DNA from: a virus
Taxonomy: Duplodnaviria; Caudoviricetes
IMG/VR virus record: IMGVR_UViG_3300030329_001103
Location: 1,855-65,854 of that record
DNA: 64,000 nucleotides
Strand: one strand, 5' to 3'
This document shows positions 1 to 64,000 of the stretch, piece by piece. Numbering within the stretch: the stretch's first letter is position 1; every line of letters starts with the position of its first letter. The translations under genes were made by a program, and so were the position numbers. The notes beneath the pieces were generated by a model, which had not been told where the DNA came from, searched no databases, and saw only the letters and a program-made list of their open reading frames with translations.

Positions 1-2
1 AT

Positions 3-590
3 GAGCTTATAGGCTATCCTGGGGGCTATGAGAAGAACATACTAAAGAAGATAGCTAGGATGGCTCATCAGTACAACGTAAGTATGATCCGAGTGGAGAG
101 CAACTTTGGCGACGCTATGTATTGCCAGCTGCTTGCTCCAGTGGTGGCTGAGATGGATCATCATATCGCTATCGAAGATTATAGGGTCACAGGACGTAAA
201 GAAGCTAGAATAATCGATGCTTTAGAGCCTGTTATGACAATGCATAGGCTTGTAATGGATCGACGTAGTGTGTGTCAAGAGGAAAATCAAAAGCAATTGA
301 CTAGAATCTGGGACAAGAAGGGCGCATTAGCCCACGATGATAGAGTAGATTGCTTAGCCGCTGCTGTTAGTCACTGGGAAGAAATGCTATCTACTGATGT
401 GGATGTTATTATTGCCAGAAATAGAGAGAGAAGAGAGCAAGAAGTAGTTAAGACATGGCTTAATGACGATAGACGCATGGGTCTATGGGGTCACAAACTA
501 TCGGGAGCTGTAATTCATCGTAAAGAAGAAAAAGTTATAGACCCGAATAAATCGAAATGGAGCTCACGCAATAAGCGTAGCTGGAAATAA
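3..590 (+). CDS. terL: Terminase large subunit, C-terminal nuclease part (5'-truncated by window edge), T7 gp19-like
   Basis: Frame is open from position 3 (ELIGYPGGYEKNIL...). Motifs ESNFGDAMY, KEARIIDALEPVM..HRL and HDDRVD match T7-like gp19. Confidence 0.93.
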   Translation, partial: ELIGYPGGYEKNILKKIARMAHQYNVSMIRVESNFGDAMYCQLLAPVVAEMDHHIAIEDYRVTGRKEARIIDALEPVMTMHRLVMDRRSVCQEENQKQLTRIWDKKGALAHDDRVDCLAAAVSHWEEMLSTDVDVIIARNRERREQEVVKTWLNDDRRMGLWGHKLSGAVIHRKEEKVIDPNKSKWSSRNKRSWK

Positions 591-601
591 GGAGATATCA
601 T

Positions 602-1354
602 ATGTTATCAATGTCTATGATGCTGCCTGGCCTTGCTATGGGCGGGCCTCAGGGTATAGGTATAGCTGCTGGGGCTGGGGCTGGCGGTCTTTCTAGTTTC
701 GCTTCAGGGCCTTGGGGAATGATGCTTAACGCAGGTCTTCAAACATTTATGGGTGCTAGGCAAGCTCAAGCTCAAGCTATGGCTCAACGATTACAATTCG
801 AAGAACAGGAGTTTCAAAGAGAGTGGAATAATCAGGTAAGAAATCGCCAGATTGCGAAAGAAAATGCAAACAAATGGTTTCAAAATCAGAAGATAGCAGA
901 AGCCGCTAATAAAAATAGGGCTGAAAGAGATTTTTATATAAGGTATAACTTTGAAAATGAGACGGGAGAATTTTCTAGGCAGTCCCAAAGTATAAATGAT
1001 TCATTATTATCTTCTTTAAGCGGACGAAATATAAGTGGAGATAGTGGTACAGCTAAGGCTTTATTAAGAATGGCTATAGATCAGCGAAACAAATCGGCTG
1101 TAGCTAGAAGCGTCACATACGAAAATGCTTTGCGAGGATCTGAAAGACAACAAGAGGCTGCTCTTAATCAGCGAGACTTTAATTACAATGAACATATTCC
1201 ATTTATGCCAGGACACGACGGTACTCCATCAGGAGGTGAGGCTTTCTCTGGTGCATTGTTAAGTGGTATTGGTAGCGTTTGGGGTGCATACGCACAAGGA
1301 AGCATGAACCAAGATATGTTAGGTGCTATTAATAGAGGAGCAGGTGTACTATAA
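602..1354 (+). CDS. Internal virion protein (gp14-like ejection protein)
   Basis: Gly/Ala-rich hydrophobic N-terminus, Gln/Ala coiled-coil middle, Gly-rich C-terminus, no Cys; AAGGAG RBS; leads the block of very large proteins. Confidence 0.6.
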   Translation: MLSMSMMLPGLAMGGPQGIGIAAGAGAGGLSSFASGPWGMMLNAGLQTFMGARQAQAQAMAQRLQFEEQEFQREWNNQVRNRQIAKENANKWFQNQKIAEAANKNRAERDFYIRYNFENETGEFSRQSQSINDSLLSSLSGRNISGDSGTAKALLRMAIDQRNKSAVARSVTYENALRGSERQQEAALNQRDFNYNEHIPFMPGHDGTPSGGEAFSGALLSGIGSVWGAYAQGSMNQDMLGAINRGAGVL

Positions 1355-2367
1355 TGAAAGATATAAGATTATTAAAAGAGGTAGTATCAGGAGTTCCTGC
1401 TATTACTAAAAAAGATATCTCTGGTACAGATGCACGAGGTCAGAGGCATATTGATAAAAGCGAACAATGGTTGGCTAATAATAAAAATAAAGACAGTATG
1501 CTAACACTAAGAGGATGGCGAAGTAGTGTAGGCGATGGCTGGGAATATACCGATAACAACGTTGATTATAAAAACAAAACAGAACTAGATCTATTGGCTA
1601 AAGCTATTGGCTCGGAAGACAAAGCTAAAACCATGATGATTGAAGACTACAGAAATAAACTAAATGCATTAGGAAATTCTTTAGCTCAAGAACATAAGAT
1701 TCAAGACGATATAAAATATATGCCAGAGTGGATACGAGAAGATGTAATACCATTCTATCTTAAAACTTCGGCAGGTATGACTGATAGGAATCTAAGAAAT
1801 GCCCGATTAACAAAAAGAGAACAAGCATTTAAAACAGCTCGTTTAACAGAGGGCATGCTAGCAGAAGATGTATCAAGAAGAATACATCGAGAGGATGCTG
1901 AAAAACTTGACGCTATGGGATTACCGATACACATAGATACAAAAACGGGTCGATTTGCTACTGTTCAAGACGGTCAGTTAGTACCGGCATTTGCAATAGA
2001 TATGCCAGAAATGTCGTTAACTGAAGAGTTCTTAATGCACGATACAAGAGATGTTTGGGAGAATAGAATAGATGAACTTTTATTTAAATCTAGACAACGA
2101 GAACAAGAAACGCATAAAAAACTAAACGATGCTCTATGGCATAAACTAACAAGCTCCTCTATTCCTGAAGAATTTAAACCAGGTATTGTAGTAGATGCCG
2201 CTGAAAATAATGGGTGGGATATGCAGTATGTTTACGAAGGGGTTGATAGATTAATGGATGATGCATTCCAAAAAGGTATGTTTAAAAGACCTGGGGATGC
2301 TGCAAGATATTATAGAGAGCAATTTAACAATATTGCTAATCACGCTAAAAGGAGAATGGAATCATGA
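1354..2367 (+). CDS. Hypothetical protein, probable virion core/ejection protein
   Basis: 337-aa ORF coupled to neighbours, helical and Cys-free. Confidence 0.5.
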   Translation: MKDIRLLKEVVSGVPAITKKDISGTDARGQRHIDKSEQWLANNKNKDSMLTLRGWRSSVGDGWEYTDNNVDYKNKTELDLLAKAIGSEDKAKTMMIEDYRNKLNALGNSLAQEHKIQDDIKYMPEWIREDVIPFYLKTSAGMTDRNLRNARLTKREQAFKTARLTEGMLAEDVSRRIHREDAEKLDAMGLPIHIDTKTGRFATVQDGQLVPAFAIDMPEMSLTEEFLMHDTRDVWENRIDELLFKSRQREQETHKKLNDALWHKLTSSSIPEEFKPGIVVDAAENNGWDMQYVYEGVDRLMDDAFQKGMFKRPGDAARYYREQFNNIANHAKRRMES

Positions 2368-2729
2368 GTGATATACAAAGATATAATGTACTTCCCCCAT
2401 CACAGGAAATACCTGTTGATGCTCCTCCTCAAACCCTACAACCATCGTTACCTGACTTTGGTTCTTACTCAAACTTAGATGGACGGGCTCAATTATTTTA
2501 TGGAGCTATTCAAAAGAATTTAAGCGATGTTCAAGAGATGTTTCAAAAACAATGGGATTGGGAAATGAAACAAAGGCAAGCTGAAATAGAAAAAGAGAGA
2601 AAGAGAGAAGAGCAAGCAGCAGCGGCTAGACTGCAGCGAGAACTACTAGAGAACCAATGGCAAAGAGAGTTTGATGCTCTTCCTGATTATTCAAGAAATA
2701 TATATTCTGGAGGAGGATGGGCACTATGA
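2364..2729 (+). CDS. Hypothetical coiled-coil protein, probable virion core
   Basis: 121-aa ORF with ATGA overlap; Pro-rich N-terminus then charged coiled coil. Confidence 0.5.
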   Translation: MSDIQRYNVLPPSQEIPVDAPPQTLQPSLPDFGSYSNLDGRAQLFYGAIQKNLSDVQEMFQKQWDWEMKQRQAEIEKERKREEQAAAARLQRELLENQWQREFDALPDYSRNIYSGGGWAL

Positions 2730-5700
2730 CAACACCGAAACCTCGTATAATTGATCACTCTAAAACCGAAACCGGAGATATAATAAAATCGTTATTAAAA
2801 GCTGCATGGTATAAACGACCTATGGCTGCCTATCCTGGAGAAAGCCCATACGCTGGAGCACCTGGAACTACTAGGGGTCCTGTTGTTGACTATAAACATA
2901 CAGGCGAAGCAAAGCATGGAGGTCCTGTATATTTGCCGGGTGGTATGGAAGGCGATACCCCTGAAGAGGTAGAATCATGGTATAGGCAAAAGCCTGCTCC
3001 GCCTTCGGAACAAATAGTAGAAAATATTCCAGTACCTCCAGCTGTAAAACTTAATCAAGAAATGCTTAATCTAAAGCCTAGGGAGTATTGGCAGACAGAA
3101 GAAGGAATGAATGAATGGATGTCTTATGCTGTAACAGATGATATGTCTTGGCTAGAATCCGATGATGAAGCTATGAATCAATGGCGATGGACATTTGGTC
3201 ATTACTTAGATACTAAAGAACCTACTACTCAGCAGGACTATATGGAAGAATATAGTAGAGCTAAAGTTAGAGAAGCTTTTTCTAATAGGCTACATAACTT
3301 TGGTTTGTTTGCTAATGATTGGGATGATTTAATGCTTCACATAGATACCGATGGAGCTTCTTTTCAAGAGGGAGATGATACAGATTTTCTTGATGACGCT
3401 ATAGATCAAACATTAAACTTAGCAGTAAACGCAAGTCCTTGGTTAGAACACGCTCGTGAAGAAACGTATGGTAATGTCTTTAGTCTGGGTAGTACATTTA
3501 ATCGTGTTCTCCAAGATTGGCATACTAACTCTCCTGTCTTTACAGCTAATGATCCTCAGGGCTATTATGCTGATTGGCAAACACCGGCAAGAAATCCAAA
3601 CCAACATTCGGGAATGACACACGTAAGATCTTACGATCTTATGCCGCAAGAACAAAGACTGTTGATAAACGCAGCAATGAAGGACGTACCTATAATGATT
3701 CCTCATAGTGCTTTTTCATTAACAAAACAAGATGTAGCTTATTCAGATCCGAATTATCCTTATCCCGCAAATCAACCAGAGATAGATAAGATAACAGAAT
3801 ATCAAGAAGCACTTACTAACGAACTTCAATCATTCCACGTTGATCCAAAGATGTCTCAATTCTTAACAGACTTAGAAGAAAGGAAGACTCAGCTTTCTGG
3901 TAGAGAAACACAGCCAGGAATAGGAGGGTGGGATCCCTATGCTGCAGCCGAAACACAAGACTTCTCTGATTTTTATTCTACATATAGAACATATCTACCT
4001 CAAGAAATTACAGATAAGTACGATGCTTTTGTAGAACCAGATCCTCAACTATCTGAAAGTCAACTATATGATTTAAAAAGTATGATTAAAAATAGAGTAC
4101 TAAAACGACAGACACTACCAGCTAGAGTTGGAATGGAAAGTGAAACTTTATCGGTATCTTTAAGAGAAGTTCTTAAACAACTAAAAAAAGAAAATCTATT
4201 GCCACCTGGTTTGCATTTTCCTGAAGAAGGAATCACAGATAAAGAAATAGATACATTTGCTGAGTTAACAGTAGCAGCAAGCCAAGAAGGAAAACCCGAA
4301 ACCTTTGCTGAAGAGTTAAAGTTAATGGCACAAAACTTTGTAGAAAGTCCGGTTGGAACATTCCTTACTGAAGGATTTACTGATGAGCAAGTAAAAGTAA
4401 TGACAGACGTATCTAATCATGTGATGGATTTAGTAGGACAGCAAGAAATAGAAGCTGAGATGAATGAATTAGCAATGTTAGATAATAGAGAAGCTAACGA
4501 AAAAATTAATAAGAAGCTTGAAGAAAGAACCGCTAATGAAAGAAGGTACTGGGACAAAGTAGAAAGAGATACTGGTATGCAGTTAGGAATGTTTGGAGAA
4601 AATCATAAAGATATCTTTACATTTATTGCAGGACTAGGAGGACCTTTGTCTGCAGAATACGAAGGTAGAAGCGGACAGTTTATGACGATGCAAAGAATGC
4701 TTGTTGCTAACGCTACTTTAAAAGATAAAACCCCTGAACAAATAAAAGCTGTTGCCATGTACTATTTAAGTAATGGTATGCTCTCAGAGATTATGACTGA
4801 AGGTGTTGTCGACGGTGCAATAACAGTTAATCCTGATGGTACTTATGATCTAGCATTACAGAAGGGAGCTTTCTTAGATAATGTAGAACAACTTACAAGT
4901 CATTTAATAGACATACAAACAAAAGCTGCATCTTATAATCATAAAAAAGCTGCTGAATTATTCGATGCAAAGAAATCTCCTGAAGACTTCGCTAACTGGG
5001 GTATTGTAAAATTTTGGCAAGAAGAAGTAAGCGCTGATATTAAGAGTTATGGCGATGTGGTAGATTTAGTTAATGATGCTTTATATGATAACGATGGCGC
5101 ATTTACTAATGACCAAGCTATACGCATTTTAAAACTGTGGAATATAACACAAGAACAAAAAGCTAATTTAATTAAGCAAGGAAACGATAGCGATAAATGG
5201 AGTAGACGTGCTAGTCACGGTATTAATAACCAAGGAGCAGCTGTTGCTGTACATTCTAATCCTTCTCATCTATGGATTAATGGTGACTCATCAACAGATG
5301 ATGGATTAGGAACTCCAGGACATACGGCATTAATAGAAATGGGTAGAAATAAATTCCACAATTCTGTACGTCAGTATTATCAACAAGCATATGGAGATAT
5401 GTATCATCCCGAAATGATACCCGATCTAGAACAGTTAGGGTTTGTAAGTCGAAATAATATTAACTGGGATGCATTAGATTCACCGCAGGCAATACTAGCT
5501 GAGAACGGTATACCGATACAACATATAGCCGGAGCTCTTTCGCATTATCTATTAGATATACATTGGAGTAGCCCTACGCCAGAAATTGGACGGCAACAAA
5601 AGGCTTTAGTTAAACGTATTAACGAAGGAATGGCATTATTTAAACTTCCGGATTTATTTACAGAAGAAGTTACCCCAGAAAACATAGGAAGACTACGGTC

Positions 5701-7387
5701 TGCTACTATGGCTGTTAAAATGGGTATGTCTCTTTACAATGCTTCAAAGACAAACCCAGACATTCAAGCATCTTTACAAGGCATGTTAGGTTGGGATGCG
5801 GATAAATTTAGCGCATGGCAAAACAATATGAAATGGCTACAAAGTAATCCAGAATTTAGTTCATTCATTGGTGATGAAACATTTGAAATGCTATACTCAG
5901 AGGATCCAGCTAAATGGGCTGAAGCTATGAGTACTATAAAAGGAGGAACTACAGAAATTACTGATAAGATGTTATACTTCCTTTCTAAAATGATAGCCGG
6001 TTCTGAAATGCCAAACACCGAACAATTGGATAGTTTATTTAAACCACGTTCTAGTCTGAGAAATTTAGATTATAATATTACGTCTGATACTTTATGGGAA
6101 AAAACTTTCGGAGGCGGTGATACTTGGATAGGATCGGATATAATGGAAACTTTAGAAAACAATGGAATAGTAGTTACGATATATAATGCTGACGGTGAGG
6201 TAGATCGTGAGGCTAATGAAAATAATTTTAGACGGGCTGTAAAGATAGACGGAACTATATATGGCGACGATTTTAAGAATAACGGCATATGGGGGGATGA
6301 GTTTATTATGCGAGATCGTTGGCGAAAAGGACTAGGAACTTCGCGCCCTGATATTGTTTACGATGAAGACGAAGTTAGTTATTGGACACAGATGCAAGTA
6401 GCAACCTTAGGTGCCTATCTTCAACATGATGAACTTAATGCTGCTGCTCGAAATATAGTATCTTCTTTAGGTCCGGGAGAAACAATAGATATACCGACAC
6501 TTATAGATTTACTGGATACGGGAATGGATGTAACTAAAGGACTTACTTTCCATGGCATAGAACAGGGATCTAATTTTATGGGCGACGGAAGAGCCGTTAA
6601 AGAAAATTATATATTCTCTCATAGAAGCCAGCAAGGTTTATTTAAAGTAGCTAAAAATAGTCCAAAAGAAAATATGACTACATCTCAACGAGCTTACGAA
6701 ATTTGGCAAGATGCGCCACTACAAGTAAACAAAATTACTTCCCCGAGTTTTAAAGAACAGACAGTTAATAACTTTACTGAACACAATAGCTGGGGAACTG
6801 TATACACGCAAGCAGGAATAACCGAAGAGCAGTGGACTAAATCAATAAACGATATTGTAACAGAAGTAATTGGGGATTATACAAAAGCAATTCCTGTTTT
6901 AAATCAAATGGATATTGTAGGACGAAGGCCTCGTACAATGGCTATGTACGGTTCTATTTTAGATAGGATTTTTGAAACTTACCCTAATATAGATAATATA
7001 TTTGGACTAAATAGAAATACTTTGGTAGGATATGGATGGGAAGAATTAACGAGGGGTACGCCACTAGAAAGTGAAAGACCTCCCCATCTTGAGCTATTAG
7101 ATTTAAAGTGGTTATATACAAACCTATCGGTAGCTCCAGATGCTCATGGATTTCCTAAAACTTTATTTGGCATAGAGCATGATAGATATGCTCCTGGTTG
7201 TAATTTACAATATGAAGATGGCTCAGGTAATAAAAATACATGGAACTTTCCATGGGCTATTAGTGATTTATCGCTTGGCGCATCACGTATTGGTACTAGT
7301 GGAGATAAGATTATATATGACATGGATGGTACGATAATAGGTCAAAACAACGAAACTATAATTCAAGGAGCAAGTATAAATGAGTAG
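2717..7387 (+). CDS. Large internal virion protein (gp15-like position)
   Basis: 1,556-aa acidic ORF, only one Cys seen, directly before the giant ORF. Confidence 0.6.
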   Translation: MGTMTTPKPRIIDHSKTETGDIIKSLLKAAWYKRPMAAYPGESPYAGAPGTTRGPVVDYKHTGEAKHGGPVYLPGGMEGDTPEEVESWYRQKPAPPSEQIVENIPVPPAVKLNQEMLNLKPREYWQTEEGMNEWMSYAVTDDMSWLESDDEAMNQWRWTFGHYLDTKEPTTQQDYMEEYSRAKVREAFSNRLHNFGLFANDWDDLMLHIDTDGASFQEGDDTDFLDDAIDQTLNLAVNASPWLEHAREETYGNVFSLGSTFNRVLQDWHTNSPVFTANDPQGYYADWQTPARNPNQHSGMTHVRSYDLMPQEQRLLINAAMKDVPIMIPHSAFSLTKQDVAYSDPNYPYPANQPEIDKITEYQEALTNELQSFHVDPKMSQFLTDLEERKTQLSGRETQPGIGGWDPYAAAETQDFSDFYSTYRTYLPQEITDKYDAFVEPDPQLSESQLYDLKSMIKNRVLKRQTLPARVGMESETLSVSLREVLKQLKKENLLPPGLHFPEEGITDKEIDTFAELTVAASQEGKPETFAEELKLMAQNFVESPVGTFLTEGFTDEQVKVMTDVSNHVMDLVGQQEIEAEMNELAMLDNREANEKINKKLEERTANERRYWDKVERDTGMQLGMFGENHKDIFTFIAGLGGPLSAEYEGRSGQFMTMQRMLVANATLKDKTPEQIKAVAMYYLSNGMLSEIMTEGVVDGAITVNPDGTYDLALQKGAFLDNVEQLTSHLIDIQTKAASYNHKKAAELFDAKKSPEDFANWGIVKFWQEEVSADIKSYGDVVDLVNDALYDNDGAFTNDQAIRILKLWNITQEQKANLIKQGNDSDKWSRRASHGINNQGAAVAVHSNPSHLWINGDSSTDDGLGTPGHTALIEMGRNKFHNSVRQYYQQAYGDMYHPEMIPDLEQLGFVSRNNINWDALDSPQAILAENGIPIQHIAGALSHYLLDIHWSSPTPEIGRQQKALVKRINEGMALFKLPDLFTEEVTPENIGRLRSATMAVKMGMSLYNASKTNPDIQASLQGMLGWDADKFSAWQNNMKWLQSNPEFSSFIGDETFEMLYSEDPAKWAEAMSTIKGGTTEITDKMLYFLSKMIAGSEMPNTEQLDSLFKPRSSLRNLDYNITSDTLWEKTFGGGDTWIGSDIMETLENNGIVVTIYNADGEVDREANENNFRRAVKIDGTIYGDDFKNNGIWGDEFIMRDRWRKGLGTSRPDIVYDEDEVSYWTQMQVATLGAYLQHDELNAAARNIVSSLGPGETIDIPTLIDLLDTGMDVTKGLTFHGIEQGSNFMGDGRAVKENYIFSHRSQQGLFKVAKNSPKENMTTSQRAYEIWQDAPLQVNKITSPSFKEQTVNNFTEHNSWGTVYTQAGITEEQWTKSINDIVTEVIGDYTKAIPVLNQMDIVGRRPRTMAMYGSILDRIFETYPNIDNIFGLNRNTLVGYGWEELTRGTPLESERPPHLELLDLKWLYTNLSVAPDAHGFPKTLFGIEHDRYAPGCNLQYEDGSGNKNTWNFPWAISDLSLGASRIGTSGDKIIYDMDGTIIGQNNETIIQGASINE

Positions 7388-10300
7388 AGAGTGGGCAATC
7401 AAACCAATTCCTTTAAGCTTTGGACAAAAAGCATTTAATGAATATACAGGGGAACAAATACAAAAACGAGAAAACGTGTTGTCTAATTTCCCTTTGTATG
7501 CAAAGGATAGGAAAGATATACAATACGGTACTCCTTTTAAACCTGAAGATTCCCAACAATGGGCTTGGGGTATGATGAATGTTCATACTGCTGTATGGGA
7601 AAATATGGCTAACTCATATCCTTCAGGGTATATTGCAGATAATATCGCATCACATAAACAAAGAGCTAGTGTAATGCAACCTATTACCGGGTATCAAAAC
7701 CGAAAAGGTTATGAGATGTTTGATGACTCTATGATGGCATTCAAACCTGAAGCACAAAAACTAATTGATGGATATGCTGAAGGCACGGCATGGAACATGC
7801 TAAGGTTAGGGAACGATTATGGTAGAAACCCCATAGCATTTAATACAGGTACTGATCGTAGAGAAGCATTGGGTGGTACGCTTACAAACGAAACTCCAGA
7901 AGATTTATTTTTGGATGAACCACCACCAGGATGGAATATTAAAGAAGCTTTAGAACAACTAAGCGAAATTAATCCAGTTGCATGGGATACTTATAAATTA
8001 GTAATGGGTAGTGAAGAAAAAATACATGAGATAGCCGAAGGCAGTAAGACTCCAGGAGAAGTATTATATAAATTAAATAACTACGTACAAAGCGCCGCAA
8101 TAATGAACAGCTTAGACAAGAACTTTGAGCAAATGAGCTGGGGCGAAGAAATGTGGGCACTATATGGTAGGGGTTTAATTGTCAATGGTATTATTAATGA
8201 TCCCGATATGCCTGCATCGTTAACGGTAAGTTTAGGACTTGCTCCCTTTACTTGGGGTGGTAGTCTTTTACTTGGACTAGGTGCTAAGTTACTTAAAGCA
8301 TCAGTATCCTCTATTAAATGGGGCAAAAGATTAAGCAGATTAGCAAAAATTGCAGGGGGAACAGGAGCTGTTGTATCCCATCTAGCTAAAGTTAGGCATG
8401 TCTTGCCCGAAACAGTTGGTCCTACTGTTATGAAGAAGATGTTTAAGAACTATGATAAATGGAAGGGTGCAGATGAATTCTGGTCATGGAGACAGTTCTC
8501 TGTAAATAGATTAGGTGACGCAACAGAAGGTAGTATTACAGGCGGCTTTGCTGAATACAGTACACAAAGATATGATAAGCATTATGGATTAAGAGATGAT
8601 ATAGATATGAAAGGTGTACTAAAGGAATCTTTAGTTGAAGCGGCATTGTCTCCGATTATAAACCCAGCAGTAGGCGGCGTACATCGAGCAATTTTGGGCG
8701 GTCCTTTGTATGTAGCTAATAAAACTATGATAGAATATATACCAGAAACTTTTAGTAAGGGTCTTACAGAAAATTTTAAATCTTTAATGCAAAACTTTGA
8801 TCCTGATCAAACAGCGAAAATGTGGACTACAACCAAAAAGTTTGTGCAGCTAGGTGAAGATATTTCAGAATTAACAATGGATGATGTAGACCCTGCGGCA
8901 CTACAAGACTCTAGTCATATGCTTAACCTTGTCTTAGAAGGTGTTATGAATCATACAAACGTAGATCGCGTAGAGGTCATGAACACTTTATCAACTGTGG
9001 TTGGAAAAATTAAAGCGGGAGTAAATACAGGAGACGTAGCTAAAGATTCATTGTTAGGAGCTATGATAGAATCTAATAAAGAAAACTTTGGAGGAGAAGG
9101 AAAACTTTCTCTTGATCAAATGGCTTTCTTATTAGCTGATGAACTGTCAAGAAAGAAAGGTAAAAACGGTCAACCCAATCCCTATGGAATAAACAATACT
9201 AAATTCTTATTAGAGCTAGAAGAAAAACTTGCACACTTTAAGAATTTATCAGCCTTTGCAAAAGAAAATGGTTTGTCCATAGAAGAAGCTAAGAAAAAGA
9301 TAGAAGATGAGGGGCTTTTTATAGAAGTATATCCTGGTTTAAAGGAAGAAATCGTCGAACAAATTGGCGTAGACGAATACGAAAGACTTAAAGAAACAGA
9401 CGAAGGTAAGTTAAAGCTAAGCGGAATTGCTCTTGATATCTTTAAAGAAAAGGAAAAACAATTTCAGGAAACAGTTAAAGCTAAAAGAGAACGAGTTGCA
9501 GAAGCTCAGGTAGAAGCAGAAGATGCAGTTGCTGAAAATGAAAACATATATCTAGATGACGAAGATATTCCTGAAGATGTATCTCTCAAAGAGTTGGAAC
9601 AATTAAAGGAATGGGTAGAAAATCCTGGGGATGCTACTGTTACGCAGATAGATGTAAATATTAACACCTACCTTGAGCAAGGCTTGATTAACGAGGTGCA
9701 AGCAAACATGCTTAAAAAAATGACTCTTGAGGTATCACAAGGTAAAAGGGAGATACAGACGTTAACTGCCTTCGAAAACCAAATATACGAAGCATTACCT
9801 GCCGACGCGTATGTTGTAACTCTTATAGAGTGGCCTTCCAAGAATTGGCTTAATGCTGCATATAAATTATCTAAAGCAGGCGTTCCTTTCCACAATAGAT
9901 TAGCAGAATTACGAGGCGAAGCTCAAGCTACAACTAGCGAAAGAAAAACTCACGAGATTATTTCTGTAGACGAACACGATAATGGGGCTGATATTAAGTT
10001 TAGAAATGACGCAGGGGATATTTTAAACCTATCAATAGAAGTATTCGACCACGCAGTAATGATTGATGGTGTGCCGGAATATGGGAAGATGATAGAAGGT
10101 CATTTTTCAGCAGAAGATCAGACGAAGATAGACACTATGTCTGGTGATCCATTTACGGTTCTTAATACCGTAGGAGAGCAGTTGTTACTTTATGCTAAAA
10201 AGTTTGATGTGGATTTTGTTAGAATTATGTCTCAACAAGGTGAAACAGAAACTAGAAAACCAGGTGGGCCAAGTGCAAGGGCTAGAATATACCAAAGAAT

Positions 10301-13300
10301 GTTAAATAGAATTGTTGGCGAAGTTAAGCCAATTTCTTCAGACGAAGCTACTGGAACTTTTGTATATCGTTACTCTGATATCTTAGAAGCACAAAAGCGT
10401 ACAGCTGGAGAAGGGGAATCAAAAGACAAGGAAGAAGTCCCAGAAATTATTATACCTGCGTCACGACAAGAAGCTATTGCTAAAATAGAAGATTATATAA
10501 AAGACTTTCGAGAAAATTTCAGCCTTTCAGAAGATGGTTCTGAATATATAGACAACGCAGGCAATATTTTCGAGAGAGTTTCTTCTGTTATCGAAGAACA
10601 AATAGGAGAAATAGATCCAGAAGCTGCCGCATTAAAAATGGGTACTCTTATAGATGATGTTGCTAGAGATTATATTACTAATCCAGATGAAGCAACAAAA
10701 CCAGAAGGATGGAGCGACGAAGCATGGGAACAGTTTAAAGACGTATGGGATCCGATTATCCAGCAATGGAAAGACGAGGGACGTTGGTATACAGCAGAAG
10801 AAACAACCTTTGGTTCACTAGATGCAGGTGGCAGCGGAAGAAGTATTGCTGGCACTACTGACATTTTAACTATCACTGAAGATGGTAAAGTTGAAATCTT
10901 TGATATCAAAACAAGTAAATACGATACTTCTGAGTGGGATACAGAATTTGGTGATAGGCTATCTAAATCCGAACGATATAGTAAACAATTATCTCTTTAT
11001 GCTACATTAGTAGAAGAAGCTTTAGGACTTGAAGTAGCAGAAATTACTGCTATTCCGCTAGAACTAAATTATAACGAGACTGATCTGATTCCTATTAGCA
11101 TTACTAAGAATAATAATGTAGGACTACGGTTATTAAATAATATTAGAATTACTAATGGAGGTCTTGTTAGTAGAGGAACGGATGCAAGGAAATCTCCGCT
11201 ATCTACTCCAGCTCCTGAAGAAACTGAAGAAGATGCGCCAACTGATTTCCAAAAATGGCAAGACAGGTTAGATACTAGTATAACTAAAACTCAAAAAACT
11301 ATTCATGATTTAACAGAAGAAAATAAAAGTGAAGATATTCCTGAAGAAAAGAAAGAAAAGAATATTGATATAATTAAGAAACTAAAAGAATCTTTAAAGA
11401 GATTGGATAGTGCGAGACGTAAGTATAAAAAAGAAATTGCTGAGTGGGAAGCACTGGATGAAATTACTCCAAGGATAAAAGACTTGCATAAAAAGATGCT
11501 AACTTTTGAAAAAGAATTAAAAGATGCAGAACGAATTCTTTATAATAATCCTGAGTATATCTATATAGTAGAACTACACAAAGCGTTAGGATCTGGACAG
11601 ACACATATACAAGGATTAATACGCCATACTTGGGATAAAGAAGCAGCAGATAATTTAACTAGAAACCAGTGGATAAAACAACGACGAGAAGCCTTAATAG
11701 CAGAACAAGAAACAGAAGAAACGAAAAAAACAGATGATGAAATAGAGACACAGATTAAAGAAGAAGCTAAAGAATTTGAAAGAGAAGTTACTTTAGATGC
11801 TATAATTGAGGAAGGGTTTAGACCATCCCTCGCTTTAATGTTAGACAATATTCCAGAAGAAAGTTTAATTAATGTAGACGACGAAGGCAATCCGGTTTCT
11901 AATAAAAATATTATAACCCAACTACAATCACTTTTAGCAATAGAAAAAGATCCCGATCCTTCTGAATTCAGTAACATGACAAAGCTTAAAGAAGCTATAC
12001 TAAGTTTGCCTGATGTAGAAGTAACTAAAACTGAGTTAAATAAAATGAACCGCGGTGAGTTAAATGAACTCTATATTAAACTAAAAAAGAAAGCAGACAG
12101 AAGCGGTAAAGTAATTTCCCGTACCGTGTTATTACAAGCTCACCAAGAAGCGGATGCTAAGTTAACACAAATGGGTTTAGACATTCAAGGTACTGAGGCG
12201 TTTATAAATCTATTAGAAGCTAAAGATAAATTAGAACAAGCTAGTACAGAATATAATATTACAAAATCTGCTTTACAGGACGAAGCTACTAAAACTAGAG
12301 GCATGGCATTAAGATCTATAGGAGATTGGCAAGAACTTCTAGCGGTTCAAGCGGTTTTAAAAAGATATATAGATTCATCAATTGCTTTAGTTGAAAATGG
12401 AGAAGTACAAACAGCTAGAGATATAAGAGATATCGCACCTGCTGGATCAAGGTTAAGAAAAGAAATCAATAAAATTATTCTTGAGATGGAAAACGATGAA
12501 GGTCCTACTAATAACGATTTAGATGCCGCTAGAGAAAAAGCAAAAACTCTGGAGGATGTATCATGGGAAGATGCAATAAACGGTATACTGCATAAATTAC
12601 CATGGTCGTTTATAACAGATAGAGCTGTGTCTATACTGGATTCTGATTTAGAGACCGGCGCAGAAACAAAACGAAAAAATTGGATTTTAAATGGACTCGA
12701 ACAAGAAAGAACTAGAATCAGTAATCTATCTCCTGAGCAAATGTGGAGAACACAAGTTCCAAGAAACTTACAATACTTAGCTAAAACTAAACTACATCAA
12801 ATGTCAGAACAAGATTGGCTTACTGTAGAAGCTGCGGATATTACCGGTCGTGATATTGAGTTATATGATAAAAAAATATTCGGCGCTGAAGCAGCGGCTA
12901 AAGAATTAGAAGCTTTAGAAATTATTAGTAATCATTTAAACGATAGACGTAGTGGATTAAATCCAGATCAACCAATTAGATCAGCAGAAATTCGTAAGTG
13001 GGCTGAGAATACAGCATATGGAGAATGGGCAGTTTCACCTTCCGTCTTATTTAAACAAGCAATAAGCAAAGAACATGAGATAGATTTAAATAAAATAACT
13101 GACGACGAGCTAGCGAATTTGGAAGTTGAAATAACTTTTGATGCAGATCTATTAGTTGATGTTATTCGAAATCTTCTAGAAGAATCTTTAGTATATAATT
13201 CTTACTTTGGTCGTAAAATTCCATCAAGGTTAAGAAAAGCAACCGTCGGCGAAACTCTTAAATCTTTAAGCTTAAAGCGAAACAAGGATGGATACTTCCC

Positions 13301-16300
13301 AGCGAAAGAAGCTAGAAGACATATTAAAGATATGTATGATGCTGTATTGCCTATACTAAGAGAAAGGGCAGATGAGTTTGGGTTTGTATATGAAGTCAAT
13401 GAAAACACGCTATGGCCTAGTGAATCTTCAGGTCCGCTGGAAGGATTAAGTCCAGCGGATAGAGGTAAGGCAGAAGCTAAATATGAAAACGTAGCTAGAA
13501 ATGCTATGATTAAACGTATACTTAAATACTTATCTAAAACAGGAACAAGAACTTTAGTTGATAATATAATGGAAGAAGTCGGTTACATAAAAGAAAAAGA
13601 TGTAACTAATCAACAGTTGGCTATGATACTAGCTGATAAAATACTTTTAGCTATTCCTAGTATAACTGAAGATAACTGGACAATCAGTAGCTTTGGTGAT
13701 GGTACTGTAGATTGGCAACCCGCTAAGGATGCAGGAGAAGGATTAGTAGATTACTTTAGTATGAAATCTCTTGTTACTAAACGCCATAAAGTAAGTATCA
13801 TTCAATATGATGATGGAAGATTTGGTATTGAAGTAAACGGTATACTAGATACAGATGAACACGAAAGTACAGCGATCTTAGCTTTGACTAAAGGTCAGGG
13901 CAATATGCTTGCGCTTATTCCACTATACGAAAGATTAAGCATAGCTGAAAATAGTAGAACTAGATTTAGAATAGAAAAGATTACCAATATCATTAATGCT
14001 CCAGAAGAAGTACAAGCGCAGTATAGAAAAGAGTGGGAAGAAAAAATTAGAAACACCAAAGTTGAGGCAGCTCTTCCTGAGGGAGCAGGGGTAATGATAA
14101 GAATACCAGATAAAAGAAATCCTATTTATTCTGGCGCTATACCTACCGAAGATAAACTTGCAGCCCACTTCTTCCCCAACCTATTATTACAAACTACAGA
14201 AGAAGAGTTCTTAACAAGAGAAGAAATATTAGATGCCGGTATGTATTATATGCTTGACCTGCCTAACTTAAGTCGTGCATACATCCAAGACTCTGTTACC
14301 TATTCAGCAAAAGCTAAAAAGAATAGACGGCTAAGTGCTGAGGTTCCGACTCATGTTCAAATAACTGAAGAAGTAATTACTAAAGATGGTATAGAACGTA
14401 AGAAAGTAACAGGCATATCAATGGGATCTGACTTTATTTTACCTCCGCATGAGATCCTTGTAAACGCTATCTGGGAAAATATTGGAGGATCTTATCAAAA
14501 TGTATTTGATCTAGCTATGGAAAGTTACGAAATAACTCGAAACCATTTAATAGAAAAACACGGCGAAGAAGCATTTACAAAAGGTAAGATGTGGAATAGA
14601 GATGTCATGCATGATGATAGAAAGAGTAGTGTATGGTGGGAATTCATGATGATGGCAGGTGCTTTAAATCCTAAGGTACAGAAAACCATTGATACTATTA
14701 GACAACAGCTAGCCAATAAAACATATGGTGGAGAAAACTTTAAACAAAACTTAGACGATCTCTATATTGAAAGTGGTATATATGTTGTCGGTAGTATATT
14801 CGATGCGCCTCAACATAAAGACAGATCTTTAAGTATTCCATCCTTTATGTCTATCTTTAACAATCTACAAAACATTAAAGATAGAACTGATTGGGATAGA
14901 ATATATGAAGCTGCAGATACAGACCAACAAAAACAAATGGATGTTATTAGAGACTTCTTTAAAATACCTGCACTACGAACTATGTATACAGGCGGCATGA
15001 AAGCTTTCTTAAGTACCTTTGAAGGCGAAAAAGAAGAAGGAACTAAGTGGCTGCAGTCAGCTTCGGAAGTATTCGGTATTAATATTAAAGATCTTAGAGC
15101 TGAATTAGAAAACCTAAGTAAAATTCTTTATGAGAATAGTTACATTGAGACGGGTATTTTAATGGAGAATGCGCTAGGTATGGATGAAGAAATCCGTTCA
15201 GAGGTGCTAAAGTTCATGGAAACAAAACAAGATGAATCCGAATTGATTAAAAAATCAAAAGACATCTTGCAAGCTGTAAGTAGAGATCCTGAAAATATAA
15301 ATAATATTATTGGATTAAACGGTATCCTTGAAGTTATGGAAGCTAGTGTAGCACATTGGGTAGAACTTGCTTATCCAGAAGGAGCTACACCTGCCAATAT
15401 GAAGAAAGCAAAGAAAAGATTAGTTAATGATCCTTTAGAAAAGAGTAAGAGATATTTAACAAAACTTAAAGCAAAGGGTATTGCAATACCTTCTGGAATG
15501 AAAGATGAGCATTGGCAATTCCTTCATGAGCTATGGCTACCAAAAGAATTTAAATCCTGGCAACATATGGATTTATTTAAAATGTGGAATATCATGTTAT
15601 CTGGTGCTTGGCAAATCAACGCAAAGAACATAAGTCAAGTAGCTAAGACCTATGGTATTATGGATTATAAATTAGAACATCTAATGGGATTACCAGAACA
15701 AAATATATATCTAAGGCAACGTCCTCAAGATACTGCTCAACGTGCCTTTGATGAGTATGGTATCTTACCAAACAATAAAGGTATTAGGTTTGATAGAGCA
15801 GAAGTAGATGCTGACAAGTTAGCTATCTATGTAGAAGAACGCAAGCAAAGCATGAATCAAGCTGAGTTTAAAAAAGATCCTGAGTATTACTTTAATCAAT
15901 TTATATTAGAATATATGGAACAAGATAAAGATCATCGTGCCGCCTTAGGTGCTTTCGATCTAGTCGATAGTCCTATGCATAAGATATATCGAGATGCTAA
16001 AAAAGAAGGAGCTACAGATAAACAAGCATGGGATAAAGTTAGAGCCGAATTGGATAAGATGCTTTGGTATGAAGAAATGTTAACATGGTCAGAAAAGTAT
16101 CCATTACCTTTTGAAGATTATACTATTGAAGATTCAAATGCAGAATTCTATAGTCACTTTATGAATTCTTGGAATCAAAGCTGGGAAGAAAGGGCAGGTA
16201 CTCTACCTGCAGAATTGCAGCAGGAAAAACAAGCTAGAAAAGAAATGAATGATAAGCCATGGAGAAAAGAGTTTATTGAGGGTAGAGTTAAAATGGGACG

Positions 16301-19300
16301 TTCTCTTGTAGTTGATCCTAAGAGACCTCACATTAATCCTTATGCTGTTGTTGAATATGACGATGCAGTCGCTAGCAAATATGATCATCCACTAACTGTA
16401 GATAGTGAAAACAGTAAAGGTCCTATATCATTTATTCCTAAGATGAATAACTATTCATTTGCTAATAGAGGTATGATGGGATTGGAACTAGCATTGAGAA
16501 CGAGAAAATTAAACGAAAGAATGGACCCAATTGAACAAGTTTTAGCCAATACAAATGAAACATTGTCTACTAAAGAAGGAGCAGAAGAAGTTATAAAGCC
16601 TTACTTAGAAGGACGAAAACCATCTATCGCTGCTCCAGAATCCGCACTAGGTCGTATAAGTCCTTGGAATCTTAATACTATTCCAGAACCACTGCCACCA
16701 ATTCCGCAGTATATAGTAGAAGAAGCTTTGGAGTTAGACGATACACGTCTGGGACAAGAGGTTGGTAGGTTCTATCAAAGAATAACTGAGTATGCTAGAA
16801 GTATTGGAATGGAAGATGAACTAGATAATCCCGAAGCATGGCCTTTCTTAAACTATATGTTACGAACTCAGAACGTAATAAAACGAAATCTTCAGTTTAC
16901 TAAACGAGGCGCAAGTAAAACACTAGGAGAAACTCTAGCTATACGTTCTAGATTTAAAGAAGACTTCTTAGAAATCTCTCAACTATCAAGAGACTTACGA
17001 GAAGAGACAAGAGATGTTATGGATTTAGAAACACCAGGGAAACCTTTAGGGATTCATAAGCCGCCTGTCGATATGACACTCGGTGAATTCTTAGGCAGTA
17101 AACCTACGAGTATGACAGATCCTACTCCATTGATTGATCACACTCTTCTATGGGATCAACTTGACTTTACAGTACCCGAAGAAAGTGTAGTTGATCAAGC
17201 TACTTTAATTGATGAGCAAGGTAATGAACATCCAATTGAATCTAAGACATCACAATTCTTAACTAATATTAACTTTAATAAAGACTTTATTAAGTACGCT
17301 GTTTCATCCCTATTAACAGAAGCTTATGGTGTAGAAGAAATCAGAAAATTCAAAGATGGTAAATATGCAAGCTTAGTAGAACCAGGTTCAGAAAATCTAG
17401 ACAACTACTTTGATATCATAGATCAATTTAGTTTAGAAGATCTTCGGGAATTGTTATATAATATTAAAAACGGTGCTAAAGAAAGTCCTGTATACTTACA
17501 TATGGACTTACGTTTGATTCGTGAACTAGGTGAAGCATCCCCAGAAAAACGAAAAGAAATGGCAGATCATTTATTTGTAGGTATTGAAAACGCAGAGTTG
17601 GCAACTACGAATGAAAAGACTGGTATTAGGCATAAGTTTAAGCATAGAGAAGGTGGTATCTATTCTGGTATGCATGCATGGTTAGCTGTACCTTCTAGAG
17701 TTAAAGGCGATACAGCTAGACTAAGAATAACACCAGAAGGTTTAATACGTATGGTTATGACATTAACTAACTCTGATTTACTTTGGAGAGCACAGATGTC
17801 TGCCATTAGTGGAAGATCTCTTGGCGTTGATGTAGACTTTGATGGCGCACCTATTAGTACTGTTGCCACTTCTAGATTGGTAAGAGAAAACGAAGGAGCT
17901 AATAATGTTCGTCGTATTCGAAAACGATCTATCCAAGAAACTACTGCTTTAGATATTATCATGGGTAAAACCGAAACAGGAAAACCACAACTTAGAACTG
18001 TAACGTCTGGTCGTAGTACTATCCGTTCAGCGGCAGTACGTCACGTAAATTACGGAGACTATCATCATCCTCGACATAAAGGAAGACTACAAAACTTTGT
18101 GATTGATGAAGTGTATTACGGTATTGCTAATGGGTTAGTGACGCAGATTAATACATTAGGTAATGGCGATTTAAATACCGCAGTAGATAAAGTACAAGAG
18201 TATATACATAAAGCTAGAATGGGAGAAGCTCATGAAAAGAATGTTATTGATATACTTGCATTAACAGTACTCGCTAATTCAGACGGAAATAATTTCCATC
18301 AAATCGATGTAGATACTCTTACCGCTTTCTTATATAATGAAGAGATTGGTAATCCAGATTCTACGAAAGTTATTACAGCAGCTCGTAATGAAGCATATGA
18401 GTTATATAGAAACTTACAGTCTTTAATCTCTAAAGACGAACATGTCTGGTCTGGTAATGATTACGATGCACTTGCGGCTGACTTTGTTTATAAACTCGCT
18501 GCAAAAGAATATCAATACCCAGATAATCCTAAACTTAATATGACAGCCGAAGAAATGGTAGATCAAATGTATGAAGATTTCTTTAAGAGAGTAGACCAAG
18601 AAGCTCCTTTAAGAATAGACGCTACTGAAGTAATTGTAGATGTAATGCAAAATCTTGGTATGTCTCAAGAAGATGCTCTTAAAATGCCTGAGGTAGTAAA
18701 TTACCAAGAATGGTTAGCTGATACTAATAAGACATATCAACTAGATATTGAAACTGACCATACTAATGAAAATATTATTTCTATTGGTATTAAAGAAGGA
18801 TCTAAAGAAACTAGATATGTAGGAAACAGTAGTGAATTCTTAAGTCAGAAACAAGCTCTAGCTATACTTAAAGCTATAGAAAAGAATCAGCAAGACGGTT
18901 ATAAGGTTTCTGCCTATAACGGTGTTAGCTTTGACTGGAGAATACTTGGAAAGGTAGCTGGAGATCATAACTTAGCGGCACGAATTGCACTAAGAAGTAT
19001 AGATCCGTTTGAAAACTTAAGGTCATTTAAGAGTAGGAATAAAGGAGTGGGATACCATGCATGGCATGGATTAGAAGCGGTAGCCGAAAGACTAGCTAAG
19101 AAACCATGGGAAAAGAGTATGGATGGTCTTGAAGCTTATCTCTATTGGCTAAGAGGGCAAGGTATTGAAATAAATAAAGAGTCTGTTATGAAATATAACA
19201 TAGACTTAGATAAAATAAAGAACTTAAAAGAACATAAAGGTAAAGGTAATAGTGCTGTCTTTAAATACTACAATGACATTGAACCTTCTGACGCTACGAC

Positions 19301-22300
19301 AAAACTAAAGAAGTATACTAAGGAAGACGTAGACATACTAAATGAAGTCTATCACGCATTAAACAAGAAGACTAATCAACAAGATAGAACTTCTCACATT
19401 GGAGAATACAGTGTTACTATTGATCAGATGTATCCTACTTGGTTCTTAGATGCTAGAAGAGATCTTGAGTATAAAGGACTAGGAGAAGAAAAACTTTTCT
19501 TTGCAGAATGGGATTCAACTATCAAAGAACAAATACTTGAACTCTCAGGCAATATGAGAAAATCTAATTTCAGTAATGTTATTGCTAATGGAGATATCCG
19601 TAAGAATAAAGATCTAGCTTTAGCGGCTTTACATAAAGCTATTGGACGCGAAGAAGAAGCAGAAATAAATTCTGTTAGTGAATGGATTGACTCTAAAGTA
19701 AAGCACGAGTTTAAAGATATTGCTACTGCTTCTGCTGCTAATGATCATTTATATAAATACGAAGAAATCCATAGAGGACAGTTAAGAGATATCTTTGATC
19801 ACATAAACGAATTAGTTACAACACATGAGGCATTAACAGAACATGATGCTATGTTAATGCGGGATCTTGTATTACGTATTTATCATGTCAATCCGTTTAA
19901 CATCCTAGATCTTCACATAGTTAATCAGATTAACGAAGAGAAAGGTGTACCTGTATCTGGCGCTATGAAAACAGAAGAGGGTAAGTTTGAAATCAGGATT
20001 GGTAAAGGCTTTGTAGATATCCAAGAAATTGGTGGCGGACGAGCACCCCTTATCTTTGCACACGAACTAGGTCACGTAGGTAGATTAAAATGGATAGAGT
20101 CTAACCGAAAAGAATGGAGACAGTATCGTGATATAATGCATAGTGACGGTGGTAAAGAATTTATCAAAGCCATGGTACAAGCATTCAATGAAGGTCGATG
20201 GGATGCAAAAGCTGAAAAAGAATACGAAAGATATACAACTGATGTTGAAGAATTTATGGCTGCAATGTATGGATACTATATGCTAGAAGGGCAGCTACCT
20301 GCTTATACGGAATACTTAGATTCTACTAAAGGTAAGAAAGCTTTACCGCCAGGATACCATGACGCAGAAGATAAAAGTTGGAGTATCCTAAGAAGAATCT
20401 TTGACTTTGTTTTAAATAGATTACAACGAGTTGCTAATGTCTTTAGAGTATTTAGACACCAACATCCAGAAGCAGCCGAAGTTTCAGAAAAGCTTATTCA
20501 AAGAATGTTAGGATGGTCAGCAGACAATACTGCTCTTATACAATATGCTAGCGATGTTCCAACTGGTGAACTGATGTTCATGGAACCTCGATTCCCTCAG
20601 GTTGAAGAAAAAGCTCCTGTATATGATGATGCATTTATCATTGAAGCATGGCAACGAATGAAAACACTAGAAGCAAAAGCAGCTACAACTACAGGATTAA
20701 CCAAAGAAGAAAATCATGAATATGGAGAAATTGTTAGACTAATAAACTCCGATGAAATGTCAACACCCGATGAACTAAATACTACTAGGTGGGAACGTGT
20801 GACTGTAATGAGCGATATAATGGACAGAGATATGTTAGATCCTGAATCTAAATCTATGTTCGGAACCGATGCTGCTATGAGTCTTCCTGATTTGTTTTAT
20901 GTGCTACATACTGTAAACGAAGAAACGCTAACCCCAGCTACAGCACTTGAGCGAAGGGTTCTTGCTTCTCATATATTAAGAACCACAAAGAAAGAATTTG
21001 GCTATCAAGTAAATAATTCTGCTGGTGAAGCTATGAGAGCTGCAGGTAAATTCTTAAGCAAGATGGGACAAAAACTTGGAATTGCTGACAGCGAAGAGGC
21101 TATCAGTCAGCTAATGACTGACGTACTCGTAGGTAATACTGGAGCTAACTATACCTTTAATTCTCTATTCACAATTCCTATTATGCTAACATCCTTATTA
21201 GAAAGTAAGGTTGCAGGAATGAGTGGCAACTATACTAACATATTTGGACAAAGAGATATTTCAGGAAGTCTGCGACAATTAGAAACTTGGAGTAGTGCAA
21301 TCGGTGCTATTACGAACGAAATAATAATAGAAGTCGGTGGAACTATAGATAAGATTGCAGGTAAAATAGTAAGTGAAGGCAATAAGAATATCATGGCTGA
21401 TATTTCATTTAAAATTCTACAGGCTGTTCAAGGCGAAATGGATACGAAAGATTATCTTAAGACGTGGGAATTAGATATTCCTGAATTAGCTGATACTGAA
21501 GTTCCTGCTAAAGCTTTAGAAATAGCTAGACTTTTACATAACCAATTGACTTTCTTCCAAGCAGAAGGTACAGCATTGGGTATGTTTAGTAAATTTATGC
21601 ATGCTATTCCTATGCAGTTACAAAATAGTATCTGGACTGAAGGCGAAGTAGGGAAAGGTTATACTACTCTTAGAACTGAAATGCGTAACGAAGTTCAGAA
21701 ACGTATTGAAGACCCAATAAACTCATCACTTGTTGAGCCTACTTTAGTTTATGCTGCTAACTTCTTACCAGACTTAGATCAAGAAGGTATGGCTGATTGG
21801 TTTGAAAGTATAGCTATAAATAATCCTAGTCAATTACTTATGGGAGATCTAGTGGCTACTAGAGCACTACAATATCTTAAACAAATAGGTACAAAGGATT
21901 GGGTAACTCGAGATCAAGTTACTGCACTTACAGCTAGAATAAGAGCTGGTGAACATAAGGTTGTAGCTGCTGTGCGAGTTGCTACAAAAAGTATTATGGA
22001 TGGCTTTGGAGAAAAAAGAATTGACTGGGAATTCTTAAAGAGACAGCAAGATAGAAGCGCAGATTATGCCGGTGCTTATAAAGGTTTAAAGGATAGATAC
22101 AGTGCAATACTAGATTCAGAAAACTATTCTACTGAAACCGCTTTGTCAGTAAAAAGAAAGCTAGCTCAACTTAGTTCACATTCTCTTGGGCTAGGTTTAG
22201 AAAAGTATTACTTTAAATCTAGAAAGGGTAGTAGTGTTCTTCCTATGAATAGTGATACTCCTATTGATTTAATTACTAGTACTATGTTAAGTCGAGCAGC

Positions 22301-24464
22301 GGCAGGTATGTACTTTGTTAATGATCTATGGGTTGTACCTAATCCAGTTAAGATAGCTGAAAACAATCCAGTAATCCGAGAACACTTAGTACTCGATCCT
22401 GTTCAATTGACTGAAGGTATGAGAAGAGGTGTCGGTAATAAGATCTTTGAACAACAATTAGTTCAAGATATGTTCGGAGTAAAGGGAGACTTCCCGCTTA
22501 TCCTCGACTTATTTGAGAAGGTATTTGAAGATGGTGTACAACTCCTGAATGCTGACGGTACGGTCATTGATAGAGCTGGCTCAGATACAATAGCTAAAAG
22601 TATTGAAGAGCTAAGAGGCAAACACGACTTTGTTCAAGGGCTGCAAGAAACTCCAACTACTAGTAGTAGAGTTGAAGAGTTTATATATAATATTGCTCCC
22701 TCATTAACTAAGATAGCTTTTGCTGTAAACATGCCTATTGCTTCTTATACCTTCGAAGGTTTAATGTCATCCTTTATTGAATTAGTAGGTAAAAGAAACT
22801 TTACAGGACTTATAAGAGGAATCTTATCTCCTGCTTGGTGGGCAACCCAAAGTAAAGCACAGAAAGCTTCTAAGCTTAGGGATATTATTCGATATACTCA
22901 AGCGTTTAATAGAGCGTGGATTCCTGAATGGGATCGACCAGCGACTCAACCCAATCCTGGAGCACTCGAAGGATTTATCCAAGGATGGGGAGAACAGATG
23001 ATGCGACCGGCTCAGTGGATGCACGAAGCAATTGCTGCCACTAGAAGTGAAGACTATAGAAATCATCTTAGAGGTTTACTAGAAAATGGTAATAATTCTA
23101 AGCTAGCTCGACTAGTAACTGCTATTGAGAATGCACAAAGATCAGGCGCAGTAATTGATTACCGAACTCAACAAATGGTTGAAGGAGCAACAGCTGAATT
23201 AGAAACTCCAGATACTTTAGACGAGCTAATGAAAAGCAGAGAAGTCAATATACCAGAAGGTATGAGAGGTATAGTTAGATCTCTGTTTAACAGCGGAATG
23301 CTTGTAAGAGAGAACTTTACTCTATTGCAAAAAATGATTGAAGATTCGAGAAAACATTTCCGTAGTCAAAATATTGATACCTTCTCGCCAGCAGAAATGC
23401 TAAGCCATGCTTCTGCTCTATATGACCTACGTAATTCTACTGGTTCTAGTAAGGGTGACTCACAGCTTGATAAATTTAAGAATCGTTTGTTAATTATCCA
23501 AGCTCTTTCCAGTGCGGAACAAGATTACATCCAAGAAGTTATGGTATCCCCTAACGCCTTTGATGTGACTACAAGACGAGGCATAGGTCTTGGTGGCTTC
23601 TTATACGAGATCTTTAGACGATTCCCTGTGCTATTCATATGTCAGCATATCTTAAGAAAAGCTAAACACAACTCGCTTGCTAGATTAGGTCTGATGGTCG
23701 TTGGTATGCTCATATTAGATACTATATATATGATAGCACTTAGAGCAGCTATGGGTATGCCTCTTGAAGATCTATTAGAAGAATTTGAAAAAAATCCTGC
23801 ATCATTCCTAGGTAAACTAGCAGCTCGCTGGCCAATCTGGGGACGCTATGGACAGATAATAGCTGAAGTCATAAGCCAAATATCAGGCAATATCTCATCT
23901 TCACCGGGATCAATGATTCCTGCAGGTGCTTTAGCTACTACATTAAACCAAGCATTGAAAGCACTTAAGAGTGGTATCATCGCTCCCGCTAGTGGAGAAG
24001 ATGTAAACTGGCAGGATATAGTGAACTCTACACGATTGATACCGTTGGTTGGTGATACCTTCCTAAGACTAATCTTCTATCAGACACTAGGACAAGGTAT
24101 AGAGCGTAAGAAGATGGGAGGGGGCACAAGGTCATCTCGAGAGGCAGAACCTAATACAGAGCACGTAGGGGCTACTGTAGGCTCTCTCATGTATAACTGG
24201 GAAGCTATTACAGAAGCACTGCTTGAGGAAGTAGCTGTAGAAGAACCATTAGGGTTGCCTTATTACCCTGGAAACCCTTCGATGAACATGTTCCAACCTG
24301 ATCCAACTCCGGTTAAACAGCCGTTAGATTCCCAGCCTCCGTTACCACCTCAGACTGACATGCCGATATCGCAACCAGAACCGGTAGCTCCTATAATGGA
24401 CAGGCTTGAGGAAGCAGCGGGTGCAGCAGGAGGTACTGAACTAGCAGATCGACTAGGGGGTTGA
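7380..24464 (+). CDS. Giant 5,694-aa polyvalent internal virion protein with putative virion RNA polymerase, PD-(D/E)xK nuclease, DEDD exonuclease and zincin domains
   Basis: Uninterrupted 17-kb ORF with AAGGAG RBS. Motifs: GTTDIL..EIFDIKT..KQLSLYA; HDDRKSS..MMM / DDLY / RDFFKIPALRTMYTGG; LDIET..YNGVSFD..YTKED; AHELGH..EEFMA. Only one Cys found. Confidence 0.8.
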   Translation: MSREWAIKPIPLSFGQKAFNEYTGEQIQKRENVLSNFPLYAKDRKDIQYGTPFKPEDSQQWAWGMMNVHTAVWENMANSYPSGYIADNIASHKQRASVMQPITGYQNRKGYEMFDDSMMAFKPEAQKLIDGYAEGTAWNMLRLGNDYGRNPIAFNTGTDRREALGGTLTNETPEDLFLDEPPPGWNIKEALEQLSEINPVAWDTYKLVMGSEEKIHEIAEGSKTPGEVLYKLNNYVQSAAIMNSLDKNFEQMSWGEEMWALYGRGLIVNGIINDPDMPASLTVSLGLAPFTWGGSLLLGLGAKLLKASVSSIKWGKRLSRLAKIAGGTGAVVSHLAKVRHVLPETVGPTVMKKMFKNYDKWKGADEFWSWRQFSVNRLGDATEGSITGGFAEYSTQRYDKHYGLRDDIDMKGVLKESLVEAALSPIINPAVGGVHRAILGGPLYVANKTMIEYIPETFSKGLTENFKSLMQNFDPDQTAKMWTTTKKFVQLGEDISELTMDDVDPAALQDSSHMLNLVLEGVMNHTNVDRVEVMNTLSTVVGKIKAGVNTGDVAKDSLLGAMIESNKENFGGEGKLSLDQMAFLLADELSRKKGKNGQPNPYGINNTKFLLELEEKLAHFKNLSAFAKENGLSIEEAKKKIEDEGLFIEVYPGLKEEIVEQIGVDEYERLKETDEGKLKLSGIALDIFKEKEKQFQETVKAKRERVAEAQVEAEDAVAENENIYLDDEDIPEDVSLKELEQLKEWVENPGDATVTQIDVNINTYLEQGLINEVQANMLKKMTLEVSQGKREIQTLTAFENQIYEALPADAYVVTLIEWPSKNWLNAAYKLSKAGVPFHNRLAELRGEAQATTSERKTHEIISVDEHDNGADIKFRNDAGDILNLSIEVFDHAVMIDGVPEYGKMIEGHFSAEDQTKIDTMSGDPFTVLNTVGEQLLLYAKKFDVDFVRIMSQQGETETRKPGGPSARARIYQRMLNRIVGEVKPISSDEATGTFVYRYSDILEAQKRTAGEGESKDKEEVPEIIIPASRQEAIAKIEDYIKDFRENFSLSEDGSEYIDNAGNIFERVSSVIEEQIGEIDPEAAALKMGTLIDDVARDYITNPDEATKPEGWSDEAWEQFKDVWDPIIQQWKDEGRWYTAEETTFGSLDAGGSGRSIAGTTDILTITEDGKVEIFDIKTSKYDTSEWDTEFGDRLSKSERYSKQLSLYATLVEEALGLEVAEITAIPLELNYNETDLIPISITKNNNVGLRLLNNIRITNGGLVSRGTDARKSPLSTPAPEETEEDAPTDFQKWQDRLDTSITKTQKTIHDLTEENKSEDIPEEKKEKNIDIIKKLKESLKRLDSARRKYKKEIAEWEALDEITPRIKDLHKKMLTFEKELKDAERILYNNPEYIYIVELHKALGSGQTHIQGLIRHTWDKEAADNLTRNQWIKQRREALIAEQETEETKKTDDEIETQIKEEAKEFEREVTLDAIIEEGFRPSLALMLDNIPEESLINVDDEGNPVSNKNIITQLQSLLAIEKDPDPSEFSNMTKLKEAILSLPDVEVTKTELNKMNRGELNELYIKLKKKADRSGKVISRTVLLQAHQEADAKLTQMGLDIQGTEAFINLLEAKDKLEQASTEYNITKSALQDEATKTRGMALRSIGDWQELLAVQAVLKRYIDSSIALVENGEVQTARDIRDIAPAGSRLRKEINKIILEMENDEGPTNNDLDAAREKAKTLEDVSWEDAINGILHKLPWSFITDRAVSILDSDLETGAETKRKNWILNGLEQERTRISNLSPEQMWRTQVPRNLQYLAKTKLHQMSEQDWLTVEAADITGRDIELYDKKIFGAEAAAKELEALEIISNHLNDRRSGLNPDQPIRSAEIRKWAENTAYGEWAVSPSVLFKQAISKEHEIDLNKITDDELANLEVEITFDADLLVDVIRNLLEESLVYNSYFGRKIPSRLRKATVGETLKSLSLKRNKDGYFPAKEARRHIKDMYDAVLPILRERADEFGFVYEVNENTLWPSESSGPLEGLSPADRGKAEAKYENVARNAMIKRILKYLSKTGTRTLVDNIMEEVGYIKEKDVTNQQLAMILADKILLAIPSITEDNWTISSFGDGTVDWQPAKDAGEGLVDYFSMKSLVTKRHKVSIIQYDDGRFGIEVNGILDTDEHESTAILALTKGQGNMLALIPLYERLSIAENSRTRFRIEKITNIINAPEEVQAQYRKEWEEKIRNTKVEAALPEGAGVMIRIPDKRNPIYSGAIPTEDKLAAHFFPNLLLQTTEEEFLTREEILDAGMYYMLDLPNLSRAYIQDSVTYSAKAKKNRRLSAEVPTHVQITEEVITKDGIERKKVTGISMGSDFILPPHEILVNAIWENIGGSYQNVFDLAMESYEITRNHLIEKHGEEAFTKGKMWNRDVMHDDRKSSVWWEFMMMAGALNPKVQKTIDTIRQQLANKTYGGENFKQNLDDLYIESGIYVVGSIFDAPQHKDRSLSIPSFMSIFNNLQNIKDRTDWDRIYEAADTDQQKQMDVIRDFFKIPALRTMYTGGMKAFLSTFEGEKEEGTKWLQSASEVFGINIKDLRAELENLSKILYENSYIETGILMENALGMDEEIRSEVLKFMETKQDESELIKKSKDILQAVSRDPENINNIIGLNGILEVMEASVAHWVELAYPEGATPANMKKAKKRLVNDPLEKSKRYLTKLKAKGIAIPSGMKDEHWQFLHELWLPKEFKSWQHMDLFKMWNIMLSGAWQINAKNISQVAKTYGIMDYKLEHLMGLPEQNIYLRQRPQDTAQRAFDEYGILPNNKGIRFDRAEVDADKLAIYVEERKQSMNQAEFKKDPEYYFNQFILEYMEQDKDHRAALGAFDLVDSPMHKIYRDAKKEGATDKQAWDKVRAELDKMLWYEEMLTWSEKYPLPFEDYTIEDSNAEFYSHFMNSWNQSWEERAGTLPAELQQEKQARKEMNDKPWRKEFIEGRVKMGRSLVVDPKRPHINPYAVVEYDDAVASKYDHPLTVDSENSKGPISFIPKMNNYSFANRGMMGLELALRTRKLNERMDPIEQVLANTNETLSTKEGAEEVIKPYLEGRKPSIAAPESALGRISPWNLNTIPEPLPPIPQYIVEEALELDDTRLGQEVGRFYQRITEYARSIGMEDELDNPEAWPFLNYMLRTQNVIKRNLQFTKRGASKTLGETLAIRSRFKEDFLEISQLSRDLREETRDVMDLETPGKPLGIHKPPVDMTLGEFLGSKPTSMTDPTPLIDHTLLWDQLDFTVPEESVVDQATLIDEQGNEHPIESKTSQFLTNINFNKDFIKYAVSSLLTEAYGVEEIRKFKDGKYASLVEPGSENLDNYFDIIDQFSLEDLRELLYNIKNGAKESPVYLHMDLRLIRELGEASPEKRKEMADHLFVGIENAELATTNEKTGIRHKFKHREGGIYSGMHAWLAVPSRVKGDTARLRITPEGLIRMVMTLTNSDLLWRAQMSAISGRSLGVDVDFDGAPISTVATSRLVRENEGANNVRRIRKRSIQETTALDIIMGKTETGKPQLRTVTSGRSTIRSAAVRHVNYGDYHHPRHKGRLQNFVIDEVYYGIANGLVTQINTLGNGDLNTAVDKVQEYIHKARMGEAHEKNVIDILALTVLANSDGNNFHQIDVDTLTAFLYNEEIGNPDSTKVITAARNEAYELYRNLQSLISKDEHVWSGNDYDALAADFVYKLAAKEYQYPDNPKLNMTAEEMVDQMYEDFFKRVDQEAPLRIDATEVIVDVMQNLGMSQEDALKMPEVVNYQEWLADTNKTYQLDIETDHTNENIISIGIKEGSKETRYVGNSSEFLSQKQALAILKAIEKNQQDGYKVSAYNGVSFDWRILGKVAGDHNLAARIALRSIDPFENLRSFKSRNKGVGYHAWHGLEAVAERLAKKPWEKSMDGLEAYLYWLRGQGIEINKESVMKYNIDLDKIKNLKEHKGKGNSAVFKYYNDIEPSDATTKLKKYTKEDVDILNEVYHALNKKTNQQDRTSHIGEYSVTIDQMYPTWFLDARRDLEYKGLGEEKLFFAEWDSTIKEQILELSGNMRKSNFSNVIANGDIRKNKDLALAALHKAIGREEEAEINSVSEWIDSKVKHEFKDIATASAANDHLYKYEEIHRGQLRDIFDHINELVTTHEALTEHDAMLMRDLVLRIYHVNPFNILDLHIVNQINEEKGVPVSGAMKTEEGKFEIRIGKGFVDIQEIGGGRAPLIFAHELGHVGRLKWIESNRKEWRQYRDIMHSDGGKEFIKAMVQAFNEGRWDAKAEKEYERYTTDVEEFMAAMYGYYMLEGQLPAYTEYLDSTKGKKALPPGYHDAEDKSWSILRRIFDFVLNRLQRVANVFRVFRHQHPEAAEVSEKLIQRMLGWSADNTALIQYASDVPTGELMFMEPRFPQVEEKAPVYDDAFIIEAWQRMKTLEAKAATTTGLTKEENHEYGEIVRLINSDEMSTPDELNTTRWERVTVMSDIMDRDMLDPESKSMFGTDAAMSLPDLFYVLHTVNEETLTPATALERRVLASHILRTTKKEFGYQVNNSAGEAMRAAGKFLSKMGQKLGIADSEEAISQLMTDVLVGNTGANYTFNSLFTIPIMLTSLLESKVAGMSGNYTNIFGQRDISGSLRQLETWSSAIGAITNEIIIEVGGTIDKIAGKIVSEGNKNIMADISFKILQAVQGEMDTKDYLKTWELDIPELADTEVPAKALEIARLLHNQLTFFQAEGTALGMFSKFMHAIPMQLQNSIWTEGEVGKGYTTLRTEMRNEVQKRIEDPINSSLVEPTLVYAANFLPDLDQEGMADWFESIAINNPSQLLMGDLVATRALQYLKQIGTKDWVTRDQVTALTARIRAGEHKVVAAVRVATKSIMDGFGEKRIDWEFLKRQQDRSADYAGAYKGLKDRYSAILDSENYSTETALSVKRKLAQLSSHSLGLGLEKYYFKSRKGSSVLPMNSDTPIDLITSTMLSRAAAGMYFVNDLWVVPNPVKIAENNPVIREHLVLDPVQLTEGMRRGVGNKIFEQQLVQDMFGVKGDFPLILDLFEKVFEDGVQLLNADGTVIDRAGSDTIAKSIEELRGKHDFVQGLQETPTTSSRVEEFIYNIAPSLTKIAFAVNMPIASYTFEGLMSSFIELVGKRNFTGLIRGILSPAWWATQSKAQKASKLRDIIRYTQAFNRAWIPEWDRPATQPNPGALEGFIQGWGEQMMRPAQWMHEAIAATRSEDYRNHLRGLLENGNNSKLARLVTAIENAQRSGAVIDYRTQQMVEGATAELETPDTLDELMKSREVNIPEGMRGIVRSLFNSGMLVRENFTLLQKMIEDSRKHFRSQNIDTFSPAEMLSHASALYDLRNSTGSSKGDSQLDKFKNRLLIIQALSSAEQDYIQEVMVSPNAFDVTTRRGIGLGGFLYEIFRRFPVLFICQHILRKAKHNSLARLGLMVVGMLILDTIYMIALRAAMGMPLEDLLEEFEKNPASFLGKLAARWPIWGRYGQIIAEVISQISGNISSSPGSMIPAGALATTLNQALKALKSGIIAPASGEDVNWQDIVNSTRLIPLVGDTFLRLIFYQTLGQGIERKKMGGGTRSSREAEPNTEHVGATVGSLMYNWEAITEALLEEVAVEEPLGLPYYPGNPSMNMFQPDPTPVKQPLDSQPPLPPQTDMPISQPEPVAPIMDRLEEAAGAAGGTELADRLGG

Positions 24465-24522
24465 GAATTTACACGGGCATAGGGTAGTACGAACTGGATT
24501 CGTTTCCCCCCCGTACCCCCTT

Positions 24523-24542
24523 ATGATGGTATTCTCCATCAA
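24523..24542 (+). repeat. Partial copy of early-region repeat (hairpin TGATGG-TATTCT-CCATCA)
   Basis: ATGATGGTATTCTCCATCAA, 19/20 identical to the start of the copies at 24808 and 25183. Confidence 0.8.
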
Positions 24543-24588
24543 GCTATGAGTTCCAGCTTAAAGGACTCAATTCAAAGGCATAAGCGCT

Positions 24589-24762
24589 ATGAACTACGAC
24601 ACCAGTTTTGTCATTGCGTGTATGTCCATCTGTCTATCAATGTATTCATTATGGACATGTTGGAATACTTCGGCTGATAGCAGCAAATTAAACGAAGTAT
24701 ATAGGAAAGATTTACAAAGTCTCATGAAGAAACTAAATGAGATGAATAAAGATCTTTCCTAA
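24589..24762 (+). CDS. Small membrane-anchored early protein (57 aa, not in ORF track)
   Basis: MNYDTSFVIACMSICLSMYSLW...; lies between repeat copy 1 and a terminator. Confidence 0.55.
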   Translation: MNYDTSFVIACMSICLSMYSLWTCWNTSADSSKLNEVYRKDLQSLMKKLNEMNKDLS

Positions 24763-24769
24763 CACACTC

Positions 24770-24803
24770 GATTTCTTAGGTCGAAAGGCCTAAGAGATTT
24801 TTT
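24770..24803 (+). terminator. Rho-independent terminator (GAAA tetraloop), copy 1
   Basis: GATTTCTTAGGTC-GAAA-GGCCTAAGAGATT followed by T-run; near-duplicate at 28872. Confidence 0.7.
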
Positions 24804-24807
24804 AAGA

Positions 24808-24853
24808 ATGATGGTATCCTCCATCAACCCTGCGCTTGGGTAAAGCGTGTTAC
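24808..24853 (+). repeat. 46-bp direct repeat, copy 2 (candidate promoter/leader)
   Basis: ATGATGGTATCCTCCATCAACCCTGCGCTTGGGTAAAGCGTGTTAC, identical to 25183-25228; each copy lies just upstream of a small ORF. Confidence 0.9.
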
Positions 24854-24866
24854 AGAGAGCAAACCA

Positions 24867-25088
24867 ATGAGATATTGCTTAGTGCAATGCATCATGGGTC
24901 TGTCGATCGCTGCGTTTATGATCCTTGGACGGATATGCATGGATGCTGCAAGAGCTGTTGTCTCCGACGATGCAATCATGGTACTTTGGATAGTACTTGG
25001 TTTCATGTGTTGGGGTATAGCAGTCGCTTGTGGAATCTATTGTATTATGCTGGCCATAGATGAATGGAACGCACGAATGGGCAGATAA
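24867..25088 (+). CDS. Small protein with two predicted transmembrane helices
   Basis: 73 aa, two hydrophobic stretches; fills the cassette between repeat and hairpin element. Confidence 0.55.
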   Translation: MRYCLVQCIMGLSIAAFMILGRICMDAARAVVSDDAIMVLWIVLGFMCWGIAVACGIYCIMLAIDEWNARMGR

Positions 25089-25102
25089 CCTCGATGTACA
25101 AC

Positions 25103-25182
25103 GGAGCTTCGGCTCCCCTCCCCTGTCTGCAGCACAGGGGACGAATACAGATACATTCCTTCGGGCGTGTGTCTGTATTCGT
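25103..25182 (+). ncRNA. Three-hairpin structured RNA element, copy A
   Basis: GGAGC-UUCG-GCUCC; UCCCCUGU-CUGCAGC-ACAGGGGA; long stem with cUUCGg loop and G-U pairs; covaries with the copy at 25536. Confidence 0.65.
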
Positions 25183-25228
25183 ATGATGGTATCCTCCATC
25201 AACCCTGCGCTTGGGTAAAGCGTGTTAC
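25183..25228 (+). repeat. 46-bp direct repeat, copy 3
   Basis: Identical to 24808-24853. Confidence 0.9.
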
Positions 25229-25247
25229 TAGATGATAGGATTTTCTG

Positions 25248-25523
25248 ATGAAGAAGATTTTTATTGTTGATGTATGTGGTGAAGCTCCTGTGCCTTACAC
25301 TGACATGATGGACGCTTTCAATGCGGCTATTAACGCCGTACTGAAAGAAGGTTATCATGCACATGTGTACCTTGACGGAAGACAAGTTCTTTATGTCAAG
25401 AACAGAGACAACCATGTTGAAGTATGCCAAACTATCTTCATCTGCAAGGATGATGTAAAGAATGGTCGCTACAACTGTCGCTACGACACTGGTGATAAGC
25501 GCCACGTACATCTGGTAGTATAA
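25248..25523 (+). CDS. Hypothetical early protein
   Basis: 91-aa ORF with AGGA RBS right after repeat copy 3. Confidence 0.65.
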   Translation: MKKIFIVDVCGEAPVPYTDMMDAFNAAINAVLKEGYHAHVYLDGRQVLYVKNRDNHVEVCQTIFICKDDVKNGRYNCRYDTGDKRHVHLVV

Positions 25524-25535
25524 CTACCATCCAAT

Positions 25536-25613
25536 GGCGTTAGCGCCCCGCCCTCACCTGCAGCGTGAGGGCCTAATACAGATACATTCCTTCGGGCGTG
25601 TGTCTGTATTAGG
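25536..25613 (+). ncRNA. Three-hairpin structured RNA element, copy B
   Basis: GGCG-UUAG-CGCC; GCCCUCAC-CUGCAGC-GUGAGGGC; same 36-nt core hairpin as copy A with compensatory outer pairs. Confidence 0.65.
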
Positions 25614-25752
25614 TTGCGCGAGAAAGAAATACAACTCTTCACAAGGAGGTGAAGCCAAAGTTGTGAGAGTGTATTGCCTTCGGGCAGCCTACTAGGGCAT
25701 ACTCGCCGTGAGTATGTTCGCCGTTAATGCGAACTTTTTTGAAAGGTTTGTC

Positions 25753-25980
25753 ATGGGTTATTTACTGGGCCCTTTCCGCGAAGCTCAACCACAAAATCGC
25801 GGAGCATATTGTCGTACGCCAGGAGATCTTAAGCTTCTCAGCAAGTGGAAAAAAGATATGGAAGCAAGAAAATCTGGTGCTAAAGTCAAAGGACAATGTC
25901 CAAAGTGCAAGAAGTACTATTATAGTGATAAAGTTCTTTATTGTGCTGTTGGTCATGCTACAGAAGCTATTGTACGATAA
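25753..25980 (+). CDS. Small basic protein with putative Zn-ribbon (CPKC...C..H)
   Basis: ATG at 25753 after GAAAGG, in frame with track ORF 25708..25980. Confidence 0.55.
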   Translation: MGYLLGPFREAQPQNRGAYCRTPGDLKLLSKWKKDMEARKSGAKVKGQCPKCKKYYYSDKVLYCAVGHATEAIVR

Positions 25981-26130
25981 GTCACCGTTCCGGTGGAGTG
26001 TGTGCTATCCCTTAGCGGGGATGGCATAACTTTTTGTTCAGCTCTACCCTAGCCAACAGGGTTAAAGAGTGTAGTATCTATTTGTTGGTGAGTTTTTTAT
26101 GGAGGCATTCTCTTCGGAGAATGTACTATT

Positions 26131-28161
26131 ATGAAAAACCTAACAGGTTTAAAATCCAGCTTGAAAAAGCTGGTGGCAGATTCCGTTTTTCACGGGCCTA
26201 TTCCTCGACTTGCGAGGTGGGTGTGGGACGAAAGATCGCTTGAATCGATCGTTGATCGTTCGGTGAATCCCACTAAATGTGCCTTAGATACCTTAGCCGA
26301 AGGCAAGGAATTGTCGGAGGTTTACCAAGGATTCTTGGATTATCTTGAAGAAGAAAATCCTGGATTCTTGGCAGAAGTAAAATCACTTGACCAAGTTAAA
26401 CTGGTTGAAGTGATTCAAGATGCAGTGGCACAAGCCCACCGTGATGAATGCCAGGAAGATAGCTTCCACTACCTACCTACCAGAGATGGTAGAATCTTCT
26501 TCACTACCGCAGAAATGCGAGAAATGAAAATAGAAGAAGGTAGTATGCATGACATCGAAGTCTCACGTCACTGGGACAGCGACCATGTTGTTTCAGAAAA
26601 CATGCGTGAAAGGGCTCGCCGTGACTTTGAAGCACCTAGTGTGCTTCTCTTGGATGATATTGAACTGCTTGTTCAAGCTAACGAAGCTATCGAAGGCGAC
26701 AACGCGCTGTTCCATCCAGATTTCTACGACAATGTGAACAACATTGGTAGCGCAGACTTTCATGTACTACCCAACATGATTACTCAAGTTGGTCGTGAAA
26801 TGTATAACACGAAGAGTAAAGGATTTATCCAAGCTTCAAAGCATCTTCGTTACTGTTACGGTACCCCTGAGGACATTCCGTCCACTCCTGAGAACACGAA
26901 ATTTATCTTTGATAGTTTCGATAAACTTGGGTTGAGTCCTACGAAAGTAGATCATATCCTTAGTAATCCTTCGGGTTATGTTAGAAGTTTAGTGGATGGT
27001 AAGAAAACCCTTCGTAATTTGAACTACGCACACATTGCTAATGATTTGCTAACCAAAGGCGCAACTAATCGTTGTGTAACGTTGGACGGTAATTCAATGG
27101 CGATCGTTACTAAAGCAGTAGTGTGGGGCCAAGACGTTATTCAGAAACTCTTTGGTCGTAGTGTTGCAAGTTTGGTTGATGCAAATCATCCTGACTATGT
27201 TCACCCTCGAGCCGGCGTTTATAACGGCATGATGGTACGAGGTAATAGGGTTGACGGATTTGGTTCCTTCCCAGAACTAGCAAGAGTTCCATTCGATTCG
27301 TTTGATGCAGATGGAGGGTCAACGTACTTTGTACAGACTGTCTATGGTGCTCAAGCTAAGCGTAATGCTTTAACAATGCTAGGTCTAAAAAGTAGGATCC
27401 TACCTCAAGACTTAGAAGACGCAACCGATGTTGACGAACTTGATCTACTAATGAGTATTATCGGAGACGAAACAACAAACTCCGCTTCTATTCCAGATTG
27501 GGCTCTGCAACTATGGATTAACTGGTGTGCTAGCAAAGGCGCTGATCCCGATACTTCAAATGATCTTATCCTACAAGATTTTGCAGATAGTATCATGGGT
27601 GAGTGGGTAGATACTGTTCATGCGAACCTACCAATTCTTGGTGTTTCTAGTAAATTGTGTAACTACATTTATACTAAAACCAAGAAAGAAACTGGTGCAC
27701 CACCTCGTGTTCAATTCACTGACGATTACGGTTTTAGTATCCGAGACGTAGTGAGACATCCAAGCAAGTACCGCAGACTTAACATAACAGTCGGCAAAGA
27801 CTTGTATACCTTGGGTGTACGCGGTAAGGTCCGAAGGTTTCATTTCAAAGAACATGGTACTATGCTAGATCCTTTAGCGGAACATGGTACAGAAGTTATT
27901 TGGATGTGGGATTGGAAAGACCGCTTCCGTGAAGCTATTAGTCATATTACCAAACATCACGGCAACATTGAACTTCGTTCTTTGTTTGACGGTGGCATGG
28001 TTCCTGCATCACTAGCTTTAATAGCTAGTCAAACAGCAACCCAAGCTATGAATGGTTTACCAGATAAAATTAGTTCGTTACCAGAACAGTACGGACTACC
28101 TCATCCAGGTAAAGGTGGTAATCTATTGGACGATAACGCAATAATTGTGAGTATGGAATAA
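26131..28161 (+). CDS. Highly diverged T7/N4-family single-subunit RNA polymerase-like protein
   Basis: Motifs in correct order: TQVGR (DxxGR), VTLDGNS (A, D319), VQTVYG (B, Y405, lacking R/K), RRLNI specificity-loop-like, WMWD..26 aa..LRSLFDG (C, D620). Confidence 0.65.
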   Translation: MKNLTGLKSSLKKLVADSVFHGPIPRLARWVWDERSLESIVDRSVNPTKCALDTLAEGKELSEVYQGFLDYLEEENPGFLAEVKSLDQVKLVEVIQDAVAQAHRDECQEDSFHYLPTRDGRIFFTTAEMREMKIEEGSMHDIEVSRHWDSDHVVSENMRERARRDFEAPSVLLLDDIELLVQANEAIEGDNALFHPDFYDNVNNIGSADFHVLPNMITQVGREMYNTKSKGFIQASKHLRYCYGTPEDIPSTPENTKFIFDSFDKLGLSPTKVDHILSNPSGYVRSLVDGKKTLRNLNYAHIANDLLTKGATNRCVTLDGNSMAIVTKAVVWGQDVIQKLFGRSVASLVDANHPDYVHPRAGVYNGMMVRGNRVDGFGSFPELARVPFDSFDADGGSTYFVQTVYGAQAKRNALTMLGLKSRILPQDLEDATDVDELDLLMSIIGDETTNSASIPDWALQLWINWCASKGADPDTSNDLILQDFADSIMGEWVDTVHANLPILGVSSKLCNYIYTKTKKETGAPPRVQFTDDYGFSIRDVVRHPSKYRRLNITVGKDLYTLGVRGKVRRFHFKEHGTMLDPLAEHGTEVIWMWDWKDRFREAISHITKHHGNIELRSLFDGGMVPASLALIASQTATQAMNGLPDKISSLPEQYGLPHPGKGGNLLDDNAIIVSME

Positions 28162-28184
28162 GGAGAATCTGCTCGGGGGAATGC

Positions 28185-28218
28185 GCTATCAGGTGTAGAA
28201 ATATGCCTGATAGCTTTT
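28185..28218 (+). terminator. Probable intrinsic terminator
   Basis: GCTATCAGGTGTA-GAAA-TATGCCTGATAGC followed by TTTT, after the 676-aa gene. Confidence 0.6.
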
Positions 28219-28279
28219 GAGGTAGAGGACAACGTGTTCTCTACATTCACACTGTTTTGTTAACTGGAAGGAAAATCCA

Positions 28280-28855
28280 ATGAGCGAAAAAACTCACAAC
28301 ACATGGACTCACACAGTCTTCAATGCGACGGGTGTAAGAGCCTCGTCTACACCTTGGTTAGTAGCTATCACACTCTATCGACCTAAAGAAGCTGAACACA
28401 CAGTAACTGTCAGAGCATGGAGAGCCGACAAGCCTCAAGCTCCTGATACTACGTGGTACTCTGGCATCATGCCTGTTCAAGCCTTCAAAGGTAAGTCAAT
28501 TTTAGATGGTGCTTGCGATGTTGCTAGGAAACATGGCAAAGTAAAAGTAGGTACAAAGATCTCAGGTCTAGGAAAGAAAGGCATGAGACTATTCTCATGG
28601 AATCTTGCCGCACCCCTCTCTTTCGAAAAGAATAGTACAGGCAAGAGACTACGCTGTACTATGAGTCTTACACATGCCTTCAAAAGTACGATAACCCTAA
28701 CTTATGAAGGACCATGGATCGCTGGAGATGTTAATGGCGCTGCTCAAGGTGCTATGTGGGATGCATGGAATAAGGATATGGAAGGCTTCGCTAATATCAA
28801 TGATTGTATTGGTGAAGAAGAAGCCATGGATTACATGACTCAAACTGTATCCTAA
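28280..28855 (+). CDS. Hypothetical protein
   Basis: 191-aa ORF with GGAAGGA RBS, followed by a terminator. Confidence 0.7.
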   Translation: MSEKTHNTWTHTVFNATGVRASSTPWLVAITLYRPKEAEHTVTVRAWRADKPQAPDTTWYSGIMPVQAFKGKSILDGACDVARKHGKVKVGTKISGLGKKGMRLFSWNLAAPLSFEKNSTGKRLRCTMSLTHAFKSTITLTYEGPWIAGDVNGAAQGAMWDAWNKDMEGFANINDCIGEEEAMDYMTQTVS

Positions 28856-28871
28856 TACCGGAGGAACACGC

Positions 28872-28905
28872 GATTCCTTAGGTCGAAAGACCTAAGGAAT
28901 CTTTT
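28872..28905 (+). terminator. Rho-independent terminator (GAAA tetraloop), copy 2
   Basis: Perfect 13-bp stem GATTCCTTAGGTC/GACCTAAGGAATC followed by a T-rich run. Confidence 0.8.
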
Positions 28906-29041
28906 ATTATTATTTTTTTACTACTCTTATGAGGGAGAGTGGACTGCCTACAGGTCAGAAGGTATGGGGTCGGTATTCTGACCTCTGAAGAGTCTGATGG
29001 TGTCTGAAGTCGGAACTATTTTTGTAAGAAATAAAAAAGTA

Positions 29042-29070
29042 TGCCCTATAGTTGGGTCTAAAAGATAAGA
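29042..29070 (+). promoter_or_regulatory. Candidate phage-RNAP promoter, copy 1
   Basis: TGCCCTATAGTTGGGTCTAAAAGATAAGA matches 47192-47220 at 26/29. Confidence 0.55.
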
Positions 29071-29255
29071 ACATAAGGTGTCTGTCTATTTGTTATATAA
29101 TAATCTAATATAAGAAGGAGTCTGAAGCAATGGGCTTCGCCTACTCAGAAGGTTCAGCGGACCGGCTTCGCCTAACCCGCTGACCCCAATCGTTCCCGAA
29201 CATGTCGGGAATGCGTACACCACTTGTGTGCGCGGTCTTAACTGGAGACAGTCCA

Positions 29256-29504
29256 ATGGCTAAATCCTTAGCTGAACTTGGATTCGGAACCGGTGGCAAG
29301 AACTACGGTTCACCCTCTGACCTCGATGCTGTGACATTGACGATGAGAGCGAACAACGTACCTTCTTTGTTCAATGACGACCTCAGTCTGAAGACCCATG
29401 TGGCTGCAAGCCCTGGGTGGACAGCTTGGGCGAACCATTGTCTGGCTTGTGCAAGGCTTATCGCTGAGCGCAAGACTGCTACCGCAGCCAAAGCCAAGGC
29501 GTGA
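29256..29504 (+). CDS. Hypothetical protein (82 aa)
   Basis: ATG 29256 with GGAG RBS, in frame with track ORF 29202..29504. Confidence 0.6.
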   Translation: MAKSLAELGFGTGGKNYGSPSDLDAVTLTMRANNVPSLFNDDLSLKTHVAASPGWTAWANHCLACARLIAERKTATAAKAKA

Positions 29505-30200
29505 GTTAGTGCTCGCATTCAACGGCATCCCGAAGTGGGTGCCTTTATATGCGGACATTAGCCGACCCCCTCGCATATGTTGGGGTCTGCTTTTTTCCTC
29601 AGGTTAGGAAAGGGTGAGCGTATACATGCAGCCCTGGGTGAGTGTGACTGTGATTGACAGCCCGAAGTGCGGTGGAAGAAACTCACAGGAGATGCGGCAA
29701 CTGTATCTATAAACCGAGAAGAGTTGCGAACCTAACCTAAGTGATAGTGGTAGGTGTGCAATGCTATTCGCAAGCAACCTACTGCTATCACTAACGATTA
29801 ACCCGGAGTCTAAATCCAAGACTCAGTAAACTGGATACCAGAGCACAACTGGTACATCAAAGCCTACGGTATAACGCTGGGATACAGGTATGTAAAGCGA
29901 CGGCTTCGATTCGTCTGTAATACCTGCCAGCTTCCGCCGTAGTAGACAAACTATTTATAGGCACGACGGTGCCGTCCGTGGCTGAATAAGCTCTGTGATA
30001 AGGAGCTAAGGCACACACTAGACTGTGGTGGTCTGACTGATGCACATAATGTGTGAGGTCATCCTCGTGACTGAGGATATGGTGGTAGGTGGTTGTAATA
30101 CAAGAGTATTATCCCTCTGCCTTGCAGGTATACCTGAATCCTGCCGGACACTAATCTACTATACAGTCAAGCGTATGGCTGTAGTTACACTGGTCCTAGT
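29505..30200 (+). ncRNA. Densely structured non-coding region, candidate long ncRNA or processed leader
   Basis: No credible + ORF for about 700 nt; many stems with G-U pairs, e.g. 29601-29608/29731-29738 and the 16-bp 29740-29755/29777-29792. Confidence 0.45.
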
Positions 30201-30215
30201 AAGAGGAATTTAATA

Positions 30216-30413
30216 ATGATACATTGCCCTGAATGCAATTCACCAGAGGTACACCCAACTGAAGAAGGTAAGATTCTTATCAGAGGTTGTAAGGTATATG
30301 ATGAAGATAATAATGCATGGTCACACTGTATGGTGTGCTCAGGTAACTATAACAAGGAACTTGAGTGGCTTAACTTGCCTCTTAACAGAGACGAAGGATG
30401 GTTTATGTCATGA
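30216..30413 (+). CDS. Small Zn-ribbon protein
   Basis: CPEC...CMVC; GAGG RBS. Confidence 0.6.
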   Translation: MIHCPECNSPEVHPTEEGKILIRGCKVYDEDNNAWSHCMVCSGNYNKELEWLNLPLNRDEGWFMS

Positions 30414-30775
30414 ATAAACATAAGAAATCAGTACCCTTTGAGGGTCCTATTAACCTGAAGCAATGGGCTAAAGAGCATCCAGCTTCGACCTTTACACATA
30501 AAGGTGTAGAGCATAAGATAACCGGGAAAAGGTATTGCTGTCAGGAAGACGACAATCTTAACAGCATTCAGAAGCTTCATCAGCGGAAGATACTTAATGT
30601 ATACGAGCCGATTGAAGCTTACAATGAGAAGTGGGAGCATCACTTTATTAAAAGCGGTAAAGACTTTGGTAAGTATGTGAGTGCTAACCCCATTCCTGGG
30701 ACTAAAGTACGGAATGACTTACCTCCCTTGTATCTACAATGGAAGGAAGCTTTCAGGAATGATCGTAAGAAATGA
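30410..30775 (+). CDS. Hypothetical early protein
   Basis: ATGA-coupled ORF in a compact early cluster. Confidence 0.6.
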   Translation: MNKHKKSVPFEGPINLKQWAKEHPASTFTHKGVEHKITGKRYCCQEDDNLNSIQKLHQRKILNVYEPIEAYNEKWEHHFIKSGKDFGKYVSANPIPGTKVRNDLPPLYLQWKEAFRNDRKK

Positions 30776-30935
30776 GAAAAGGAAGCAGGCTATCAAACGA
30801 TACACTGCTATAGCTCACAGAGTGGGCTTACCTTTTGATAAGTATATAGATTTATTAGATAGTAGCGTGGTATATATTAATATGCATGCTCAAAAGTTAG
30901 AGAAACAATATGAACGAAAAAGAATTAGAGATTAG
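30759..30935 (+). CDS. Hypothetical small protein
   Basis: Fills the gap between neighbours; start uncertain. Confidence 0.4.
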   Translation: MIVRNEKRKQAIKRYTAIAHRVGLPFDKYIDLLDSSVVYINMHAQKLEKQYERKRIRD

Positions 30936-31299
30936 TGGATGGCATGAACTCCGTGAAGATGGTATAATGTATGCCTGCGTTAATTTAATTGACATTAATG
31001 GACAAGAAATACCTACACTATGGCAAATAGAAGCCGAAGAAGAAGGTATTTATGTAAGGTTAACAGGCCCTGGTAATGCTTATGCTATTGCCCTTGTTAC
31101 CGATAAGATAGAAGCAAAGGTAGAGATTGCCTGTATTGTGAGAGAGCTTGATATGTTCTCTGAAAAAATGATTGATACTTTTAAAGAAATGATAGACGAT
31201 GTATGGTCTACATTCTTATCTGATTATGAATCAAACTTTGGAACTATGCGTAATCAGTTACGCGAATTAATGCAAGAGAGGATTGACCAATGGGATTAG
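30910..31299 (+). CDS. Hypothetical acidic protein
   Basis: 129-aa ORF in early cluster. Confidence 0.6.
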   Translation: MNEKELEISGWHELREDGIMYACVNLIDINGQEIPTLWQIEAEEEGIYVRLTGPGNAYAIALVTDKIEAKVEIACIVRELDMFSEKMIDTFKEMIDDVWSTFLSDYESNFGTMRNQLRELMQERIDQWD

Positions 31300-31631
31300 A
31301 TCAATATGCACTAAGTAGAACACCTGCCGAACCTGAGTTCAGATGGCGTAAACATCCTAACCTACAAGGCTGGATGGAAAGACTATGGGAATCACGAGGT
31401 GGCGAAGGTTGCTTCAACTGTGTAGAGTTACGTCTCTATCAAGAGGACATCCAACAACTAGCAACTGACATCATGTCAGGCAACCTGAATGGTGGTGATG
31501 AGGATACTGAAGGATTCTTCTTCGGTAATAATTCTGATGAGCACTACAGAGATCAGGACTTAGAGTTCTGTAAATGGGCACTCAAGGAACTAGCCAAAGG
31601 AAACGAGGTGATATATGACAGCTGGTGGTAA
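31290..31631 (+). CDS. Conserved phage hypothetical protein (MGLDQY...WRKH..LQGW...GFFFG...YDSWW type)
   Basis: Motif set commonly seen in phage early proteins; GAGG RBS. Confidence 0.7.
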   Translation: MGLDQYALSRTPAEPEFRWRKHPNLQGWMERLWESRGGEGCFNCVELRLYQEDIQQLATDIMSGNLNGGDEDTEGFFFGNNSDEHYRDQDLEFCKWALKELAKGNEVIYDSWW

Positions 31632-31854
31632 AGAAGATGCAAACCTGTGTCACGATGACCCAGGACTAGACGACCCTAACTTTGGGGTGTCATCACACGG
31701 TGGATTCTGTGTCGTTAGAGTACATGACTCACTGTCTGTAGTGGTCATCAATGAACCAAGCTTTGTAACAGTAGAAGTTTATGAAAGAACTGAAGATGAT
31801 GCACCTATCGATTCAATGGTATTTCATAAAAAGGATTATAATAATGATGAATGA
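31615..31854 (+). CDS. Hypothetical protein
   Basis: GAGGTG RBS, overlaps neighbours. Confidence 0.55.
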   Translation: MTAGGKEDANLCHDDPGLDDPNFGVSSHGGFCVVRVHDSLSVVVINEPSFVTVEVYERTEDDAPIDSMVFHKKDYNNDE

Positions 31855-32065
31855 TGAACTCTGTTGCACCTACTGCGGTGCTACTGAAGGTGTCTATGAG
31901 TACCATATGGCAGGATACGATATAAACAGAGATGACAATGACGATCTACCAGTATATGGTGGATTAGATTACCCTGTAGAATATTACTGGTGTTATAACT
32001 GTGACCAAGAAACTGATGTAGAAATGCACGAGAACTGGTGCGAAAGGACAACCAATGAAGACTAG
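31844..32065 (+). CDS. Small acidic Zn-ribbon protein
   Basis: CTYC...CYNC. Confidence 0.6.
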   Translation: MMNDELCCTYCGATEGVYEYHMAGYDINRDDNDDLPVYGGLDYPVEYYWCYNCDQETDVEMHENWCERTTNED

Positions 32066-32321
32066 AACTGAAATCATCGGTGAGACTAACTGGTATGAGG
32101 TAGCACAACAATGCTACTATGGATATATGAGTGGTGATATAGATGCCCTTCATATCCTAGAATACTATGCTGAAGTTCTTACTGACTATGAATGCTGTAG
32201 TTGTTTAGGAACTAGCCAAAGACAACACGAAGAATTAAGATGGATACCTGAACTTGGAGAGGGTGGGGTATTCTACTGTGAAGAATGTGCAGAAGCAGAA
32301 GGAGTATTTGACCATGCCTAA
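32055..32321 (+). CDS. Small acidic Zn-finger protein
   Basis: CCSC...CEEC; AAGGA RBS. Confidence 0.6.
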   Translation: MKTRTEIIGETNWYEVAQQCYYGYMSGDIDALHILEYYAEVLTDYECCSCLGTSQRQHEELRWIPELGEGGVFYCEECAEAEGVFDHA

Positions 32322-32586
32322 CTGGTGTTATAATAGAGTAAGTATTACATGCGAAACTGAAGAGATGGCTGAAGAAGTTCTTGAATTTCTAAAGGATCAT
32401 GAGCAAGTATGCGAAATCTTTGATGCGCATACCCATGATATTGATGTATGGCTAGAGTTTGAAAGCCGATGGGAACCTGCTGAAGATGCTTGGATAGACC
32501 TACAAGAAAAGTGGGGTGATGAGATTTCTATTAGCTGGTTCTATGATGAACCTGGAATGCAACTAGCTGGATACTTAGGAGCTTGA
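32314..32586 (+). CDS. YubB/DUF1281 ferredoxin-like domain protein
   Basis: MPNWCYN start, FESRW.P and YDEPG motifs. Confidence 0.7.
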   Translation: MPNWCYNRVSITCETEEMAEEVLEFLKDHEQVCEIFDAHTHDIDVWLEFESRWEPAEDAWIDLQEKWGDEISISWFYDEPGMQLAGYLGA

Positions 32587-32879
32587 CAATGAACATGAGT
32601 GATGTTGAACCTAACTATATACCTAAGTGGCACTGCAGCGAATGCGGTAGCTATAATGTAGAATCAATAGAGAATGCTAGGTTTGATCCTAACAATAACT
32701 ATGCATTCGTAGAAGCATGTGATATACATATCCTTGACTGGTGTAATGATTGCGATAAGGAGACAACCTTAGATGAATGCTATATGACTTGGGCAGATTG
32801 GGCAGATCGTAATAATATTCCATACAAGGATTGGACATCCCGTCATAATATAATGATGAGGGAGCCTGATAACGAATGA
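32583..32879 (+). CDS. Small Zn-ribbon protein
   Basis: CSECGS...WCNDC. Confidence 0.6.
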   Translation: MTMNMSDVEPNYIPKWHCSECGSYNVESIENARFDPNNNYAFVEACDIHILDWCNDCDKETTLDECYMTWADWADRNNIPYKDWTSRHNIMMREPDNE

Positions 32880-33100
32880 AGAAACGAATACACATTAATC
32901 AACATGTAATAAGAAGAAACAAAAAGACTGGTGAACGAGAGCCTGTGATTACCTGTAAAACATACAAGGATAACACATACTGTCATACATTAGTTATCAA
33001 TGAACACACTAAAGTAATCTATAGTCCTGACAAACCACTACCATGTGGTGCTCAGGTGTGGATTGAAACTACTGAGGAGGTAGAATGTTTAAATATATAG
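32876..33100 (+). CDS. Conserved phage hypothetical protein
   Basis: IHINQH..R.N...PVIT.K...YSPDKPL.CGA.VWIET pattern common in phages. Confidence 0.7.
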   Translation: MKKRIHINQHVIRRNKKTGEREPVITCKTYKDNTYCHTLVINEHTKVIYSPDKPLPCGAQVWIETTEEVECLNI

Positions 33101-33360
33101 CAATTCTAGCAATAATACCACTTGCCTGTTTAGGTGCAGCAATGATAGCACCACCTAGTAAAGCCATGATGCCCAGAATTATGTGGTATGATGTGCTAAA
33201 TGCACCGGAGTTTGACGCTGGTGGCTGGGCTAATACTATTATAATTAGAGCTTGGTCTGATGGTGTCATTGAAGCTCGAGGAGTTAGATGGAATGCTGCA
33301 AGTAATTGCATAGCACCTATCGATATGTGCGATGATGATTGGAGAATTATTAATGACTGA
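33085..33360 (+). CDS. Secreted or membrane-anchored small protein
   Basis: N-terminal signal-like hydrophobic segment; GAGGAGG RBS. Confidence 0.55.
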   Translation: MFKYIAILAIIPLACLGAAMIAPPSKAMMPRIMWYDVLNAPEFDAGGWANTIIIRAWSDGVIEARGVRWNAASNCIAPIDMCDDDWRIIND

Positions 33361-33679
33361 AAAGATATTTGAAACAGACAGGAAGTTCTGGTCTGTACCT
33401 GTTACTATTGTAAGTAATGTATGGGAGAGTGGTTATCATATCTATGAAGCTGACTCAGCAGAGGAAGCACTAGAAATGTATGAGTCTGAGAAAGAAACTC
33501 CCCATGAAATAGAGTATACTGGATGGGTAGATCAAGAGTATAAGTATGATGAAATAGCCATTGAAGCTTACTCTGATATTGAAGAGCTAAACAACAATTG
33601 CGCAGATGTTCAAGCTATACTCTGGGCAGAGGAACGCAGAGAAGAATGGTTAGCTCAACAGGAAGGTAAGAAACAATGA
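33353..33679 (+). CDS. Hypothetical acidic protein
   Basis: GGAG RBS before ATG 33353; EADSAEEA motif. Confidence 0.6.
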   Translation: MTEKIFETDRKFWSVPVTIVSNVWESGYHIYEADSAEEALEMYESEKETPHEIEYTGWVDQEYKYDEIAIEAYSDIEELNNNCADVQAILWAEERREEWLAQQEGKKQ

Positions 33680-33840
33680 AGAAATGGGGCATTAGAATAC
33701 ATAAAAAATGGTGGGTAGAACATGACAACAAACCTAGCATTTACTACCTTAAGCGTGAAGCTGAGGAAGATGCTGCGGATTTCAATTCAATGCGTAAGAA
33801 GGGTGATAACCCGTATACTGTAGAGGAGTATAAGAAATGA
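33676..33840 (+). CDS. Hypothetical small protein (54 aa, not in track)
   Basis: ATGA overlaps at both ends. Confidence 0.5.
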   Translation: MKKWGIRIHKKWWVEHDNKPSIYYLKREAEEDAADFNSMRKKGDNPYTVEEYKK

Positions 33841-33970
33841 CAGAATCTATGGTTGAGATACCTCACCAAGACTACCGTAACCTAATGTATATCTCAGGAT
33901 TCTTAATGGGACTGATACTAGGAGGTGGGATAATGACTATGATTATACACATTAAAGGAGAATATAAGTA

Positions 33971-34285
33971 ATGGATGCACTATTAGAAGAAGAAGTCGCT
34001 GATATTATCGTTGATAAGCTAGAAGTAGAGTATTTAGATCAGGGTTTAGGGTACTATGAGTACGGTGATGGAAATTATTATCATGAAAATTGGAATAATT
34101 GCTTGACACCACAGAAAATTATGGTACAATATCCCTTAGATACAGACAGTGCGATCTATACTAGGCTATATGGCTACTATGAAGATGATAATGGTGAACT
34201 TGAATGGCTTGCTGAATTAGATAATGTTATTTGGAATAAAGAATTAAAGTTATATGAAGCAACCTATGAGGTATATGAACCGTGA
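33971..34285 (+). CDS. Highly acidic hypothetical protein
   Basis: AAGGAG RBS; E/D/Y-rich 104 aa. Confidence 0.6.
   Translation: MDALLEEEVADIIVDKLEVEYLDQGLGYYEYGDGNYYHENWNNCLTPQKIMVQYPLDTDSAIYTRLYGYYEDDNGELEWLAELDNVIWNKELKLYEATYEVYEP
34103..34130 (+). promoter_or_regulatory. Sigma70-type promoter
   Basis: TTGACA-16 nt-TACAAT with extended -10 TG. Confidence 0.5.
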
Positions 34286-34362
34286 TTAAATGGAATCCCT
34301 TAGTATGGAACAGGATCATAGTTATCTATGGTCTATATAATTTTATAGTAGGAGTTTGTTAA

Positions 34363-34572
34363 ATGCAAATTGAACTATCAGAAACTTGTTTAGATACTAT
34401 GCTTAAGTGTGGTATAATTCATGACTACACAGACGATGGATACGTCTTACATGGACAGGGTGGCTGGGTTCCAGCTGGTGATGTCATTGAATTCTATCTA
34501 GGCATGGAGGAATTTGAGCTTGAAGAAGCGAAAAGAAAAGTGGCAGAAGCAACAACAAGAGCCGAAGCCTAA
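34363..34572 (+). CDS. Hypothetical protein
   Basis: AGGAG RBS; 69 aa. Confidence 0.55.
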   Translation: MQIELSETCLDTMLKCGIIHDYTDDGYVLHGQGGWVPAGDVIEFYLGMEEFELEEAKRKVAEATTRAEA

Positions 34573-34671
34573 GAAAAAAACTAAAAGACCCAAGAGACAA
34601 GCAATAAAATCTGATCTCAAGCGTTGGGATGAAGTTAATTGGGAAAAATACAGTGATGAATAGGAGCTAAT

Positions 34672-35658
34672 ATGAGTCACGAAATGTATGAACATGATCA
34701 CGCACTTTATGTAGGTGAGCCAGCGTGGCATGGACTGGGAACAGTCGTAGAGAATGCGCCTACAACTATGGATGCTATGCGTCTGGCAAGGATGGACTTT
34801 GATGTAGTAAAATCAAACCCTATCATTGCTCAGTTTAGAGATCCTAATGAGTACTATCAGAATAATACTAAAGCTAGTAAGTTCTATGCTACAGTACGCT
34901 GCGATACTAATGAAGTATTAGGTGTAGTAAGCGAGAACTATAAGGTAGTACAGAATGAAGAACTGTTTAAGATAGCAGACTCACTACCTGAAGCTAAGGT
35001 TGAGACAGCGGGTACTCTATTCAATGGAGCACAGTCTTATATCTTAATGAAGGATGATGAGTGGGCTGTCAATGGTAACGATGAGATGCATGAGTATCTC
35101 TGTCTTATGAACAGTCATGATGGTACGCTAAGTCTATCAGCACTACCTACCTCAATCAGAGTTGTCTGTAACAACACATTGAGCTGGGCAATCAGTGAAG
35201 GTAAACAACGTATGATTAGACTGAAGCACACAGGCGATATCGATAGTAAGATTCACAGCCTGACTGAAGCATTAGCTGAATGGCATCATGCTAAGGATAG
35301 GTTTAGATCTTCTGTTCGTACCCTAGCTAATAGACGCTGGGATAGAAATCAAATCCAAACTTTCTGGATGGAAATGTATCAAATGTTCGAAGGTGATGTG
35401 CCTCGAGAATCAGATACGGATAAGAATCATAGGCTTCGCAAGAAAGCTTTGACTACATTCCATACACTATCTGAAACATTCGATAAAGAAGTTCAACAGT
35501 TTGGGCAAGACAATGCATGGATTGCTGCTAACGCAGTAACCAACTGGCTGCAACACAAGAAACGCAGAACTACCGAAGCTACTGTTGCCAATAAACTTAT
35601 TGGTGATGCTAGCCGAGACTCTGCTAAAGTGATGCGTCATGCATTGCAATTAGTCTAA
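34672..35658 (+). CDS. DUF932 / TIGR03299-type phage-plasmid protein
   Basis: PAWHGLG, Y.VVQN, ETAG.L..G, NSHDG and RVVCNNT motifs. Confidence 0.85.
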   Translation: MSHEMYEHDHALYVGEPAWHGLGTVVENAPTTMDAMRLARMDFDVVKSNPIIAQFRDPNEYYQNNTKASKFYATVRCDTNEVLGVVSENYKVVQNEELFKIADSLPEAKVETAGTLFNGAQSYILMKDDEWAVNGNDEMHEYLCLMNSHDGTLSLSALPTSIRVVCNNTLSWAISEGKQRMIRLKHTGDIDSKIHSLTEALAEWHHAKDRFRSSVRTLANRRWDRNQIQTFWMEMYQMFEGDVPRESDTDKNHRLRKKALTTFHTLSETFDKEVQQFGQDNAWIAANAVTNWLQHKKRRTTEATVANKLIGDASRDSAKVMRHALQLV

Positions 35659-35845
35659 GCCCACGCCTCTGTTGATACCCAGGATACGCTTGTTTAAAGC
35701 GTTAGGTACAGGATACAGAGTGGCAAAGTAGGACGAAGACTGACTCAGTATGATACTATTGGTGAGTATAAACAGTATCTAGACAGTTAGTGGTAGTCGA
35801 TAAACATGGCAAGTACAGCCAACCACTCTTAGTAATGTGCCGAGT

Positions 35846-36148
35846 GATGGGCGTAACCCATCGACAATCTAAGACTCTGCCGAGTACAAAGCCTTTGGTG
35901 ATGCATGGTCAGCAAATAAGACTGCCTGTAAGGCGTGAAGAGGATGTAAGATTCCTTACGGTTTAAGACACGGTGGCTTGTGTCCAGAGTCAACAATCTA
36001 ATGGGGCAGGGCAGTAGTCCTCCTTAAGCCTAGTCCTCGGAGACTACCGCATATGCAGGGACTAGGTTGCCCCAACAATTTAATGGGGTGGGCAGCTGGA
36101 GCTAGCAGTTAAATAACTATAAACAGCTAACCCACCCCGACAATTATA
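35846..36148 (+). ncRNA. Array of stem-closed structured RNA units separated by ACAAT linkers
   Basis: Closing stems 35846/35862, 35873/35991, 36003/36073 and 36085/36138, each followed by (G/A)ACAAT. Confidence 0.5.
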
Positions 36149-36157
36149 GGAGATTTT

Positions 36158-36451
36158 ATGCGACAAGATCATGATCAAAAATTCGGAGGCACTTTTAATG
36201 CTCACAAGAACTGGAAGAAGTTACGAGAGAAGCATAAGAAAAGTGATGAGCATAAAGCTAGGACTGGTAAGAAGAATTGGAAGCCTGAAGTGTATGAACC
36301 TAGAGATGGTGGTGCAGGTAAAGGTGATGCTGAAAGAGAAAGAACTGTACCCGATGAAATCTATGGATACAATTATGACTTAGCCTTTGGTAAAATTACT
36401 AAGGAAGAACATAAAAAATTAGTTGAAAAATTCTGGGAGGATAACTCTTGA
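36158..36451 (+). CDS. Hypothetical basic protein
   Basis: AGGAG RBS; GAGKGD motif; overlaps the RNAP start. Confidence 0.65.
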   Translation: MRQDHDQKFGGTFNAHKNWKKLREKHKKSDEHKARTGKKNWKPEVYEPRDGGAGKGDAERERTVPDEIYGYNYDLAFGKITKEEHKKLVEKFWEDNS

Positions 36452-38889
36452 TTTGGGATACATTAAATAAAGAAGAACAGTTAGAGAGAAACCGTGCTCA
36501 AATATTATATGAACAAGAAATATTAGAATACGGTAGGCAAAAATATTGGGACGATTATGATAGAGCTCCCGATGAAGGTTTACCTGAACAAGAACTAATA
36601 GACTCTTCTGTTAATGCATTAAGAGATGAGTATCAAACATGGATTGATAAAGTATGCGCATCGCCCAAGTCTCCTAATTGGATATACCCTTTACTAGAAC
36701 TAGGTGCACAGAAGATGGCTGATATAACTATACGTGCAGTCATACGCTCATGGTTTTCTAGTAATTTCTGGGGACAAAAGTTTACTGAACAAGAACATGT
36801 ACCGCCCTTAGCACAAACTGTTGCTACATTAATAGCTCAAGATGCTTGTGATGTTATAGGCTTTCAAAGATCTAAAGAGAATCATAAAGATGAATGGCTT
36901 AAGCAATCTAAGTTTATTAAAAACTGGACACCTAAAAGATGTAAAGCATTTACAAAAAAGGTACAAGAAAATATAAAGCTAACAGTAAAACAAAAGCATG
37001 ACTTCGGTCATCACATGTTACGTATAGCTGCTTCTTCTAATATAATATTACTAGAAGGTAGATCTATTAAACGAGGTAAGTCTCTTAGAAGTTATTTGTT
37101 TGTAGAGTTTCATCCTGATGTATTACGAGAGTTACATGAACGACATGACTTATTAAAGGAAAGTAAATTAGTTTATAGACCAATGTTATGTCCGCCTGTT
37201 GAACATTCTTTAATTGAATCGGGAGGTTATGTACATACTACATTAAGAAAACCTATTGTTCAGAAATATAAATCTAATTTCTTTGGCGATAAACCTATAG
37301 AACAAAAGTTTTCTGAACCTTCTCAGTTAGTTATTGATGGGTTAAATGGTATGATGCAGACTGAGTGGAGCGTTAACGAAAAGATTTATGACGTTATGAA
37401 AACTCTATTTGAAAATAATACAGGGCTAGCTAACTTACCTGTGTTTGAGTTCGAATCTTTTATGTATAACGCACCTTACCCTAAAGGTGGGTCTAAAGAA
37501 GAAAAGGCAATATGGTGCCAACAAAGAGAACAGTCTTGGAGTGACTGGTACAAATCGGAACAAGCTAGAGGTAGAATGCTAGTTCGTTTAGCGTTGGCTA
37601 AGGAGATGATAGGCAAAGGATTTTTCTATCATGTATACACGCTAGATTTCAGAGGCAGGGCTTATACTATATGTGAGTTACTTTCGCCGCAGTCGTCAGA
37701 CTTTGATAAGGGTCTGATTCAATTTGCTAATGGCGTAGAATTAACTGATGAGGGTAGGTACTGGCAGAAAATTAATCTAGCAAACCAATTCGATCAAGAC
37801 CACTTATCATTCGATGATCGAATTAAATGGGTTGATAAAAACTGGGAGATGATAGAGAGGATAGCTAATGATCCTTACGAAAATAAAGAATGGGTTGATG
37901 ATTCTATCAAAAAGAATAAGTCCTTTCAGAGGCTGGCTGCTTGCTTTGATATTACTAGAGATGATAATCTTACTTTTATCCCGATACAGGTAGACGGCAA
38001 ATGTAATGGCAACCAACACTGGTCTGCAATTATGGGAGATCCTACGATAGCAGACTTAACTAGTGTAACTCCGAACGATGAACCTCAGGATTTATATCAG
38101 TACGTTGCTGATATAACTACACAATTCCTTAATGAGCATAAGAATAATAACACATGGTTTGATACTTTCTTATCTCATTGGGATGGGCGTATAGATAGGA
38201 AGGTAACTAAACGTTCTACTATGTGTGAACCATACGGTTTAACTTTCTATGGTATTCAAAAATATATTAAGACTGAAAGACATCTTGATTGGATACCTAA
38301 TGAACGGAGAGGTGGAGCTATTGTAGAATTATCTAGAGCTATTAAAGCATCTTTAGATAGGGCATTAGCTGAGCCTAATAAAGGTAAGCTTTACCTAAAA
38401 GAATTAGTTACTGTAGCTAATGATTTGAATAAGCACGTTGAATGGGTAACGCCAAGTGGATTTAAAGTAGTGCATCATTATAATAAGATTACTACACGAA
38501 GATCTTTAGCTAAACTATTTAACAATAAGGAACTAACATTCTTTGTTAGAACCGACGATGTAGATACTAGGTCTGCATTGCAAGCGATTGCACCAAACTT
38601 TATACATAGTTTGGATGCAGCGCATATGTTTCTGTGTATTTATTCCTTACTTTGGAATGGTATAAAAGATTTATGTATGATACATGATTCTTTTGGATGC
38701 CATGCAAACTATGTAGGGTTAATGAATACAATTATAAGACGAGAGTTCTTAGTAATGCATAAGGATAATCAATTAGAATTGTTTAAGAAAAGTTTGGAAA
38801 ACTTACTAGGTACTAAATTACCAAATGGTCCTGAAAGAGGAGACTTAGATCTGGAACAAGTTCTAAAATCTTTGTACTTCTTTGCATAG
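36448..38889 (+). CDS. T7-type DNA-dependent RNA polymerase (gp1-like)
   Basis: DFRGRAY, VDGKCNGNQHW, QDLY, RKVTKRSTM..PYG, PNFIHSLDA, IHDSFG; TTG start with GGAGGA RBS. Confidence 0.97.
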   Translation: MIWDTLNKEEQLERNRAQILYEQEILEYGRQKYWDDYDRAPDEGLPEQELIDSSVNALRDEYQTWIDKVCASPKSPNWIYPLLELGAQKMADITIRAVIRSWFSSNFWGQKFTEQEHVPPLAQTVATLIAQDACDVIGFQRSKENHKDEWLKQSKFIKNWTPKRCKAFTKKVQENIKLTVKQKHDFGHHMLRIAASSNIILLEGRSIKRGKSLRSYLFVEFHPDVLRELHERHDLLKESKLVYRPMLCPPVEHSLIESGGYVHTTLRKPIVQKYKSNFFGDKPIEQKFSEPSQLVIDGLNGMMQTEWSVNEKIYDVMKTLFENNTGLANLPVFEFESFMYNAPYPKGGSKEEKAIWCQQREQSWSDWYKSEQARGRMLVRLALAKEMIGKGFFYHVYTLDFRGRAYTICELLSPQSSDFDKGLIQFANGVELTDEGRYWQKINLANQFDQDHLSFDDRIKWVDKNWEMIERIANDPYENKEWVDDSIKKNKSFQRLAACFDITRDDNLTFIPIQVDGKCNGNQHWSAIMGDPTIADLTSVTPNDEPQDLYQYVADITTQFLNEHKNNNTWFDTFLSHWDGRIDRKVTKRSTMCEPYGLTFYGIQKYIKTERHLDWIPNERRGGAIVELSRAIKASLDRALAEPNKGKLYLKELVTVANDLNKHVEWVTPSGFKVVHHYNKITTRRSLAKLFNNKELTFFVRTDDVDTRSALQAIAPNFIHSLDAAHMFLCIYSLLWNGIKDLCMIHDSFGCHANYVGLMNTIIRREFLVMHKDNQLELFKKSLENLLGTKLPNGPERGDLDLEQVLKSLYFFA

Positions 38890-38900
38890 GGGGGAACTAT

Positions 38901-39143
38901 ATGACACACTTATTAGTACAATGTGAGAAACAAGTAGAAGATAGCATTAATGTAGCTACTATGTTAGCGGTACAAGATAAAGATAAGTTTAAAGAATTAG
39001 AAATTTCTTTTTCAAGTAAATTATTAATGGAAGTTTTTGTAAATAACTTGATAGTGCATTGGTATAGTGAAGATATAAATCCCCTTAATGGTGTGAAGAT
39101 GAGCTTGTATATTCCAGGCAATGATGATGAAGCTGATTATTAA
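38901..39143 (+). CDS. Small protein, paralogue of next ORF
   Basis: LEISFSSKLLMEVF resembles VSLDFSSFMMSVVF in the next ORF. Confidence 0.6.
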   Translation: MTHLLVQCEKQVEDSINVATMLAVQDKDKFKELEISFSSKLLMEVFVNNLIVHWYSEDINPLNGVKMSLYIPGNDDEADY

Positions 39144-39336
39144 TAGTGAAGCCGATATAGAAAGGGCAGTAAAAGATATAGTAGATATCTCTAGCTTGCC
39201 CGATGAAAAGAAAGTCTCGTTAGACTTTTCTAGTTTTATGATGAGCGTTGTGTTTGATGATTTATTATTAGAAACATTCAATAAGAATGGGATTGATAAT
39301 GTAAACATAGATGTACGACGCATAGTAAGGAGTTAG
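39121..39336 (+). CDS. Small protein, paralogue of previous ORF
   Basis: Shared motif pattern with 38901..39143. Confidence 0.6.
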   Translation: MMMKLIINSEADIERAVKDIVDISSLPDEKKVSLDFSSFMMSVVFDDLLLETFNKNGIDNVNIDVRRIVRS

Positions 39337-39337
39337 T

Positions 39338-40000
39338 ATGACAAATGTTTTAGTCATAGGAGACCTTCACTTTCCTGCTGAGCGACCAGACTATTTAAAG
39401 TTCTGTCGTGACATGCGAAGAAAGTATAAGGCTAAAGAGGTGGTGTTTATAGGTGATGTGTTAGATCATCATGCTATATCCTTCCACCAAAAGAATCCAG
39501 ATAGTGACAACGCTGTCGCTGAATATGAGAAAGCTATGAAGTCTCTCAAACAATGGTACAAAGCCTTTCCTGATGCTAGTGTTTGCATTGGTAATCATGA
39601 TGAGAGAGTACACAGATTAGCTGCAGCTAGTGGTATACCCGCTATGTACTTGAAAGAGTATAGCGATATATATGAAACGCCTAATTGGGACTGGGCTTAC
39701 GAACACTGTATTGATGATGTATATTATTATCATGGTACAGGCAGTAGTGCTGGTCTATGTCCTGCGTTTAATACTGCAAAAGCTAGACTACAAAGCTCTG
39801 TTTGTGGGCACATCCACTCAACTGCTGCTGTTCTCTATACATGCGGACCAACTGGAGAAAAAATATTTGGTATGAATGTACCAAATGGGGTTGACAAAGA
39901 TCACCCTTTAATGTATTATAGTAGAAATTTCCTACGCAAACCTGTTAATGGCGTAGGTATAGTAGTAAACGGACAACCATATATGGAGATAATGGATTGA
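39338..40000 (+). CDS. Calcineurin-like metallophosphoesterase
   Basis: GDLH, GD..D, GNHD, HG and GHIH motifs. Confidence 0.9.
   Translation: MTNVLVIGDLHFPAERPDYLKFCRDMRRKYKAKEVVFIGDVLDHHAISFHQKNPDSDNAVAEYEKAMKSLKQWYKAFPDASVCIGNHDERVHRLAAASGIPAMYLKEYSDIYETPNWDWAYEHCIDDVYYYHGTGSSAGLCPAFNTAKARLQSSVCGHIHSTAAVLYTCGPTGEKIFGMNVPNGVDKDHPLMYYSRNFLRKPVNGVGIVVNGQPYMEIMD
39891..39919 (+). promoter_or_regulatory. Sigma70-type promoter
   Basis: TTGACA-17 nt-TATTAT upstream of the SSB module. Confidence 0.5.
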
Positions 40001-40215
40001 GCGAACAAGAAACAAAAGAAGAACCGATCGCGGTTAAAGCAGAAGATGATAAGGTATGGCTAGATTTAAATGAAGTCGAAGGCTTTATTAACCATATCAC
40101 AAATAGTTTACATTCACTTGCGGTAAGCATCTCTAGTTCAATGGAACAAGTTAGAGGTCATATTGCAAACAACGATTCAGAAAATAAAGGAGAATCAAAA
40201 GATGGCGAAGAATAA
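39997..40215 (+). CDS. Hypothetical protein
   Basis: TTG start after GGAG, overlapping the previous stop. Confidence 0.55.
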   Translation: MSEQETKEEPIAVKAEDDKVWLDLNEVEGFINHITNSLHSLAVSISSSMEQVRGHIANNDSENKGESKDGEE

Positions 40216-40714
40216 TTCTTTCACAACAGAAACCCTAGACGTAGCATGGGCTCACTTACATGCACCAGATGATAAGTTCGGTGCAGACTCAGCTAATCAC
40301 AACATAACTGTGATCGTAGATGATGAGCTTCAGTCGAAACTAGATGAAGTCCAAAAAGATTTAGGGGCTAAGAAAATTAATGGCATGCGTGTTGATGACG
40401 ATGGTCGAACTTTACTTAAAGTTAAAACCAAAACGTTTGTAAAACGAGAAGAGAAAACTTTCCCTTGTCGTGACGCAGCTGCTAAAGTAACAACAGCTAC
40501 TCCGTTTGGAGGAGACAAGGTACGGCTAAGACTTGCACCAGCAAAACTTACTCGTGATGACTCTATGAGTTTGTACCTTAATGGTGTTCAAATTATTGAG
40601 AAGACTGTTGCTGATACAGGTGGATTCGAAGCAACAGATGGATTCGATGGATCATCGTTTATTCCCCCAGTGGAAAAACATGATGAGTCAGACGACCAAG
40701 ATCTACCTGTCTAA
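40202..40714 (+). CDS. Single-stranded DNA-binding protein (gp2.5-like)
   Basis: WAHL..PD.KFG, GGD.VR and LYLNGVQII motifs, acidic C-tail; AAGGAG RBS before ATG 40202. Confidence 0.85.
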   Translation: MAKNNSFTTETLDVAWAHLHAPDDKFGADSANHNITVIVDDELQSKLDEVQKDLGAKKINGMRVDDDGRTLLKVKTKTFVKREEKTFPCRDAAAKVTTATPFGGDKVRLRLAPAKLTRDDSMSLYLNGVQIIEKTVADTGGFEATDGFDGSSFIPPVEKHDESDDQDLPV

Positions 40715-41097
40715 TGCCTGAGTGGCTGTTTCCAATAAGCCCAGTAGCAGCTAGTAGGCCTCGTGTATCAAGGCACGGGGCTTACTACTCTGGACCTTAT
40801 AAAAAATTTAGAAAAGAAATGGCAGGGTTAGTTCCAATTATATTAGGAGAATCTTTCATACCTATAGAAGGACCTCTTAAAGTAGACGTAGAATTCTATG
40901 TGACAAGACCTAAGAAAACAAAACTGTTTGCACCTAAAGCTGATATCGATAATTTTTTAAAAGCATGTTTCGATGTAATGAATCAAAGATTGTGGGTAGA
41001 TGATACACAAATAAGAGAGCTATACGCTGTCAAAGAATGGGCTGATCCTAAGAAGGATGGGTACTTTATTTTAGGAGTAGATAAACTTGATAATTAA
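40714..41097 (+). CDS. rusA: RusA-family Holliday junction resolvase
   Basis: P..ASRPR, DIDNFLKA.FD and WVDDTQI motifs. Confidence 0.88.
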   Translation: MPEWLFPISPVAASRPRVSRHGAYYSGPYKKFRKEMAGLVPIILGESFIPIEGPLKVDVEFYVTRPKKTKLFAPKADIDNFLKACFDVMNQRLWVDDTQIRELYAVKEWADPKKDGYFILGVDKLDN

Positions 41098-41111
41098 AAT
41101 AATAGATAAGG

Positions 41112-41423
41112 ATGAAGGAGAAACTATCATTGATGATGGCGACTCAGAATAAAGAATACAGATTAATTAAAATACGGTGGATGGATATCATTAGACCTGA
41201 TGCAACATGGATGTTTCCAGAAGAACTAAAAACTCTGGAACCTGCTAAGATTACTACGGTAGGTTGGCTAGTAGATGAAAACTCTGAACAGATAACTATA
41301 GCAAGTTCATTAGGAGATGATAGACAATTAGGAGATATCAACTGTATACCTAAGTCTGTTGTTCAAACTATAGAAAATTTAGGAGAAACCTATGAAGACA
41401 CTATTGACGTGCCTCTTATTTAG
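41112..41423 (+). CDS. Conserved phage hypothetical protein
   Basis: I.W.D...W...T.GWL...IP pattern. Confidence 0.65.
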   Translation: MKEKLSLMMATQNKEYRLIKIRWMDIIRPDATWMFPEELKTLEPAKITTVGWLVDENSEQITIASSLGDDRQLGDINCIPKSVVQTIENLGETYEDTIDVPLI

Positions 41424-41787
41424 TGGTATAATATTAGGATGTTCAACAAATACAGGATGGTTCCCTGCTTCACCAACCCAGATCGGAGTACCGAGTGAAG
41501 CGGTTTCTGCGCCGGTCTCTACTTGTAGCCCTATGCTTAGCTGGCTTGGTGGTATTTGCACTTTGTGTGGTATGGCTTTGCTTGTGCTCACTGGTGGCAA
41601 AATGGGTTGGCGACCCTTACTCGGAGGTGTAGTATTTGTAGTAATAAATTATGCGCTAGCTATGTATGCTAGCTGGATATTTCTTCCTGTAGTTATAGCG
41701 ACTGGTGGTATTTCACTAGCGTGGGCAGGAAAGATTGTATGGAAGATCGTCAACGATGACGACATAAAGATTAAGGAGATCTTATGA
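41392..41787 (+). CDS. Putative lipoprotein with several transmembrane helices
   Basis: Lipobox-like IILGC after a signal peptide, then about three hydrophobic segments. Confidence 0.6.
   Translation: MKTLLTCLLFSGIILGCSTNTGWFPASPTQIGVPSEAVSAPVSTCSPMLSWLGGICTLCGMALLVLTGGKMGWRPLLGGVVFVVINYALAMYASWIFLPVVIATGGISLAWAGKIVWKIVNDDDIKIKEIL
41404..41432 (+). promoter_or_regulatory. Strong sigma70-type promoter
   Basis: TTGACG-17 nt-TATAAT with extended -10 TG, upstream of primase/polymerase. Confidence 0.6.
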
Positions 41788-41927
41788 TGAACGAAATGTT
41801 GAGTTCAGGGTTAGGAACGGTATTTTATTCCGTGTGTGTATTTATGGCAGGTGCTTTAATTGGTAAACCTATGTGGTGCTGGATGTGTAAGTCAATGCCA
41901 TGGAGTGAATGCAACAGAGATAAATAA
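41784..41927 (+). CDS. Small membrane protein (47 aa, not in track)
   Basis: AAGGAG RBS, ATGA overlap, single hydrophobic segment. Confidence 0.5.
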   Translation: MMNEMLSSGLGTVFYSVCVFMAGALIGKPMWCWMCKSMPWSECNRDK

Positions 41928-41935
41928 GGAATAAA

Positions 41936-43648
41936 ATGTCAAAGGTAATTGAAAGAGAACAATGTCCTGCCTGTGCTAGTCACGGGCGGGACAATTCTCA
42001 AGATAACTTAGCCGTCTATGATGACGGACATAAATATTGTTTTGCGTGTGAATATTATGAAGGTGGTAACATGAAACCAACAACTGAAACAGTCGCTAGT
42101 AACGGATTGAAATTTATAAATGGAAGTATAACTTCAATCGGTGAACGAAAGATTAACGAAAAGACTGCTCGGATGTATAACTATGCTTCGGTCCAGAAAG
42201 ATGGAAAGAAAGTAGACATAGCATCATACTATAGAGATGGAGTAATCGTTGCTCAGAAATTAAGAGGACCTAACAAGTCATTCCAATGGAGAGGCGAAAA
42301 TTCTAACATCCCTTTGTATGGTCAACATCTTTGGGCAAATACTAAAGGTAAGAGGATAGTGATAACTGAAGGCGAGATTGATTGCCTTACTGTATCACAA
42401 TTACTAGATAACAAATGGCCTGTCGTTAGCTTGCCTAATGGAGCAGCAGGTGCAGCTAGATCTGTTAAAGATAACTTAGAGTTTCTTAACGGTTACGAAG
42501 AAATTATCTTAATGTTTGATCAAGATGATCCAGGTCAAGAAGCTGTACAGAAAGTAGCTGAGATTCTACCACCAGGAAAATGTAAGGTGGCAAGTCTTCC
42601 GTATAAAGATGCTAACGAATGTCTAATGAACAATGAGGGTAAGGCTGTTGTCCAAGCCATGTGGCAAGCACAGCAATACTCACCAGATGAAATTCTACAT
42701 GTGTCTAATGTTATACGAGATTCATCAGAGGAAGAAGTTAAGGTATATCCTTTCCCCTTCGATGGCTTGTCTGAGTTTCTATTAGGTCAACGAAGTGGCG
42801 AAGTAACACTGTGGGCTTCAGGTACAGGATCAGGAAAGTCTACAATCTTACGAGAGATTATACACCACCACCTTGAAGAAGGCAGGAGTGTCGGTGCAAT
42901 TATGCTAGAGGAATCGCCTCAAGAAACTGTAGATGATATGATATCTCTTATCCTTAATAAACCTATCCGTGCTATCCGCGCTAAGAAAATCATGAATGAT
43001 CTTAGAATTAAATTAGGAAAGCAACCAATCGATATAGATATTATAGATGATTACACTGATGAAGAATATGCTGATGCTAAAGGTAGCTTAGAAGCATCTA
43101 ACTTGTATATCTATGATCACTTAGGTAACAACGGTTTAAGAAATCTGTGTGCAAGAATTGAATTCATGGCTGTATCGCTTGGCGTAGATGTGATTGTACT
43201 AGATCATATTACTGCAGCTGCAACTGGCTTAATGACTAATGATAATGATTATGATGGCGGTGCATCAGAACGTTTGTTAATCGATAACATTATGAAAGAA
43301 CTTCGTTCGCTTGTAAGTAGAACCGGTGTTCGTATTGATGTAGTATCTCAGCTTAAGAAAACCAATAAGGCTTATGAAGAAGGCGATAGAATAACTCTAC
43401 AAGACTTGAGAGGTTCTGGTTCTCTATCTTCTGTGCCTAATGTTGTTATTGCACTTGAAAGAGATAGACAAAATCCTGATACTCGTATTGCTAATACAAC
43501 AACAGTTAGAGTACTAAAGAATAGATTGACAGGTAGATCTGGAGTAGCGTCATGTTTATACTATGATCATACTTGCGGTCGCCTTAAAGAATTAGACTTT
43601 GGTATAGATGATGAAGGTAATGTAATAAGTGATTGGGATAGTGTATGA
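41936..43648 (+). CDS. DNA primase-helicase (gp4-like)
   Basis: CPAC/CFAC Zn finger, TOPRIM ITEGEID and FDQD, Walker A GTGSGKST, LDHI, DLRGSG, LKNR. Confidence 0.97.
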   Translation: MSKVIEREQCPACASHGRDNSQDNLAVYDDGHKYCFACEYYEGGNMKPTTETVASNGLKFINGSITSIGERKINEKTARMYNYASVQKDGKKVDIASYYRDGVIVAQKLRGPNKSFQWRGENSNIPLYGQHLWANTKGKRIVITEGEIDCLTVSQLLDNKWPVVSLPNGAAGAARSVKDNLEFLNGYEEIILMFDQDDPGQEAVQKVAEILPPGKCKVASLPYKDANECLMNNEGKAVVQAMWQAQQYSPDEILHVSNVIRDSSEEEVKVYPFPFDGLSEFLLGQRSGEVTLWASGTGSGKSTILREIIHHHLEEGRSVGAIMLEESPQETVDDMISLILNKPIRAIRAKKIMNDLRIKLGKQPIDIDIIDDYTDEEYADAKGSLEASNLYIYDHLGNNGLRNLCARIEFMAVSLGVDVIVLDHITAAATGLMTNDNDYDGGASERLLIDNIMKELRSLVSRTGVRIDVVSQLKKTNKAYEEGDRITLQDLRGSGSLSSVPNVVIALERDRQNPDTRIANTTTVRVLKNRLTGRSGVASCLYYDHTCGRLKELDFGIDDEGNVISDWDSV

Positions 43649-45351
43649 GAAAACTAGCATTTGATATTGAGGCTAATGGTTTAAATGAATTAACTGTTAA
43701 CTCAAAAGGTAATCCGATACCAGAAGCAACTAAAGTTTGGTGCTTGTGTGTAAGGGATGTAGATACAGGAGAGTCTTGGAGTTTTACTCCTGACTCTATC
43801 AGTGATGGGGTAGAACTACTCCGTGAAGCTGATATATTAATAGGACATAATATAATCTTTTATGATATACCTTTACTAGAAAGAATCTATGGTCCTATCG
43901 ATGCACGAGCTTACGATAGTCTTGTTGTTTCTAGGTTAATGTATCCCGATAGAAAGAATCATCCGTTCAAAGGTAACTCTCTTGAGTGTTGGGGTAAACA
44001 CTTAGGATGTGCTAAGACTGATTACACGGGAGGTTGGGATGCTTATAGTCAAGAGATGTTAGACTATTGCAAGCAAGATGTTATTCTATCTTGTGAAATA
44101 TTCAAAGCTCAACAAGACTTTGTATCTAAGAATAGATTCCCAGTTAAGATCGAGCATGATGTTGCTAATATAATTAGTAAACAAATACAAAATGGTATTA
44201 ACTTTGATAGTCTTGCTGCTGATGAATTAGAAATGGATCTATTAATGGAAAAGGTTTTGATTGAAGACAACATGCAAACAATCTTTCCGCCTATAGTTGA
44301 AGAGAGGTATTCGGATAAGACTGGTAAAAGATTAAAGGATAAGGTAACTCACTTTAATCCCGGCTCAAGAAAACAAATAGCTGAAAGGCTACATGATAAG
44401 TACGGTTGGATTCCTCCTAAGACAGATAAAGGTAATCCAAAAGTAGATGCTGCAGTCTTAAAGGAACTACATTTCGAAGAAGCAAAGACTCTAGTAAAAT
44501 ACTTTGATGTTGTTAAGCTTCTAGGTATGGTATCTGATTGGATTCTACGAGCATCTAACTCTAGGGATAATAGGATACACGGTAATGTTAATACACATGG
44601 GACTGTAACAGGAAGGATGACGGCTTCTCAACCTAACTTACAACAAGTAAGCGGGGACAAAAGAGCTAGGTCTTTGTTCATACCTAAAGATGGATGGGTT
44701 CAAGTTGGTATTGACGCTAGTGGATTAGAAGCTAGGTTGTTAGCAAACCGCATGTTTAAATGGGACGGCGGTGAGTATGGTGATGTAGTTATTAATGGTG
44801 ATATTCATACTACAAATCAACAAGCGGCTGGCTTACAGTCTAGAGATCAAGCTAAGACATTCTTCTATGCGCTTATCTACGGTGCGGGTGATGCTAAGAT
44901 TGGAAAGATAATAGATAGATCTGCCCATCACGGCAAACAAATTAAAGAAAGATTCTTTGATAACATGCCTGCACTAAAGAAGTTAATAGAGAAGTGTCAG
45001 TTTCAAGTAGCAAAGAAGGGGACTATAACCTTACTTGACGGTAGAGAAGTTCCTTGTAGGTCTAAACACTCTAGTCTTAACGTACAATTACAAGGCGATG
45101 GTGCAATTATAATGAAGCTAGCACAAATAAAATTAAATAATGCTATTGAAAATAATCCCAAACTAAAAGATAACGTAAGATTCATGGCTACTGTACACGA
45201 CGAATGGCAACTTGAGTGCGAACCAAGTATTGCACAAGAGGTTGGTCAGCTAGGTGTTCGTTGTATAGAAGAGGCAGGTGAGGAATTAGGTTGTGATGTT
45301 AGTATGGATGGAGACTTTAGAGTTGGAAGGAACTGGGCTGAATGTCATTAG
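43645..45351 (+). CDS. Family A DNA polymerase (gp5-like)
   Basis: FDIE, GHNII.YD, TGRM...PNLQQ, DASGLEAR, AKTFFYALIYG (Tyr at the T7 Y526 position), VHDE. Confidence 0.97.
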   Translation: MRKLAFDIEANGLNELTVNSKGNPIPEATKVWCLCVRDVDTGESWSFTPDSISDGVELLREADILIGHNIIFYDIPLLERIYGPIDARAYDSLVVSRLMYPDRKNHPFKGNSLECWGKHLGCAKTDYTGGWDAYSQEMLDYCKQDVILSCEIFKAQQDFVSKNRFPVKIEHDVANIISKQIQNGINFDSLAADELEMDLLMEKVLIEDNMQTIFPPIVEERYSDKTGKRLKDKVTHFNPGSRKQIAERLHDKYGWIPPKTDKGNPKVDAAVLKELHFEEAKTLVKYFDVVKLLGMVSDWILRASNSRDNRIHGNVNTHGTVTGRMTASQPNLQQVSGDKRARSLFIPKDGWVQVGIDASGLEARLLANRMFKWDGGEYGDVVINGDIHTTNQQAAGLQSRDQAKTFFYALIYGAGDAKIGKIIDRSAHHGKQIKERFFDNMPALKKLIEKCQFQVAKKGTITLLDGREVPCRSKHSSLNVQLQGDGAIIMKLAQIKLNNAIENNPKLKDNVRFMATVHDEWQLECEPSIAQEVGQLGVRCIEEAGEELGCDVSMDGDFRVGRNWAECH

Positions 45352-45884
45352 CACTTACACCGGCTAAGGTAGGCGTAGCTTTTTATACTAGACCTGATTG
45401 GGTAACTGGAGCTAGGAAGTTACAATCGTCGTTAGTTAAAATATTTTGTCGTACTGACTTGCATCACTGCGGTCTATTAATAACTAGAGGAGATTCTTCT
45501 GTAGTTTTAGCTGCTGATAAATACCATAGAACTAGATTTATAGATCAAGAATGTTACCACGAAAAAGTTATGAAACCTTGCCGAGTGGTAGAATTAGGAG
45601 AAGCTAATGTTTCTCTAGAACAAATGATGGCATTTCTTAGAGAACCATACATGGGAGATGCTAGAAGCTTAATCTTCTGGTACTTTATCGGAAGGTTTTG
45701 GTTTCCCAGAATGTTACCGCCATCGTGTGCTTTGATAACCTGTCAATTACTTAGGTTATCTGGCTTTAATGTACCTAATATTATAGCACCAGTAAAATTA
45801 TATAAGGAGTTAACTAATGCAACTAATAGTTATAGCGGGACAAGCAAGAGTTGGGAAGACTACGTTAGCGAAAATTATAGCTGA
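45342..45884 (+). CDS. Hypothetical protein, possible permuted papain-like (YiiX/NlpC-P60) enzyme
   Basis: His-first HCG motif and late SCALI..LL..SG Cys motif. Confidence 0.45.
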   Translation: MSLALTPAKVGVAFYTRPDWVTGARKLQSSLVKIFCRTDLHHCGLLITRGDSSVVLAADKYHRTRFIDQECYHEKVMKPCRVVELGEANVSLEQMMAFLREPYMGDARSLIFWYFIGRFWFPRMLPPSCALITCQLLRLSGFNVPNIIAPVKLYKELTNATNSYSGTSKSWEDYVSENYS

Positions 45885-46482
45885 AGAGTCTTTTAACATG
45901 GGTATGATACCTGAACTTCTTTCTTTTGCTGGTCCTTTGAAAAGGATGGCTGAAGAAAAGGGGTATACAAAAGAGAAAGATAAGCATAAGTATAGAGAAT
46001 TCTGTCAACAGTACGGCGAAATGAAACGAGAGATTGATCCTGATTACTGGGTTAATCTGTTTGACGAAGAAGTAAATAAGATTTGTATTAAGGAAGCGGA
46101 AGATATAAGAGAAGAGAAAAAGTTTTGGGAAAGATGTATTATAGTTGATGACTGTAGATATCTAAACGAGATTGGTCTAGCCGCTAACTACAATGCTACA
46201 ATTCTTTTCCTATCCTTTGGTGATAGAGACAAAGAAGATCCAAATGGATTGTGGAGAAATCACAACTCCGAATCTCTTGCCAATCAGGTAGAGGAAAATA
46301 AAGAATATAGAGAAATGTTTACTCATTATATTATTAATAACAAAACTACAGAAGATTTACAGCGTTTAGTTAAGACAATGTTACCTCTGTGGTGTGGTGT
46401 GGATATAGACACTGATGACTGCGATGATACGTGGTGGGAAGATGTCTTGTTTATGGATGGTATAGACGATGACGAAGCCTAA
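45817..46482 (+). CDS. Deoxynucleoside monophosphate kinase
   Basis: GQARVGKTT P-loop, FAGPLK, DPDYWV, DDCRYLNE, H.SE. Confidence 0.85.
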   Translation: MQLIVIAGQARVGKTTLAKIIAEESFNMGMIPELLSFAGPLKRMAEEKGYTKEKDKHKYREFCQQYGEMKREIDPDYWVNLFDEEVNKICIKEAEDIREEKKFWERCIIVDDCRYLNEIGLAANYNATILFLSFGDRDKEDPNGLWRNHNSESLANQVEENKEYREMFTHYIINNKTTEDLQRLVKTMLPLWCGVDIDTDDCDDTWWEDVLFMDGIDDDEA

Positions 46483-47212
46483 AACTGCGTGTCTCGATGG
46501 AGATATACTTGTATACAAAGCAGCATTCCTAGCGGAGATAGAGGGAGTGGATGTTTTAGGAGATAAAATAGAGCATGATGTTAAGAAGTGGAGACCAAAA
46601 GGTACTAAAGATTTTGTGGTCGCTCTATCCTGTGGCAAGTCAGATAATTTCCGCAAGAAAATCTGGCCCCTATACAAAAGCAATAGAGATAATATGCATA
46701 GACCTGAGTATCTATCTGATGCTTATGAGTATATGGAGAATAATTTCGAGGTGGTTCGAGGAAGTAATGTGGAAGCAGACGATATACTGGGACTATATGC
46801 ATCCTCACACACGGGTATAGCCGTGACAATTGACAAGGATTTACGGGGAGTAGATGGTTGGCACTATAATCCAGACAAAGAAAAGAAACCTGTATGTATT
46901 ACAGAAGAGGAAGCGGAAGATTTCTTTTTCAAGCAATGGATGACAGGAGATTCTACTGATGGAATCCCTGGATTGTGGAGAGTTGGACCGAAAAAAGCAG
47001 AAAAGTTCCTAGATGAATGGGAAAGAGAAGAGTGGATCGACAATATTCTAGAAATGTACGAGACTGATAAGTATATTCCTAGAGAATTGGCAGGCGTAGC
47101 CCCAGAATCCATAGGATTAGTTATGGCACGGTGTGTAAAGATATTAGACACAAGGACTTATGACTATGATGAAGATAAAATAACAATGTGGTGCCCTAAA
47201 GTTGGGTCATAA
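46469..47212 (+). CDS. 5'-3' exonuclease (gp6-like)
   Basis: DGDI, NFRK, YK.NR, EADD, DKD, GDSTDGIPG..VGPK.A. Confidence 0.93.
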   Translation: MTKPKTACLDGDILVYKAAFLAEIEGVDVLGDKIEHDVKKWRPKGTKDFVVALSCGKSDNFRKKIWPLYKSNRDNMHRPEYLSDAYEYMENNFEVVRGSNVEADDILGLYASSHTGIAVTIDKDLRGVDGWHYNPDKEKKPVCITEEEAEDFFFKQWMTGDSTDGIPGLWRVGPKKAEKFLDEWEREEWIDNILEMYETDKYIPRELAGVAPESIGLVMARCVKILDTRTYDYDEDKITMWCPKVGS

Positions 47213-47220
47213 AGATAAGA
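47192..47220 (+). promoter_or_regulatory. Candidate phage-RNAP promoter, copy 2
   Basis: TGCCCTAAAGTTGGGTCATAAAGATAAGA immediately before AGGAGATATACATG. Confidence 0.55.
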
Positions 47221-47231
47221 AGGAGATATAC

Positions 47232-49118
47232 ATGGATGATTTTCAACAATTCATCGTTACAAGTCGATACTGTCGGTGGCTAGAAGACGAGCAACGCCGT
47301 GAGACTTGGGATGAATGTGTAAATAGATATATAAATTATATGCAGGATCGCTTTGAGGTAGCAATACCTGAGGTTAGAGACGCTGTATTAAACAGAGAGG
47401 TCTTTCCCTCTATGCGAGCTTTGATGACAGCTGGTCCTGCAGCAGAAGTCGATGACACCTGTCTTTATAACTGTTCTTATATAGCTATTGAAAATATTAG
47501 ATCCTTTAGTGATATTATGTATATCCTTTGTTGTGGCACTGGTGTGGGATTTTCCTGTGAAAGTTATCACACTGATATGCTACCCGTAATCCCAGAGAAT
47601 ATTGTTAGGGATGAAAAGGATATTATTAAAGTCCCTGACTCAAGGACAGGCTGGGCAGATTCGTTTAGATTATTATTAACTAAACTATACAACGGCATTC
47701 ACCCTACGTGGGATACGTCGTTAGTTAGGCCTGCTGGAGAAAGGCTAAAGACATTTGGAGGCAGAGCTAGTGGTGCTGAGCCTCTCGAGAGATTGTTTAG
47801 ATATGTGGTAAACGTATTTAATAAGGCGGCTGGTAGAAAACTAAAACCTATAGAGGTGCATGATATCGTGTGTCTTACAGGTGAAATAGTTATTGCCGGT
47901 GCTGTAAGAAGAAGTGCTTTAATCTCTTTATCTGATCTGCATGATAATGAAATGGCTATGGCTAAGTCAGGCGCATGGTGGGAAACAAGTGGACATAGGA
48001 GTTTAGCTAATAACTCAGCTGTTTATGATAAGAAGCCTACCATGAGCGAGTTCTTGCATGAATGGTTAACAATGTATAACTCTAAATCTGGAGAGCGAGG
48101 GATTTGTAATAGAGAATCTCTTAATATGCTAGCCGAAAGAACCAATAGAAACTTTGAGGATTACAAACTAGGGACTAATCCCTGCAGTGAAATTATATTA
48201 AGACCTAAACAATTCTGTAACTTAACAGAAATAGTAATAACCCCTGGCGATGACCTAGTTTCTCTAAAGAAGAAGGTTGAATGTGCGACCATCATGGGAA
48301 CAATTCAATCAGCCTGTACCTCATTCCCTTACTTAGACAGTGACTGGAAAAGTAATTGCGAAGAGGAGAGGCTACTAGGACTATCGTTTACTGGTATTTA
48401 CGACAGCTTGTTAATGTCTAAACCAAGTATTATGTTAGAAGAAATGCTTGGAATTCTTAAGGAATACGCAGTTAAAGTAAATAAGGAATGGGCAGAGATT
48501 TTAAATATTAATCCAAGTAAAGCAATAACATGCTGCAAGCCTAGCGGTACAACATCTTGTGTTGCAGGTACATCATCAGGCTTACACCCTCGATATAGTC
48601 CTTATTATATTAGAAGAGTTAGAGTGGATACTAAAGATCCTATCTGTCAGTTTATGATAGATAATAATATCCCGCACGAAAAATGTGTATCAAGACCTGA
48701 GTCTACTGCTGTCTTTAGCTTTCCAATGAAAGCACCAGATGGATGTACTACTCAACAAAGTCTTGATCCTATCGAACATTTAAATCTTTGGTTAACTTAT
48801 CAAAAGGTTTGGTGCGATCATAAACCTAGTGTAACTATTTCCTATACAGATGACTCTATTCAAAAGATAGGACAATGGGTTTGGGATAACTGGGACTGGG
48901 TATCTGGTATATCTTTCTTACCTATTGACGATAATGTATACGAACAAGCACCGTTTGAATCTATTACAGAGGAAGATTACTGGTGTTTGGTAGATAATAT
49001 GCCACACGCTATTGATTGGACTAAACTAGAATTATATGAAAACGATAACCGTGTGGAAGTAACGCAGACATTAGCATGTACCGGTGGTGCATGTGAAGTC
49101 GTAGATTTAGTGGAGTAA
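47232..49118 (+). CDS. nrdJ: Class II (adenosylcobalamin-dependent) ribonucleotide reductase
   Basis: RRETW, PSMR, NCS, GTGVG, TNPCSEI, FCNL, KPSGT and C-terminal CTGGAC; no beta subunit nearby. Start moved to ATG 47232 (strong RBS). Confidence 0.9.
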   Translation: MDDFQQFIVTSRYCRWLEDEQRRETWDECVNRYINYMQDRFEVAIPEVRDAVLNREVFPSMRALMTAGPAAEVDDTCLYNCSYIAIENIRSFSDIMYILCCGTGVGFSCESYHTDMLPVIPENIVRDEKDIIKVPDSRTGWADSFRLLLTKLYNGIHPTWDTSLVRPAGERLKTFGGRASGAEPLERLFRYVVNVFNKAAGRKLKPIEVHDIVCLTGEIVIAGAVRRSALISLSDLHDNEMAMAKSGAWWETSGHRSLANNSAVYDKKPTMSEFLHEWLTMYNSKSGERGICNRESLNMLAERTNRNFEDYKLGTNPCSEIILRPKQFCNLTEIVITPGDDLVSLKKKVECATIMGTIQSACTSFPYLDSDWKSNCEEERLLGLSFTGIYDSLLMSKPSIMLEEMLGILKEYAVKVNKEWAEILNINPSKAITCCKPSGTTSCVAGTSSGLHPRYSPYYIRRVRVDTKDPICQFMIDNNIPHEKCVSRPESTAVFSFPMKAPDGCTTQQSLDPIEHLNLWLTYQKVWCDHKPSVTISYTDDSIQKIGQWVWDNWDWVSGISFLPIDDNVYEQAPFESITEEDYWCLVDNMPHAIDWTKLELYENDNRVEVTQTLACTGGACEVVDLVE

Positions 49119-49120
49119 CT

Positions 49121-49321
49121 ATGCAACATAGAAAAGATACAGTTTATAGAAAGATGCGAATGAACGCAACAATCTTACCAGCTGAATTAGTAATGATCGT
49201 AAAAGATTTAGATCAAAGACTTTTGGAATTAGAAGGAAAAGATTCTGATGGAGTTGAAAAACCTAGCCCTAGTAGACAGAAGTCTAGTAGAGTTCCTAAA
49301 GAAAAAGTATCCTCCGATTGA
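49121..49321 (+). CDS. Hypothetical protein
   Basis: GGAG RBS; 66 aa. Confidence 0.5.
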   Translation: MQHRKDTVYRKMRMNATILPAELVMIVKDLDQRLLELEGKDSDGVEKPSPSRQKSSRVPKEKVSSD

Positions 49322-49445
49322 ATGGGATCCTTCCGACAACGATAATTTTATTTCCGATGCTATCTATAGAGCAGGTCAAAGAGACATTATCTCTAAAATA
49401 GAACACATCATATCTCTTCAAAAGAAAGGAAAAGTAAATGGCTGA
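49248..49445 (+). CDS. Small conserved podovirus protein preceding the structural module
   Basis: L...YP...Y.AGQR.II pattern typical of this position in T7-like phages. Confidence 0.6.
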   Translation: MELKNLALVDRSLVEFLKKKYPPIEWDPSDNDNFISDAIYRAGQRDIISKIEHIISLQKKGKVNG

Positions 49446-50190
49446 AGTACCTGAAGGACCAAAGGAATGGCATTTAAAAGATAGACTAAATCCTTTTGAA
49501 GAAGGTATTTCTAATAAAGAAAGACACAAGAGGCTTAATCAATTCGGGGTGTGGGAAATCATGAGCCATAAGGCTGCTTACATACCATTAAAACATGGCG
49601 GTAAATACTACGTTGCTAACCGAGCTGGTAAGATGTGGGAAATGGAGCCATACATGGTTAAGGGGAGAAATATCTATGAAGAAGAACGAATCGGAGGATA
49701 TCGGGCAGACCTGACTGGAACAGGAAGATACTATGGCTGGGGAGGAAAAAATTGGATTTGGAATTTTGATGAAGCCGTTGACTACGCTCCAGGTATGAAG
49801 GGTGGTGGTTATGTGCCGATAGATAGGGCAGGGATGGGACCAAAACCTAGACCTAATTATAAATACGAACGTGGAAGAAAACAAAGACTTATAGATGCAT
49901 ATGGTAAATATCAAAAGGTAGAGGAAGCAAGGCGGAAAGAAGAACGTAAGCAACAGCTTGAAGAACAACGGCGTTTGTTAAGTTTAGAAGAGGGAAGGGT
50001 TCGGGCAAAAGGATTGCTTGCTTCCCGAAGAGAGCAACAGGCTTTGTTAGCCTTAACTAGAAGTGAGATGGATACACCTAATGTTACTGCAGATCCTCAA
50101 CCTAGACAAGTTGCTAAAAAAATCTCTTCACGAAGAAGAAAACAAAGTAAAACTCTATATCAGAGTTCATCATTAAGGAGACCAATCTAA
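49438..50190 (+). CDS. Hypothetical protein
   Basis: 250-aa coupled ORF before the portal. Confidence 0.6.
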   Translation: MAEVPEGPKEWHLKDRLNPFEEGISNKERHKRLNQFGVWEIMSHKAAYIPLKHGGKYYVANRAGKMWEMEPYMVKGRNIYEEERIGGYRADLTGTGRYYGWGGKNWIWNFDEAVDYAPGMKGGGYVPIDRAGMGPKPRPNYKYERGRKQRLIDAYGKYQKVEEARRKEERKQQLEEQRRLLSLEEGRVRAKGLLASRREQQALLALTRSEMDTPNVTADPQPRQVAKKISSRRRKQSKTLYQSSSLRRPI

Positions 50191-50516
50191 TGGGCGGACC
50201 TAAAATAGACGGCGGAATGTCTTATGAAGAAAGACAGGCTCTCTTAAGAGACGAGCAAAGAATGGCAGAAGAACGTGAAGAACATCAACGAGAAATATTA
50301 GCTCTTGAAGAAGCACAAAGAGAAGCTAGGGATAGAGCTCAGAGATTAATGAGAGAACAAGAAGAATCCCAAAGACTGGCGGAGATAGAAAGATTAGAGC
50401 AAGAAGGTGCTGAAGTTTCTGAGGATATAGCAGAAGCTGTTGATGAGGACACGGCTGCTGCAGATATGTGGACTTCATTAGCTATGGGTACGCAGACCGA
50501 AGAGAGGCCTGAATGA
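50190..50516 (+). CDS. Small coiled-coil virion-assembly protein (pre-portal position)
   Basis: MGGPK start, charged coiled coil, ATGA overlap with portal. Confidence 0.55.
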   Translation: MGGPKIDGGMSYEERQALLRDEQRMAEEREEHQREILALEEAQREARDRAQRLMREQEESQRLAEIERLEQEGAEVSEDIAEAVDEDTAAADMWTSLAMGTQTEERPE

Positions 50517-52108
50517 CTAGCGTAGTATCAGAAAGATTTAAAATTTTAGATAGCTTAAGAATTAATAAGCTAGAAAGAGCAAGGTATTGTTCGTCGTTAA
50601 CTATACCATCACTTCTTCCTCCTGAGGGATGGAACGAACAAATGCAATTAACTCAGCCATATAGCTCTGTTGCAGCTAGAGGTGTAACTGCTATGGCTAG
50701 TCGTATGCTTAGTGCTCTATTACCATTAAACGATATGCCTTTCTTTAAATTTGAACTATCTTCTGGTATAGATCCTGATACAGATATCTCACGGTATCTT
50801 GAAGAGTTAAGTTATCAGGTATATAATAAACTATCAAGTGGTAACTTAAGAGAAAGTATTTACCAAGCACTTCAACATCTAATTGTTATAGGCGACACTA
50901 TGCTTGTTATGGAAGATAACATGAACTTCCGAATCATTAGGCTAGATAGATATGTCTGTCGTCGTGATGTGTATGGGGATATTGAAGAAGTTATTTATAT
51001 AGAATACGAGGGTCTTTCTGAAGCACAGTATAATGATGTAGCACTAACAACCTCCAGCTTAGACATGGAAAATAAGCAAGGGTATAGGGCTATTTATAAT
51101 AGACTAACTGTAAAAGATAATGTATGGACACTACAGAAACAAGATGCTGAAGGCAATAGTTTAGGTGGCGGTGAATATACAAACCCACCATTTGTATTCC
51201 TTAAGTGGTCTTCTATTCCCGGAGAAAATTACGGTCGTAGTCATTGTGAAGATATTATCGGTGATATCAAAGCGCTTGAGGCATTTACTGAAGGGCTAAT
51301 TCAAGGCGTAGCTGCATCCTCTTTATTCTGGATGGGTGTAGATCCTGCTGGAATGACAGAAGTAGATGACCTAGCTGGTACTGCATCAGGTGGATTCGTT
51401 GCTTCTAGACCTAATGAAGTATTCACAATCTCACCAGCAGTAACAATGAATCCTCAATTACAATCTACCCAAGCAGGTGTAGATATTTTAAGAAATGAAA
51501 TAGGCAAAGCGTTCCTTCTCGACTCGGCTAGTATACCTAGAGGAGAGCGAGTAACTGCAACTGCTGTTAGAATGATTGGTCAAGAGCTAGAGAATGTTCT
51601 TGGTGGAGCATTCTCCGCTATTGCTAGAGATTTAATGAGACCTATTGTAAGAAGAACAGTATTTCTTATGATTACTAATGGCGAAATAGACGAACGTCTT
51701 GCTACTATGTTTAACTCTGAGGGTTTATTAGATATTGAAATAGTCACAGGGTTACAAGCATTAAGCAGAGATTCAGATCTTCAAAAGCTTATGCAGATGG
51801 GTGAGATGGTTAGAAACTTACCAGAACCAGCCGCTGCTATGTTTAGGTGGGATGAATATGGTAGAGCATTGGTTACTTCGCTAGGCTTTACTGCAAACAA
51901 ATGGATCAAAACAGAAGAAGAAGTACAACAAGAGCAGCTAGCTATGGCTCAATCACAAGCTAGTATTGAAGGCGCTGCTCAAAGTCAATTAGCAGCTAAC
52001 CAAGCTGTATCTCAAGGCGTGACTCAAGCCGCTTTACAGGATTTACAAAACAATGAAGGCGCAGGACTTGAGCAAGTGATGCAACAAGCAATGCAACAAG
52101 GAGCATAA
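50513..52108 (+). CDS. Head-tail connector (portal, gp8-like)
   Basis: LTIPSL, SVAARGV..MAS.ML.ALLP..PFF, GENYGRS, RGERVTA..VR..QELE..LGG. Confidence 0.96.
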   Translation: MTSVVSERFKILDSLRINKLERARYCSSLTIPSLLPPEGWNEQMQLTQPYSSVAARGVTAMASRMLSALLPLNDMPFFKFELSSGIDPDTDISRYLEELSYQVYNKLSSGNLRESIYQALQHLIVIGDTMLVMEDNMNFRIIRLDRYVCRRDVYGDIEEVIYIEYEGLSEAQYNDVALTTSSLDMENKQGYRAIYNRLTVKDNVWTLQKQDAEGNSLGGGEYTNPPFVFLKWSSIPGENYGRSHCEDIIGDIKALEAFTEGLIQGVAASSLFWMGVDPAGMTEVDDLAGTASGGFVASRPNEVFTISPAVTMNPQLQSTQAGVDILRNEIGKAFLLDSASIPRGERVTATAVRMIGQELENVLGGAFSAIARDLMRPIVRRTVFLMITNGEIDERLATMFNSEGLLDIEIVTGLQALSRDSDLQKLMQMGEMVRNLPEPAAAMFRWDEYGRALVTSLGFTANKWIKTEEEVQQEQLAMAQSQASIEGAAQSQLAANQAVSQGVTQAALQDLQNNEGAGLEQVMQQAMQQGA

Positions 52109-52111
52109 CAC

Positions 52112-52549
52112 ATGGCTACAAGAACATCAGGGGTATTTGCCTCAGCAACAGTTAACGGGTATACTGTTAAAACTACCCCTACTACCACAGCATTGGCTGG
52201 AGCAACAGACGAAACTGTAAGTGTTAACATTGAAACCGATAGTGATGCAATTGAAAATAAAAAGATTGTAGCGGGAGTAGACATAAAGGTTGCATATTCT
52301 GATGTAGCTGCTTACTTAATCTTTGAGGTATCCCATAATGGTACAGACTGGGCAACAGCTGTGGATATGTCTACAGATCTTACTCCTAATGTTACTGGTG
52401 TAAAATCATTCCTCCTCGATCTTACAGATATTTTTGCGCCTTATATGCGTTTCCGTGTTAATGGCGGAACTACTACAGCTAAGGCTGCAATATCCGCTAC
52501 ATCAATGGGAACATCCGGTACTATGCAATTTTTCTTTGCGTATAAATAA
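52112..52549 (+). CDS. Probable virion structural/decoration protein
   Basis: Thr/Ala-rich beta protein with EVSHNGTDW and PYMRF; AAGGAG RBS. Confidence 0.55.
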   Translation: MATRTSGVFASATVNGYTVKTTPTTTALAGATDETVSVNIETDSDAIENKKIVAGVDIKVAYSDVAAYLIFEVSHNGTDWATAVDMSTDLTPNVTGVKSFLLDLTDIFAPYMRFRVNGGTTTAKAAISATSMGTSGTMQFFFAYK

Positions 52550-52559
52550 GGGGGAATAG

Positions 52560-52823
52560 ATGTATAAAAAATATGTTAAAGCTAAGGCTGTTACTGCTCA
52601 CGATACTAATGAGCTTACAGGCTTTAGTGGATCGCAATGGGACGCATTGTATGTAGGTGTAGCAGGTAATGCTAACCTAGTATTCCAAGGTGATTCAGAT
52701 GCTGTCCTTTTTAAGAACCTAATTGCAGGCACTGTATATCCCTTTGGTTTAAAGCTAGTCAAATCAACTAGTACAACTGCTACTGATATGGTAGTATTAG
52801 ATAGTGGAAGATACGTGTCATGA
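52560..52823 (+). CDS. Head-spike base-like protein (Rcc01079-type pattern)
   Basis: A.AVT.HD...ALYVG.AGN...F....GT..P....V.ST.TTAT..V.L. Confidence 0.6.
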   Translation: MYKKYVKAKAVTAHDTNELTGFSGSQWDALYVGVAGNANLVFQGDSDAVLFKNLIAGTVYPFGLKLVKSTSTTATDMVVLDSGRYVS

Positions 52824-53794
52824 AAAAATATACTAAAGCATTTTCTATTACACCCCACGATACTAATGCTTTAGATCCTAGACCAGATGCATATTATGTA
52901 GGTGATGGTAATTTTACAGACGAACACGATACATCCGATTTTTATTCTCCTAAAGTATGGTATAGAGGCGGAGAACAAACTAAGATGGGCGGTGCTGTTA
53001 CTGGCTGGGATAATAAAGTTAATAACAGAGAAAGTTCAATGACTGGCTCTAGTGTTGACAATACAGATGGTGATGCCTCTACAAACTATATTGATTACGT
53101 TACTTTTAATGCTAATAATGATCACCTAAAGACTACCGATACCGATACTAACTATGATATAGGTACAGGTGGGTTTGAAATGATGGCTGTTGTTAGGTTT
53201 GCGGATAATGGAAATAAATATCAACATATAGCAGCTAGAGATTCTGGCGGATCAAATGAGAACTGGGGGTGGTTGAGAAGATCCGATGCTGCTGGTTCTA
53301 ACGCTGGCAAGATTTCATTCTCTATTATCGGTTCTGATCCTGTATCAGCTACTACAGTAGCATATGATACTTGGTATATATTAGGAGTGTCTAGGGATGT
53401 CTCAAATAATATACAGTTATGGAGAGATGGTGCTACAGATGGATCTTCTGCTACTAACTCTCGAGATTTAAATAATGAAACAGGAGACCCCCTTGTTTTA
53501 GGAGCTAAAGATAATGGAAGTGGAACCTTAGTTCAATCTCTTTTAGGTGACATGGCTGAGTTCATTCTCTGGGAAAAAATACTGGATACAGACGAACGAG
53601 CTGCTGTTGTTGCTAATCTTCAAGATAGATATTTTAATGATAGAAGAGGTAAGATAGTAACATGTTCAGATCCTAATGATGCTGATACTTATTCAATTGA
53701 ATATCCTAAGATTGGAACTGTTATACCTGAGAGTCCACAGTATATAAGAAACAGTGGGAAATATGCAGAAGACATTGTAGGTCTACAGAAATAA
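52820..53794 (+). CDS. LamG/concanavalin-like lectin domain protein with split spike-base ends
   Basis: TWY.L.V.R, LWRDG, LVLGA and GDMAEFILW LamG-like motifs; termini similar to 52560..52823. Confidence 0.65.
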   Translation: MKKYTKAFSITPHDTNALDPRPDAYYVGDGNFTDEHDTSDFYSPKVWYRGGEQTKMGGAVTGWDNKVNNRESSMTGSSVDNTDGDASTNYIDYVTFNANNDHLKTTDTDTNYDIGTGGFEMMAVVRFADNGNKYQHIAARDSGGSNENWGWLRRSDAAGSNAGKISFSIIGSDPVSATTVAYDTWYILGVSRDVSNNIQLWRDGATDGSSATNSRDLNNETGDPLVLGAKDNGSGTLVQSLLGDMAEFILWEKILDTDERAAVVANLQDRYFNDRRGKIVTCSDPNDADTYSIEYPKIGTVIPESPQYIRNSGKYAEDIVGLQK

Positions 53795-53806
53795 AAGGGG
53801 AACACT

Positions 53807-54040
53807 ATGTCAGAAGATCCATGGAAAACATCACAAGGAGATACAAATGGTTGGCCAGAATATAAAAGACTGGTAATAAATGAACTTGATAGAGCAAACA
53901 ATAGGTTAAATATTATGGACAAAAGACTAGCAAATCTAGAAAAGAACATAACTGTATTACAAACAAAAGCAACAACGTGGGCTGCGGCATTAGCGGTCTT
54001 TATTTCAGCAGGTGTAAGCCTGTTATTAAAACTCTTTTGA
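53807..54040 (+). CDS. Small coiled-coil protein with C-terminal membrane helix (possibly lysis-related)
   Basis: NGW.EY..LV..EL, coiled coil, then WAAALAVFISAGVSLLL. Confidence 0.5.
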   Translation: MSEDPWKTSQGDTNGWPEYKRLVINELDRANNRLNIMDKRLANLEKNITVLQTKATTWAAALAVFISAGVSLLLKLF

Positions 54041-54074
54041 CTCAGGGGTTAACTGAATTATCTAAGGAGATAGT

Positions 54075-54944
54075 ATGTCGAATGAAAACATAGAGGGTGT
54101 ACAAGGTGAGACTCCGTTGGAACAATCTCATACAAAAACACCAGAACAAGTACAATACGAACACGAGCGATCAGCATTTGAAACACACATAAATACAAGT
54201 GAAGAAAAAATTCCAGATAATTTTAAGGATGCTGGCGCATGGTTTGATAGTTTAAAAGAATCACAAAAAAACTTTACACAAGCTAGGCAAGAGATCTCAG
54301 ATTTGCAGGCACAGCTGGAAAAAACACCAGAGCCTGTAGTAGAGCCTTTGACAGACCAGTTACGTATTCCACCAAAAGAAGAAACACCAGCAGAACCTGT
54401 AGCTGGAAGTAGTGGTGTAGATGAAGCAACGTATGATATGTGGTCTATTGAGTTTGCCACTAATGGAAAATTCTCAGATGAAACTAGAAACGAAATTAAA
54501 GCAAAGACTGGTTTCTCTGATAAAATGCTTAATGATTATGTCGACGCGCAGCAAGCAAAGCTTCGTGAAGGCTATCGTCAAGCAGGTGATGTTGTTGGAG
54601 GTCATGAAAATCTAGATCGGATCTTCAAATGGGCTTCTAATAATTTATCCGAAGCAGAAATGCACGATGTAAATTTAGGATTGTCTTCACCGTCGTATGA
54701 AATTACATTACGAGGACTGGAGTCAATGTATAACAAGGCAGTACAAAGCGAGAGAGCTAAAGAACCTGCGACTAATCCCAACTTAACGCAAGTAGCGGCT
54801 AGTCAAACAGGTGTATTGCCTTATAAAAATCAAAGAGAATTTAAAGCAGAGCGTAACGATCCGAAGTTTCAGCTTGAACCTAATTATCGCGACATGGTTC
54901 AAAAGCGTATGGCAATGACGGATTGGAATACTTTGCCAAGATAG
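54075..54944 (+). CDS. Capsid scaffolding protein (gp9-like)
   Basis: Acidic; VGG.E....I..WA..NL and DPKF....YR..V..R; precedes capsid. Confidence 0.85.
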   Translation: MSNENIEGVQGETPLEQSHTKTPEQVQYEHERSAFETHINTSEEKIPDNFKDAGAWFDSLKESQKNFTQARQEISDLQAQLEKTPEPVVEPLTDQLRIPPKEETPAEPVAGSSGVDEATYDMWSIEFATNGKFSDETRNEIKAKTGFSDKMLNDYVDAQQAKLREGYRQAGDVVGGHENLDRIFKWASNNLSEAEMHDVNLGLSSPSYEITLRGLESMYNKAVQSERAKEPATNPNLTQVAASQTGVLPYKNQREFKAERNDPKFQLEPNYRDMVQKRMAMTDWNTLPR

Positions 54945-55127
54945 GGGCTGCGGGACCCCGAACTATGGAAACTAATTAACTTTAGTGATTCCCCCTCTTG
55001 GAATGAGAGCTGGATAAGTTATAATCAATTAGTTTCGCTATAAGAAAGACTCCGAAAGGAAATATCTGGGCTGTAGTATTAGAAGTAAACCGCATTATTT
55101 TTTTACTTTAATATAAGGAGAATCACA

Positions 55128-56363
55128 ATGGCTGGAGATCATTTAGTACATGGTGATATTGCCTATAGAAGTAGCACAACCGGTGCTACCAGTGGGCTAA
55201 ATACAGAAGCGGGTAAGCTGTGGCTACCCATTTGGTCGGGCGAAGTAATTAACGCTTACGACGAATATAATGTTTTCGAAAGTTTAACAACTACACGAGT
55301 AATTCCTAGCGGTACAACAGTTGAAATTCCAATCACTGGAACAGTAGACTTGAATCCTGCTTGGGATGCTGGTGAAGAATTGGTTGGCGGTATGGCTTCA
55401 ACAGCTACTACATTCCAGATCAAACTGGACAAGCGACCAATGGCTGCTCACTTCGAAATCGATAACGTTGACTTGATGTTGACACAATGGGAATTCAGAA
55501 ACGAGCTCGCGCGTCAAGCTGCGATGACTCTTGCAAACACACGAGATAAGCAACTTTATTCTTATCTTTGTCGTGCTGCTATGACTTCCCAAATTTCTAG
55601 CGATCCTCGTCCATCTCTAAATCTTGATTCTGCACTTTATGGTTCAGGCGATAGTGATGGTGACGGTCTTCTAAGCTGGGGCAATGCTAGTGCAACTGCC
55701 GCTAACCGTGCTCTTGGTGCTCTTACTGCACTTGAGCAAGTAGAAAAGTATATTGTATTCCTACAAGAAAACAATATCCCATACGATAAACTGTACATGG
55801 CTGTAAGCCCACAGTGCTTCATGGATATTCGTGCTCTTGGTGTCGCTCGTCTTGCTACAGACTTTGACGACGGTGGTATGCAACCTTACTTTGGTGGTGT
55901 TGCCAACGGTCTTGGTGGTCCATTGACTAATGCTTATGGACAACTACATGATACTCTCGAGTACATGGGTTGTACAATCATTAAGACTAACCACGGTGCT
56001 GATAACCTTGGCGATACATACGGTGACGGTACTCCTCGTACACTTGGTGAAGATAAGTACTGTCTTGACTTCAAACTAGGTGATACTGATACTTCAGATA
56101 CAACTCGTGGTATCCGTGCCATTATGTTTACACCAGAAGCAATTGCAGGTATTCGCTTGCAAGGACTAAAGGTTGATAATGTTGATGACATCCGTCGTAA
56201 CACATCATTCACAGTCGCTTCAATGATGAGTGGTACTGGCGTTCTACGTCCAGAATGTGCTGCCTTGATTACATCCAAGGATATTTCACATTCGGATTGG
56301 AACACTCGTGCTGAAATGGCTACAGCTGCTCATATGGCTGCTGATGGCTACGCACAAGCGTAA
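55128..56363 (+). CDS. Major capsid protein (gp10-like)
   Basis: LWL.IWSGEV..AY, I.SG...IP.TG and G.GVLRPECA. Confidence 0.95.
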   Translation: MAGDHLVHGDIAYRSSTTGATSGLNTEAGKLWLPIWSGEVINAYDEYNVFESLTTTRVIPSGTTVEIPITGTVDLNPAWDAGEELVGGMASTATTFQIKLDKRPMAAHFEIDNVDLMLTQWEFRNELARQAAMTLANTRDKQLYSYLCRAAMTSQISSDPRPSLNLDSALYGSGDSDGDGLLSWGNASATAANRALGALTALEQVEKYIVFLQENNIPYDKLYMAVSPQCFMDIRALGVARLATDFDDGGMQPYFGGVANGLGGPLTNAYGQLHDTLEYMGCTIIKTNHGADNLGDTYGDGTPRTLGEDKYCLDFKLGDTDTSDTTRGIRAIMFTPEAIAGIRLQGLKVDNVDDIRRNTSFTVASMMSGTGVLRPECAALITSKDISHSDWNTRAEMATAAHMAADGYAQA

Positions 56364-56403
56364 CTTACTATAGTGTAACCTTCGTTACTCTATTCATACA
56401 CGC

Positions 56404-56438
56404 GCCCCTTGTCTCTTTCGAGAGGCAAGGGGCTTTTT
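56404..56438 (+). terminator. T-phi-like terminator after capsid gene
   Basis: GCCCCTTGTCTCT-TTCG-AGAGGCAAGGGGC followed by TTTTT. Confidence 0.88.
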
Positions 56439-56451
56439 AAAGGAGAATCTT

Positions 56452-57108
56452 ATGGGTGTTATATCTAAACTAGATGCAGTTAATCACATGCTGTTACTGG
56501 CGGGAGAATCTATGGTATCAGACCTAGATAATAATAGTGGTCTTGATACAGAGACGGCTGAATTTTGTTTAGATCAATTCATAAGGGATTTCCAGATGCG
56601 GGGATTAGCTAGCAATAGATATCTTAAGAAGTATACTCTTACTTCTAAGGGTAAAATTAATTTGCCTAATGATTGTATCTCTGCTGAGCTAATTTCTCAT
56701 CACGATAATGATGATAATTATAGAATCCTTGGGATTATAAAAGGCGATACTAGTAAATATCTTTGGAATGTTACTGACCAAACAGATCAGTGGGATAAAG
56801 ATATAGAATACAGGGTTGAATTAATTGTAACTGTAACGTGGGAAAATATGGATACTCCTATTCAACGAGCTATCCTATCCTCAGCAGCAAGACAGTATCA
56901 GTTTGTAACACAAGGCGATGCTGACACTGACTCATACCTGTTAGGACTAGAAGCAATGTATATGGCTAAGGGTAAGGGCGCTGACTTAGATGATAGACGC
57001 AGGAATGTATTTGATGCGGCTAGTCCTAAGCTTTTAGATGCTCTAAGTAGAAGAGGTCCTTTGCAGGACGCAACAGTATTAAAGTTCTGGAGGACAACTA
57101 ATGGCTAA
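56452..57108 (+). CDS. Tail tubular protein A (gp11-like)
   Basis: LDAVN.ML..AGE, AARQYQ; position after capsid terminator. Confidence 0.9.
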   Translation: MGVISKLDAVNHMLLLAGESMVSDLDNNSGLDTETAEFCLDQFIRDFQMRGLASNRYLKKYTLTSKGKINLPNDCISAELISHHDNDDNYRILGIIKGDTSKYLWNVTDQTDQWDKDIEYRVELIVTVTWENMDTPIQRAILSSAARQYQFVTQGDADTDSYLLGLEAMYMAKGKGADLDDRRRNVFDAASPKLLDALSRRGPLQDATVLKFWRTTNG

Positions 57109-59734
57109 GCGTAGTTATTTTCCAGTTAAAATTCCTATCAATACTTTGTCTGGAGGTGTTGGTAGAAACGCACCTACCAAAAGACTTCCTTCAGAGGTAC
57201 AGGATATGACTAATATGTTTTGTACTACAGAAAGGTCTATTGATAAACGAAATGGCTTTTATGCATTAGAAGGGGGTGGTCTAGATCTAGGTTTTACTGA
57301 TGTTGAGGAAAAGGATATTTGGTTTAATTGGTTTTTTGTAGGAGATACTCAAAGATATCTAGTTGCAATAGATAGTGCTGCTAGCCGTGAGGAATTTTTA
57401 AAAGTATATAAAATAAATACTGCAAACAATACCCTAGAACACCAAGCCGTTGATACAAATATACCTTCAGCAATAAGAAACTACATTAAGCATGGAGGCA
57501 ATAGTAGATCTTCTTTAAGAGCAGTATCAGTAGGAACTTCTTTGTTAATTTTAAATACGGAAGTTAAAGCAGGATTCACATCCGATGGAATTGATGATTT
57601 AATGTTTGGTTTAGACGGGATAAAAAAAGATCAGTCTGATCCAACTGCTTTAGACGTAAAAGGACGTAAAATAGAATATCAAACTTCTATAACAGTAGAC
57701 GCTGAGAACCAAGCAGAGATATGGACTGCCAGTACTGATTATGTATGGGGACAGACTGCTATAGATACAACTGATGTTAACTCAAGTGATTCTACTAGAT
57801 ACGGTATATATAAAGTTAAGCAAAGTCTTGCTGCTGATGCGCTGCCAGGACCTACTTACGCTACCGGCACACCTACAGCACCTTCTGCCGATACAGCCAA
57901 ATGGGAAAAGGACAAAGACGATGATAATAATCACCGTTACTCGTCGTATATTCCTGCAGAAGACTATGTTTATCCTGATCCTACTAAAAAATATCTTGGA
58001 CAAGCGATTACTAAGTTTTCTGATTTAAGGTTTCCTCCTGATTCTACGGATGTTACTGCTTGGAATGGAGATTCTAGAGTAACTTCAGCAATAAAAAACC
58101 TTTACCCTACATCAGGAGATTCTATAGGAAGAGGTAAGATAATTTATCTAAGTCAAGCGTACTTGGGTAGTGCACCTGGCTGGTATAGAATGATAAATAC
58201 TACAGATAAGCCATATCTTGAACATATTAGAACCCCAGATGAAATGAATCTTATCGATCAAAAACGAATGCCAGTACAATTATATTTAGATGAAACTGAA
58301 AATCATTGGTCTATTCGTTTTATTGATTGGGAGCCGAGAAAATCTGGAACAAAAGTAACAAACCCAGGTCCCTCGTTCTTTCAGGATAAAGATGGTAACG
58401 CACAGCAAAAAGAAATTAAAGCGATCTCATTTTATAGGGACAGGCTATTCCTTGCAACAGATGATACATTAGTTTCATCACGGCTAGGTAAGTTTGATGA
58501 TTTATTTATAAGTGATCCAGCTAATATTACAGTAATAGATCCTATCGATTTAAACGTATCTTCTAATATTTATACGCCGATTACTTTCTTGCAGCCATTT
58601 AAAGATTTCTTATTCTTAGGAACGTCTGGAGACACGCAATATGAGCTTATGGGTTCAGAGAATCAGATCTCCCCACTGACTGCAGAAATTGCACCAACTT
58701 CATTCTTTCCAATGACAAGCGATATCGAACCTATTACTATGAATAATAATTTGTTCTTCTTTTCTAAAAACAGATTGTATATCTATTTCGGTTCGGATAC
58801 ATCAGATCAGCAGCAAGCATTTGAATTATCAAGACATGCTCCTGATTATCTACCATCTTCTTATTGGGCAGTTACTGTATCCTCTGCACACAACTCAATC
58901 TTTGTAGTATCGGGAAATAGCCCAGGTTCAGAAATCTTTTGTTATAGAAATCAAGTAGCCAATCAAGAAATTATTCAAAATGCTTTCTTTAAGTTTAATT
59001 TAAACGGCAATGTACATGCAATCAAAGCTATTGAAGATGATTTATATATAGTAAAAGAAACAGATGAAACAAGTGATAGAGGAAAGATACTTCAATTACA
59101 GAAAATGTCTTTAATTCCTGACGATATAGATGTCGCAAGATTAGATAATAGAATTTCTACTGGCATTTCTGCTACATATGATGCTAGCACAGACAAATCT
59201 ACTTTTACTGTAGATGGTGATATTAAAGCTGCAGGTATTAATCAAGCTATTATTACTTCGCCGACTGCAATGGAAGGAATAATTATAGATATTACAACAG
59301 AAGACGGTATTCTCACTGCTCCAGGTAATTACTCCGGTATTATATCTGCTGTAGTAGGAACTAAATATAATGCCTCTATTACATTATCAGATATATTCCT
59401 TAGAGAAGAAGAAAACAATGTGATACCTGGCACTTTAAATCTTAGGTATGGCATAGCTAGACACCACAAGACAGGGTTCTATGATATTAGTGTTACTAGA
59501 AAGAAAAGGACAGCTAATACATATACCTTTGAGCCTCCGATTATTGGCTCTGCTTATTCAACAGCAGGAGACGCAACAATAAACGATACTGATGGCGTAT
59601 TTAAATTTCCCATCATGGGTTTTACAGATGATATAGATATAACAATAGAATCATCTTACCCATATCCAATGAATATTACTAATATCGAAATAACTGGAAA
59701 GTTCAAACGACTTCCGCATTTCTTAACAACATAG
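57101..59734 (+). CDS. Tail tubular protein B / nozzle (gp12-like)
   Basis: INTLSGGV..., W..R..G....NP.PSF, FYRDRL, DPID. Confidence 0.9.
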   Translation: MAKRSYFPVKIPINTLSGGVGRNAPTKRLPSEVQDMTNMFCTTERSIDKRNGFYALEGGGLDLGFTDVEEKDIWFNWFFVGDTQRYLVAIDSAASREEFLKVYKINTANNTLEHQAVDTNIPSAIRNYIKHGGNSRSSLRAVSVGTSLLILNTEVKAGFTSDGIDDLMFGLDGIKKDQSDPTALDVKGRKIEYQTSITVDAENQAEIWTASTDYVWGQTAIDTTDVNSSDSTRYGIYKVKQSLAADALPGPTYATGTPTAPSADTAKWEKDKDDDNNHRYSSYIPAEDYVYPDPTKKYLGQAITKFSDLRFPPDSTDVTAWNGDSRVTSAIKNLYPTSGDSIGRGKIIYLSQAYLGSAPGWYRMINTTDKPYLEHIRTPDEMNLIDQKRMPVQLYLDETENHWSIRFIDWEPRKSGTKVTNPGPSFFQDKDGNAQQKEIKAISFYRDRLFLATDDTLVSSRLGKFDDLFISDPANITVIDPIDLNVSSNIYTPITFLQPFKDFLFLGTSGDTQYELMGSENQISPLTAEIAPTSFFPMTSDIEPITMNNNLFFFSKNRLYIYFGSDTSDQQQAFELSRHAPDYLPSSYWAVTVSSAHNSIFVVSGNSPGSEIFCYRNQVANQEIIQNAFFKFNLNGNVHAIKAIEDDLYIVKETDETSDRGKILQLQKMSLIPDDIDVARLDNRISTGISATYDASTDKSTFTVDGDIKAAGINQAIITSPTAMEGIIIDITTEDGILTAPGNYSGIISAVVGTKYNASITLSDIFLREEENNVIPGTLNLRYGIARHHKTGFYDISVTRKKRTANTYTFEPPIIGSAYSTAGDATINDTDGVFKFPIMGFTDDIDITIESSYPYPMNITNIEITGKFKRLPHFLTT

Positions 59735-59744
59735 GAGACAAGCC

Positions 59745-62700
59745 GTGACATATGACAATCATACAGATAAAACTACCTATATAAAAAAGACAGGTAGTGA
59801 AATCATTACTGGAGGATCTGATGGTGCTTATACAGTAGATGTTAGCACTCTATTAGATTCAACAAAAGAATTAAGTGCAACTTTAGCAGATCAAGACGAA
59901 CTAATAGTCGTTCGGAAATTCGATGCTAGTACTATTAGCGACTCTGACTACACGCATTCATCCTCGCCAATCACGGCTGACGAGGCATGGTCTGCTTGGA
60001 CTCTTCCTGCTAGTAATGATAGCGGCAGTACAATGTACAGTATTTCAGAAGGTGTTATAACTTTCTCAACTACAGCTACAGACTACACGTGGACTACGGC
60101 TATGAGTGGGAGAACGGCTGATATTAGTTTGCCTGTTATTGCATCAGGCGACACAATCTATATTATGAGAAAGACTTACAATCTATCTAAGTTTGTACAA
60201 TGGACAACAGGTTCTAAGATAACTGCGGCTAACTTAAACCAAGCTACTGAGCAGCTTTTATTTATCTCTCAAGAACTTATGCAAATGGTTCAAAACTTGC
60301 ACAACTTTAACCCTGCCGTAGGACAACCTAATGGTATTTGTCCTCTCGATGCTAATGGAGAAGTTGCTTCAGCTTATCTAGGAGCAACAGTTAGTGTAGG
60401 CGATGGGCTAACTGGAACTGGCTCAGCTAGCAGTCCTGTTGCTATAGATATATCAGGAGATAGCCTTGCTTTCTCTAGTGGTAATATCTTTGTAGACGTG
60501 GTTACTAACACGACAACTTCCTCTACTACCAAAGCTTTATCAGCAAGTGCTGGTAAAGCCTTACAAGACTCTATTAATACACTAGGTACTGGTGTTGCTT
60601 ATAAAGGTGCTGGTAATATGGTAGATGATGCTACCTTTTACAATAGTATCTACGGATCTGCATCTAAGGTTACAGGCGATACGGTAGTTAACACAAAGGC
60701 AGGTAGCAACTCAGCTGATTCAAGTTGGGGATCTTTAGGGACGATTACACAATACGATACAATTCGATGGAGCGGAAGTGCTTGGCAGATTGTAGATACT
60801 AATTCTTACATTAAAACAGATGGCAGTACGGCTTTACATGCCGATCAAGCAGCAACTACTCAAGCTAACACAGACAGTTCAACTAAGCTTGCTACTACAG
60901 CATGGGTACGTACACATACTGGAGCAGCTAGTGGGAACATGATTCTAACTAGCATAGCCGATGTTGAAGCCGACGCAGATGATACTGGCGGTAATATGCT
61001 AGTCTGGGATACTAACTCGTGGGAACCTATCCGATTAGAATCAGTCGATTATACAAAACAAATTATTACTACAGGCAGTAGCTTAGCTGCCCTATCTGAC
61101 GTAGGTGCAGCAGCCTCAGGATCTGGTGACAATGGTAAAGCACTGATCTGGGACGGCGACTCATGGGAACCAACGGCTTTATCTAGCCAATCACCTACAG
61201 TTGTAGTCTGCGGTGGTAATGGCGATGGATCGGCTAACGAATCTTCTAATGTAGACACGGCATTTAATGACTCAAACTTAGGACACACGGGATCGCCTGG
61301 TGCTTCTACTCTACGTGTATTAGAAATGCGTGGACGAAGACATAGGTGCGGATCAGGTACTGCAGTTACAGCAATTGATATACCATGGAAGCAAGAAATT
61401 ACTATTCAAAATGGTCACTTGGAATTTGACTTAGGCGATACTGCTTCAGAAACAATGGTAACTTCAGACACAGGAGCTAGAACTACCTTAGCTACAACAG
61501 CTGCTCATGCAAGAATACCTGGGCGACACGTACTGCAAGTAGCTAGTGTATCTGGCTTTGCAGTAGGTGATCGTGTAGTATTAGCCGCAGGTAATACAGA
61601 CTCAACAACTACAGCTTTGAATTATATTGGCGGTACTAGGTTTCACGGTTCTCAAATCTTAGAAATTGCTGATATTAATTCAACAGATAATGTATTAACA
61701 TTCTCAGAACCTATTGTAATTTCAGTGGATACAAGCTCAACCCTTACACGATACGGTGGAGGAACTAACGGAGTAAATCAAAGGAAAGATATTCTACTTG
61801 AGAACATGAAGTTTAGCGATAAGCTTTCCCAAAAGATTGAACTTCAGGATAACCCCATTACTAAGGCTTCTAGTACTACAGGAACTCTTGCATTTCCTGC
61901 TAGCCACGGCATGGCAATTAGTGGTAAGTTTTCTTTAAGAGATGTACATACTAATGGAGCAATAGGTATTAATAATTATAGTGGTTCTTTAAATCAACTA
62001 CAAACTATTACAGGTGTCTCCACAAATACAATTACTTTCACACTAGGTAACTCATCGCAATGGGGATCTACAGGCGGAACTATGGGTGGTACAACAAGCA
62101 CTTTATTTATTAGCCATCAGTCTGGTGTATCGCTAGAAGATACTCATGATCTAGTAATTAGAAACTGTGTATTCGATGGCTTTAATGAATATGGGTTACG
62201 GATTAAAAGGTGCAGTAATGTTCTTATAGAAAATTGTACCTTTAAAAACTGCCACGCAATAACTGATTCTCTAACTTCTACTGAAGGTGCTATTGTTATT
62301 GATGCATGCGATAACGTTACAATTAAAAACTGTAAGTTTGAAAATTGTTCGCAAGCAATTAAAATTAAAAGCTCAAGTAACTTGCTTAGTAACAAAGATA
62401 TAACTGTAACTGATTGCAGCATAGGCGCTTATAGTGCTGGTATCTATCTTTACGATACTGTAGTTATTGGCGGATTTACTGTAACAAATAATAAATTTTA
62501 TTCTACACCTTATCATCAAAGTGTAATTACATTCAGAAGAGATAAGGGTTCTTCTTCTTCGAATGCTTCAAACATGGAAGCTAAAGCTATTGGTGCTGCC
62601 GGTGATGGCGTAATATGGCATAAATGCGATATATCTAATAATGATATGTTAGACTGTATAGCAGTAGGGGATATGACCTCAAGTACACATTCTGCTACAG

Positions 62701-63524
62701 GCTATTATGGCAATCCATCAGGCTTTACAGTAACCAGTGATTATAATGTAGATCACCAAAGGAAACAGATTCCCGCATGGTTTACAGCAATTGATTTAAG
62801 AGTTGGGAACAGAAGTAACGATTATCCATTCTCATGCGGAAAGTTTAAGATTAATGATAATCATATGAAATCCCAAAGGTATGGCTTGTATTTAACTGTA
62901 CACGGTAACGCTGATGACACCACAGATAGAGTAAACCATGTTATAGACATATGTCGTAATAATATTGAATCTCATTGGGCTATGTTAGTAAGAGGACAGG
63001 ATGCAACTACTAAGCTATTTAATAATCACGTATTATATGGAGGTAAATGCGACGAGAATAATATCTTTTGTATAAATATATTTGATAAGTTTATGGAACA
63101 CGATCTAGGCTCTACTTGGATTAGTCAAGCTAGAGGTATTGACTATGATGTAACTGTAGCCGGTACTGACGCTTATGGTCTATACTTTGCAGATTGCTCG
63201 TGGAGTAGAAATGTTATAAGAATGGCAGACTCAACAAACTATACTAATGATAATCCGTTTGGTCTAATCCTCGGTAGGTCAGCACCTGTTTACCATACCT
63301 ATAATGTAATTAACCAAAACAATATACGAGGGTTTGGCTGCGGTATTAAAATATATAATTTAAAAGGCAGTACCACTAAGGCTGGTTGGCGATATTCGCA
63401 CATGCATGATAATAGCCTTTGGTTCTGTACGTTCTGTGTCCCTGATTGGAGATGGCACTCTAGTAATGTAGACCAAAATACAATGTCTGCCAATTATAAT
63501 AACGGTGTTAGTTACTCATCTTAA
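59745..63524 (+). CDS. Tail fibre/tailspike with gp17-like anchor and right-handed beta-helix
   Basis: GSKITAANLN..EQLLFISQE anchor motif, STKLATTAWV repeat, I.NC.F.N beta-helix rungs; GTG start with AGGAG RBS. Confidence 0.85.
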   Translation: MTYDNHTDKTTYIKKTGSEIITGGSDGAYTVDVSTLLDSTKELSATLADQDELIVVRKFDASTISDSDYTHSSSPITADEAWSAWTLPASNDSGSTMYSISEGVITFSTTATDYTWTTAMSGRTADISLPVIASGDTIYIMRKTYNLSKFVQWTTGSKITAANLNQATEQLLFISQELMQMVQNLHNFNPAVGQPNGICPLDANGEVASAYLGATVSVGDGLTGTGSASSPVAIDISGDSLAFSSGNIFVDVVTNTTTSSTTKALSASAGKALQDSINTLGTGVAYKGAGNMVDDATFYNSIYGSASKVTGDTVVNTKAGSNSADSSWGSLGTITQYDTIRWSGSAWQIVDTNSYIKTDGSTALHADQAATTQANTDSSTKLATTAWVRTHTGAASGNMILTSIADVEADADDTGGNMLVWDTNSWEPIRLESVDYTKQIITTGSSLAALSDVGAAASGSGDNGKALIWDGDSWEPTALSSQSPTVVVCGGNGDGSANESSNVDTAFNDSNLGHTGSPGASTLRVLEMRGRRHRCGSGTAVTAIDIPWKQEITIQNGHLEFDLGDTASETMVTSDTGARTTLATTAAHARIPGRHVLQVASVSGFAVGDRVVLAAGNTDSTTTALNYIGGTRFHGSQILEIADINSTDNVLTFSEPIVISVDTSSTLTRYGGGTNGVNQRKDILLENMKFSDKLSQKIELQDNPITKASSTTGTLAFPASHGMAISGKFSLRDVHTNGAIGINNYSGSLNQLQTITGVSTNTITFTLGNSSQWGSTGGTMGGTTSTLFISHQSGVSLEDTHDLVIRNCVFDGFNEYGLRIKRCSNVLIENCTFKNCHAITDSLTSTEGAIVIDACDNVTIKNCKFENCSQAIKIKSSSNLLSNKDITVTDCSIGAYSAGIYLYDTVVIGGFTVTNNKFYSTPYHQSVITFRRDKGSSSSNASNMEAKAIGAAGDGVIWHKCDISNNDMLDCIAVGDMTSSTHSATGYYGNPSGFTVTSDYNVDHQRKQIPAWFTAIDLRVGNRSNDYPFSCGKFKINDNHMKSQRYGLYLTVHGNADDTTDRVNHVIDICRNNIESHWAMLVRGQDATTKLFNNHVLYGGKCDENNIFCINIFDKFMEHDLGSTWISQARGIDYDVTVAGTDAYGLYFADCSWSRNVIRMADSTNYTNDNPFGLILGRSAPVYHTYNVINQNNIRGFGCGIKIYNLKGSTTKAGWRYSHMHDNSLWFCTFCVPDWRWHSSNVDQNTMSANYNNGVSYSS

Positions 63525-63542
63525 ATAAAAGCGAGATAAAAC

Positions 63543-63758
63543 ATGAATAAAAAGATAAACAAGCTACATCAATTACTGATCGACAACCTGATCATGGACT
63601 TAAATGATGTAGACAAATGCACACCAGGATTATACCAAGTGGTAAGAGGTGTGCTCACAGATAATAAGGAATTACTAGACTCTATACCTCAAGATACTTT
63701 AGATTTTCTTGAGGATAAGTTAACAGATAGTTTACCTTTTAAGAAAGATGTAGGTTAG
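63543..63758 (+). CDS. Terminase small subunit (gp18-like)
   Basis: LH..L...L..DL.D.DK.TPGLY..V...L.DN pattern; follows the tail fibre. Confidence 0.6.
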   Translation: MNKKINKLHQLLIDNLIMDLNDVDKCTPGLYQVVRGVLTDNKELLDSIPQDTLDFLEDKLTDSLPFKKDVG

Positions 63759-63761
63759 ATC

Positions 63762-63908
63762 ATGGCTACTAAAAATACAAATAAAAAATTCAAGCCGCAC
63801 ATGATGTACTCGAAAAAAGGGAAAGGAGTAAAAGCAAAAACATATAAAGAACACTTAGCCCTAAAGAAAAAAGGCTATGGACACACAAAACCTAAAAAGA
63901 AAAAATAA
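63762..63908 (+). CDS. Small Lys-rich protein (48 aa, not in track)
   Basis: MATKNTNKKFKPHMMY...KKKGYGHTKPKKKK. Confidence 0.55.
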   Translation: MATKNTNKKFKPHMMYSKKGKGVKAKTYKEHLALKKKGYGHTKPKKKK

Positions 63909-63920
63909 AGGAAAATCAAT

Positions 63921-64000
63921 ATGCCAAAATCAACAGTAAAAACAACAGCACCTGGGGTACAAAACCCTTATGGTACATATGTACAGAAATATAATTCACA
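63921..64000 (+). CDS. Partial CDS running off the window
   Basis: AAGGA RBS, ATG 63921, open to the end. Confidence 0.45.
   Translation, partial: MPKSTVKTTAPGVQNPYGTYVQKYNS

Follow-up and report, generated by a model that had tools for sequence, protein, structure and literature searches.

Layout of the locus

The window analysed here is a 64-kb stretch out of a 65.9-kb contig from an uncultured marine podophage of the T7 supergroup. One strand carries all of its genes. T7-type versions of the primase-helicase, DNA polymerase, portal, capsid and tail-tube genes are among them, the portal being at most 31% identical to known proteins. The following genes and features frame the analysis:

7380..24464, + strand: giant protein of 5,694 aa, encoded at the end of the virion block (open reading frame)
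24470..29985, no strand: GC-rich block, probable direct terminal repeat of 5.2-5.5 kb, approximate ends (unitig depth and GC content)
26131..28161, + strand: 676-aa protein, diverged single-subunit RNA polymerase (RNAP) core (TQVGR 218-222, D319, Y405, H585, D620)
36448..38889, + strand: gp1, full-length T7-type RNAP of 813 aa (family models and motifs)

The order giant, block, small RNAP, DUF932 and gp1 is common to all three genomes compared, namely the window and its relatives G1 (G001) and G2 (G002), both at least 90% complete. Eight loci related through gp1 were found, of which five records were searched; small RNAP, giant and gp1 co-occur in fixed order in two of these five, the only relatives that reach 90% completeness. 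A preliminary description of this DNA had proposed a cascade of three polymerases with dedicated repeats, to be checked by co-occurrence; the genes do travel together in the two relatives, but the repeats are not conserved there. Searching viral contigs with the small-RNAP family profile yielded no further related loci, and a segment of the giant found none in viral or metagenome contigs. With that segment there was also no match among longer proteins of 1,478-4,220 aa, a range that does not reach 5,000-aa giants, and the ESM Atlas held no usable match for the 676-aa protein or the giant.

Two single-subunit RNA polymerase genes

Judged from its sequence, gp1 is clearly a T7-type RNA polymerase. 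It matches PF00940 at 3.8e-79 (267 bits against a cut-off of 22) and phrog_414 at 3.9e-156, and the motifs T/DxxGR, A, B and C are all present, with D400/R402/G403/R404, D516, R584/K588/Y596/G597 and H746/D747 invariant in a six-row alignment. Its identity to known RNAPs is only 24-28%.

The 676-aa ORF is, by transitive evidence only, a predicted RNAP homologue. The protein itself had no direct family match in Pfam or PHROGs, and its PDB matches were unrelated. A seven-row profile of its family matched the syntenic ORFs of G1 and G2 (595 and 598 aa, with genes of 590 and 594 aa) at E 5e-14, and these match PF00940 at 3.6e-27 and 1.6e-29 and phrog_414 at 1e-43 and 1e-45, respectively. Because the phrog_414 matches cover positions 366-777 of the 816 in that profile, the G1 and G2 proteins correspond to the polymerase core without the N-terminal domain. 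Using hhalign, the small-RNAP family showed homology to the proteins that pass the family model with a probability of 97.8% (E 9e-13, 465 columns), and one family member matches PF00940 at 7.9e-4, at motif C. Aligned directly with T7-like RNAPs, the 676 family reached a probability of 3% (E 0.015); the same low-scoring alignment sets P581, H585 and D620 on PNFVH and IHDS. The family alignment, drawn from 8 matches, omits P0002 (99% identity to the protein of the window), P0010 (a fragment of 54 aa) and P0013 (12 short repeated stretches).

Both catalytic Asp residues are kept. D319, Y405, P581, H585 and D620 are invariant in a nine-row alignment, where they align in the canonical rows with motif A, the motif-B Tyr, PNxxH (P581 and H585) and motif C, H585 being the His equivalent to T7 H784. 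TQVGR aligns with DFRGR, and R222 is present in all eight rows that cover it. The motif-B Lys (K631 in T7) is found in seven of the nine rows; the window protein and its 55%-identical relative P0003 have Gly instead. A quick tree placed the eight small RNAPs on one side of a branch (SH-aLRT 100), separate from gp1, with a long stem (1.62) leading to the window protein and its closest relative. Structure prediction of the 676-aa protein from a two-row alignment gave a pLDDT of 32.1 and an unusable model.

According to these alignments, the 676-aa protein is a compact polymerase core that evolves fast and lacks the promoter-binding N-terminal domain of T7 RNAP; given the Gly in place of the motif-B Lys and the long branch, it may be weakly active or inactive. 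Taken further, it could be a relic that makes no RNA, perhaps re-used as a DNA- or RNA-binding factor or as a decoy, in a phage that follows the plain T7 scheme of host RNAP and then gp1. The Gly shared by the window phage and its closest relative, the long stem and the lack of a direct Pfam or PHROG match (against 1e-27 to 1e-45 for the G1 and G2 counterparts) would fit such a relic, but every covering row keeps the two catalytic Asp residues along with the T/DxxGR Arg, the Tyr of motif B and the H784-equivalent His. The gene is moreover full-length, has a 55%-identical counterpart in another environmental sequence and occupies the position of the canonical small RNAPs in G1 and G2; we consider a relic unlikely.

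A gene-bearing block that is probably a terminal repeat

The preliminary description had set 24.5-28.9 kb apart as a cassette block, and the region does behave as a distinct unit: its GC content is 0.445 against 0.386 genome-wide and is raised in G1 and G2 too, hence in all three genomes. The block lies directly after the last virion gene, between the last late and the first early genes, and is built of short units, each comprising a hairpin repeat, a small ORF and a strong hairpin or terminator.

In three metagenomes the block was assembled at close to double the depth of its flanks, where depths are per-contig k-mer means, not read depths or copy numbers, and sum over organisms: 56.7/55.2/56.8 against 30.4 and 28.2 in X1, 25.5/23.4/30 against 14.4 and 15.2 in X2, and 9.14 against 4.4-5.3 in X3 (ratios of 1.9, 2.0 and 1.8). 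X1 and X2 may be the source samples. None of the runs listed for the block was of RNA. With a depth about twice that of its flanks, the block (24.5-30.0 kb) is probably a direct terminal repeat of 5.2-5.5 kb, which would be present at both genome ends and form part of the DNA that enters the cell first. Such a repeat was not part of the preliminary description.

The doubled depth might instead reflect a module carried by two co-occurring strains with differing flanks, or a separately amplified element. Contig depths do add up across organisms, the composition of the block differs from the remainder of the genome and strain variants exist, with one unit lost between hairpin repeats in X3 and positions 29738-29958 missing in X3 and X4. 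Yet the ratio stays near 2 in three runs of differing absolute depth, including the run with the variant strain, and the X1 and X2 flanks have no other contig at 90% identity or above: a second strain would have to share an identical 5-kb stretch beside unrecognisable flanks. The block also sits exactly between the last late and first early genes, the site of T7-type genome ends. A shared or amplified module therefore appears improbable to us, and we retain the terminal repeat.

Repeats, hairpins and a structured RNA

Several non-coding elements lie in the block and beyond it:

24465..24545, + strand: conserved non-coding element at the block start, GAATTT..GGGC..CCCCCnnTACCCC (aligned in the window, G1 and G2)
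24523..24542, + strand: hairpin repeat copy 1, short form (repeat search)
24808..24853, + strand: hairpin repeat copy 2, 46 nt (repeat search and fold test)
25183..25228, + strand: hairpin repeat copy 3, 46 nt, identical to copy 2 (repeat search)
25112..25179, + strand: 68-nt double hairpin copy 1, between two small-ORF units (fold z -5.05)
25543..25610, + strand: 68-nt double hairpin copy 2 (fold z -6.04)
28866..28906, + strand: terminator-like hairpin with T run (related copy at 24764-24804)
29036..29071, + strand: 29-bp promoter-like motif copy 1, in the block, upstream of the early gene cluster (motif search)
37471..37506, + strand: 29-bp motif copy 2, within the gp1 coding sequence, codons YPKGGSKEEK (motif search)
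47186..47221, + strand: 29-bp motif copy 3, start of the ribonucleotide reductase gene (motif search)
29960..30154, + strand: manA RNA (RF01745), at or just past the right block edge (covariance model)

Three classes of candidate promoter had been proposed, two of which exceed chance. The hairpin repeat ATGATGGTATCCTCCATCAA occurs three times (24523, 24808 and 25183; 0.01 expected), and two copies extend to 46 identical nt. Its recurrence stands, but as a hairpin the 46-bp repeat is of ordinary stability (z -1.45, with 18 of 200 shuffles folding as well). The 29-bp motif CCCTAnAGTTGGGTC likewise has three copies (29044, 37479 and 47194) against 0.23 expected, a number reached in 0 of 100 shuffles; in a position-weight scan for more sites the next best scored 13.4, compared with 37.6-38.0 for these three. 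The third class, sigma-70 boxes, is at chance level (12 found, 11.9 expected), so that a host-RNAP step gains no positive support from them either. With three copies, none in the structural-gene region and one inside gp1, the 29-bp motif cannot be the only phage promoter.

Neither repeat class is shared with the relatives by sequence. The 29-bp motif had 0 exact matches in 24 loci from other genomes, and the relative L010 has a two-mismatch match at the same position in gp1. Since the repeats are not conserved, no relative was found that keeps them while lacking the polymerases, a combination that the preliminary description had named as speaking against its scheme. No 10-mer was common to three or more intergenic regions, and an 11-mer scan of the window, G1 and G2 gave noise only, among the matches listed.

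Structured RNA, also part of that scheme, is borne out by the manA RNA, which scored 78.8 bits against a gathering score of 55.2 and spans model positions 1-192 of 192; G1 and G2 gave no match to it. Between the two double hairpins the first stem shows paired changes with the loop CTGCAGC kept, and terminator-like sites number 11 against 5.2 expected. The manA motif was reportedly described by Weinberg and colleagues in 2010; the full-length match here stands beside the edge of what is probably the terminal repeat of this T7-like phage, before the early gene cluster.

The giant virion protein and a polymerase-like motif

The giant has relatives of 5,139, 5,327 and 5,205 aa, and the four proteins are about 20-30% identical outside one short segment:

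14949..14999, + strand: motif-B-like segment of the giant, aa 2524-2540, IRDFFKIPALRTMYTGG (R-x3-K-x-P-x5-Y in all four giants)

The sole domain above family threshold is Pfam RNase_H_2 at aa 3788-3941; a zincin motif, HELGH, lies at aa 4228, and the relative P0005 also has PF18760. From its gene position we infer that the giant is an ejection or cargo protein of the T7 gp16 or N4 gp50 type; it has the look of a polyvalent protein. Internal virion proteins that are polyvalent or bear cargo were reportedly treated by Iyer and colleagues in 2017 and are also covered by Hardies et al. 2016 (PMC4819975). The giant resembles that class as a large multi-domain protein, with an RNase_H_2-type domain and a zincin motif, that closes the virion block. 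It differs in that only RNase_H_2 reaches family threshold and that its virion location is deduced from gene position.

Evidence for a polymerase in the giant centres on the motif-B-like segment. In G1 it reads LRKLFKKPVMVYLYGAG, to be compared with the T7-like consensus RKVTKRPVMTLPYGAT, and the Tyr is followed by Gly in G1 and G2, by Thr in the window and by Glu in P0005. For the G1 and G2 giants, phrog_414 was the top match among 38,880 families over this segment (E 1.2e-4 and 1.8e-4, two matches that are not independent of each other), and the G1 giant matched PF00940 at E 0.06 (12.6 bits against a cut-off of 22). In G1 and G2, a stretch resembling motif A, FDGNFNGIHH, precedes motif B by about 138 aa; the Asp of this motif is kept in G1, G2 and P0005 and is Lys in the window giant (FKQNLDDLY). 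About 110 aa further upstream the giants have an I-[HQM]-D-[SA] stretch, whereas T/DxxGR and a motif C in canonical order, after motif B, were not found.

Against T7-like RNAPs, hhalign of the giants aligned only 23 columns (E 0.24); against full N4 gp50 and its N- and C-terminal domains the probability was at most 1%, and against T7 gp14, gp15 and gp16 together with the N4 gp50 N- and C-terminal domains at most 1.8%. The window giant had no polymerase match in Pfam, PHROGs or PDB and no PHROG match to the N4-type virion RNAP family phrog_2206, and a PDB profile search with the giant segment returned 0 matches. An alignment of whole P0005 to the giant segments scrambled the motif columns and was left out. 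Structure prediction of aa 1850-3000 from a three-row alignment was unusable (pLDDT 33.5). Designer-PPR matches in the G1 segment ran through one 36-aa stretch with an i-Evalue of at least 8 per stretch and were therefore not taken as a PPR domain.

With the motif-B-like segment as the only polymerase-like feature of the giant, a third, injected polymerase is possible and unproven. Taken to its full form, the model of the preliminary description has the giant as an active virion RNAP that is injected and, much as the N4 vRNAP does, transcribes the block starting from the hairpin repeats. The small RNAP and then gp1 would follow, and three phage polymerases would leave little need for host RNAP. 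Conservation of the segment in all four otherwise divergent giants, its resemblance to the T7-like consensus, the motif-A-like sequence and the G1 and G2 family matches suit this model, as do the three hairpin repeats at the block start and the lack of sigma-70 enrichment, and the N4 vRNAP is itself embedded in a gp16-type ejection protein (PMC4819975). Set against it are the blank family searches and the motif-A-like Lys of the window giant, the missing T/DxxGR and canonical motif C, the 23-column alignment to T7-like RNAPs with nothing to N4 gp50, the mutual dependence of the G1 and G2 matches and a repeat hairpin of a 6-bp stem and 6-nt loop that 18 of 200 shuffles equal. We regard the three-polymerase model as doubtful. 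Two of the three RNAP-family sequences it counted, gp1 and the 676-aa ORF, hold up, and with them its claim of more than one phage RNAP gene; the giant as an active injected RNAP was not upheld.

A related conjecture, to which we assign a low probability, is that in this clade the giants harbour a T7/N4-family polymerase module, highly diverged and with palm motifs perhaps permuted in the order C-A-B (I-H-D-S, F-D-G-x-x-x-G-I-H, R-x3-K-x-P-x5-Y-G), so that one polymerase would be injected, a second made from the terminal repeat and a third, gp1, made later. If true, the podophage would be largely independent of host RNAP and would stand as a living link from T7-like to N4-like phages that illustrates how an RNAP entered a gp16-type ejection protein.

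Discussion

In summary, the window belongs to a marine podophage that branches deeply in the T7 supergroup and in which two single-subunit RNA polymerase genes can be demonstrated. The best explanation, which we hold with slightly better than even confidence, combines two phage RNAPs, a small-RNAP gene in a probable terminal repeat and a relay between the polymerases. The block would be expressed first, most likely by host RNAP and less likely by the injected giant, yielding the small polymerase and small proteins. One of the two phage polymerases would then use the 29-bp motif at 29044, 37479 and 47194, opening the early cluster with gp1 and the DNA-metabolism genes, and gp1 would take transcription onward. 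The phage thus appears to follow a variant of N4- and T7-type transcription programmes, with two polymerases identified and a relay from small RNAP to gp1 that is conjectured.

The N4 programme runs from the vRNAP gp50 to RNAPII (gp15 and gp16) and then to host RNAP with N4 SSB. Resemblances to N4 include a small polymerase that lacks the N-terminal domain of T7 RNAP and is encoded in the first-expressed region (269 + 404 aa for N4 gp15 and gp16, 676 aa here), a giant last virion protein and hairpin elements that recur at the leading end. N4, too, is a podophage with more than one polymerase of the T7 family (PMC4496689). In contrast to N4 RNAPII, the small RNAP is single-chain and by score nearer to T7-like RNAPs (the G1 counterpart matches phrog_414 at 1e-43 and phrog_2166 at 3e-13). 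A full-length T7-type gp1, absent from N4, is present, the giant has no detectable gp50 similarity, and the genes for portal and tail are T7-like.

In the T7 or Autographiviridae scheme, host RNAP acts first, followed by the single RNAP gp1. The phage shares with T7 a gp1 with all four motifs, the replication, portal, capsid and tail-tube genes on one strand, and genome ends between late and early genes. It differs in its second RNAP gene, the low identity of gp1 and portal to known proteins, a 66-kb genome and a 5,694-aa protein at the gp16 position. The T7 terminal repeat is short and non-coding, whereas the probable repeat here is kilobases long and bears genes. Long terminal repeats with first-expressed genes are known from T5, SPO1 and Twort-like phages, all of them siphoviruses or myoviruses in which host RNAP transcribes the genes of the repeat. 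The multi-kilobase redundancy with small early genes that would enter the cell first is comparable, but here it would occur in a T7-like podophage and include a gene for an RNA polymerase. A kilobase-scale terminal repeat with such a gene in a T7-like phage was not found in the open-access literature searched.

T7 and N4 are the two textbook routes by which podophages take over transcription. Here an uncultured marine clade, represented by three genomes with the same layout, joins elements of both: a full T7-type gp1, a core-only polymerase in what is probably the first-entering DNA and a giant protein at the end of the virion block that bears a polymerase-like motif. Should the relay hold, the clade would supply two naturally orthogonal single-subunit polymerases, each with short promoters of its own, and a test case for the origin of multi-polymerase cascades and of the N4 virion polymerase.

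Genome and relatives

The window corresponds to bases 1855-65854 of an IMG/VR virus contig of 65,854 bp, classed as linear and estimated to be 98% complete, and its + strand carries every long ORF. PHROG matches identified a T7-type primase-helicase, DNA polymerase, ribonucleotide reductase, portal, major capsid protein and tail protein, as well as a large terminase ending at base 590. Ahead of the capsid region a 46-nt direct repeat (52566-52611 and 52823-52868, 76% identity) occupies the starts of two neighbouring frames, and may be a small gene duplication. DNA runs containing the phage sequence are marine metagenomes. Cultured phages are all remote: identity to any phage record is at most 29% for gp1 (none reaching at least 60%) and at most 31% for the portal, where the best matches are Pelagibacter and other T7-like podophages. 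Querying with gp1 returned eight related viral loci (54-64% identity), including two relatives with completeness of at least 90%, G001 and G002. Each carries two adjacent tRNA genes (14629-14778 of G001 locus L021; 7823-7972 of G002 locus L026), while the window has none.

Two single-subunit RNA polymerase genes

36448-38889, + strand: gp1, 813 aa, T7-type RNAP
26131-28161, + strand: 676-aa ORF, predicted diverged single-subunit RNAP

The preliminary description had proposed three RNAP-family sequences. For gp1 this was borne out by matches to PF00940 (3.8e-79) and phrog_414 (3.9e-156, covering the entire length); the canonical motifs are all invariant in an alignment with five known phage RNAPs, and gp1 is a plain T7-type RNAP. 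Directly upstream lies a DUF932 gene (34672-35658; 1.6e-41), with a 328-333-aa ORF in the same place in G001 and G002.

The 676-aa ORF also proved to be a family member, through its relatives rather than directly: queried alone, it matched nothing in Pfam, PHROGs, PDB or phage records. One relative shares 55% identity, and a profile search with the family among 1.84 billion representatives returned eight proteins at E ≤0.001. A seven-sequence alignment of the family (A3) has invariant D319, R360, Y405-G406, P455, P525, Y533, R542, G576, P581, H585, E588, D620, N641 and Q653, and one member matches PF00940 at 7.9e-4 in the motif-C region. Searched against five of the eight gp1-related loci, A3 matched open frames of 595/598 aa in G001 (67 kb) and G002 (54 kb), both at E 5e-14, and none of the three fragmentary records. 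These ORFs, called at 590 and 594 aa, provide the decisive link because they match PF00940 (3.6e-27 and 1.6e-29) and phrog_414 (1e-43 and 1e-45). The latter matches span profile positions 366-777 of 816, which takes in the polymerase core and leaves out the T7 N-terminal domain. Aligning A3 with the two small RNAPs by hhalign gave a probability of 97.8% (E 9e-13, 465 columns).

Polymerase motifs of the 676-aa protein in a nine-row joint alignment (motif; window; canonical row)
T/DxxGR; TQVGR (218-222); DFRGR
Motif A; D319; QQDATCSG
Motif B; Y405; motif-B Tyr
PNxxH; P581/H585; PNLIH
Motif C; D620 (LFDGG); IHDSFG

The sole defect is replacement of the motif-B Lys by Gly, shared with the close relative; the other seven of nine rows have Lys. 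In a rapid maximum-likelihood tree built from 18 rows, of which the N4 vRNAP and gp16 rows are long and unreliable, a branch with SH-aLRT 100 separates the eight small RNAPs from the other rows, the gp1 clade among them; the stem to the 676-aa protein and its close relative is long (1.62). Together, the profile links, motif alignment and tree show that the 676-aa ORF encodes a genuine though highly divergent single-subunit RNAP homologue, a candidate enzyme.

The giant protein as a candidate third polymerase

7380-24464, + strand: giant, 5,694 aa, last gene of the virion block, a real ORF

Relatives of the giant are 5,139 aa (G001), 5,327 aa (G002) and 5,205 aa (P0005, a further relative) long, and across the four, invariant residues number only a few per 100. 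The RNAP domain that had been assigned to the window giant was not recovered: there was no PHROG match and no polymerase match in PDB, and its only family match was RNase_H_2 (aa 3788-3941; 18741-19202). An HELGH zincin motif lies at aa 4228 (20061-20075), and P0005 additionally carries PF18760. In its make-up the giant resembles a cargo protein that is injected and bears several enzymes.

Other features speak for a polymerase domain. One better-conserved stretch of the four giants includes R-x3-K-x-P-x5-Y (window aa 2524); the motif-B-like sequence is LRKLFKKPVMVYLYGAG in G001, compared with the T7-like consensus RKVTKRPVMTLPYGAT and LKRGIAKNPLTITIYGSG in N4 vRNAP. The best family of the G001 and G002 segments is phrog_414 (E 1.2e-4 and 1.8e-4, profile positions 530-611), and G001 matches PF00940 at E 0.06; the window segment, unlike these, matches neither. 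About 138 aa upstream of the motif-B-like segment, G001 and G002 have FDGNFNGIHH, resembling motif A (DGSCSGIQH); P0005 has FDSKLDGLY and the window FKQNLDDLY, with Lys replacing the Asp. Neither T/DxxGR nor motif C was found downstream of the motif-B-like segment, and a possible permuted motif C, I-[HQM]-D-[SA], precedes the motif-A-like segment by about 110 aa. Comparing the four giants by hhalign gave 23 columns (E 0.24) with T7-like RNAPs and nothing with N4 gp50, and a structure prediction of the segment had a pLDDT too low to use (33.5). Between the motif-A-like and motif-B segments, G001 and G002 have an insertion lacking from the window giant (in G001 at aa 2203-2238; L020 ~10915-11025); it resembles a single pentatricopeptide repeat, matching designer PPR proteins only via summed repeats.

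An injected polymerase is a reasonable idea because, according to Hardies et al. (PMC4819975), N4 vRNAP is embedded in a gp16-type protein; this analogy lends plausibility and is not evidence for the present phage. The giants may, tentatively, carry a polymerase-derived module; that the window phage injects an active polymerase within its giant is an unlikely candidate.

A probable terminal repeat

The 24.5-30.2 kb stretch between the giant and the early genes has a G+C content of 0.445 (genome 0.386), and syntenic blocks are likewise GC-rich (0.478 versus 0.399 in G001; 0.494 versus 0.408 in G002). A non-coding element at the block start is conserved in all three genomes.

Unitig depths (contig k-mer means) of public contigs placed on 21-33 kb in metagenome runs X1-X3; the block is 24824-29988
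X1: giant-side flank 30.4; block 56.7, 55.2, 56.8; early-side flank 28.2
X2: giant-side flank 14.4; block 25.5, 23.4, 30; early-side flank 15.2
X3 (variant strain): both flanks 4.4-5.3; block 9.14

A collapsed direct terminal repeat shows about twofold the depth of its flanks. The block is probably such a repeat, because the ratio is about 2 in three runs (contig k-mer depths, with X1 and X2 possibly the source samples) exactly between the last late and first early genes. The rival reading is that strains share the block; over the X1 and X2 flanks, the one contig present accounts for all of the summed depth, and no second strain was found at ≥90% identity. As a terminal repeat, the block would start at about 24.47-24.8 kb and stop at about 29.97 kb (5.2-5.5 kb), and the packaged genome would be near 71 kb. 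Strains in X3 and X4 lack 29738-29958, with nine other letters in place.

Repeats and structured RNAs

24523, 24808 and 25183: hairpin repeat
24764-24804, recurring at 28866-28906: terminator-like stem in the block
25112 and 25543: 68-nt double hairpin (fold z -5 to -6)
29044: 29-bp motif, ahead of the early cluster
37479: 29-bp motif, inside gp1 (codons YPKGGSKEEK)
47194: 29-bp motif, at the ribonucleotide reductase start
29960-30154: full-length manA RNA, at the right-hand end of the block with doubled depth

Three promoter classes had been suggested. Two recur beyond chance, the hairpin repeat (three copies versus 0.01 expected; copies 2 and 3 are 46 identical nt) and the 29-bp motif (three versus 0.23), the fold of the former being unremarkable (z -1.45); sigma-70 boxes in the block are at chance (12 versus 11.9) and are not supported as a class. 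Terminator-like sites are enriched in the block (11 versus 5.2). A small ORF follows each hairpin-repeat copy and a strong hairpin, either the terminator-like stem or the double hairpin, closes each unit; in the double hairpin, the first stem has paired changes between copies around a constant CTGCAGC loop. An X3 strain lacks exactly the unit 24534-24818 between copies 1 and 2, and therefore unit number varies among strains, apparently through recombination between hairpin repeats. The G002 block has its own, different repeated hairpin, and a repeat scan of G001 found none. The window holds no further copies of the 29-bp motif and 24 loci from other genomes no exact copy; the closest relative has a two-mismatch match at the same gp1 position.

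The manA RNA is absent from G001 and G002. One X2 contig carries these ~200 nt amid other sequence (loose ends at 29959 and 30156), and the motif is therefore also in another genome of that sample. Two non-coding stretches fold better than 100 of 100 shuffles: 29505-29959 (z -4.63), and the 499 nt between the DUF932 gene and gp1 (35659-36157; z -3.14), which has no Rfam match and contains two copies of CAACAAT[CT]TAATGGGG..GGGCAG.

A proposed transcription programme

The phage has two polymerase genes, synteny with two other genomes, a compositional block, repeats and a depth step. In the open-access literature searched, no precedent was found for a T7/N4 combination in which a long terminal repeat also carries an RNAP gene. 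T7 is the nearest known genome plan and N4 the nearest known transcription programme. We infer that the block would enter the cell and be expressed first, that the small polymerase would act between this stage and gp1, and that the 29-bp motif, a candidate promoter, may serve as the phage's own.

Follow-up and report, generated by a model that had tools for sequence, protein, structure and literature searches.

The window (the whole 64,000-nucleotide stretch of DNA that was analysed) comes from a marine T7-like podophage with a 66-kb genome, and ORF calling confirms that the 5,694-aa protein described in a first-pass annotation of this DNA is real (Table 1). The three ORFs upstream of it and the giant ORF itself follow terL and contain 0, 0, 1 and 1 Cys, respectively, in 7,837 aa, the single Cys of the giant protein being residue 5421. 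Members of the giant-protein family have 0–6 Cys per protein, and the Cys share of the RNAP and replication enzymes of the same phage is 1.5–3.8%. Cys depletion and gene position are compatible with an ejected protein, and from these two properties we infer that virions package the giant protein and eject it into the host cell. The upstream ORFs, which have no match in Pfam or PHROG, are putative companion internal virion proteins. When the giant protein was scanned in three pieces, RNase_H_2 was its sole Pfam match and PHROG returned nothing at E ≤ 0.001, a weak match to phrog_31080 (function unknown; E 0.0069) falling in the N-terminal third. The HELGH sequence is a putative metallopeptidase-type motif.

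Table 1 Features of the giant-protein locus and of the downstream early region. Positions are those of the window; residues are numbered in the giant protein.
Feature	Position	Strand	Remarks
Three companion ORFs (250, 337, 1,556 aa)	602..7387	+	Directly upstream of the giant ORF
Giant ORF, putative internal (ejected) virion protein	7380..24464	+	Probable IVP-D-like end of the late module
Conserved central module, residues 1886–2956	13035..16247	+	Common to ~26 relatives
Candidate motif C no. 1, P2266 and I-[HQ]-D2304-[SEQ]	14163..14309	+	Upstream of motif A
KKNRRL, residue 2313 (nt 14316)	14316..14333	+	Motif of the first-pass annotation
Motif-A-like block HDDRKSSVWWEFMMMAG, from residue 2411 (D2412/D2413)	14610..14660	+	Family consensus D-[RQ]-x-x-S-G
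DDLY, residue 2459 onward	14754..14765	+	Candidate counterpart of N4 NDLY (D610) and T7 DIY (D569)
Motif-B-like block RDFFKIPALRTMYTGG, residue 2524 onward	14949..14996	+	R2524, K2528, P2530, R2533, Y2536, G2538, G2539
AFD (D2791), residue 2789, 255 aa after Y2536	15744..15752	+	Motif C of the first-pass annotation
Candidate motif C no. 2, G2857-x-F-D2860-L-V-D2863	15936..15977	+	Canonical order
RNase_H_2 (PF13482) exonuclease-like domain, residues ~3788–3941	18741..19202	+	E 1.1e-7, above cut-off
HELGH (HExxH), residues 4228–4232	20061..20075	+	Kept in 9/9 rows covering the site
Three copies of ATGATGGTATYCTCCATCAA (24523, 24808, 25183)	24523..25202	+	Candidate pre-early promoters
TGCCCTATAGTTGGGTC, candidate gp1-RNAP promoter	29042..29058	+	Second copy 47192; 2-mismatch copy 37477
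gp1-type single-subunit RNAP, 813 aa	36448..38889	+	phrog_414 E 3.9e-156; PF00940 E 7.8e-78

In general character the giant protein resembles a T7 IVP-D-type protein. Like T7 gp16 it is large, helical and Cys-poor, and it is encoded in the late module beside smaller, IVP-like genes with little or no Cys (T7 gp14, gp15 and gp16 contain 1, 0 and 0 Cys). It differs from gp16 in being four times larger and in its setting, because the genes here follow terL whereas those of T7 are flanked by the genes for the tail tube and the fibre. Podovirus IVPs can host enzyme domains, and the N4 vRNAP itself sits inside an IVP-D homologue (PMC4819975). Comparison of five family blocks with T7 gp14, gp15 and gp16 and with the N- and C-terminal domains of N4 gp50 by hhalign detected no similarity (best E 0.013, probability ≤ 3.4%), at a sensitivity that is low because these templates are single sequences.

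About 26 relatives of the giant protein were identified, the full-length ones being 3.5–5.6 kaa long. A representative search found 20 proteins with the central module, HMM iterations then extended the family, and IMG/VR and metagenome loci also contributed relatives. A homologous-protein search returned one relative of near length and none among shorter or longer proteins, and tblastn with two parts of the giant protein against 50,697 phage records gave no match.

The first-pass annotation had proposed that an N4-type virion RNAP domain lies within the giant protein, and the five motif strings on which it relied are all found where it placed them in the ORF. It had made the proposal dependent on motif conservation in homologues, and D2413, D2460-x-Y2462 and R2524/K2528/Y2536 are indeed kept across the family. 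In the family alignments every row has D at position 2413 (18/18 and 19/19), D2460 is kept in 19/19 rows and Y2462 in 18/19, and the motif-B-like block retains R2524 and K2528 in 22/22 rows, Y2536 in 22/23 and P2530 in 21/22. From position 2400 to 2540 the family keeps D, S, D, Y, R, K, P, R, Y, G and G invariant; apart from R2533, which has no RNAP counterpart, these residues coincide with universally conserved N4 or T7 RNAP positions.

The annotation's description of the N4 motifs, and of N4 vRNAP as Cys-free, is borne out by the N4 record. The mini-vRNAP (residues 998–2103 of gp50; Schitoviridae) carries TRVGR (R424), EADGVTNGPINAMM (D559), NDLY (D610), RGIAKNPLTITIYGSG (R666/K670/Y678) and IFDG (D951), and full-length vRNAP contains 0 Cys. 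Both gp50 and the protein described here are giant late-module products nearly without Cys that have polymerase-like motifs mid-protein, with D-x3-[S/N]-G, [N/D]-D-L-Y and R-x3-K-x-P-x5-Y-G in the same order and at spacings within 4–8 residues of each other: D2413 is followed after 47 aa by D2460 and after a further 64 aa by R2524, and the corresponding distances from D559 to D610 and on to R666 in N4 are 51 and 56 aa. The corresponding T7 residues are D537, D569 and R627. Compared with T7 gp1 (PF00940), D-x3-S-G is the pattern of DGSCSG, D-x-Y resembles DIY and R-x3-K-x7-Y-G resembles motif B; the K-x-P within motif B is also present in the N4 family consensus and is missing from T7. At the motif level, the sequence supports a polymerase-like set of D-x3-S-G, D-x-Y and R-x3-K-x-P-x5-Y-G-G in the N4/T7 order and with N4-like spacing. 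Unlike gp50, which has 3,500 aa, the giant protein has 5,694 aa, and neither TX2GR nor matches to the N4 Pfam and PHROG models were found in it.

Ungapped windows of the N4 and T7 profiles were scanned over ~1,070 positions. With both profiles the D-x-Y window ranks 1/1076 at the D2460 site and the motif B window 1/1067 at the R2524 block (N4 z 4.9, T7 z 4.3). Motif B still ranks first across three whole proteins of 4,650–5,635 aa, and its block is the best local hhalign match to the N4 family. The motif A window ranks only 51/1074 (N4) and 27/1074 (T7); in an N4-against-T7 positive control it ranks first. The collinear N4 chain of motif A, DLY, motif B and motif C scores 42.5, against 23.4 ± 2.9 for column shuffles, 0/500 of which reach the observed value, and within-window column permutation likewise gives 0/500 (z 6.2–6.9). 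Sub-profile hhalign aligns residues 2385–2570 with N4 535–705 at E 8.6e-4, pairing D2413 with D559, S2417 with N563, M2423/M2424 with M569/M570, D2460 with D610 and R2524 with R666. A three-motif regular expression was matched by 0/20,000 shuffles but misses N4, T7 and 8/13 family members, and was therefore discarded as badly designed.

The principal alternative is that the module is not a polymerase but a conserved, mostly helical portion of the giant ejection protein, being ejectosome scaffold or an unrelated enzyme, whose likeness to RNAP motifs arose by chance or convergence. We consider this a real possibility, which we would put at appreciably below even. It has to account for ten of eleven invariant residues (R2533 being the exception) falling on conserved N4/T7 RNAP positions, for an identical motif order with spacing within 4–15 residues of N4 and T7, for two independent polymerase profiles ranking first at the same positions and for the 0/500 outcome of the chain tests; moreover, an invariant R-x3-K...Y-G-G would be superfluous in a helix whose role is purely structural. 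Several profile comparisons do favour it. Whole-profile hhalign is not significant against either the N4 family (E 0.087 and 0.077) or the T7 family (E 0.14 to 0.58), and single N4 and gp1 sequences, used as hhalign templates for the family, give nothing. Among 225 N4 window pairs the predicted pair ranks second and a non-collinear pair is equally good (E 7.9e-4); among 180 T7 window pairs the motif A–B pair lies outside the top ten and the best match is non-collinear. Such equally strong non-collinear matches place the hhalign noise ceiling at about 1e-3. Further gauges of this noise are the non-collinear matches of family residues 2732–2771 to T7 316–360 (E 0.14 and 0.0035) and of family residues 2075–2320 to N4 721–954. 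In addition, homologues of IVP-C and IVP-D are extensively α-helical and prone to spurious matches (PMC4819975).

The weak motif A is one of three motif-level points in favour of a non-polymerase, the others being an ambiguous motif C and a missing DX2GR. D2791, the motif C of the first-pass annotation, is D in 5/12 rows and absent from the 85% conservation list; its column is not conserved and we therefore rejected it as motif C. KKNRRL is present in the giant protein and is not conserved among relatives. Two other sites are candidates for motif C, which would make D2304 or D2860 the second catalytic Asp. P2266 and D2304 are each conserved in 20/20 rows of the family alignment, and the D2304 block resembles T7 APNFVHS...IHDS and N4 IPFMT...IFDG, its I-[HQ]-D-[SEQ] being similar to the IHDS of gp1. 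D2304 is the top match of the T7 motif C window, and its region gives hhalign E values of 0.0038 against N4 and 0.09 against T7. Because D2304 lies upstream of motif A, its use as motif C would require a permuted C-A-B order, unlike that of T7 gp1. At D2860, 15/17 and 16/18 rows of the family alignments have D; P0004 has E there, and the closest relative, P0009, has S. On this site the N4 motif C window ranks 1/1074 and the T7 window 425. Sub-profile hhalign of the motif C side is not significant, with the N4-against-T7 control itself reaching just E 0.024.

For DX2GR/TX2GR, the family alignment contains no invariant G-R in the 100–140 aa before D2413, and the top scan matches of the DX2GR windows lie elsewhere. 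This motif is also hard to recover in the positive-control window scan, where it ranks 31/871. hhalign of the DX2GR-side sub-profile gives E 0.43 and 0.61, versus 6e-4 for the control.

A non-polymerase is also favoured by the lack of a polymerase match at the level of family, PDB or fold. Searches of Pfam, PHROG and PDB sequences, including phmmer and a search of the family profile against PDB, found no polymerase. None of six family members matches PF21894, PF21769, PF21867, PF21624 or phrog_2206 at E ≤ 10, and PF21894 has no match anywhere in the phage's own genome. In the same libraries N4 mini-vRNAP matches all five models strongly and even reaches phrog_414, at 5e-6. One AlphaFold model of residues 1886–2956 (pLDDT 58.8, pTM 0.38) is nearly all helix and has no palm, and neither its motif A nor its motif C candidates lie on a strand. 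This helical character, too, counts in favour of a non-polymerase. In Foldseek searches of the PDB with this model, a kind of check that the first-pass annotation had proposed, none of the 35 matches reaches E ≤ 0.001 or is a single-subunit RNAP of phage type; a chain from a plastid-encoded RNAP complex stands at rank 19 (E 6.9). Because the motif regions have pLDDT < 55, the negative fold result is weak evidence.

As the first-pass annotation had claimed, the T7-type genome also encodes a normal gp1-type RNAP. This gene is the only match to PF00940, the giant ORF not being matched. A gp1-type RNAP gene is likewise carried by 5/5 related viral contigs that were inspected, which we placed on the side of the polymerase reading. 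With its own RNAP the phage would not require a second one, which we counted against a virion RNAP.

Shortly after the stop codon of the giant gene (24464), where the early region begins, lie the three copies of ATGATGGTATYCTCCATCAA (3 matches, against 0.03 expected). Each copy has a 6-bp stem and a 6-nt loop and heads a small plus-strand ORF; the DNA hairpins have energies of −4.4 kcal/mol (z −2.5 to −2.9). No sigma-70-like site was found on the repeats, and no comparable hairpin repeats follow the giant gene in four relatives searched. Three hairpin-forming repeats that open the early region are reminiscent of the N4 promoters P1–P3, N4 having three hairpin early promoters (PMC4496689). The hairpin loop is 3 nt in N4, in contrast to 6 nt here. 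N4 goes on to use a heterodimeric RNAPII and then the host RNAP (PMC4496689), whereas this phage has the one gp1-type RNAP.

Taken together, the motifs, their order and their spacing partly support the proposal of an N4-type RNAP domain, whereas D2791, KKNRRL, DX2GR, the curated models and the predicted fold do not support it. We regard it as plausible, if unproven, and only a little short of evenly balanced, that the central module is a very divergent polymerase core of the N4/T7 single-subunit type. The giant internal virion protein would be ejected into the cell alongside the DNA, like T7 gp16 and N4 gp50, and the polymerase module would enter with the leading DNA end. It could then transcribe the pre-early region, which begins right after the giant gene's stop, from start sites at the three hairpin-forming repeats, up to the point at which the phage has produced its own gp1-type RNAP, resulting in a transcription programme independent of the host RNAP. 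The fold, catalysis, packaging, ejection and promoter use invoked here are all putative. The full scenario, in which a marine T7-like lineage packages a ~5,000-residue ejection protein with a polymerase core beyond the reach of current models, possibly with a C-A-B order, a D2304 and D2413 metal pair, hairpin promoters and a hand-over to gp1 such that the host RNAP is never needed, strikes us as rather unlikely.

We think it improbable that the module instead has a family-A-polymerase-like fold and is not a promoter-specific virion RNAP, being either a DNA polymerase or repair enzyme that acts together with the RNase_H_2 domain downstream of it or a catalytically dead DNA-binding or translocating module that aids genome entry: R-x3-K-x7-Y is a common feature of DNA polymerases of family A (RDQAKTFFYALIY in that of the phage itself), an exonuclease-like domain lies within the giant protein, DX2GR was not found, the motif C candidate in canonical order is not invariant and a gp1 RNAP is already present, but the module matches N4 better than it matches the phage's own DNA polymerase (hhalign E 0.024, outside the motifs of that enzyme), D-x3-S-G, D-x-Y and K-x-P are features of RNAPs or of N4, and the RNase_H_2 domain falls outside the blocks conserved in the family and has no listing for homologue P0003.

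A literature search of main texts returned no report of a T7-like phage that has gp1 together with a polymerase module of N4 type, which does not prove that none exists. A vRNAP has been proposed in StenR_269, likewise argued from size, absence of Cys, helical character and a low-confidence AlphaFold model (PMC10747016). That phage belongs to another lineage, and motif evidence does not feature in the accessible part of its description (PMC10747016).

If the module of the giant protein is an active N4/T7-type polymerase, the Schitoviridae would no longer be the only phages with virion-delivered single-subunit RNAPs, and a T7-like phage would join the N4 strategy of an injected RNAP with the T7 strategy of one made early. 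The module would then represent a third, very deep branch among single-subunit RNAPs, one that may have an unusual order of motifs, bearing on the evolution both of these enzymes and of podovirus ejection proteins, and could provide a new orthogonal pair of RNAP and promoter. With an expressible domain and candidate promoters available, this can be put to a direct test. Should the likeness be spurious, the family would be an unannotated, conserved, Cys-free type of giant ejection protein with an invariant HExxH and, in this phage, an exonuclease-like domain.

A separate repeated sequence, TGCCCTATAGTTGGGTC, may serve the gp1-type RNAP, with 3 matches against 0.23 expected.

The central module (residues 1886-2956) of the giant ORF product may be a divergent N4-type polymerase module, a reading that we hold tentatively and that, from the sequence, is plausible but unproven. 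A first-pass annotation had proposed it from five motif strings, which, like the ORF itself, lie exactly where that annotation placed them. Three motif sets (D2413, D2460/Y2462 and R2524-K2528-Y2536) are strongly conserved in the protein family, whereas the remaining two strings, KKNRRL and the AFD (D2791) taken as motif C, are not. What the annotation said of N4 agrees with the record of the N4 virion RNA polymerase (vRNAP), which has TRVGR (R424), EADGVTNGPINAMM (D559), NDLY (D610) and, as motif B, RGIAKNPLTITIYGSG (R666/K670/Y678), together with IFDG (D951) and a complete lack of Cys. A literature search, with supplements outside its scope, found no paper describing an N4-type polymerase module in a T7-like phage with gp1, the T7-type single-subunit RNAP.

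With residues 1850-3000 as query, an exhaustive phmmer search covering 1.84 billion representatives matched 20 proteins, counting the query itself. These are giants of 3,526-5,635 aa and fragments, all unnamed, and pattern scans added seven further distinct loci from IMG/VR and JGI metagenomes. No match to the giant protein was found among 50,697 phage records. Common to the relatives are the first 700 aa, the central module and three C-terminal blocks, and they lack any counterpart of residues 900-1890. An RNase_H_2 exonuclease-like domain lies outside these common blocks and is not listed for the homologue P0003. The C-terminal part also carries an HExxH motif in a region with no Pfam or PDB match, and its invariance suggests a conserved metallopeptidase-like site.

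Conservation was counted in a 27-row alignment of the central module. Around the proposed motifs, the invariant or near-invariant residues include D2413 (18/18 and 19/19), S2417 (17/18), D2460 (19/19), Y2462 (18/19), R2524 and K2528 (22/22 each), P2530 (21/22), R2533 and F2547 (23/23 each), Y2536 (22/23), G2538 (20/23) and G2539 (21/23). Upstream are D2124 and R2197 (18/18 each), P2266, D2304 and G2349 (20/20 each) and P2355 (21/21), and downstream N2737, R2788, R2806 and G2857 (17/17 each) and D2860 (15/17 and 16/18). In the family, the consensus D-[RQ]-x-x-S-G follows the pattern of T7 DGSCSG and is similar to N4 DGVTNG, D-[FLY]-Y matches T7 DIY and N4 NDLY, and R-E-F-F-K-V-P-V-M-R-R-x-Y-G-G-G matches motif B, down to the K-x-P seen in the N4 family. 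The spacing is N4-like, with 47 aa from D2413 to D2460 and 64 aa on to R2524, compared with 51 aa from D559 to D610 and 56 aa on to R666 in N4.

In ungapped scans of literature-defined motifs over all ~1,070 positions of the module, the N4 windows for D-x-Y (1/1076, D2460), motif B (1/1067, z 4.9) and motif C (1/1074, D2860) rank first, and that for motif A ranks 51/1074 on the predicted residue. T7 D-x-Y and motif B also rank first on the predicted residues, motif A ranks 27 on its predicted residue, and motif C ranks 425 at D2860, with its top match at D2304. Across whole proteins, motif B ranks first in all three and D-x-Y in two of three. When N4 motifs are scanned on T7 as a positive control, A, D-x-Y and B rank 1, C ranks 2 and TxxGR ranks 31. 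The collinear N4 chain scores 42.5, against 23.4 +/- 2.9 in column shuffles, and the observed score is reached by 0/500 shuffles and by 0/500 permutations of columns within windows (z 6.2-6.9); one of 500 permutations reaches that of the T7 D-x-Y plus B chain.

Neither single-sequence nor profile searches gave a polymerase match to Pfam, PHROGs or PDB sequences, and none of six family members matches a Pfam or PHROG polymerase model even at E <= 10. The polymerase part of N4 vRNAP (mini-vRNAP), as a positive control, matches PF21894, PF21769, PF21867, PF21624 and phrog_2206, and even the T7-type phrog_414 (5e-6). The libraries thus recognise N4 and not the family, so the module, if related, lies at a greater distance from N4 than T7 does. 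As it does not belong to the N4 or T7 family as curated, it is assigned to neither; it may still work like these RNAPs.

Profile comparison also bears on what we regard as a serious rival, namely that a helical ejection protein resembles polymerases through chance or convergence. The best local hhalign alignment to an N4-family profile (10 phages) places motif B on motif B, but whole-profile E values are only 0.087 and 0.077 (probability <1%); in the comparison with a T7-type profile (10 RNAPs), motif B comes second (E 0.58). The sub-profile of residues 2385-2570 aligns with N4 535-705 at E 8.6e-4 (N4-versus-T7 control, 6.9e-7), pairing D2413-D559, D2460-D610 and R2524-R666 in the same order. 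This match is weakened by window-pair controls: it is second among 225 pairs, behind a non-collinear one (family 2075/N4 783, E 7.9e-4), and among 180 T7 pairs the top is family 2633/T7 205 (E 0.0035), with the A-B pair outside the top ten. These three weak matches are incompatible with any single linear or circular order. As non-collinear pairs score equally well, an hhalign E of ~1e-3 is the noise ceiling. A block around N2737 resembles a conserved T7-type RNAP block, T7 316-334 (E 0.14 and 0.0035); because its position breaks the order of the other motifs, it is treated as noise.

There are two motif C candidates. D2860 (G-M-F-D-L-V-D) retains the canonical motif order and resembles N4 I-F-D-G; the position is E in the homologue P0004 and S in P0009, the closest relative. 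D2304 (I-[HQ]-D-[SEQ]) is invariant, resembles T7 I-H-D-S and has at -38 the invariant P2266, whose block resembles T7 APNFVHS and N4 IPFMT (hhalign of the P2266/D2304 block, E 0.0038 with N4, 0.09 with T7). Since D2304 precedes motif A by 109 aa, the motif order would be C-A-B, and 2/500 permutations reach the score of such permuted chains. No equivalent of DX2GR was found in the module by conservation, window scans or sub-profile hhalign.

The structure prediction that the annotation had suggested as a check gave one AlphaFold2 model (residues 1886-2956, alignment of 21 rows) that is nearly all helix, with mean pLDDT 58.8 and pTM 0.38; pLDDT is ~84-87 in the R2524-K2528 helix and <55 in the region of motif A and in those of the two motif C candidates. 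Of 35 Foldseek matches in the PDB, none reaches E <= 0.001 and none is a phage-type single-subunit RNAP, an outcome that argues weakly against there being a palm. The sole polymerase-related Foldseek row is a chain of a plastid-encoded RNAP complex (rank 19, E 6.9). A third reading, in which the module folds like a polymerase but serves some other function, is unlikely.

The window covers 64,000 of the 65,854 bp of the viral record (CheckV completeness 98%). As the annotation stated, the genome is T7-like with a normal gp1: its other genes include those for primase/helicase, family A DNA polymerase, ribonucleotide reductase, portal, scaffold, major capsid, tail tube A and B and a T7-type tail fibre with beta-helix. 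Each of the five related viral contigs examined likewise encodes a gp1-type RNAP (814-821 aa). Identity between this phage's own gp1 homologue and the RNAPs of phage isolates, mostly Autographiviridae, does not exceed 27.5%, so the lineage is a distant, uncultured one; the runs containing the phage are labelled marine metagenomes. Four ORFs 3' of terL (250, 337, 1,556 and 5,694 aa) together contain 2 Cys over 7,837 aa, whereas Cys makes up 1.5-3.8% of the RNAP and the replication enzymes. Each member of the giant-protein family has 0-6 Cys, N4 vRNAP 0 and T7 gp14/15/16 1/0/0, and such depletion may mark ejected proteins. By hhalign, none of the giant-protein blocks could be related in sequence to T7 gp14-16 or to the N4 terminal domains.

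Coordinates of features in the window
Feature	Position	Strand	Detail
terL	start of window		end of gene only
Giant ORF	7380-24464	+	5,694 aa
F-x-A-L-N-I-x-N-S-S-A-Y-K-L-N block	15573-15692		residues 2732-2771; N2737 invariant
RNase_H_2 (PF13482)	18741-19202		residues ~3788-3941; E 1.1e-7
HExxH (A-H-E-L-x-H)	20061-20075		residues 4228-4232; invariant in 9/9 family rows covering the site
Early region	24464-36448		12 kb
Longer duplicated blocks	24523-25610		start of early region
ATGATGGTATYCTCCATCAA x3	24523, 24808, 25183	+	directly 3' of giant gene stop
46-nt exact repeat	24808, 25183
68-nt repeat with two further hairpins	25112, 25543		82% identical
Terminator-like hairpin	24764, 28866		repeated
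Minus-strand ORF	24879-25511	-	210 aa, 7 Cys; may not be real
TGCCCTAWAGTTGGGTC x3	29042, 37477, 47192	+	one with 2 mismatches, inside RNAP gene
gp1-type RNAP	36448-38889		phrog_414 E 3.9e-156; PF00940 E 7.8e-78

Three copies of ATGATGGTATYCTCCATCAA (0.03 expected by chance) each fold into a hairpin, its stem 6 bp and its loop 6 nt long, and head a small ORF; none carries a sigma-70-like site, and no counterparts were found in four relatives. The hairpin loops of N4 are 3 nt, and one published account places its three hairpin early promoters in the genome's leftmost 10% (PMC4496689). The TGCCCTAWAGTTGGGTC copies probably serve the gp1-type RNAP as promoters, and three is few for a T7-like genome. 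Given the position of the first, ~4.5 kb of pre-early genes have no candidate gp1 promoter.

Small ORFs densely fill the early region, where G+C is 0.43-0.44 at 24-32 kb versus 0.35-0.40 over most other parts; the minus-strand ORF overlaps the repeats. A contig from sequencing run X3 joins 24533 to 24819, omitting 285 bases (24534-24818), and therefore represents a related strain with one repeat unit fewer, as expected from recombination between hairpin repeats. Near 24830, the k-mer depth of the giant-gene contig is about half that of contigs to the right (30.4 versus ~56 in run X1; 14.4 versus ~25-30 in X2). The higher depth persists for at least 2 kb and may reflect two co-occurring strains sharing the early region, or long terminal redundancy.

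Follow-up and report, generated by a model that had tools for sequence, protein, structure and literature searches.

Small structured RNA units arrayed with a conserved spacer between them upstream of the RNA polymerase gene in uncultured marine phages

Introduction

What does an uncultured marine phage keep in half a kilobase of DNA with no credible open reading frame, placed just ahead of its RNA polymerase (RNAP) gene? The locus lies in a 65.9-kb virus record. The window, that is the whole stretch of 64,000 nt that was analysed and to which all positions refer, covers nearly all of this record and has every gene on the + strand. Between the stop codon of a DUF932 gene (35658) and the ATG of a 97-amino acid ORF (36158) there are 499 nt that contain no credible ORF. 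An earlier note, made from the sequence alone, had described this gap as a tandem array of different stem-closed RNA units joined by a repeated ACAAT linker upstream of the RNAP operon. The placement is correct, since the gap sits between the DUF932 gene and the small ORF with the RNAP gene next, and the description as a tandem array of different structured units is now supported by syntenic arrays in relatives and by covariation.

Results

Genome and lineage

The window carries T7-type modules for RNAP, primase-helicase, DNA polymerase, portal, capsid-assembly protein, tube, nozzle, fibre and terminase, as well as a 5694-amino acid ORF upstream. This build matches that of AG-10.1, a subgroup of the marine Autographiviridae which the consulted part of its defining article presents as large-genome phages with a giant gene ahead of that for RNAP, with no cultured member and with an uncertain host (PMC12361551); the terms 'non-coding', 'intergenic' and 'tmRNA' are absent from the main text of that article. 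Cultured phages yielded no DNA similar to positions 35600-36200, and the RNAP is at most 27.5% identical to that of any cultured phage. The 97-amino acid ORF matched neither Pfam nor PHROG families, and family scans of the DUF932 gene, this ORF and a 676-amino acid ORF provided no function. A literature search by topic, covering titles, abstract openings and passages, found no publication on such an array, and the spacer strings returned nothing relevant among the matches listed.

Layout of the array

Examination of the gap (35659-36157) revealed one hairpin (A) followed by three stem-closed units (B, C and D), linked through spacers of the form C-N-ACAAU-YWWA (Table 1). Re-reading of the sequence located each of the four stem and linker combinations listed in the earlier note at its place. 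Hairpin A consists of GATGGG (35846-35851), a CGTAA loop and CCCATC (35857-35862). The fourth linker abuts the GGAG that precedes the ATG of the small ORF, an arrangement also found in the relatives L050, L048, L055, L146 and L152.

Table 1. Features of the array locus and of the neighbouring genes in the window.
Feature	Position	Strand	Basis
DUF932 gene	34672..35658	+	Pfam PF06067, E 1.6e-41
5' leader with small hairpin ACGCTT/AAGCGT at 35686-35702	35659..35704	+	fold z -1.09, weak
Unit X, composite structured module	35705..35840	+	fold z -2.47
Conserved CGAGT motif and hairpin A	35841..35862	+	covariation, 19 distinct versions
Linker 1, GACAATCTAA	35863..35872	+	sequence reading, motif count
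Unit B, 119 nt, multi-stem	35873..35991	+	homologues in L050, L054, L152, L073
Linker 2, AACAATCTAA(T)	35992..36002	+	sequence reading; bridged by one RNA-library contig
Unit C, 71-nt stem-closed H-type pseudoknot	36003..36073	+	alignment with L162, L073
Linker 3, AACAATTTAA(T)	36074..36084	+	sequence reading, motif count
Unit D, 54-nt long hairpin	36085..36138	+	fold z -4.28; homologues in relatives
Linker 4, GACAATTATA (36139-36148), fused to Shine-Dalgarno GGAG of next gene	36139..36157	+	sequence reading
97-amino acid lysine-rich ORF	36158..36451	+	conserved 3' neighbour; homologues after arrays in relatives
T7-type single-subunit RNAP gene	36448..38889	+	Pfam PF00940, E 3.8e-79

Linker statistics and folding energies

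Evidence from the window alone is moderate. The exact motif RACAATYTAA occurs three times in 64 kb for 1.42 expected, a count that is not significant by itself because 17 of 100 shuffles reached three; all three copies lie within 221 nt and nowhere else in the window. The related form CRACAATYWWA was found six times for 0.88 expected (0/100 shuffles), with four of the six copies inside the array. When one mismatch was permitted the linker motif was not enriched in the window (31 copies for 32.5 expected). The idea that the spacer is a promoter of the phage polymerase was rejected, as the exact motif is confined to the array in the window and is scattered at about the control level in relatives. 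Units from the arrays of other phages had no copies elsewhere in the window.

Fold z-scores against shuffled sequences were -3.51 for hairpin A, -1.74 for unit B and -2.58 for unit C, the last value referring to the nested fold only, without its pseudoknot (see Table 1 for the 5' leader and units X and D). The whole region scored -3.14 on the + strand and -4.09 on the - strand, and folding energy cannot tell the strand because both strands fold about equally well. The linkers of the window have a predicted unpaired probability of 0.80, compared to 0.40 in the rest of the array; over 36 linkers from 15 arrays these values were 0.72 and 0.41, a difference partly explained by composition. The spacer, whose consensus is N-ACAAU-CUAA, is kept between non-homologous units. 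A helix of at least 6 bp closes 29 of 53 distinct inter-linker units, compared to 10% of mismatched unit ends. By the same simple test the other 24 units had no such helix, and the linker pattern used for this count was loose, so that false sites are certainly included.

Syntenic arrays in related phages

Searches with the RNAP protein brought up only relatives at 54-64% identity, in which the array is absent and DUF932 abuts the RNAP operon wherever the upstream flank was read. Array-bearing relatives were recovered by DNA patterns (the linker and its following G run; hairpin A) and by alignment of DUF932 genes. The linker and G-run pattern identified viral contigs of two groups that share this gene order and whose arrays are full of the same linker, while hairpin A with its conserved upstream motif was present in 29 of 46 loci. 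After removal of duplicates, 22 distinct arrays, including that of the window, were found at the same locus in related uncultured marine phages (AG-10.1). Conservation in related phages had been named beforehand in the earlier note as a check, and both linkers and stems are kept in these arrays. The DUF932 gene lies 5' of the array at all array loci whose upstream flank was read or aligned. These observations are best explained by an array family held at one fixed locus (DUF932 gene, array, small ORF, RNAP gene) in a subclade of AG-10.1. On comparative grounds, namely the syntenic arrays and the covariation described below, which are the decisive support, the array is confirmed as something other than a chance feature.

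Segments common to several arrays are 94-100% identical, whereas the DUF932 genes set against them are 58-81% identical; adjacent DUF932 genes are 72-88% identical among array-bearing phages and 57-59% in comparisons with L073, a relative discussed below. Unit content also changes between close relatives: the flank of L050 is 96% identical to that of the window, yet L050 lacks unit C, carries other units and has a longer unit B, and L048 and L055 have two common units in swapped order. By sequence comparison, the units are shown to be independent cassettes, constrained more than the flanking gene, yet gained, lost and reordered. The one bacterial locus matching the hairpin A pattern, in a Bacteroidota metagenome-assembled genome (L180), was taken as chance, consisting of an ordinary hairpin and a T run with no spacer.

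Structure of the units

Hairpin A, with its 6-bp stem and CGUAA loop, is the first linker-bearing element at every locus where it was found. Over 19 distinct versions, 114 of 114 cells are paired and three of the six pairs show compensatory changes, compared to 17-50% pairing in slid controls. The exact fold of unit X is uncertain because CCACTCT has two alternative partners; its halves occur separately in L050, L146, L152, L145, L150 and L165.

Unit B is closed by a 7-bp stem (GACTCTG/CAGAGTC), whose 3' strand is directly adjoined by a 5-bp GACAC/GTGTC hairpin with an 8-nt loop that lacks a T-loop sequence. Inner helices are likewise stacked on the closing stem in units C and D. Long blocks of unit B are invariant even in L073, where the DUF932 gene is only about 58% identical, and one compensatory pair was seen. 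At one fixed site, hairpin inserts of variable length are found, 3 nt long in the window and longer, with several different lengths, in L054, L050/L152 and L073; a contig from an RNA library carries a 34-nt replacement at this site. The insert lengths differ by non-multiples of three and therefore maintain no coding frame. Inserts confined to one site are typical of a functional RNA with a variable arm.

The earlier note had suspected a pseudoknot in unit C. Three helices are predicted: P1 (36003-36009/36067-36073, GGGGCAG/TTGCCCC), S1 (36014-36023/36039-36047) and S2 (36029-36036/36059-36066), of which S1 and S2 cross. In an alignment of the window, L162 and L073, 93.8% of 81 cells are paired (92-93% for S1 and S2), and 11 pairs are changed on both sides (six in P1, three in S1 and two in S2). 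Slid partners gave at most two double-changed pairs, and 0/500 shuffles reached the observed values. Both crossing helices keep pairing through these changes, and the H-type pseudoknot therefore holds, with three sequences behind it. Loop 3, containing GCATATGC, is conserved. A search with the unit C pattern retrieved only L073 again.

Unit D combines an 8-bp closing stem, GGGGTGGG/CCCACCCC, with an AGCTG/CAGCT helix. In several phages the array ends with this unit, which has homologues in L050, L137, L152, L146 and L140/L175. The folds of units B and D rest mostly on energy because both units vary little. Hairpin A and the helices of unit C include G-U pairs, which would be A-C on the other strand, so the RNA is read on the + strand. 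From the covariation, the units are shown to be real RNA structures of that strand. The hexamer in the loop of unit D is palindromic throughout (GCTAGC, GCATGC, GTGCAC). Palindromic loops that would allow kissing dimers were rejected as a general rule: seven arrays contain 50 six-letter palindromes for 74 expected, below all 200 simulated sets.

Relation to tRNAs and to known RNA families

The earlier note had likened the closing stems to tRNA acceptor stems while seeing no cloverleaf. A cloverleaf is indeed missing: ARAGORN called 0 tRNA genes in the window and still none at relaxed thresholds down to -ps80, only scattered low-score calls, mostly on the other strand, appeared at -ps60 and in the mitochondrial modes, and the region had no Rfam tRNA match up to E=10. 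A search with all 4227 families of Rfam 15, whose models presumably include ribozymes, riboswitches, ROOL, GOLLD and Y RNA, gave only four chance-level matches in the array region (E 2-8.5, far below the cut-offs). Neither the tmRNA (RF00023) nor the tRNA (RF00005) model matched the window, and no ribozyme family matched its units. Over the loci of 19 relatives the same search returned only tRNAs, one tmRNA-like unit and two weak antisense matches.

The likeness to tRNA stands in part, through these relatives. In L073, a 66.7-kb relative, homologues of units B and C are interleaved with genes for tRNA-Arg(UCU), tRNA-Leu(UAA) and tRNA-Met(CAU) at the same locus, after one extra ORF; two other stem-closed units are present as well, and there are no ACAAU spacers. 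The spacer is thus not needed for unit function, because L073 has units B and C without it. In other relatives, tRNAs of these kinds form a tight cluster elsewhere, with all three present in L001 and those for Leu and Arg in L070. The last unit of L054 reaches 51.8 bits against the Rfam tmRNA model (RF00023; cut-off 47), matching the tRNA-like domain only, at the two ends of the model. An acceptor stem of 7 bp, with G-U as its third pair, is accompanied in this 82-nt unit by a T arm and by a counterpart of the D-loop; message part and pseudoknots are missing, and no spacer separates the unit from its neighbour. Exact patterns drawn from this unit and from unit B found no bacterial counterparts. 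No unit of the window matches tRNA, tmRNA or another Rfam family, and the mimicry idea therefore rests on the relatives.

The four array genomes considered, the window and three near-complete records, have no tRNA gene, while each of seven examined relatives without this array has one to four; this split is suggestive and no more, because the 11 genomes are related and the counts are not independent. Taken with L073 and L054, these observations show the units to be evolutionarily tied to the phage tRNA island. In G008, tRNAs are widely spaced with ORFs between them, and no homologues of the window units were seen by eye.

Transcription

A scan of the + strand of the array detected nothing resembling a terminator and no promoter-like site scoring at least 9/12, and a strong promoter-like site is found upstream, at 34103-34130. 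One RNA-library contig (35913-36072) runs from unit B through linker 2 into unit C, which fits a polycistronic precursor. It ends one base short of the end of unit C, and a single contig end proves nothing. Metatranscriptome contigs from four runs of three studies cover 35355-35741 and stop in the first structured module, at 35712-35741. Because all these RNA-library data come as assembled contigs, they can reveal neither ends nor strand nor level, and DNA carry-over is possible. Since there is no internal terminator or promoter and a promoter-like site lies upstream, and given the bridging contig, the array is taken to be co-transcribed with the early genes. Metatranscriptome contig cover is absent over most of the array and over the RNAP gene, which proves nothing.

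Discussion

Proposed role and rival explanations

We propose, at about even chances, that genes for small structured RNAs, descended from a phage tRNA island, are arrayed here within an operon and that the spacer between them serves as processing punctuation. The earlier note had likewise inferred a polycistronic precursor cut at the linkers, with tRNA-like decoys, antitoxin mimics, sponges or ribozymes as candidate products. The host polymerase would transcribe the array along with the early genes, and the conserved single-stranded spacer between closing stems would be the punctuation signal. Such a role fits because the spacer is predicted to be single-stranded and is kept between unrelated units, fused to the next ribosome-binding site and absent beside tRNA-type units, which bring their own processing signals. 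As a guess, the cutter may be a host endoribonuclease of the RNase E/G type, with its preference for AU-rich single strands flanked by stems; the commonest form of the spacer is only loosely AU-rich. Each unit would be freed as a stable RNA whose paired ends resist exonucleases, and the last cut would also define where the mRNA for the small ORF and RNAP begins. The freed RNAs, as look-alikes of the tRNA class, would probably act in trans on host translation or on RNA-handling proteins, and by analogy the tmRNA-like and tRNA-embedded relatives point to factors handling tRNA-class molecules as putative targets.

An extension of this proposal, which we regard as doubtful, is that the array is a swappable arsenal of RNA cassettes in which look-alikes of the tRNA class act against host factors as an RNA-only counter-defence, the spacer being both release signal and swap joint. 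The look-alikes would comprise the tmRNA tRNA-like domain, acceptor-stem minihelices and the pseudoknotted unit, which would sequester or misdirect host factors working on tRNA ends, such as ribosome-rescue proteins or the nucleases and transferases of tRNA-targeting defences. Co-infecting phages would exchange cassettes at the nine-letter motif, an integron-like logic applied to RNA genes.

The stems could instead be cis-acting parts of the early mRNA, stabilising the 3' end of the DUF932 message, blocking exonucleases and providing processing sites by which the amount of RNAP message is fixed, in the manner of the RNase III sites between the early genes of T7. We consider this unlikely, but it has the position of the array in its favour, since T7-like phages separate their early messages at this very point directly ahead of the RNAP gene, as well as the last linker abutting the ribosome-binding site and the deepest RNA-library contigs, which cover the 3' end of DUF932 and stop at 35712-35741 in the four runs from three studies. 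Simple stabilisers, however, need no covarying pseudoknot, no blocks kept invariant at 58% flank identity and no changing repertoire. Homologues of the units also lie inside a tRNA cluster, one relative has a tmRNA tRNA-like domain as a unit, and a consensus promoter is found after the array in L053 and L175, so that the array is not the leader of RNAP there. Very unlikely in our judgement is that the spacers are partial copies of the rrn antiterminator which recruit Nus factors and carry the host polymerase past Rho to the RNAP gene. Both spacer variants of the window, AACAATTT and GACAATCT, occur in the leader of E. coli rrsH at a distance of 12 nt (2 matches for 0.15 expected; 4/200 shuffles), at what we take to be the boxA/boxC antiterminator region. 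The order of hairpin A and spacer mirrors that of hairpin and boxA, and an untranslated stretch of 0.5-1 kb in front of an essential gene would have to be shielded from Rho. Against this, rrsH was chosen for a likeness known beforehand, so that the match is not independent, and the comparison covers the leader of E. coli. None of the four window spacers has the gctcttt that precedes AACAA in rrsH, its place being taken by a strand of a stem; of the full rrn-type boxA element only the AACAAT/GACAAT part is common to the window spacers and the rrsH leader, and the units of L073 have no spacers at all.

The array might also be a graveyard of decayed tRNA genes or repeats without function, or a DNA-level element such as origin iterons or a recombination hot spot. 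Array genomes indeed lack the tRNA trio kept by relatives, the spacers are short direct repeats, and unit content turns over rapidly. We give this slightly less credence than the antiterminator, as compensatory changes with G-U pairs indicate selection on RNA pairing of one strand, the units are conserved above the neighbouring protein gene, and the array is held at one locus in 22 distinct versions. Least probable of all appears to be that the spacers are individual weak promoter elements of the -10 type, or else sigma-dependent pause sites, the units being separate short transcripts started at the following G run. The core N-ACAAT resembles a -10 element when N is T, as in 30 of 81 loosely defined spacers, and the G with which units usually start lies about 5-6 nt past the ACAAT core. 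N is, however, G, C or A in the other 51 spacers, no -35 partner accompanies them and no + strand site in the array reaches 9/12, and one RNA-library contig crosses linker 2.

Comparison with known systems

Among its eight tRNAs, bacteriophage T4 encodes two further small RNAs. These, RNAC and RNAD, are stable RNAs from the phage tRNA cluster for which the consulted part of the source gives no known role (PMC3014915). Units B and C of L073, also located between tRNA genes, are like them on that account; compared by description, the present array differs in being a whole array without tRNAs, with a conserved spacer and with units exchanged between phages. ROOL and GOLLD are phage-encoded structured RNAs, without known function in the part of the preprint seen, that are often near tRNA islands, and tRNAs sometimes lie inside the GOLLD linker (bioRxiv 10.1101/2024.12.08.627333). 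As presented there, each is a single RNA of about 600-800 nt that forms cages, whereas the units considered here are several, independent and 17-136 nt long. Bacterial and phage Y RNAs (YrlA) are stem-closed, have a tRNA-like domain and are handled by tRNA enzymes, according to the consulted part of the source (PMC4201824). Y RNA genes are described there as adjoining that of Ro60, and Pfam found no Ro60/TROVE protein among the 42 ORFs of the window. Acceptor stem, T arm and D-loop analogue are common to tmRNA and the unit of L054, a likeness that belongs to the relative and not to the window.

Two further comparisons are with bacterial systems. Type III antitoxin arrays are tandem identical repeats in one precursor, encoded beside the toxin gene, and a dedicated nuclease cleaves the precursor at a short repeated site. 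A ToxI-like array was rejected for this locus: only the linkers and short words repeat directly in 35600-36200, the units being mutually unrelated, and the neighbours are the DUF932 gene, the 97-amino acid ORF and RNAP, with no ToxN/AbiQ family among the 42 ORFs scanned. Operons for rRNA are transcribed into one long polycistronic RNA that is not translated; the flanks of each product pair into a stem around it, and tRNAs are interspersed. A leader sequence of the AACAAU type is common to these operons and the array, but the products of the array are tiny and it lacks the complete antiterminator sequence. We file the units under the small RNAs of phage tRNA islands, with no Rfam model in common with RNAC/RNAD, ROOL/GOLLD or Y RNAs. 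As far as the consulted parts of these sources go, none of the nearest known systems is presented as an array that is reshuffled and punctuated by spacers.

Phage tRNA islands and the RNAs that adjoin them, such as RNAC and RNAD of T4, ROOL and GOLLD, have long been without known function. Should the units be processed decoys, abundant ocean phages would be using sets of RNA mimics that evolve by cassette exchange. The present lineage is a simpler system, with small units that can be tested singly and natural variants in which cassettes are present or absent, and it also offers a cassette made of the tmRNA tRNA-like domain and an intermediate genome in which the units lie among tRNAs.

tRNA-associated units and a possible second type of cassette border in related phages

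A mixed cluster in L073, a distant relative, contains three tRNA genes in alternation with units that are stem-closed but not tRNAs; of these four, two are homologues of units B and C of the window's array. An 82-nt unit in another relative, L054, resembles the tRNA-like domain of tmRNA, and the third pair of its acceptor stem is G-U. It is a candidate for an RNA with which the phage competes for ribosome-rescue factors. In L162 (90-330), a copy of the stem-closed pseudoknot unit C lies 5' of hairpin A and is enclosed by different flanking stems, TTTAGTAGGTAC ... ATCTACTAAT, a stem pair that is repeated twice and looks like a second type of cassette border.

Features in the window and in two related loci
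Feature	Location	Remarks
1556-aa ORF	window 2717-7387
5694-aa ORF	window 7380-24464
Repeated structured elements	window 24764-25610 and 28866-28906
676-aa ORF	window 26131-28161
30-nt repeat	window 29042-29071 and 47192-47221	two copies, 90% identical, ending GGGTC-TAAAA/ATAAA
manA RNA motif, full-length	window 29960-30154	Rfam RF01745, 78.8 bits (cut-off 55.2)
C-R-ACAAT-YWWA spacer matches	window 30550-30560 and 49167-49177	two, outside the array, within ORFs
tmRNA-like unit, 82 nt	L054 4395-4476	tmRNA match 51.8 bits, tRNA-like domain only
Mixed tRNA/non-tRNA cluster	L073 4005-4644

Promoter-like elements

Immediately 5' of hairpin A, the arrays of L048 and L051 carry a sequence ending in TATAGGGTCTAAAATAC, which resembles the 30-nt repeat of the window. 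This type of element may be a phage-polymerase promoter, in which case some arrays may have a phage promoter of their own. At the other end of the array, 3' of the last unit, L053 (about 1925-1990) and L175 (about 1455-1500) have a TG-extended promoter that fits TTGACA-N17-TATAAT perfectly, followed by a small membrane-like ORF, the lysine-rich ORF and the RNAP gene. Judging from these sites, the host probably uses canonical sigma-70 type promoters.

Loop palindromes

The loop hexamer of unit D, the long hairpin of the array, is a palindrome in the window (36101-36106) and in L152, L146 and L140, and is kept despite multiple changes (GCTAGC, GCATGC, GTGCAC). In unit C, each of the three copies has the palindrome GCATATGC in loop 3. 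The palindromic loops of both units may form loop-loop dimers. Overall palindrome enrichment was not found.

Other features of the window

The 5694-aa ORF slightly exceeds the range of 3274-5566 aa given for the AG-10.1 giant gene in section 18 of PMC12361551. A Pfam scan of the 1556-aa ORF returned no match, and the 676-aa ORF had zero Pfam or PHROG matches; the latter occupies the site of a second RNAP (about 650 aa) in some AG-10.1 phages. The manA RNA motif lies, together with terminator-like hairpins, in a GC-rich, largely non-coding stretch of about 1.3 kb (28856-30215). The repeated structured elements comprise an exact 46-nt repeat (24808/25183), a 68-nt repeat with 82% identity (25112/25543) and a hairpin-plus-T-run element in two copies (24764/28866), and may represent a second non-coding RNA region.
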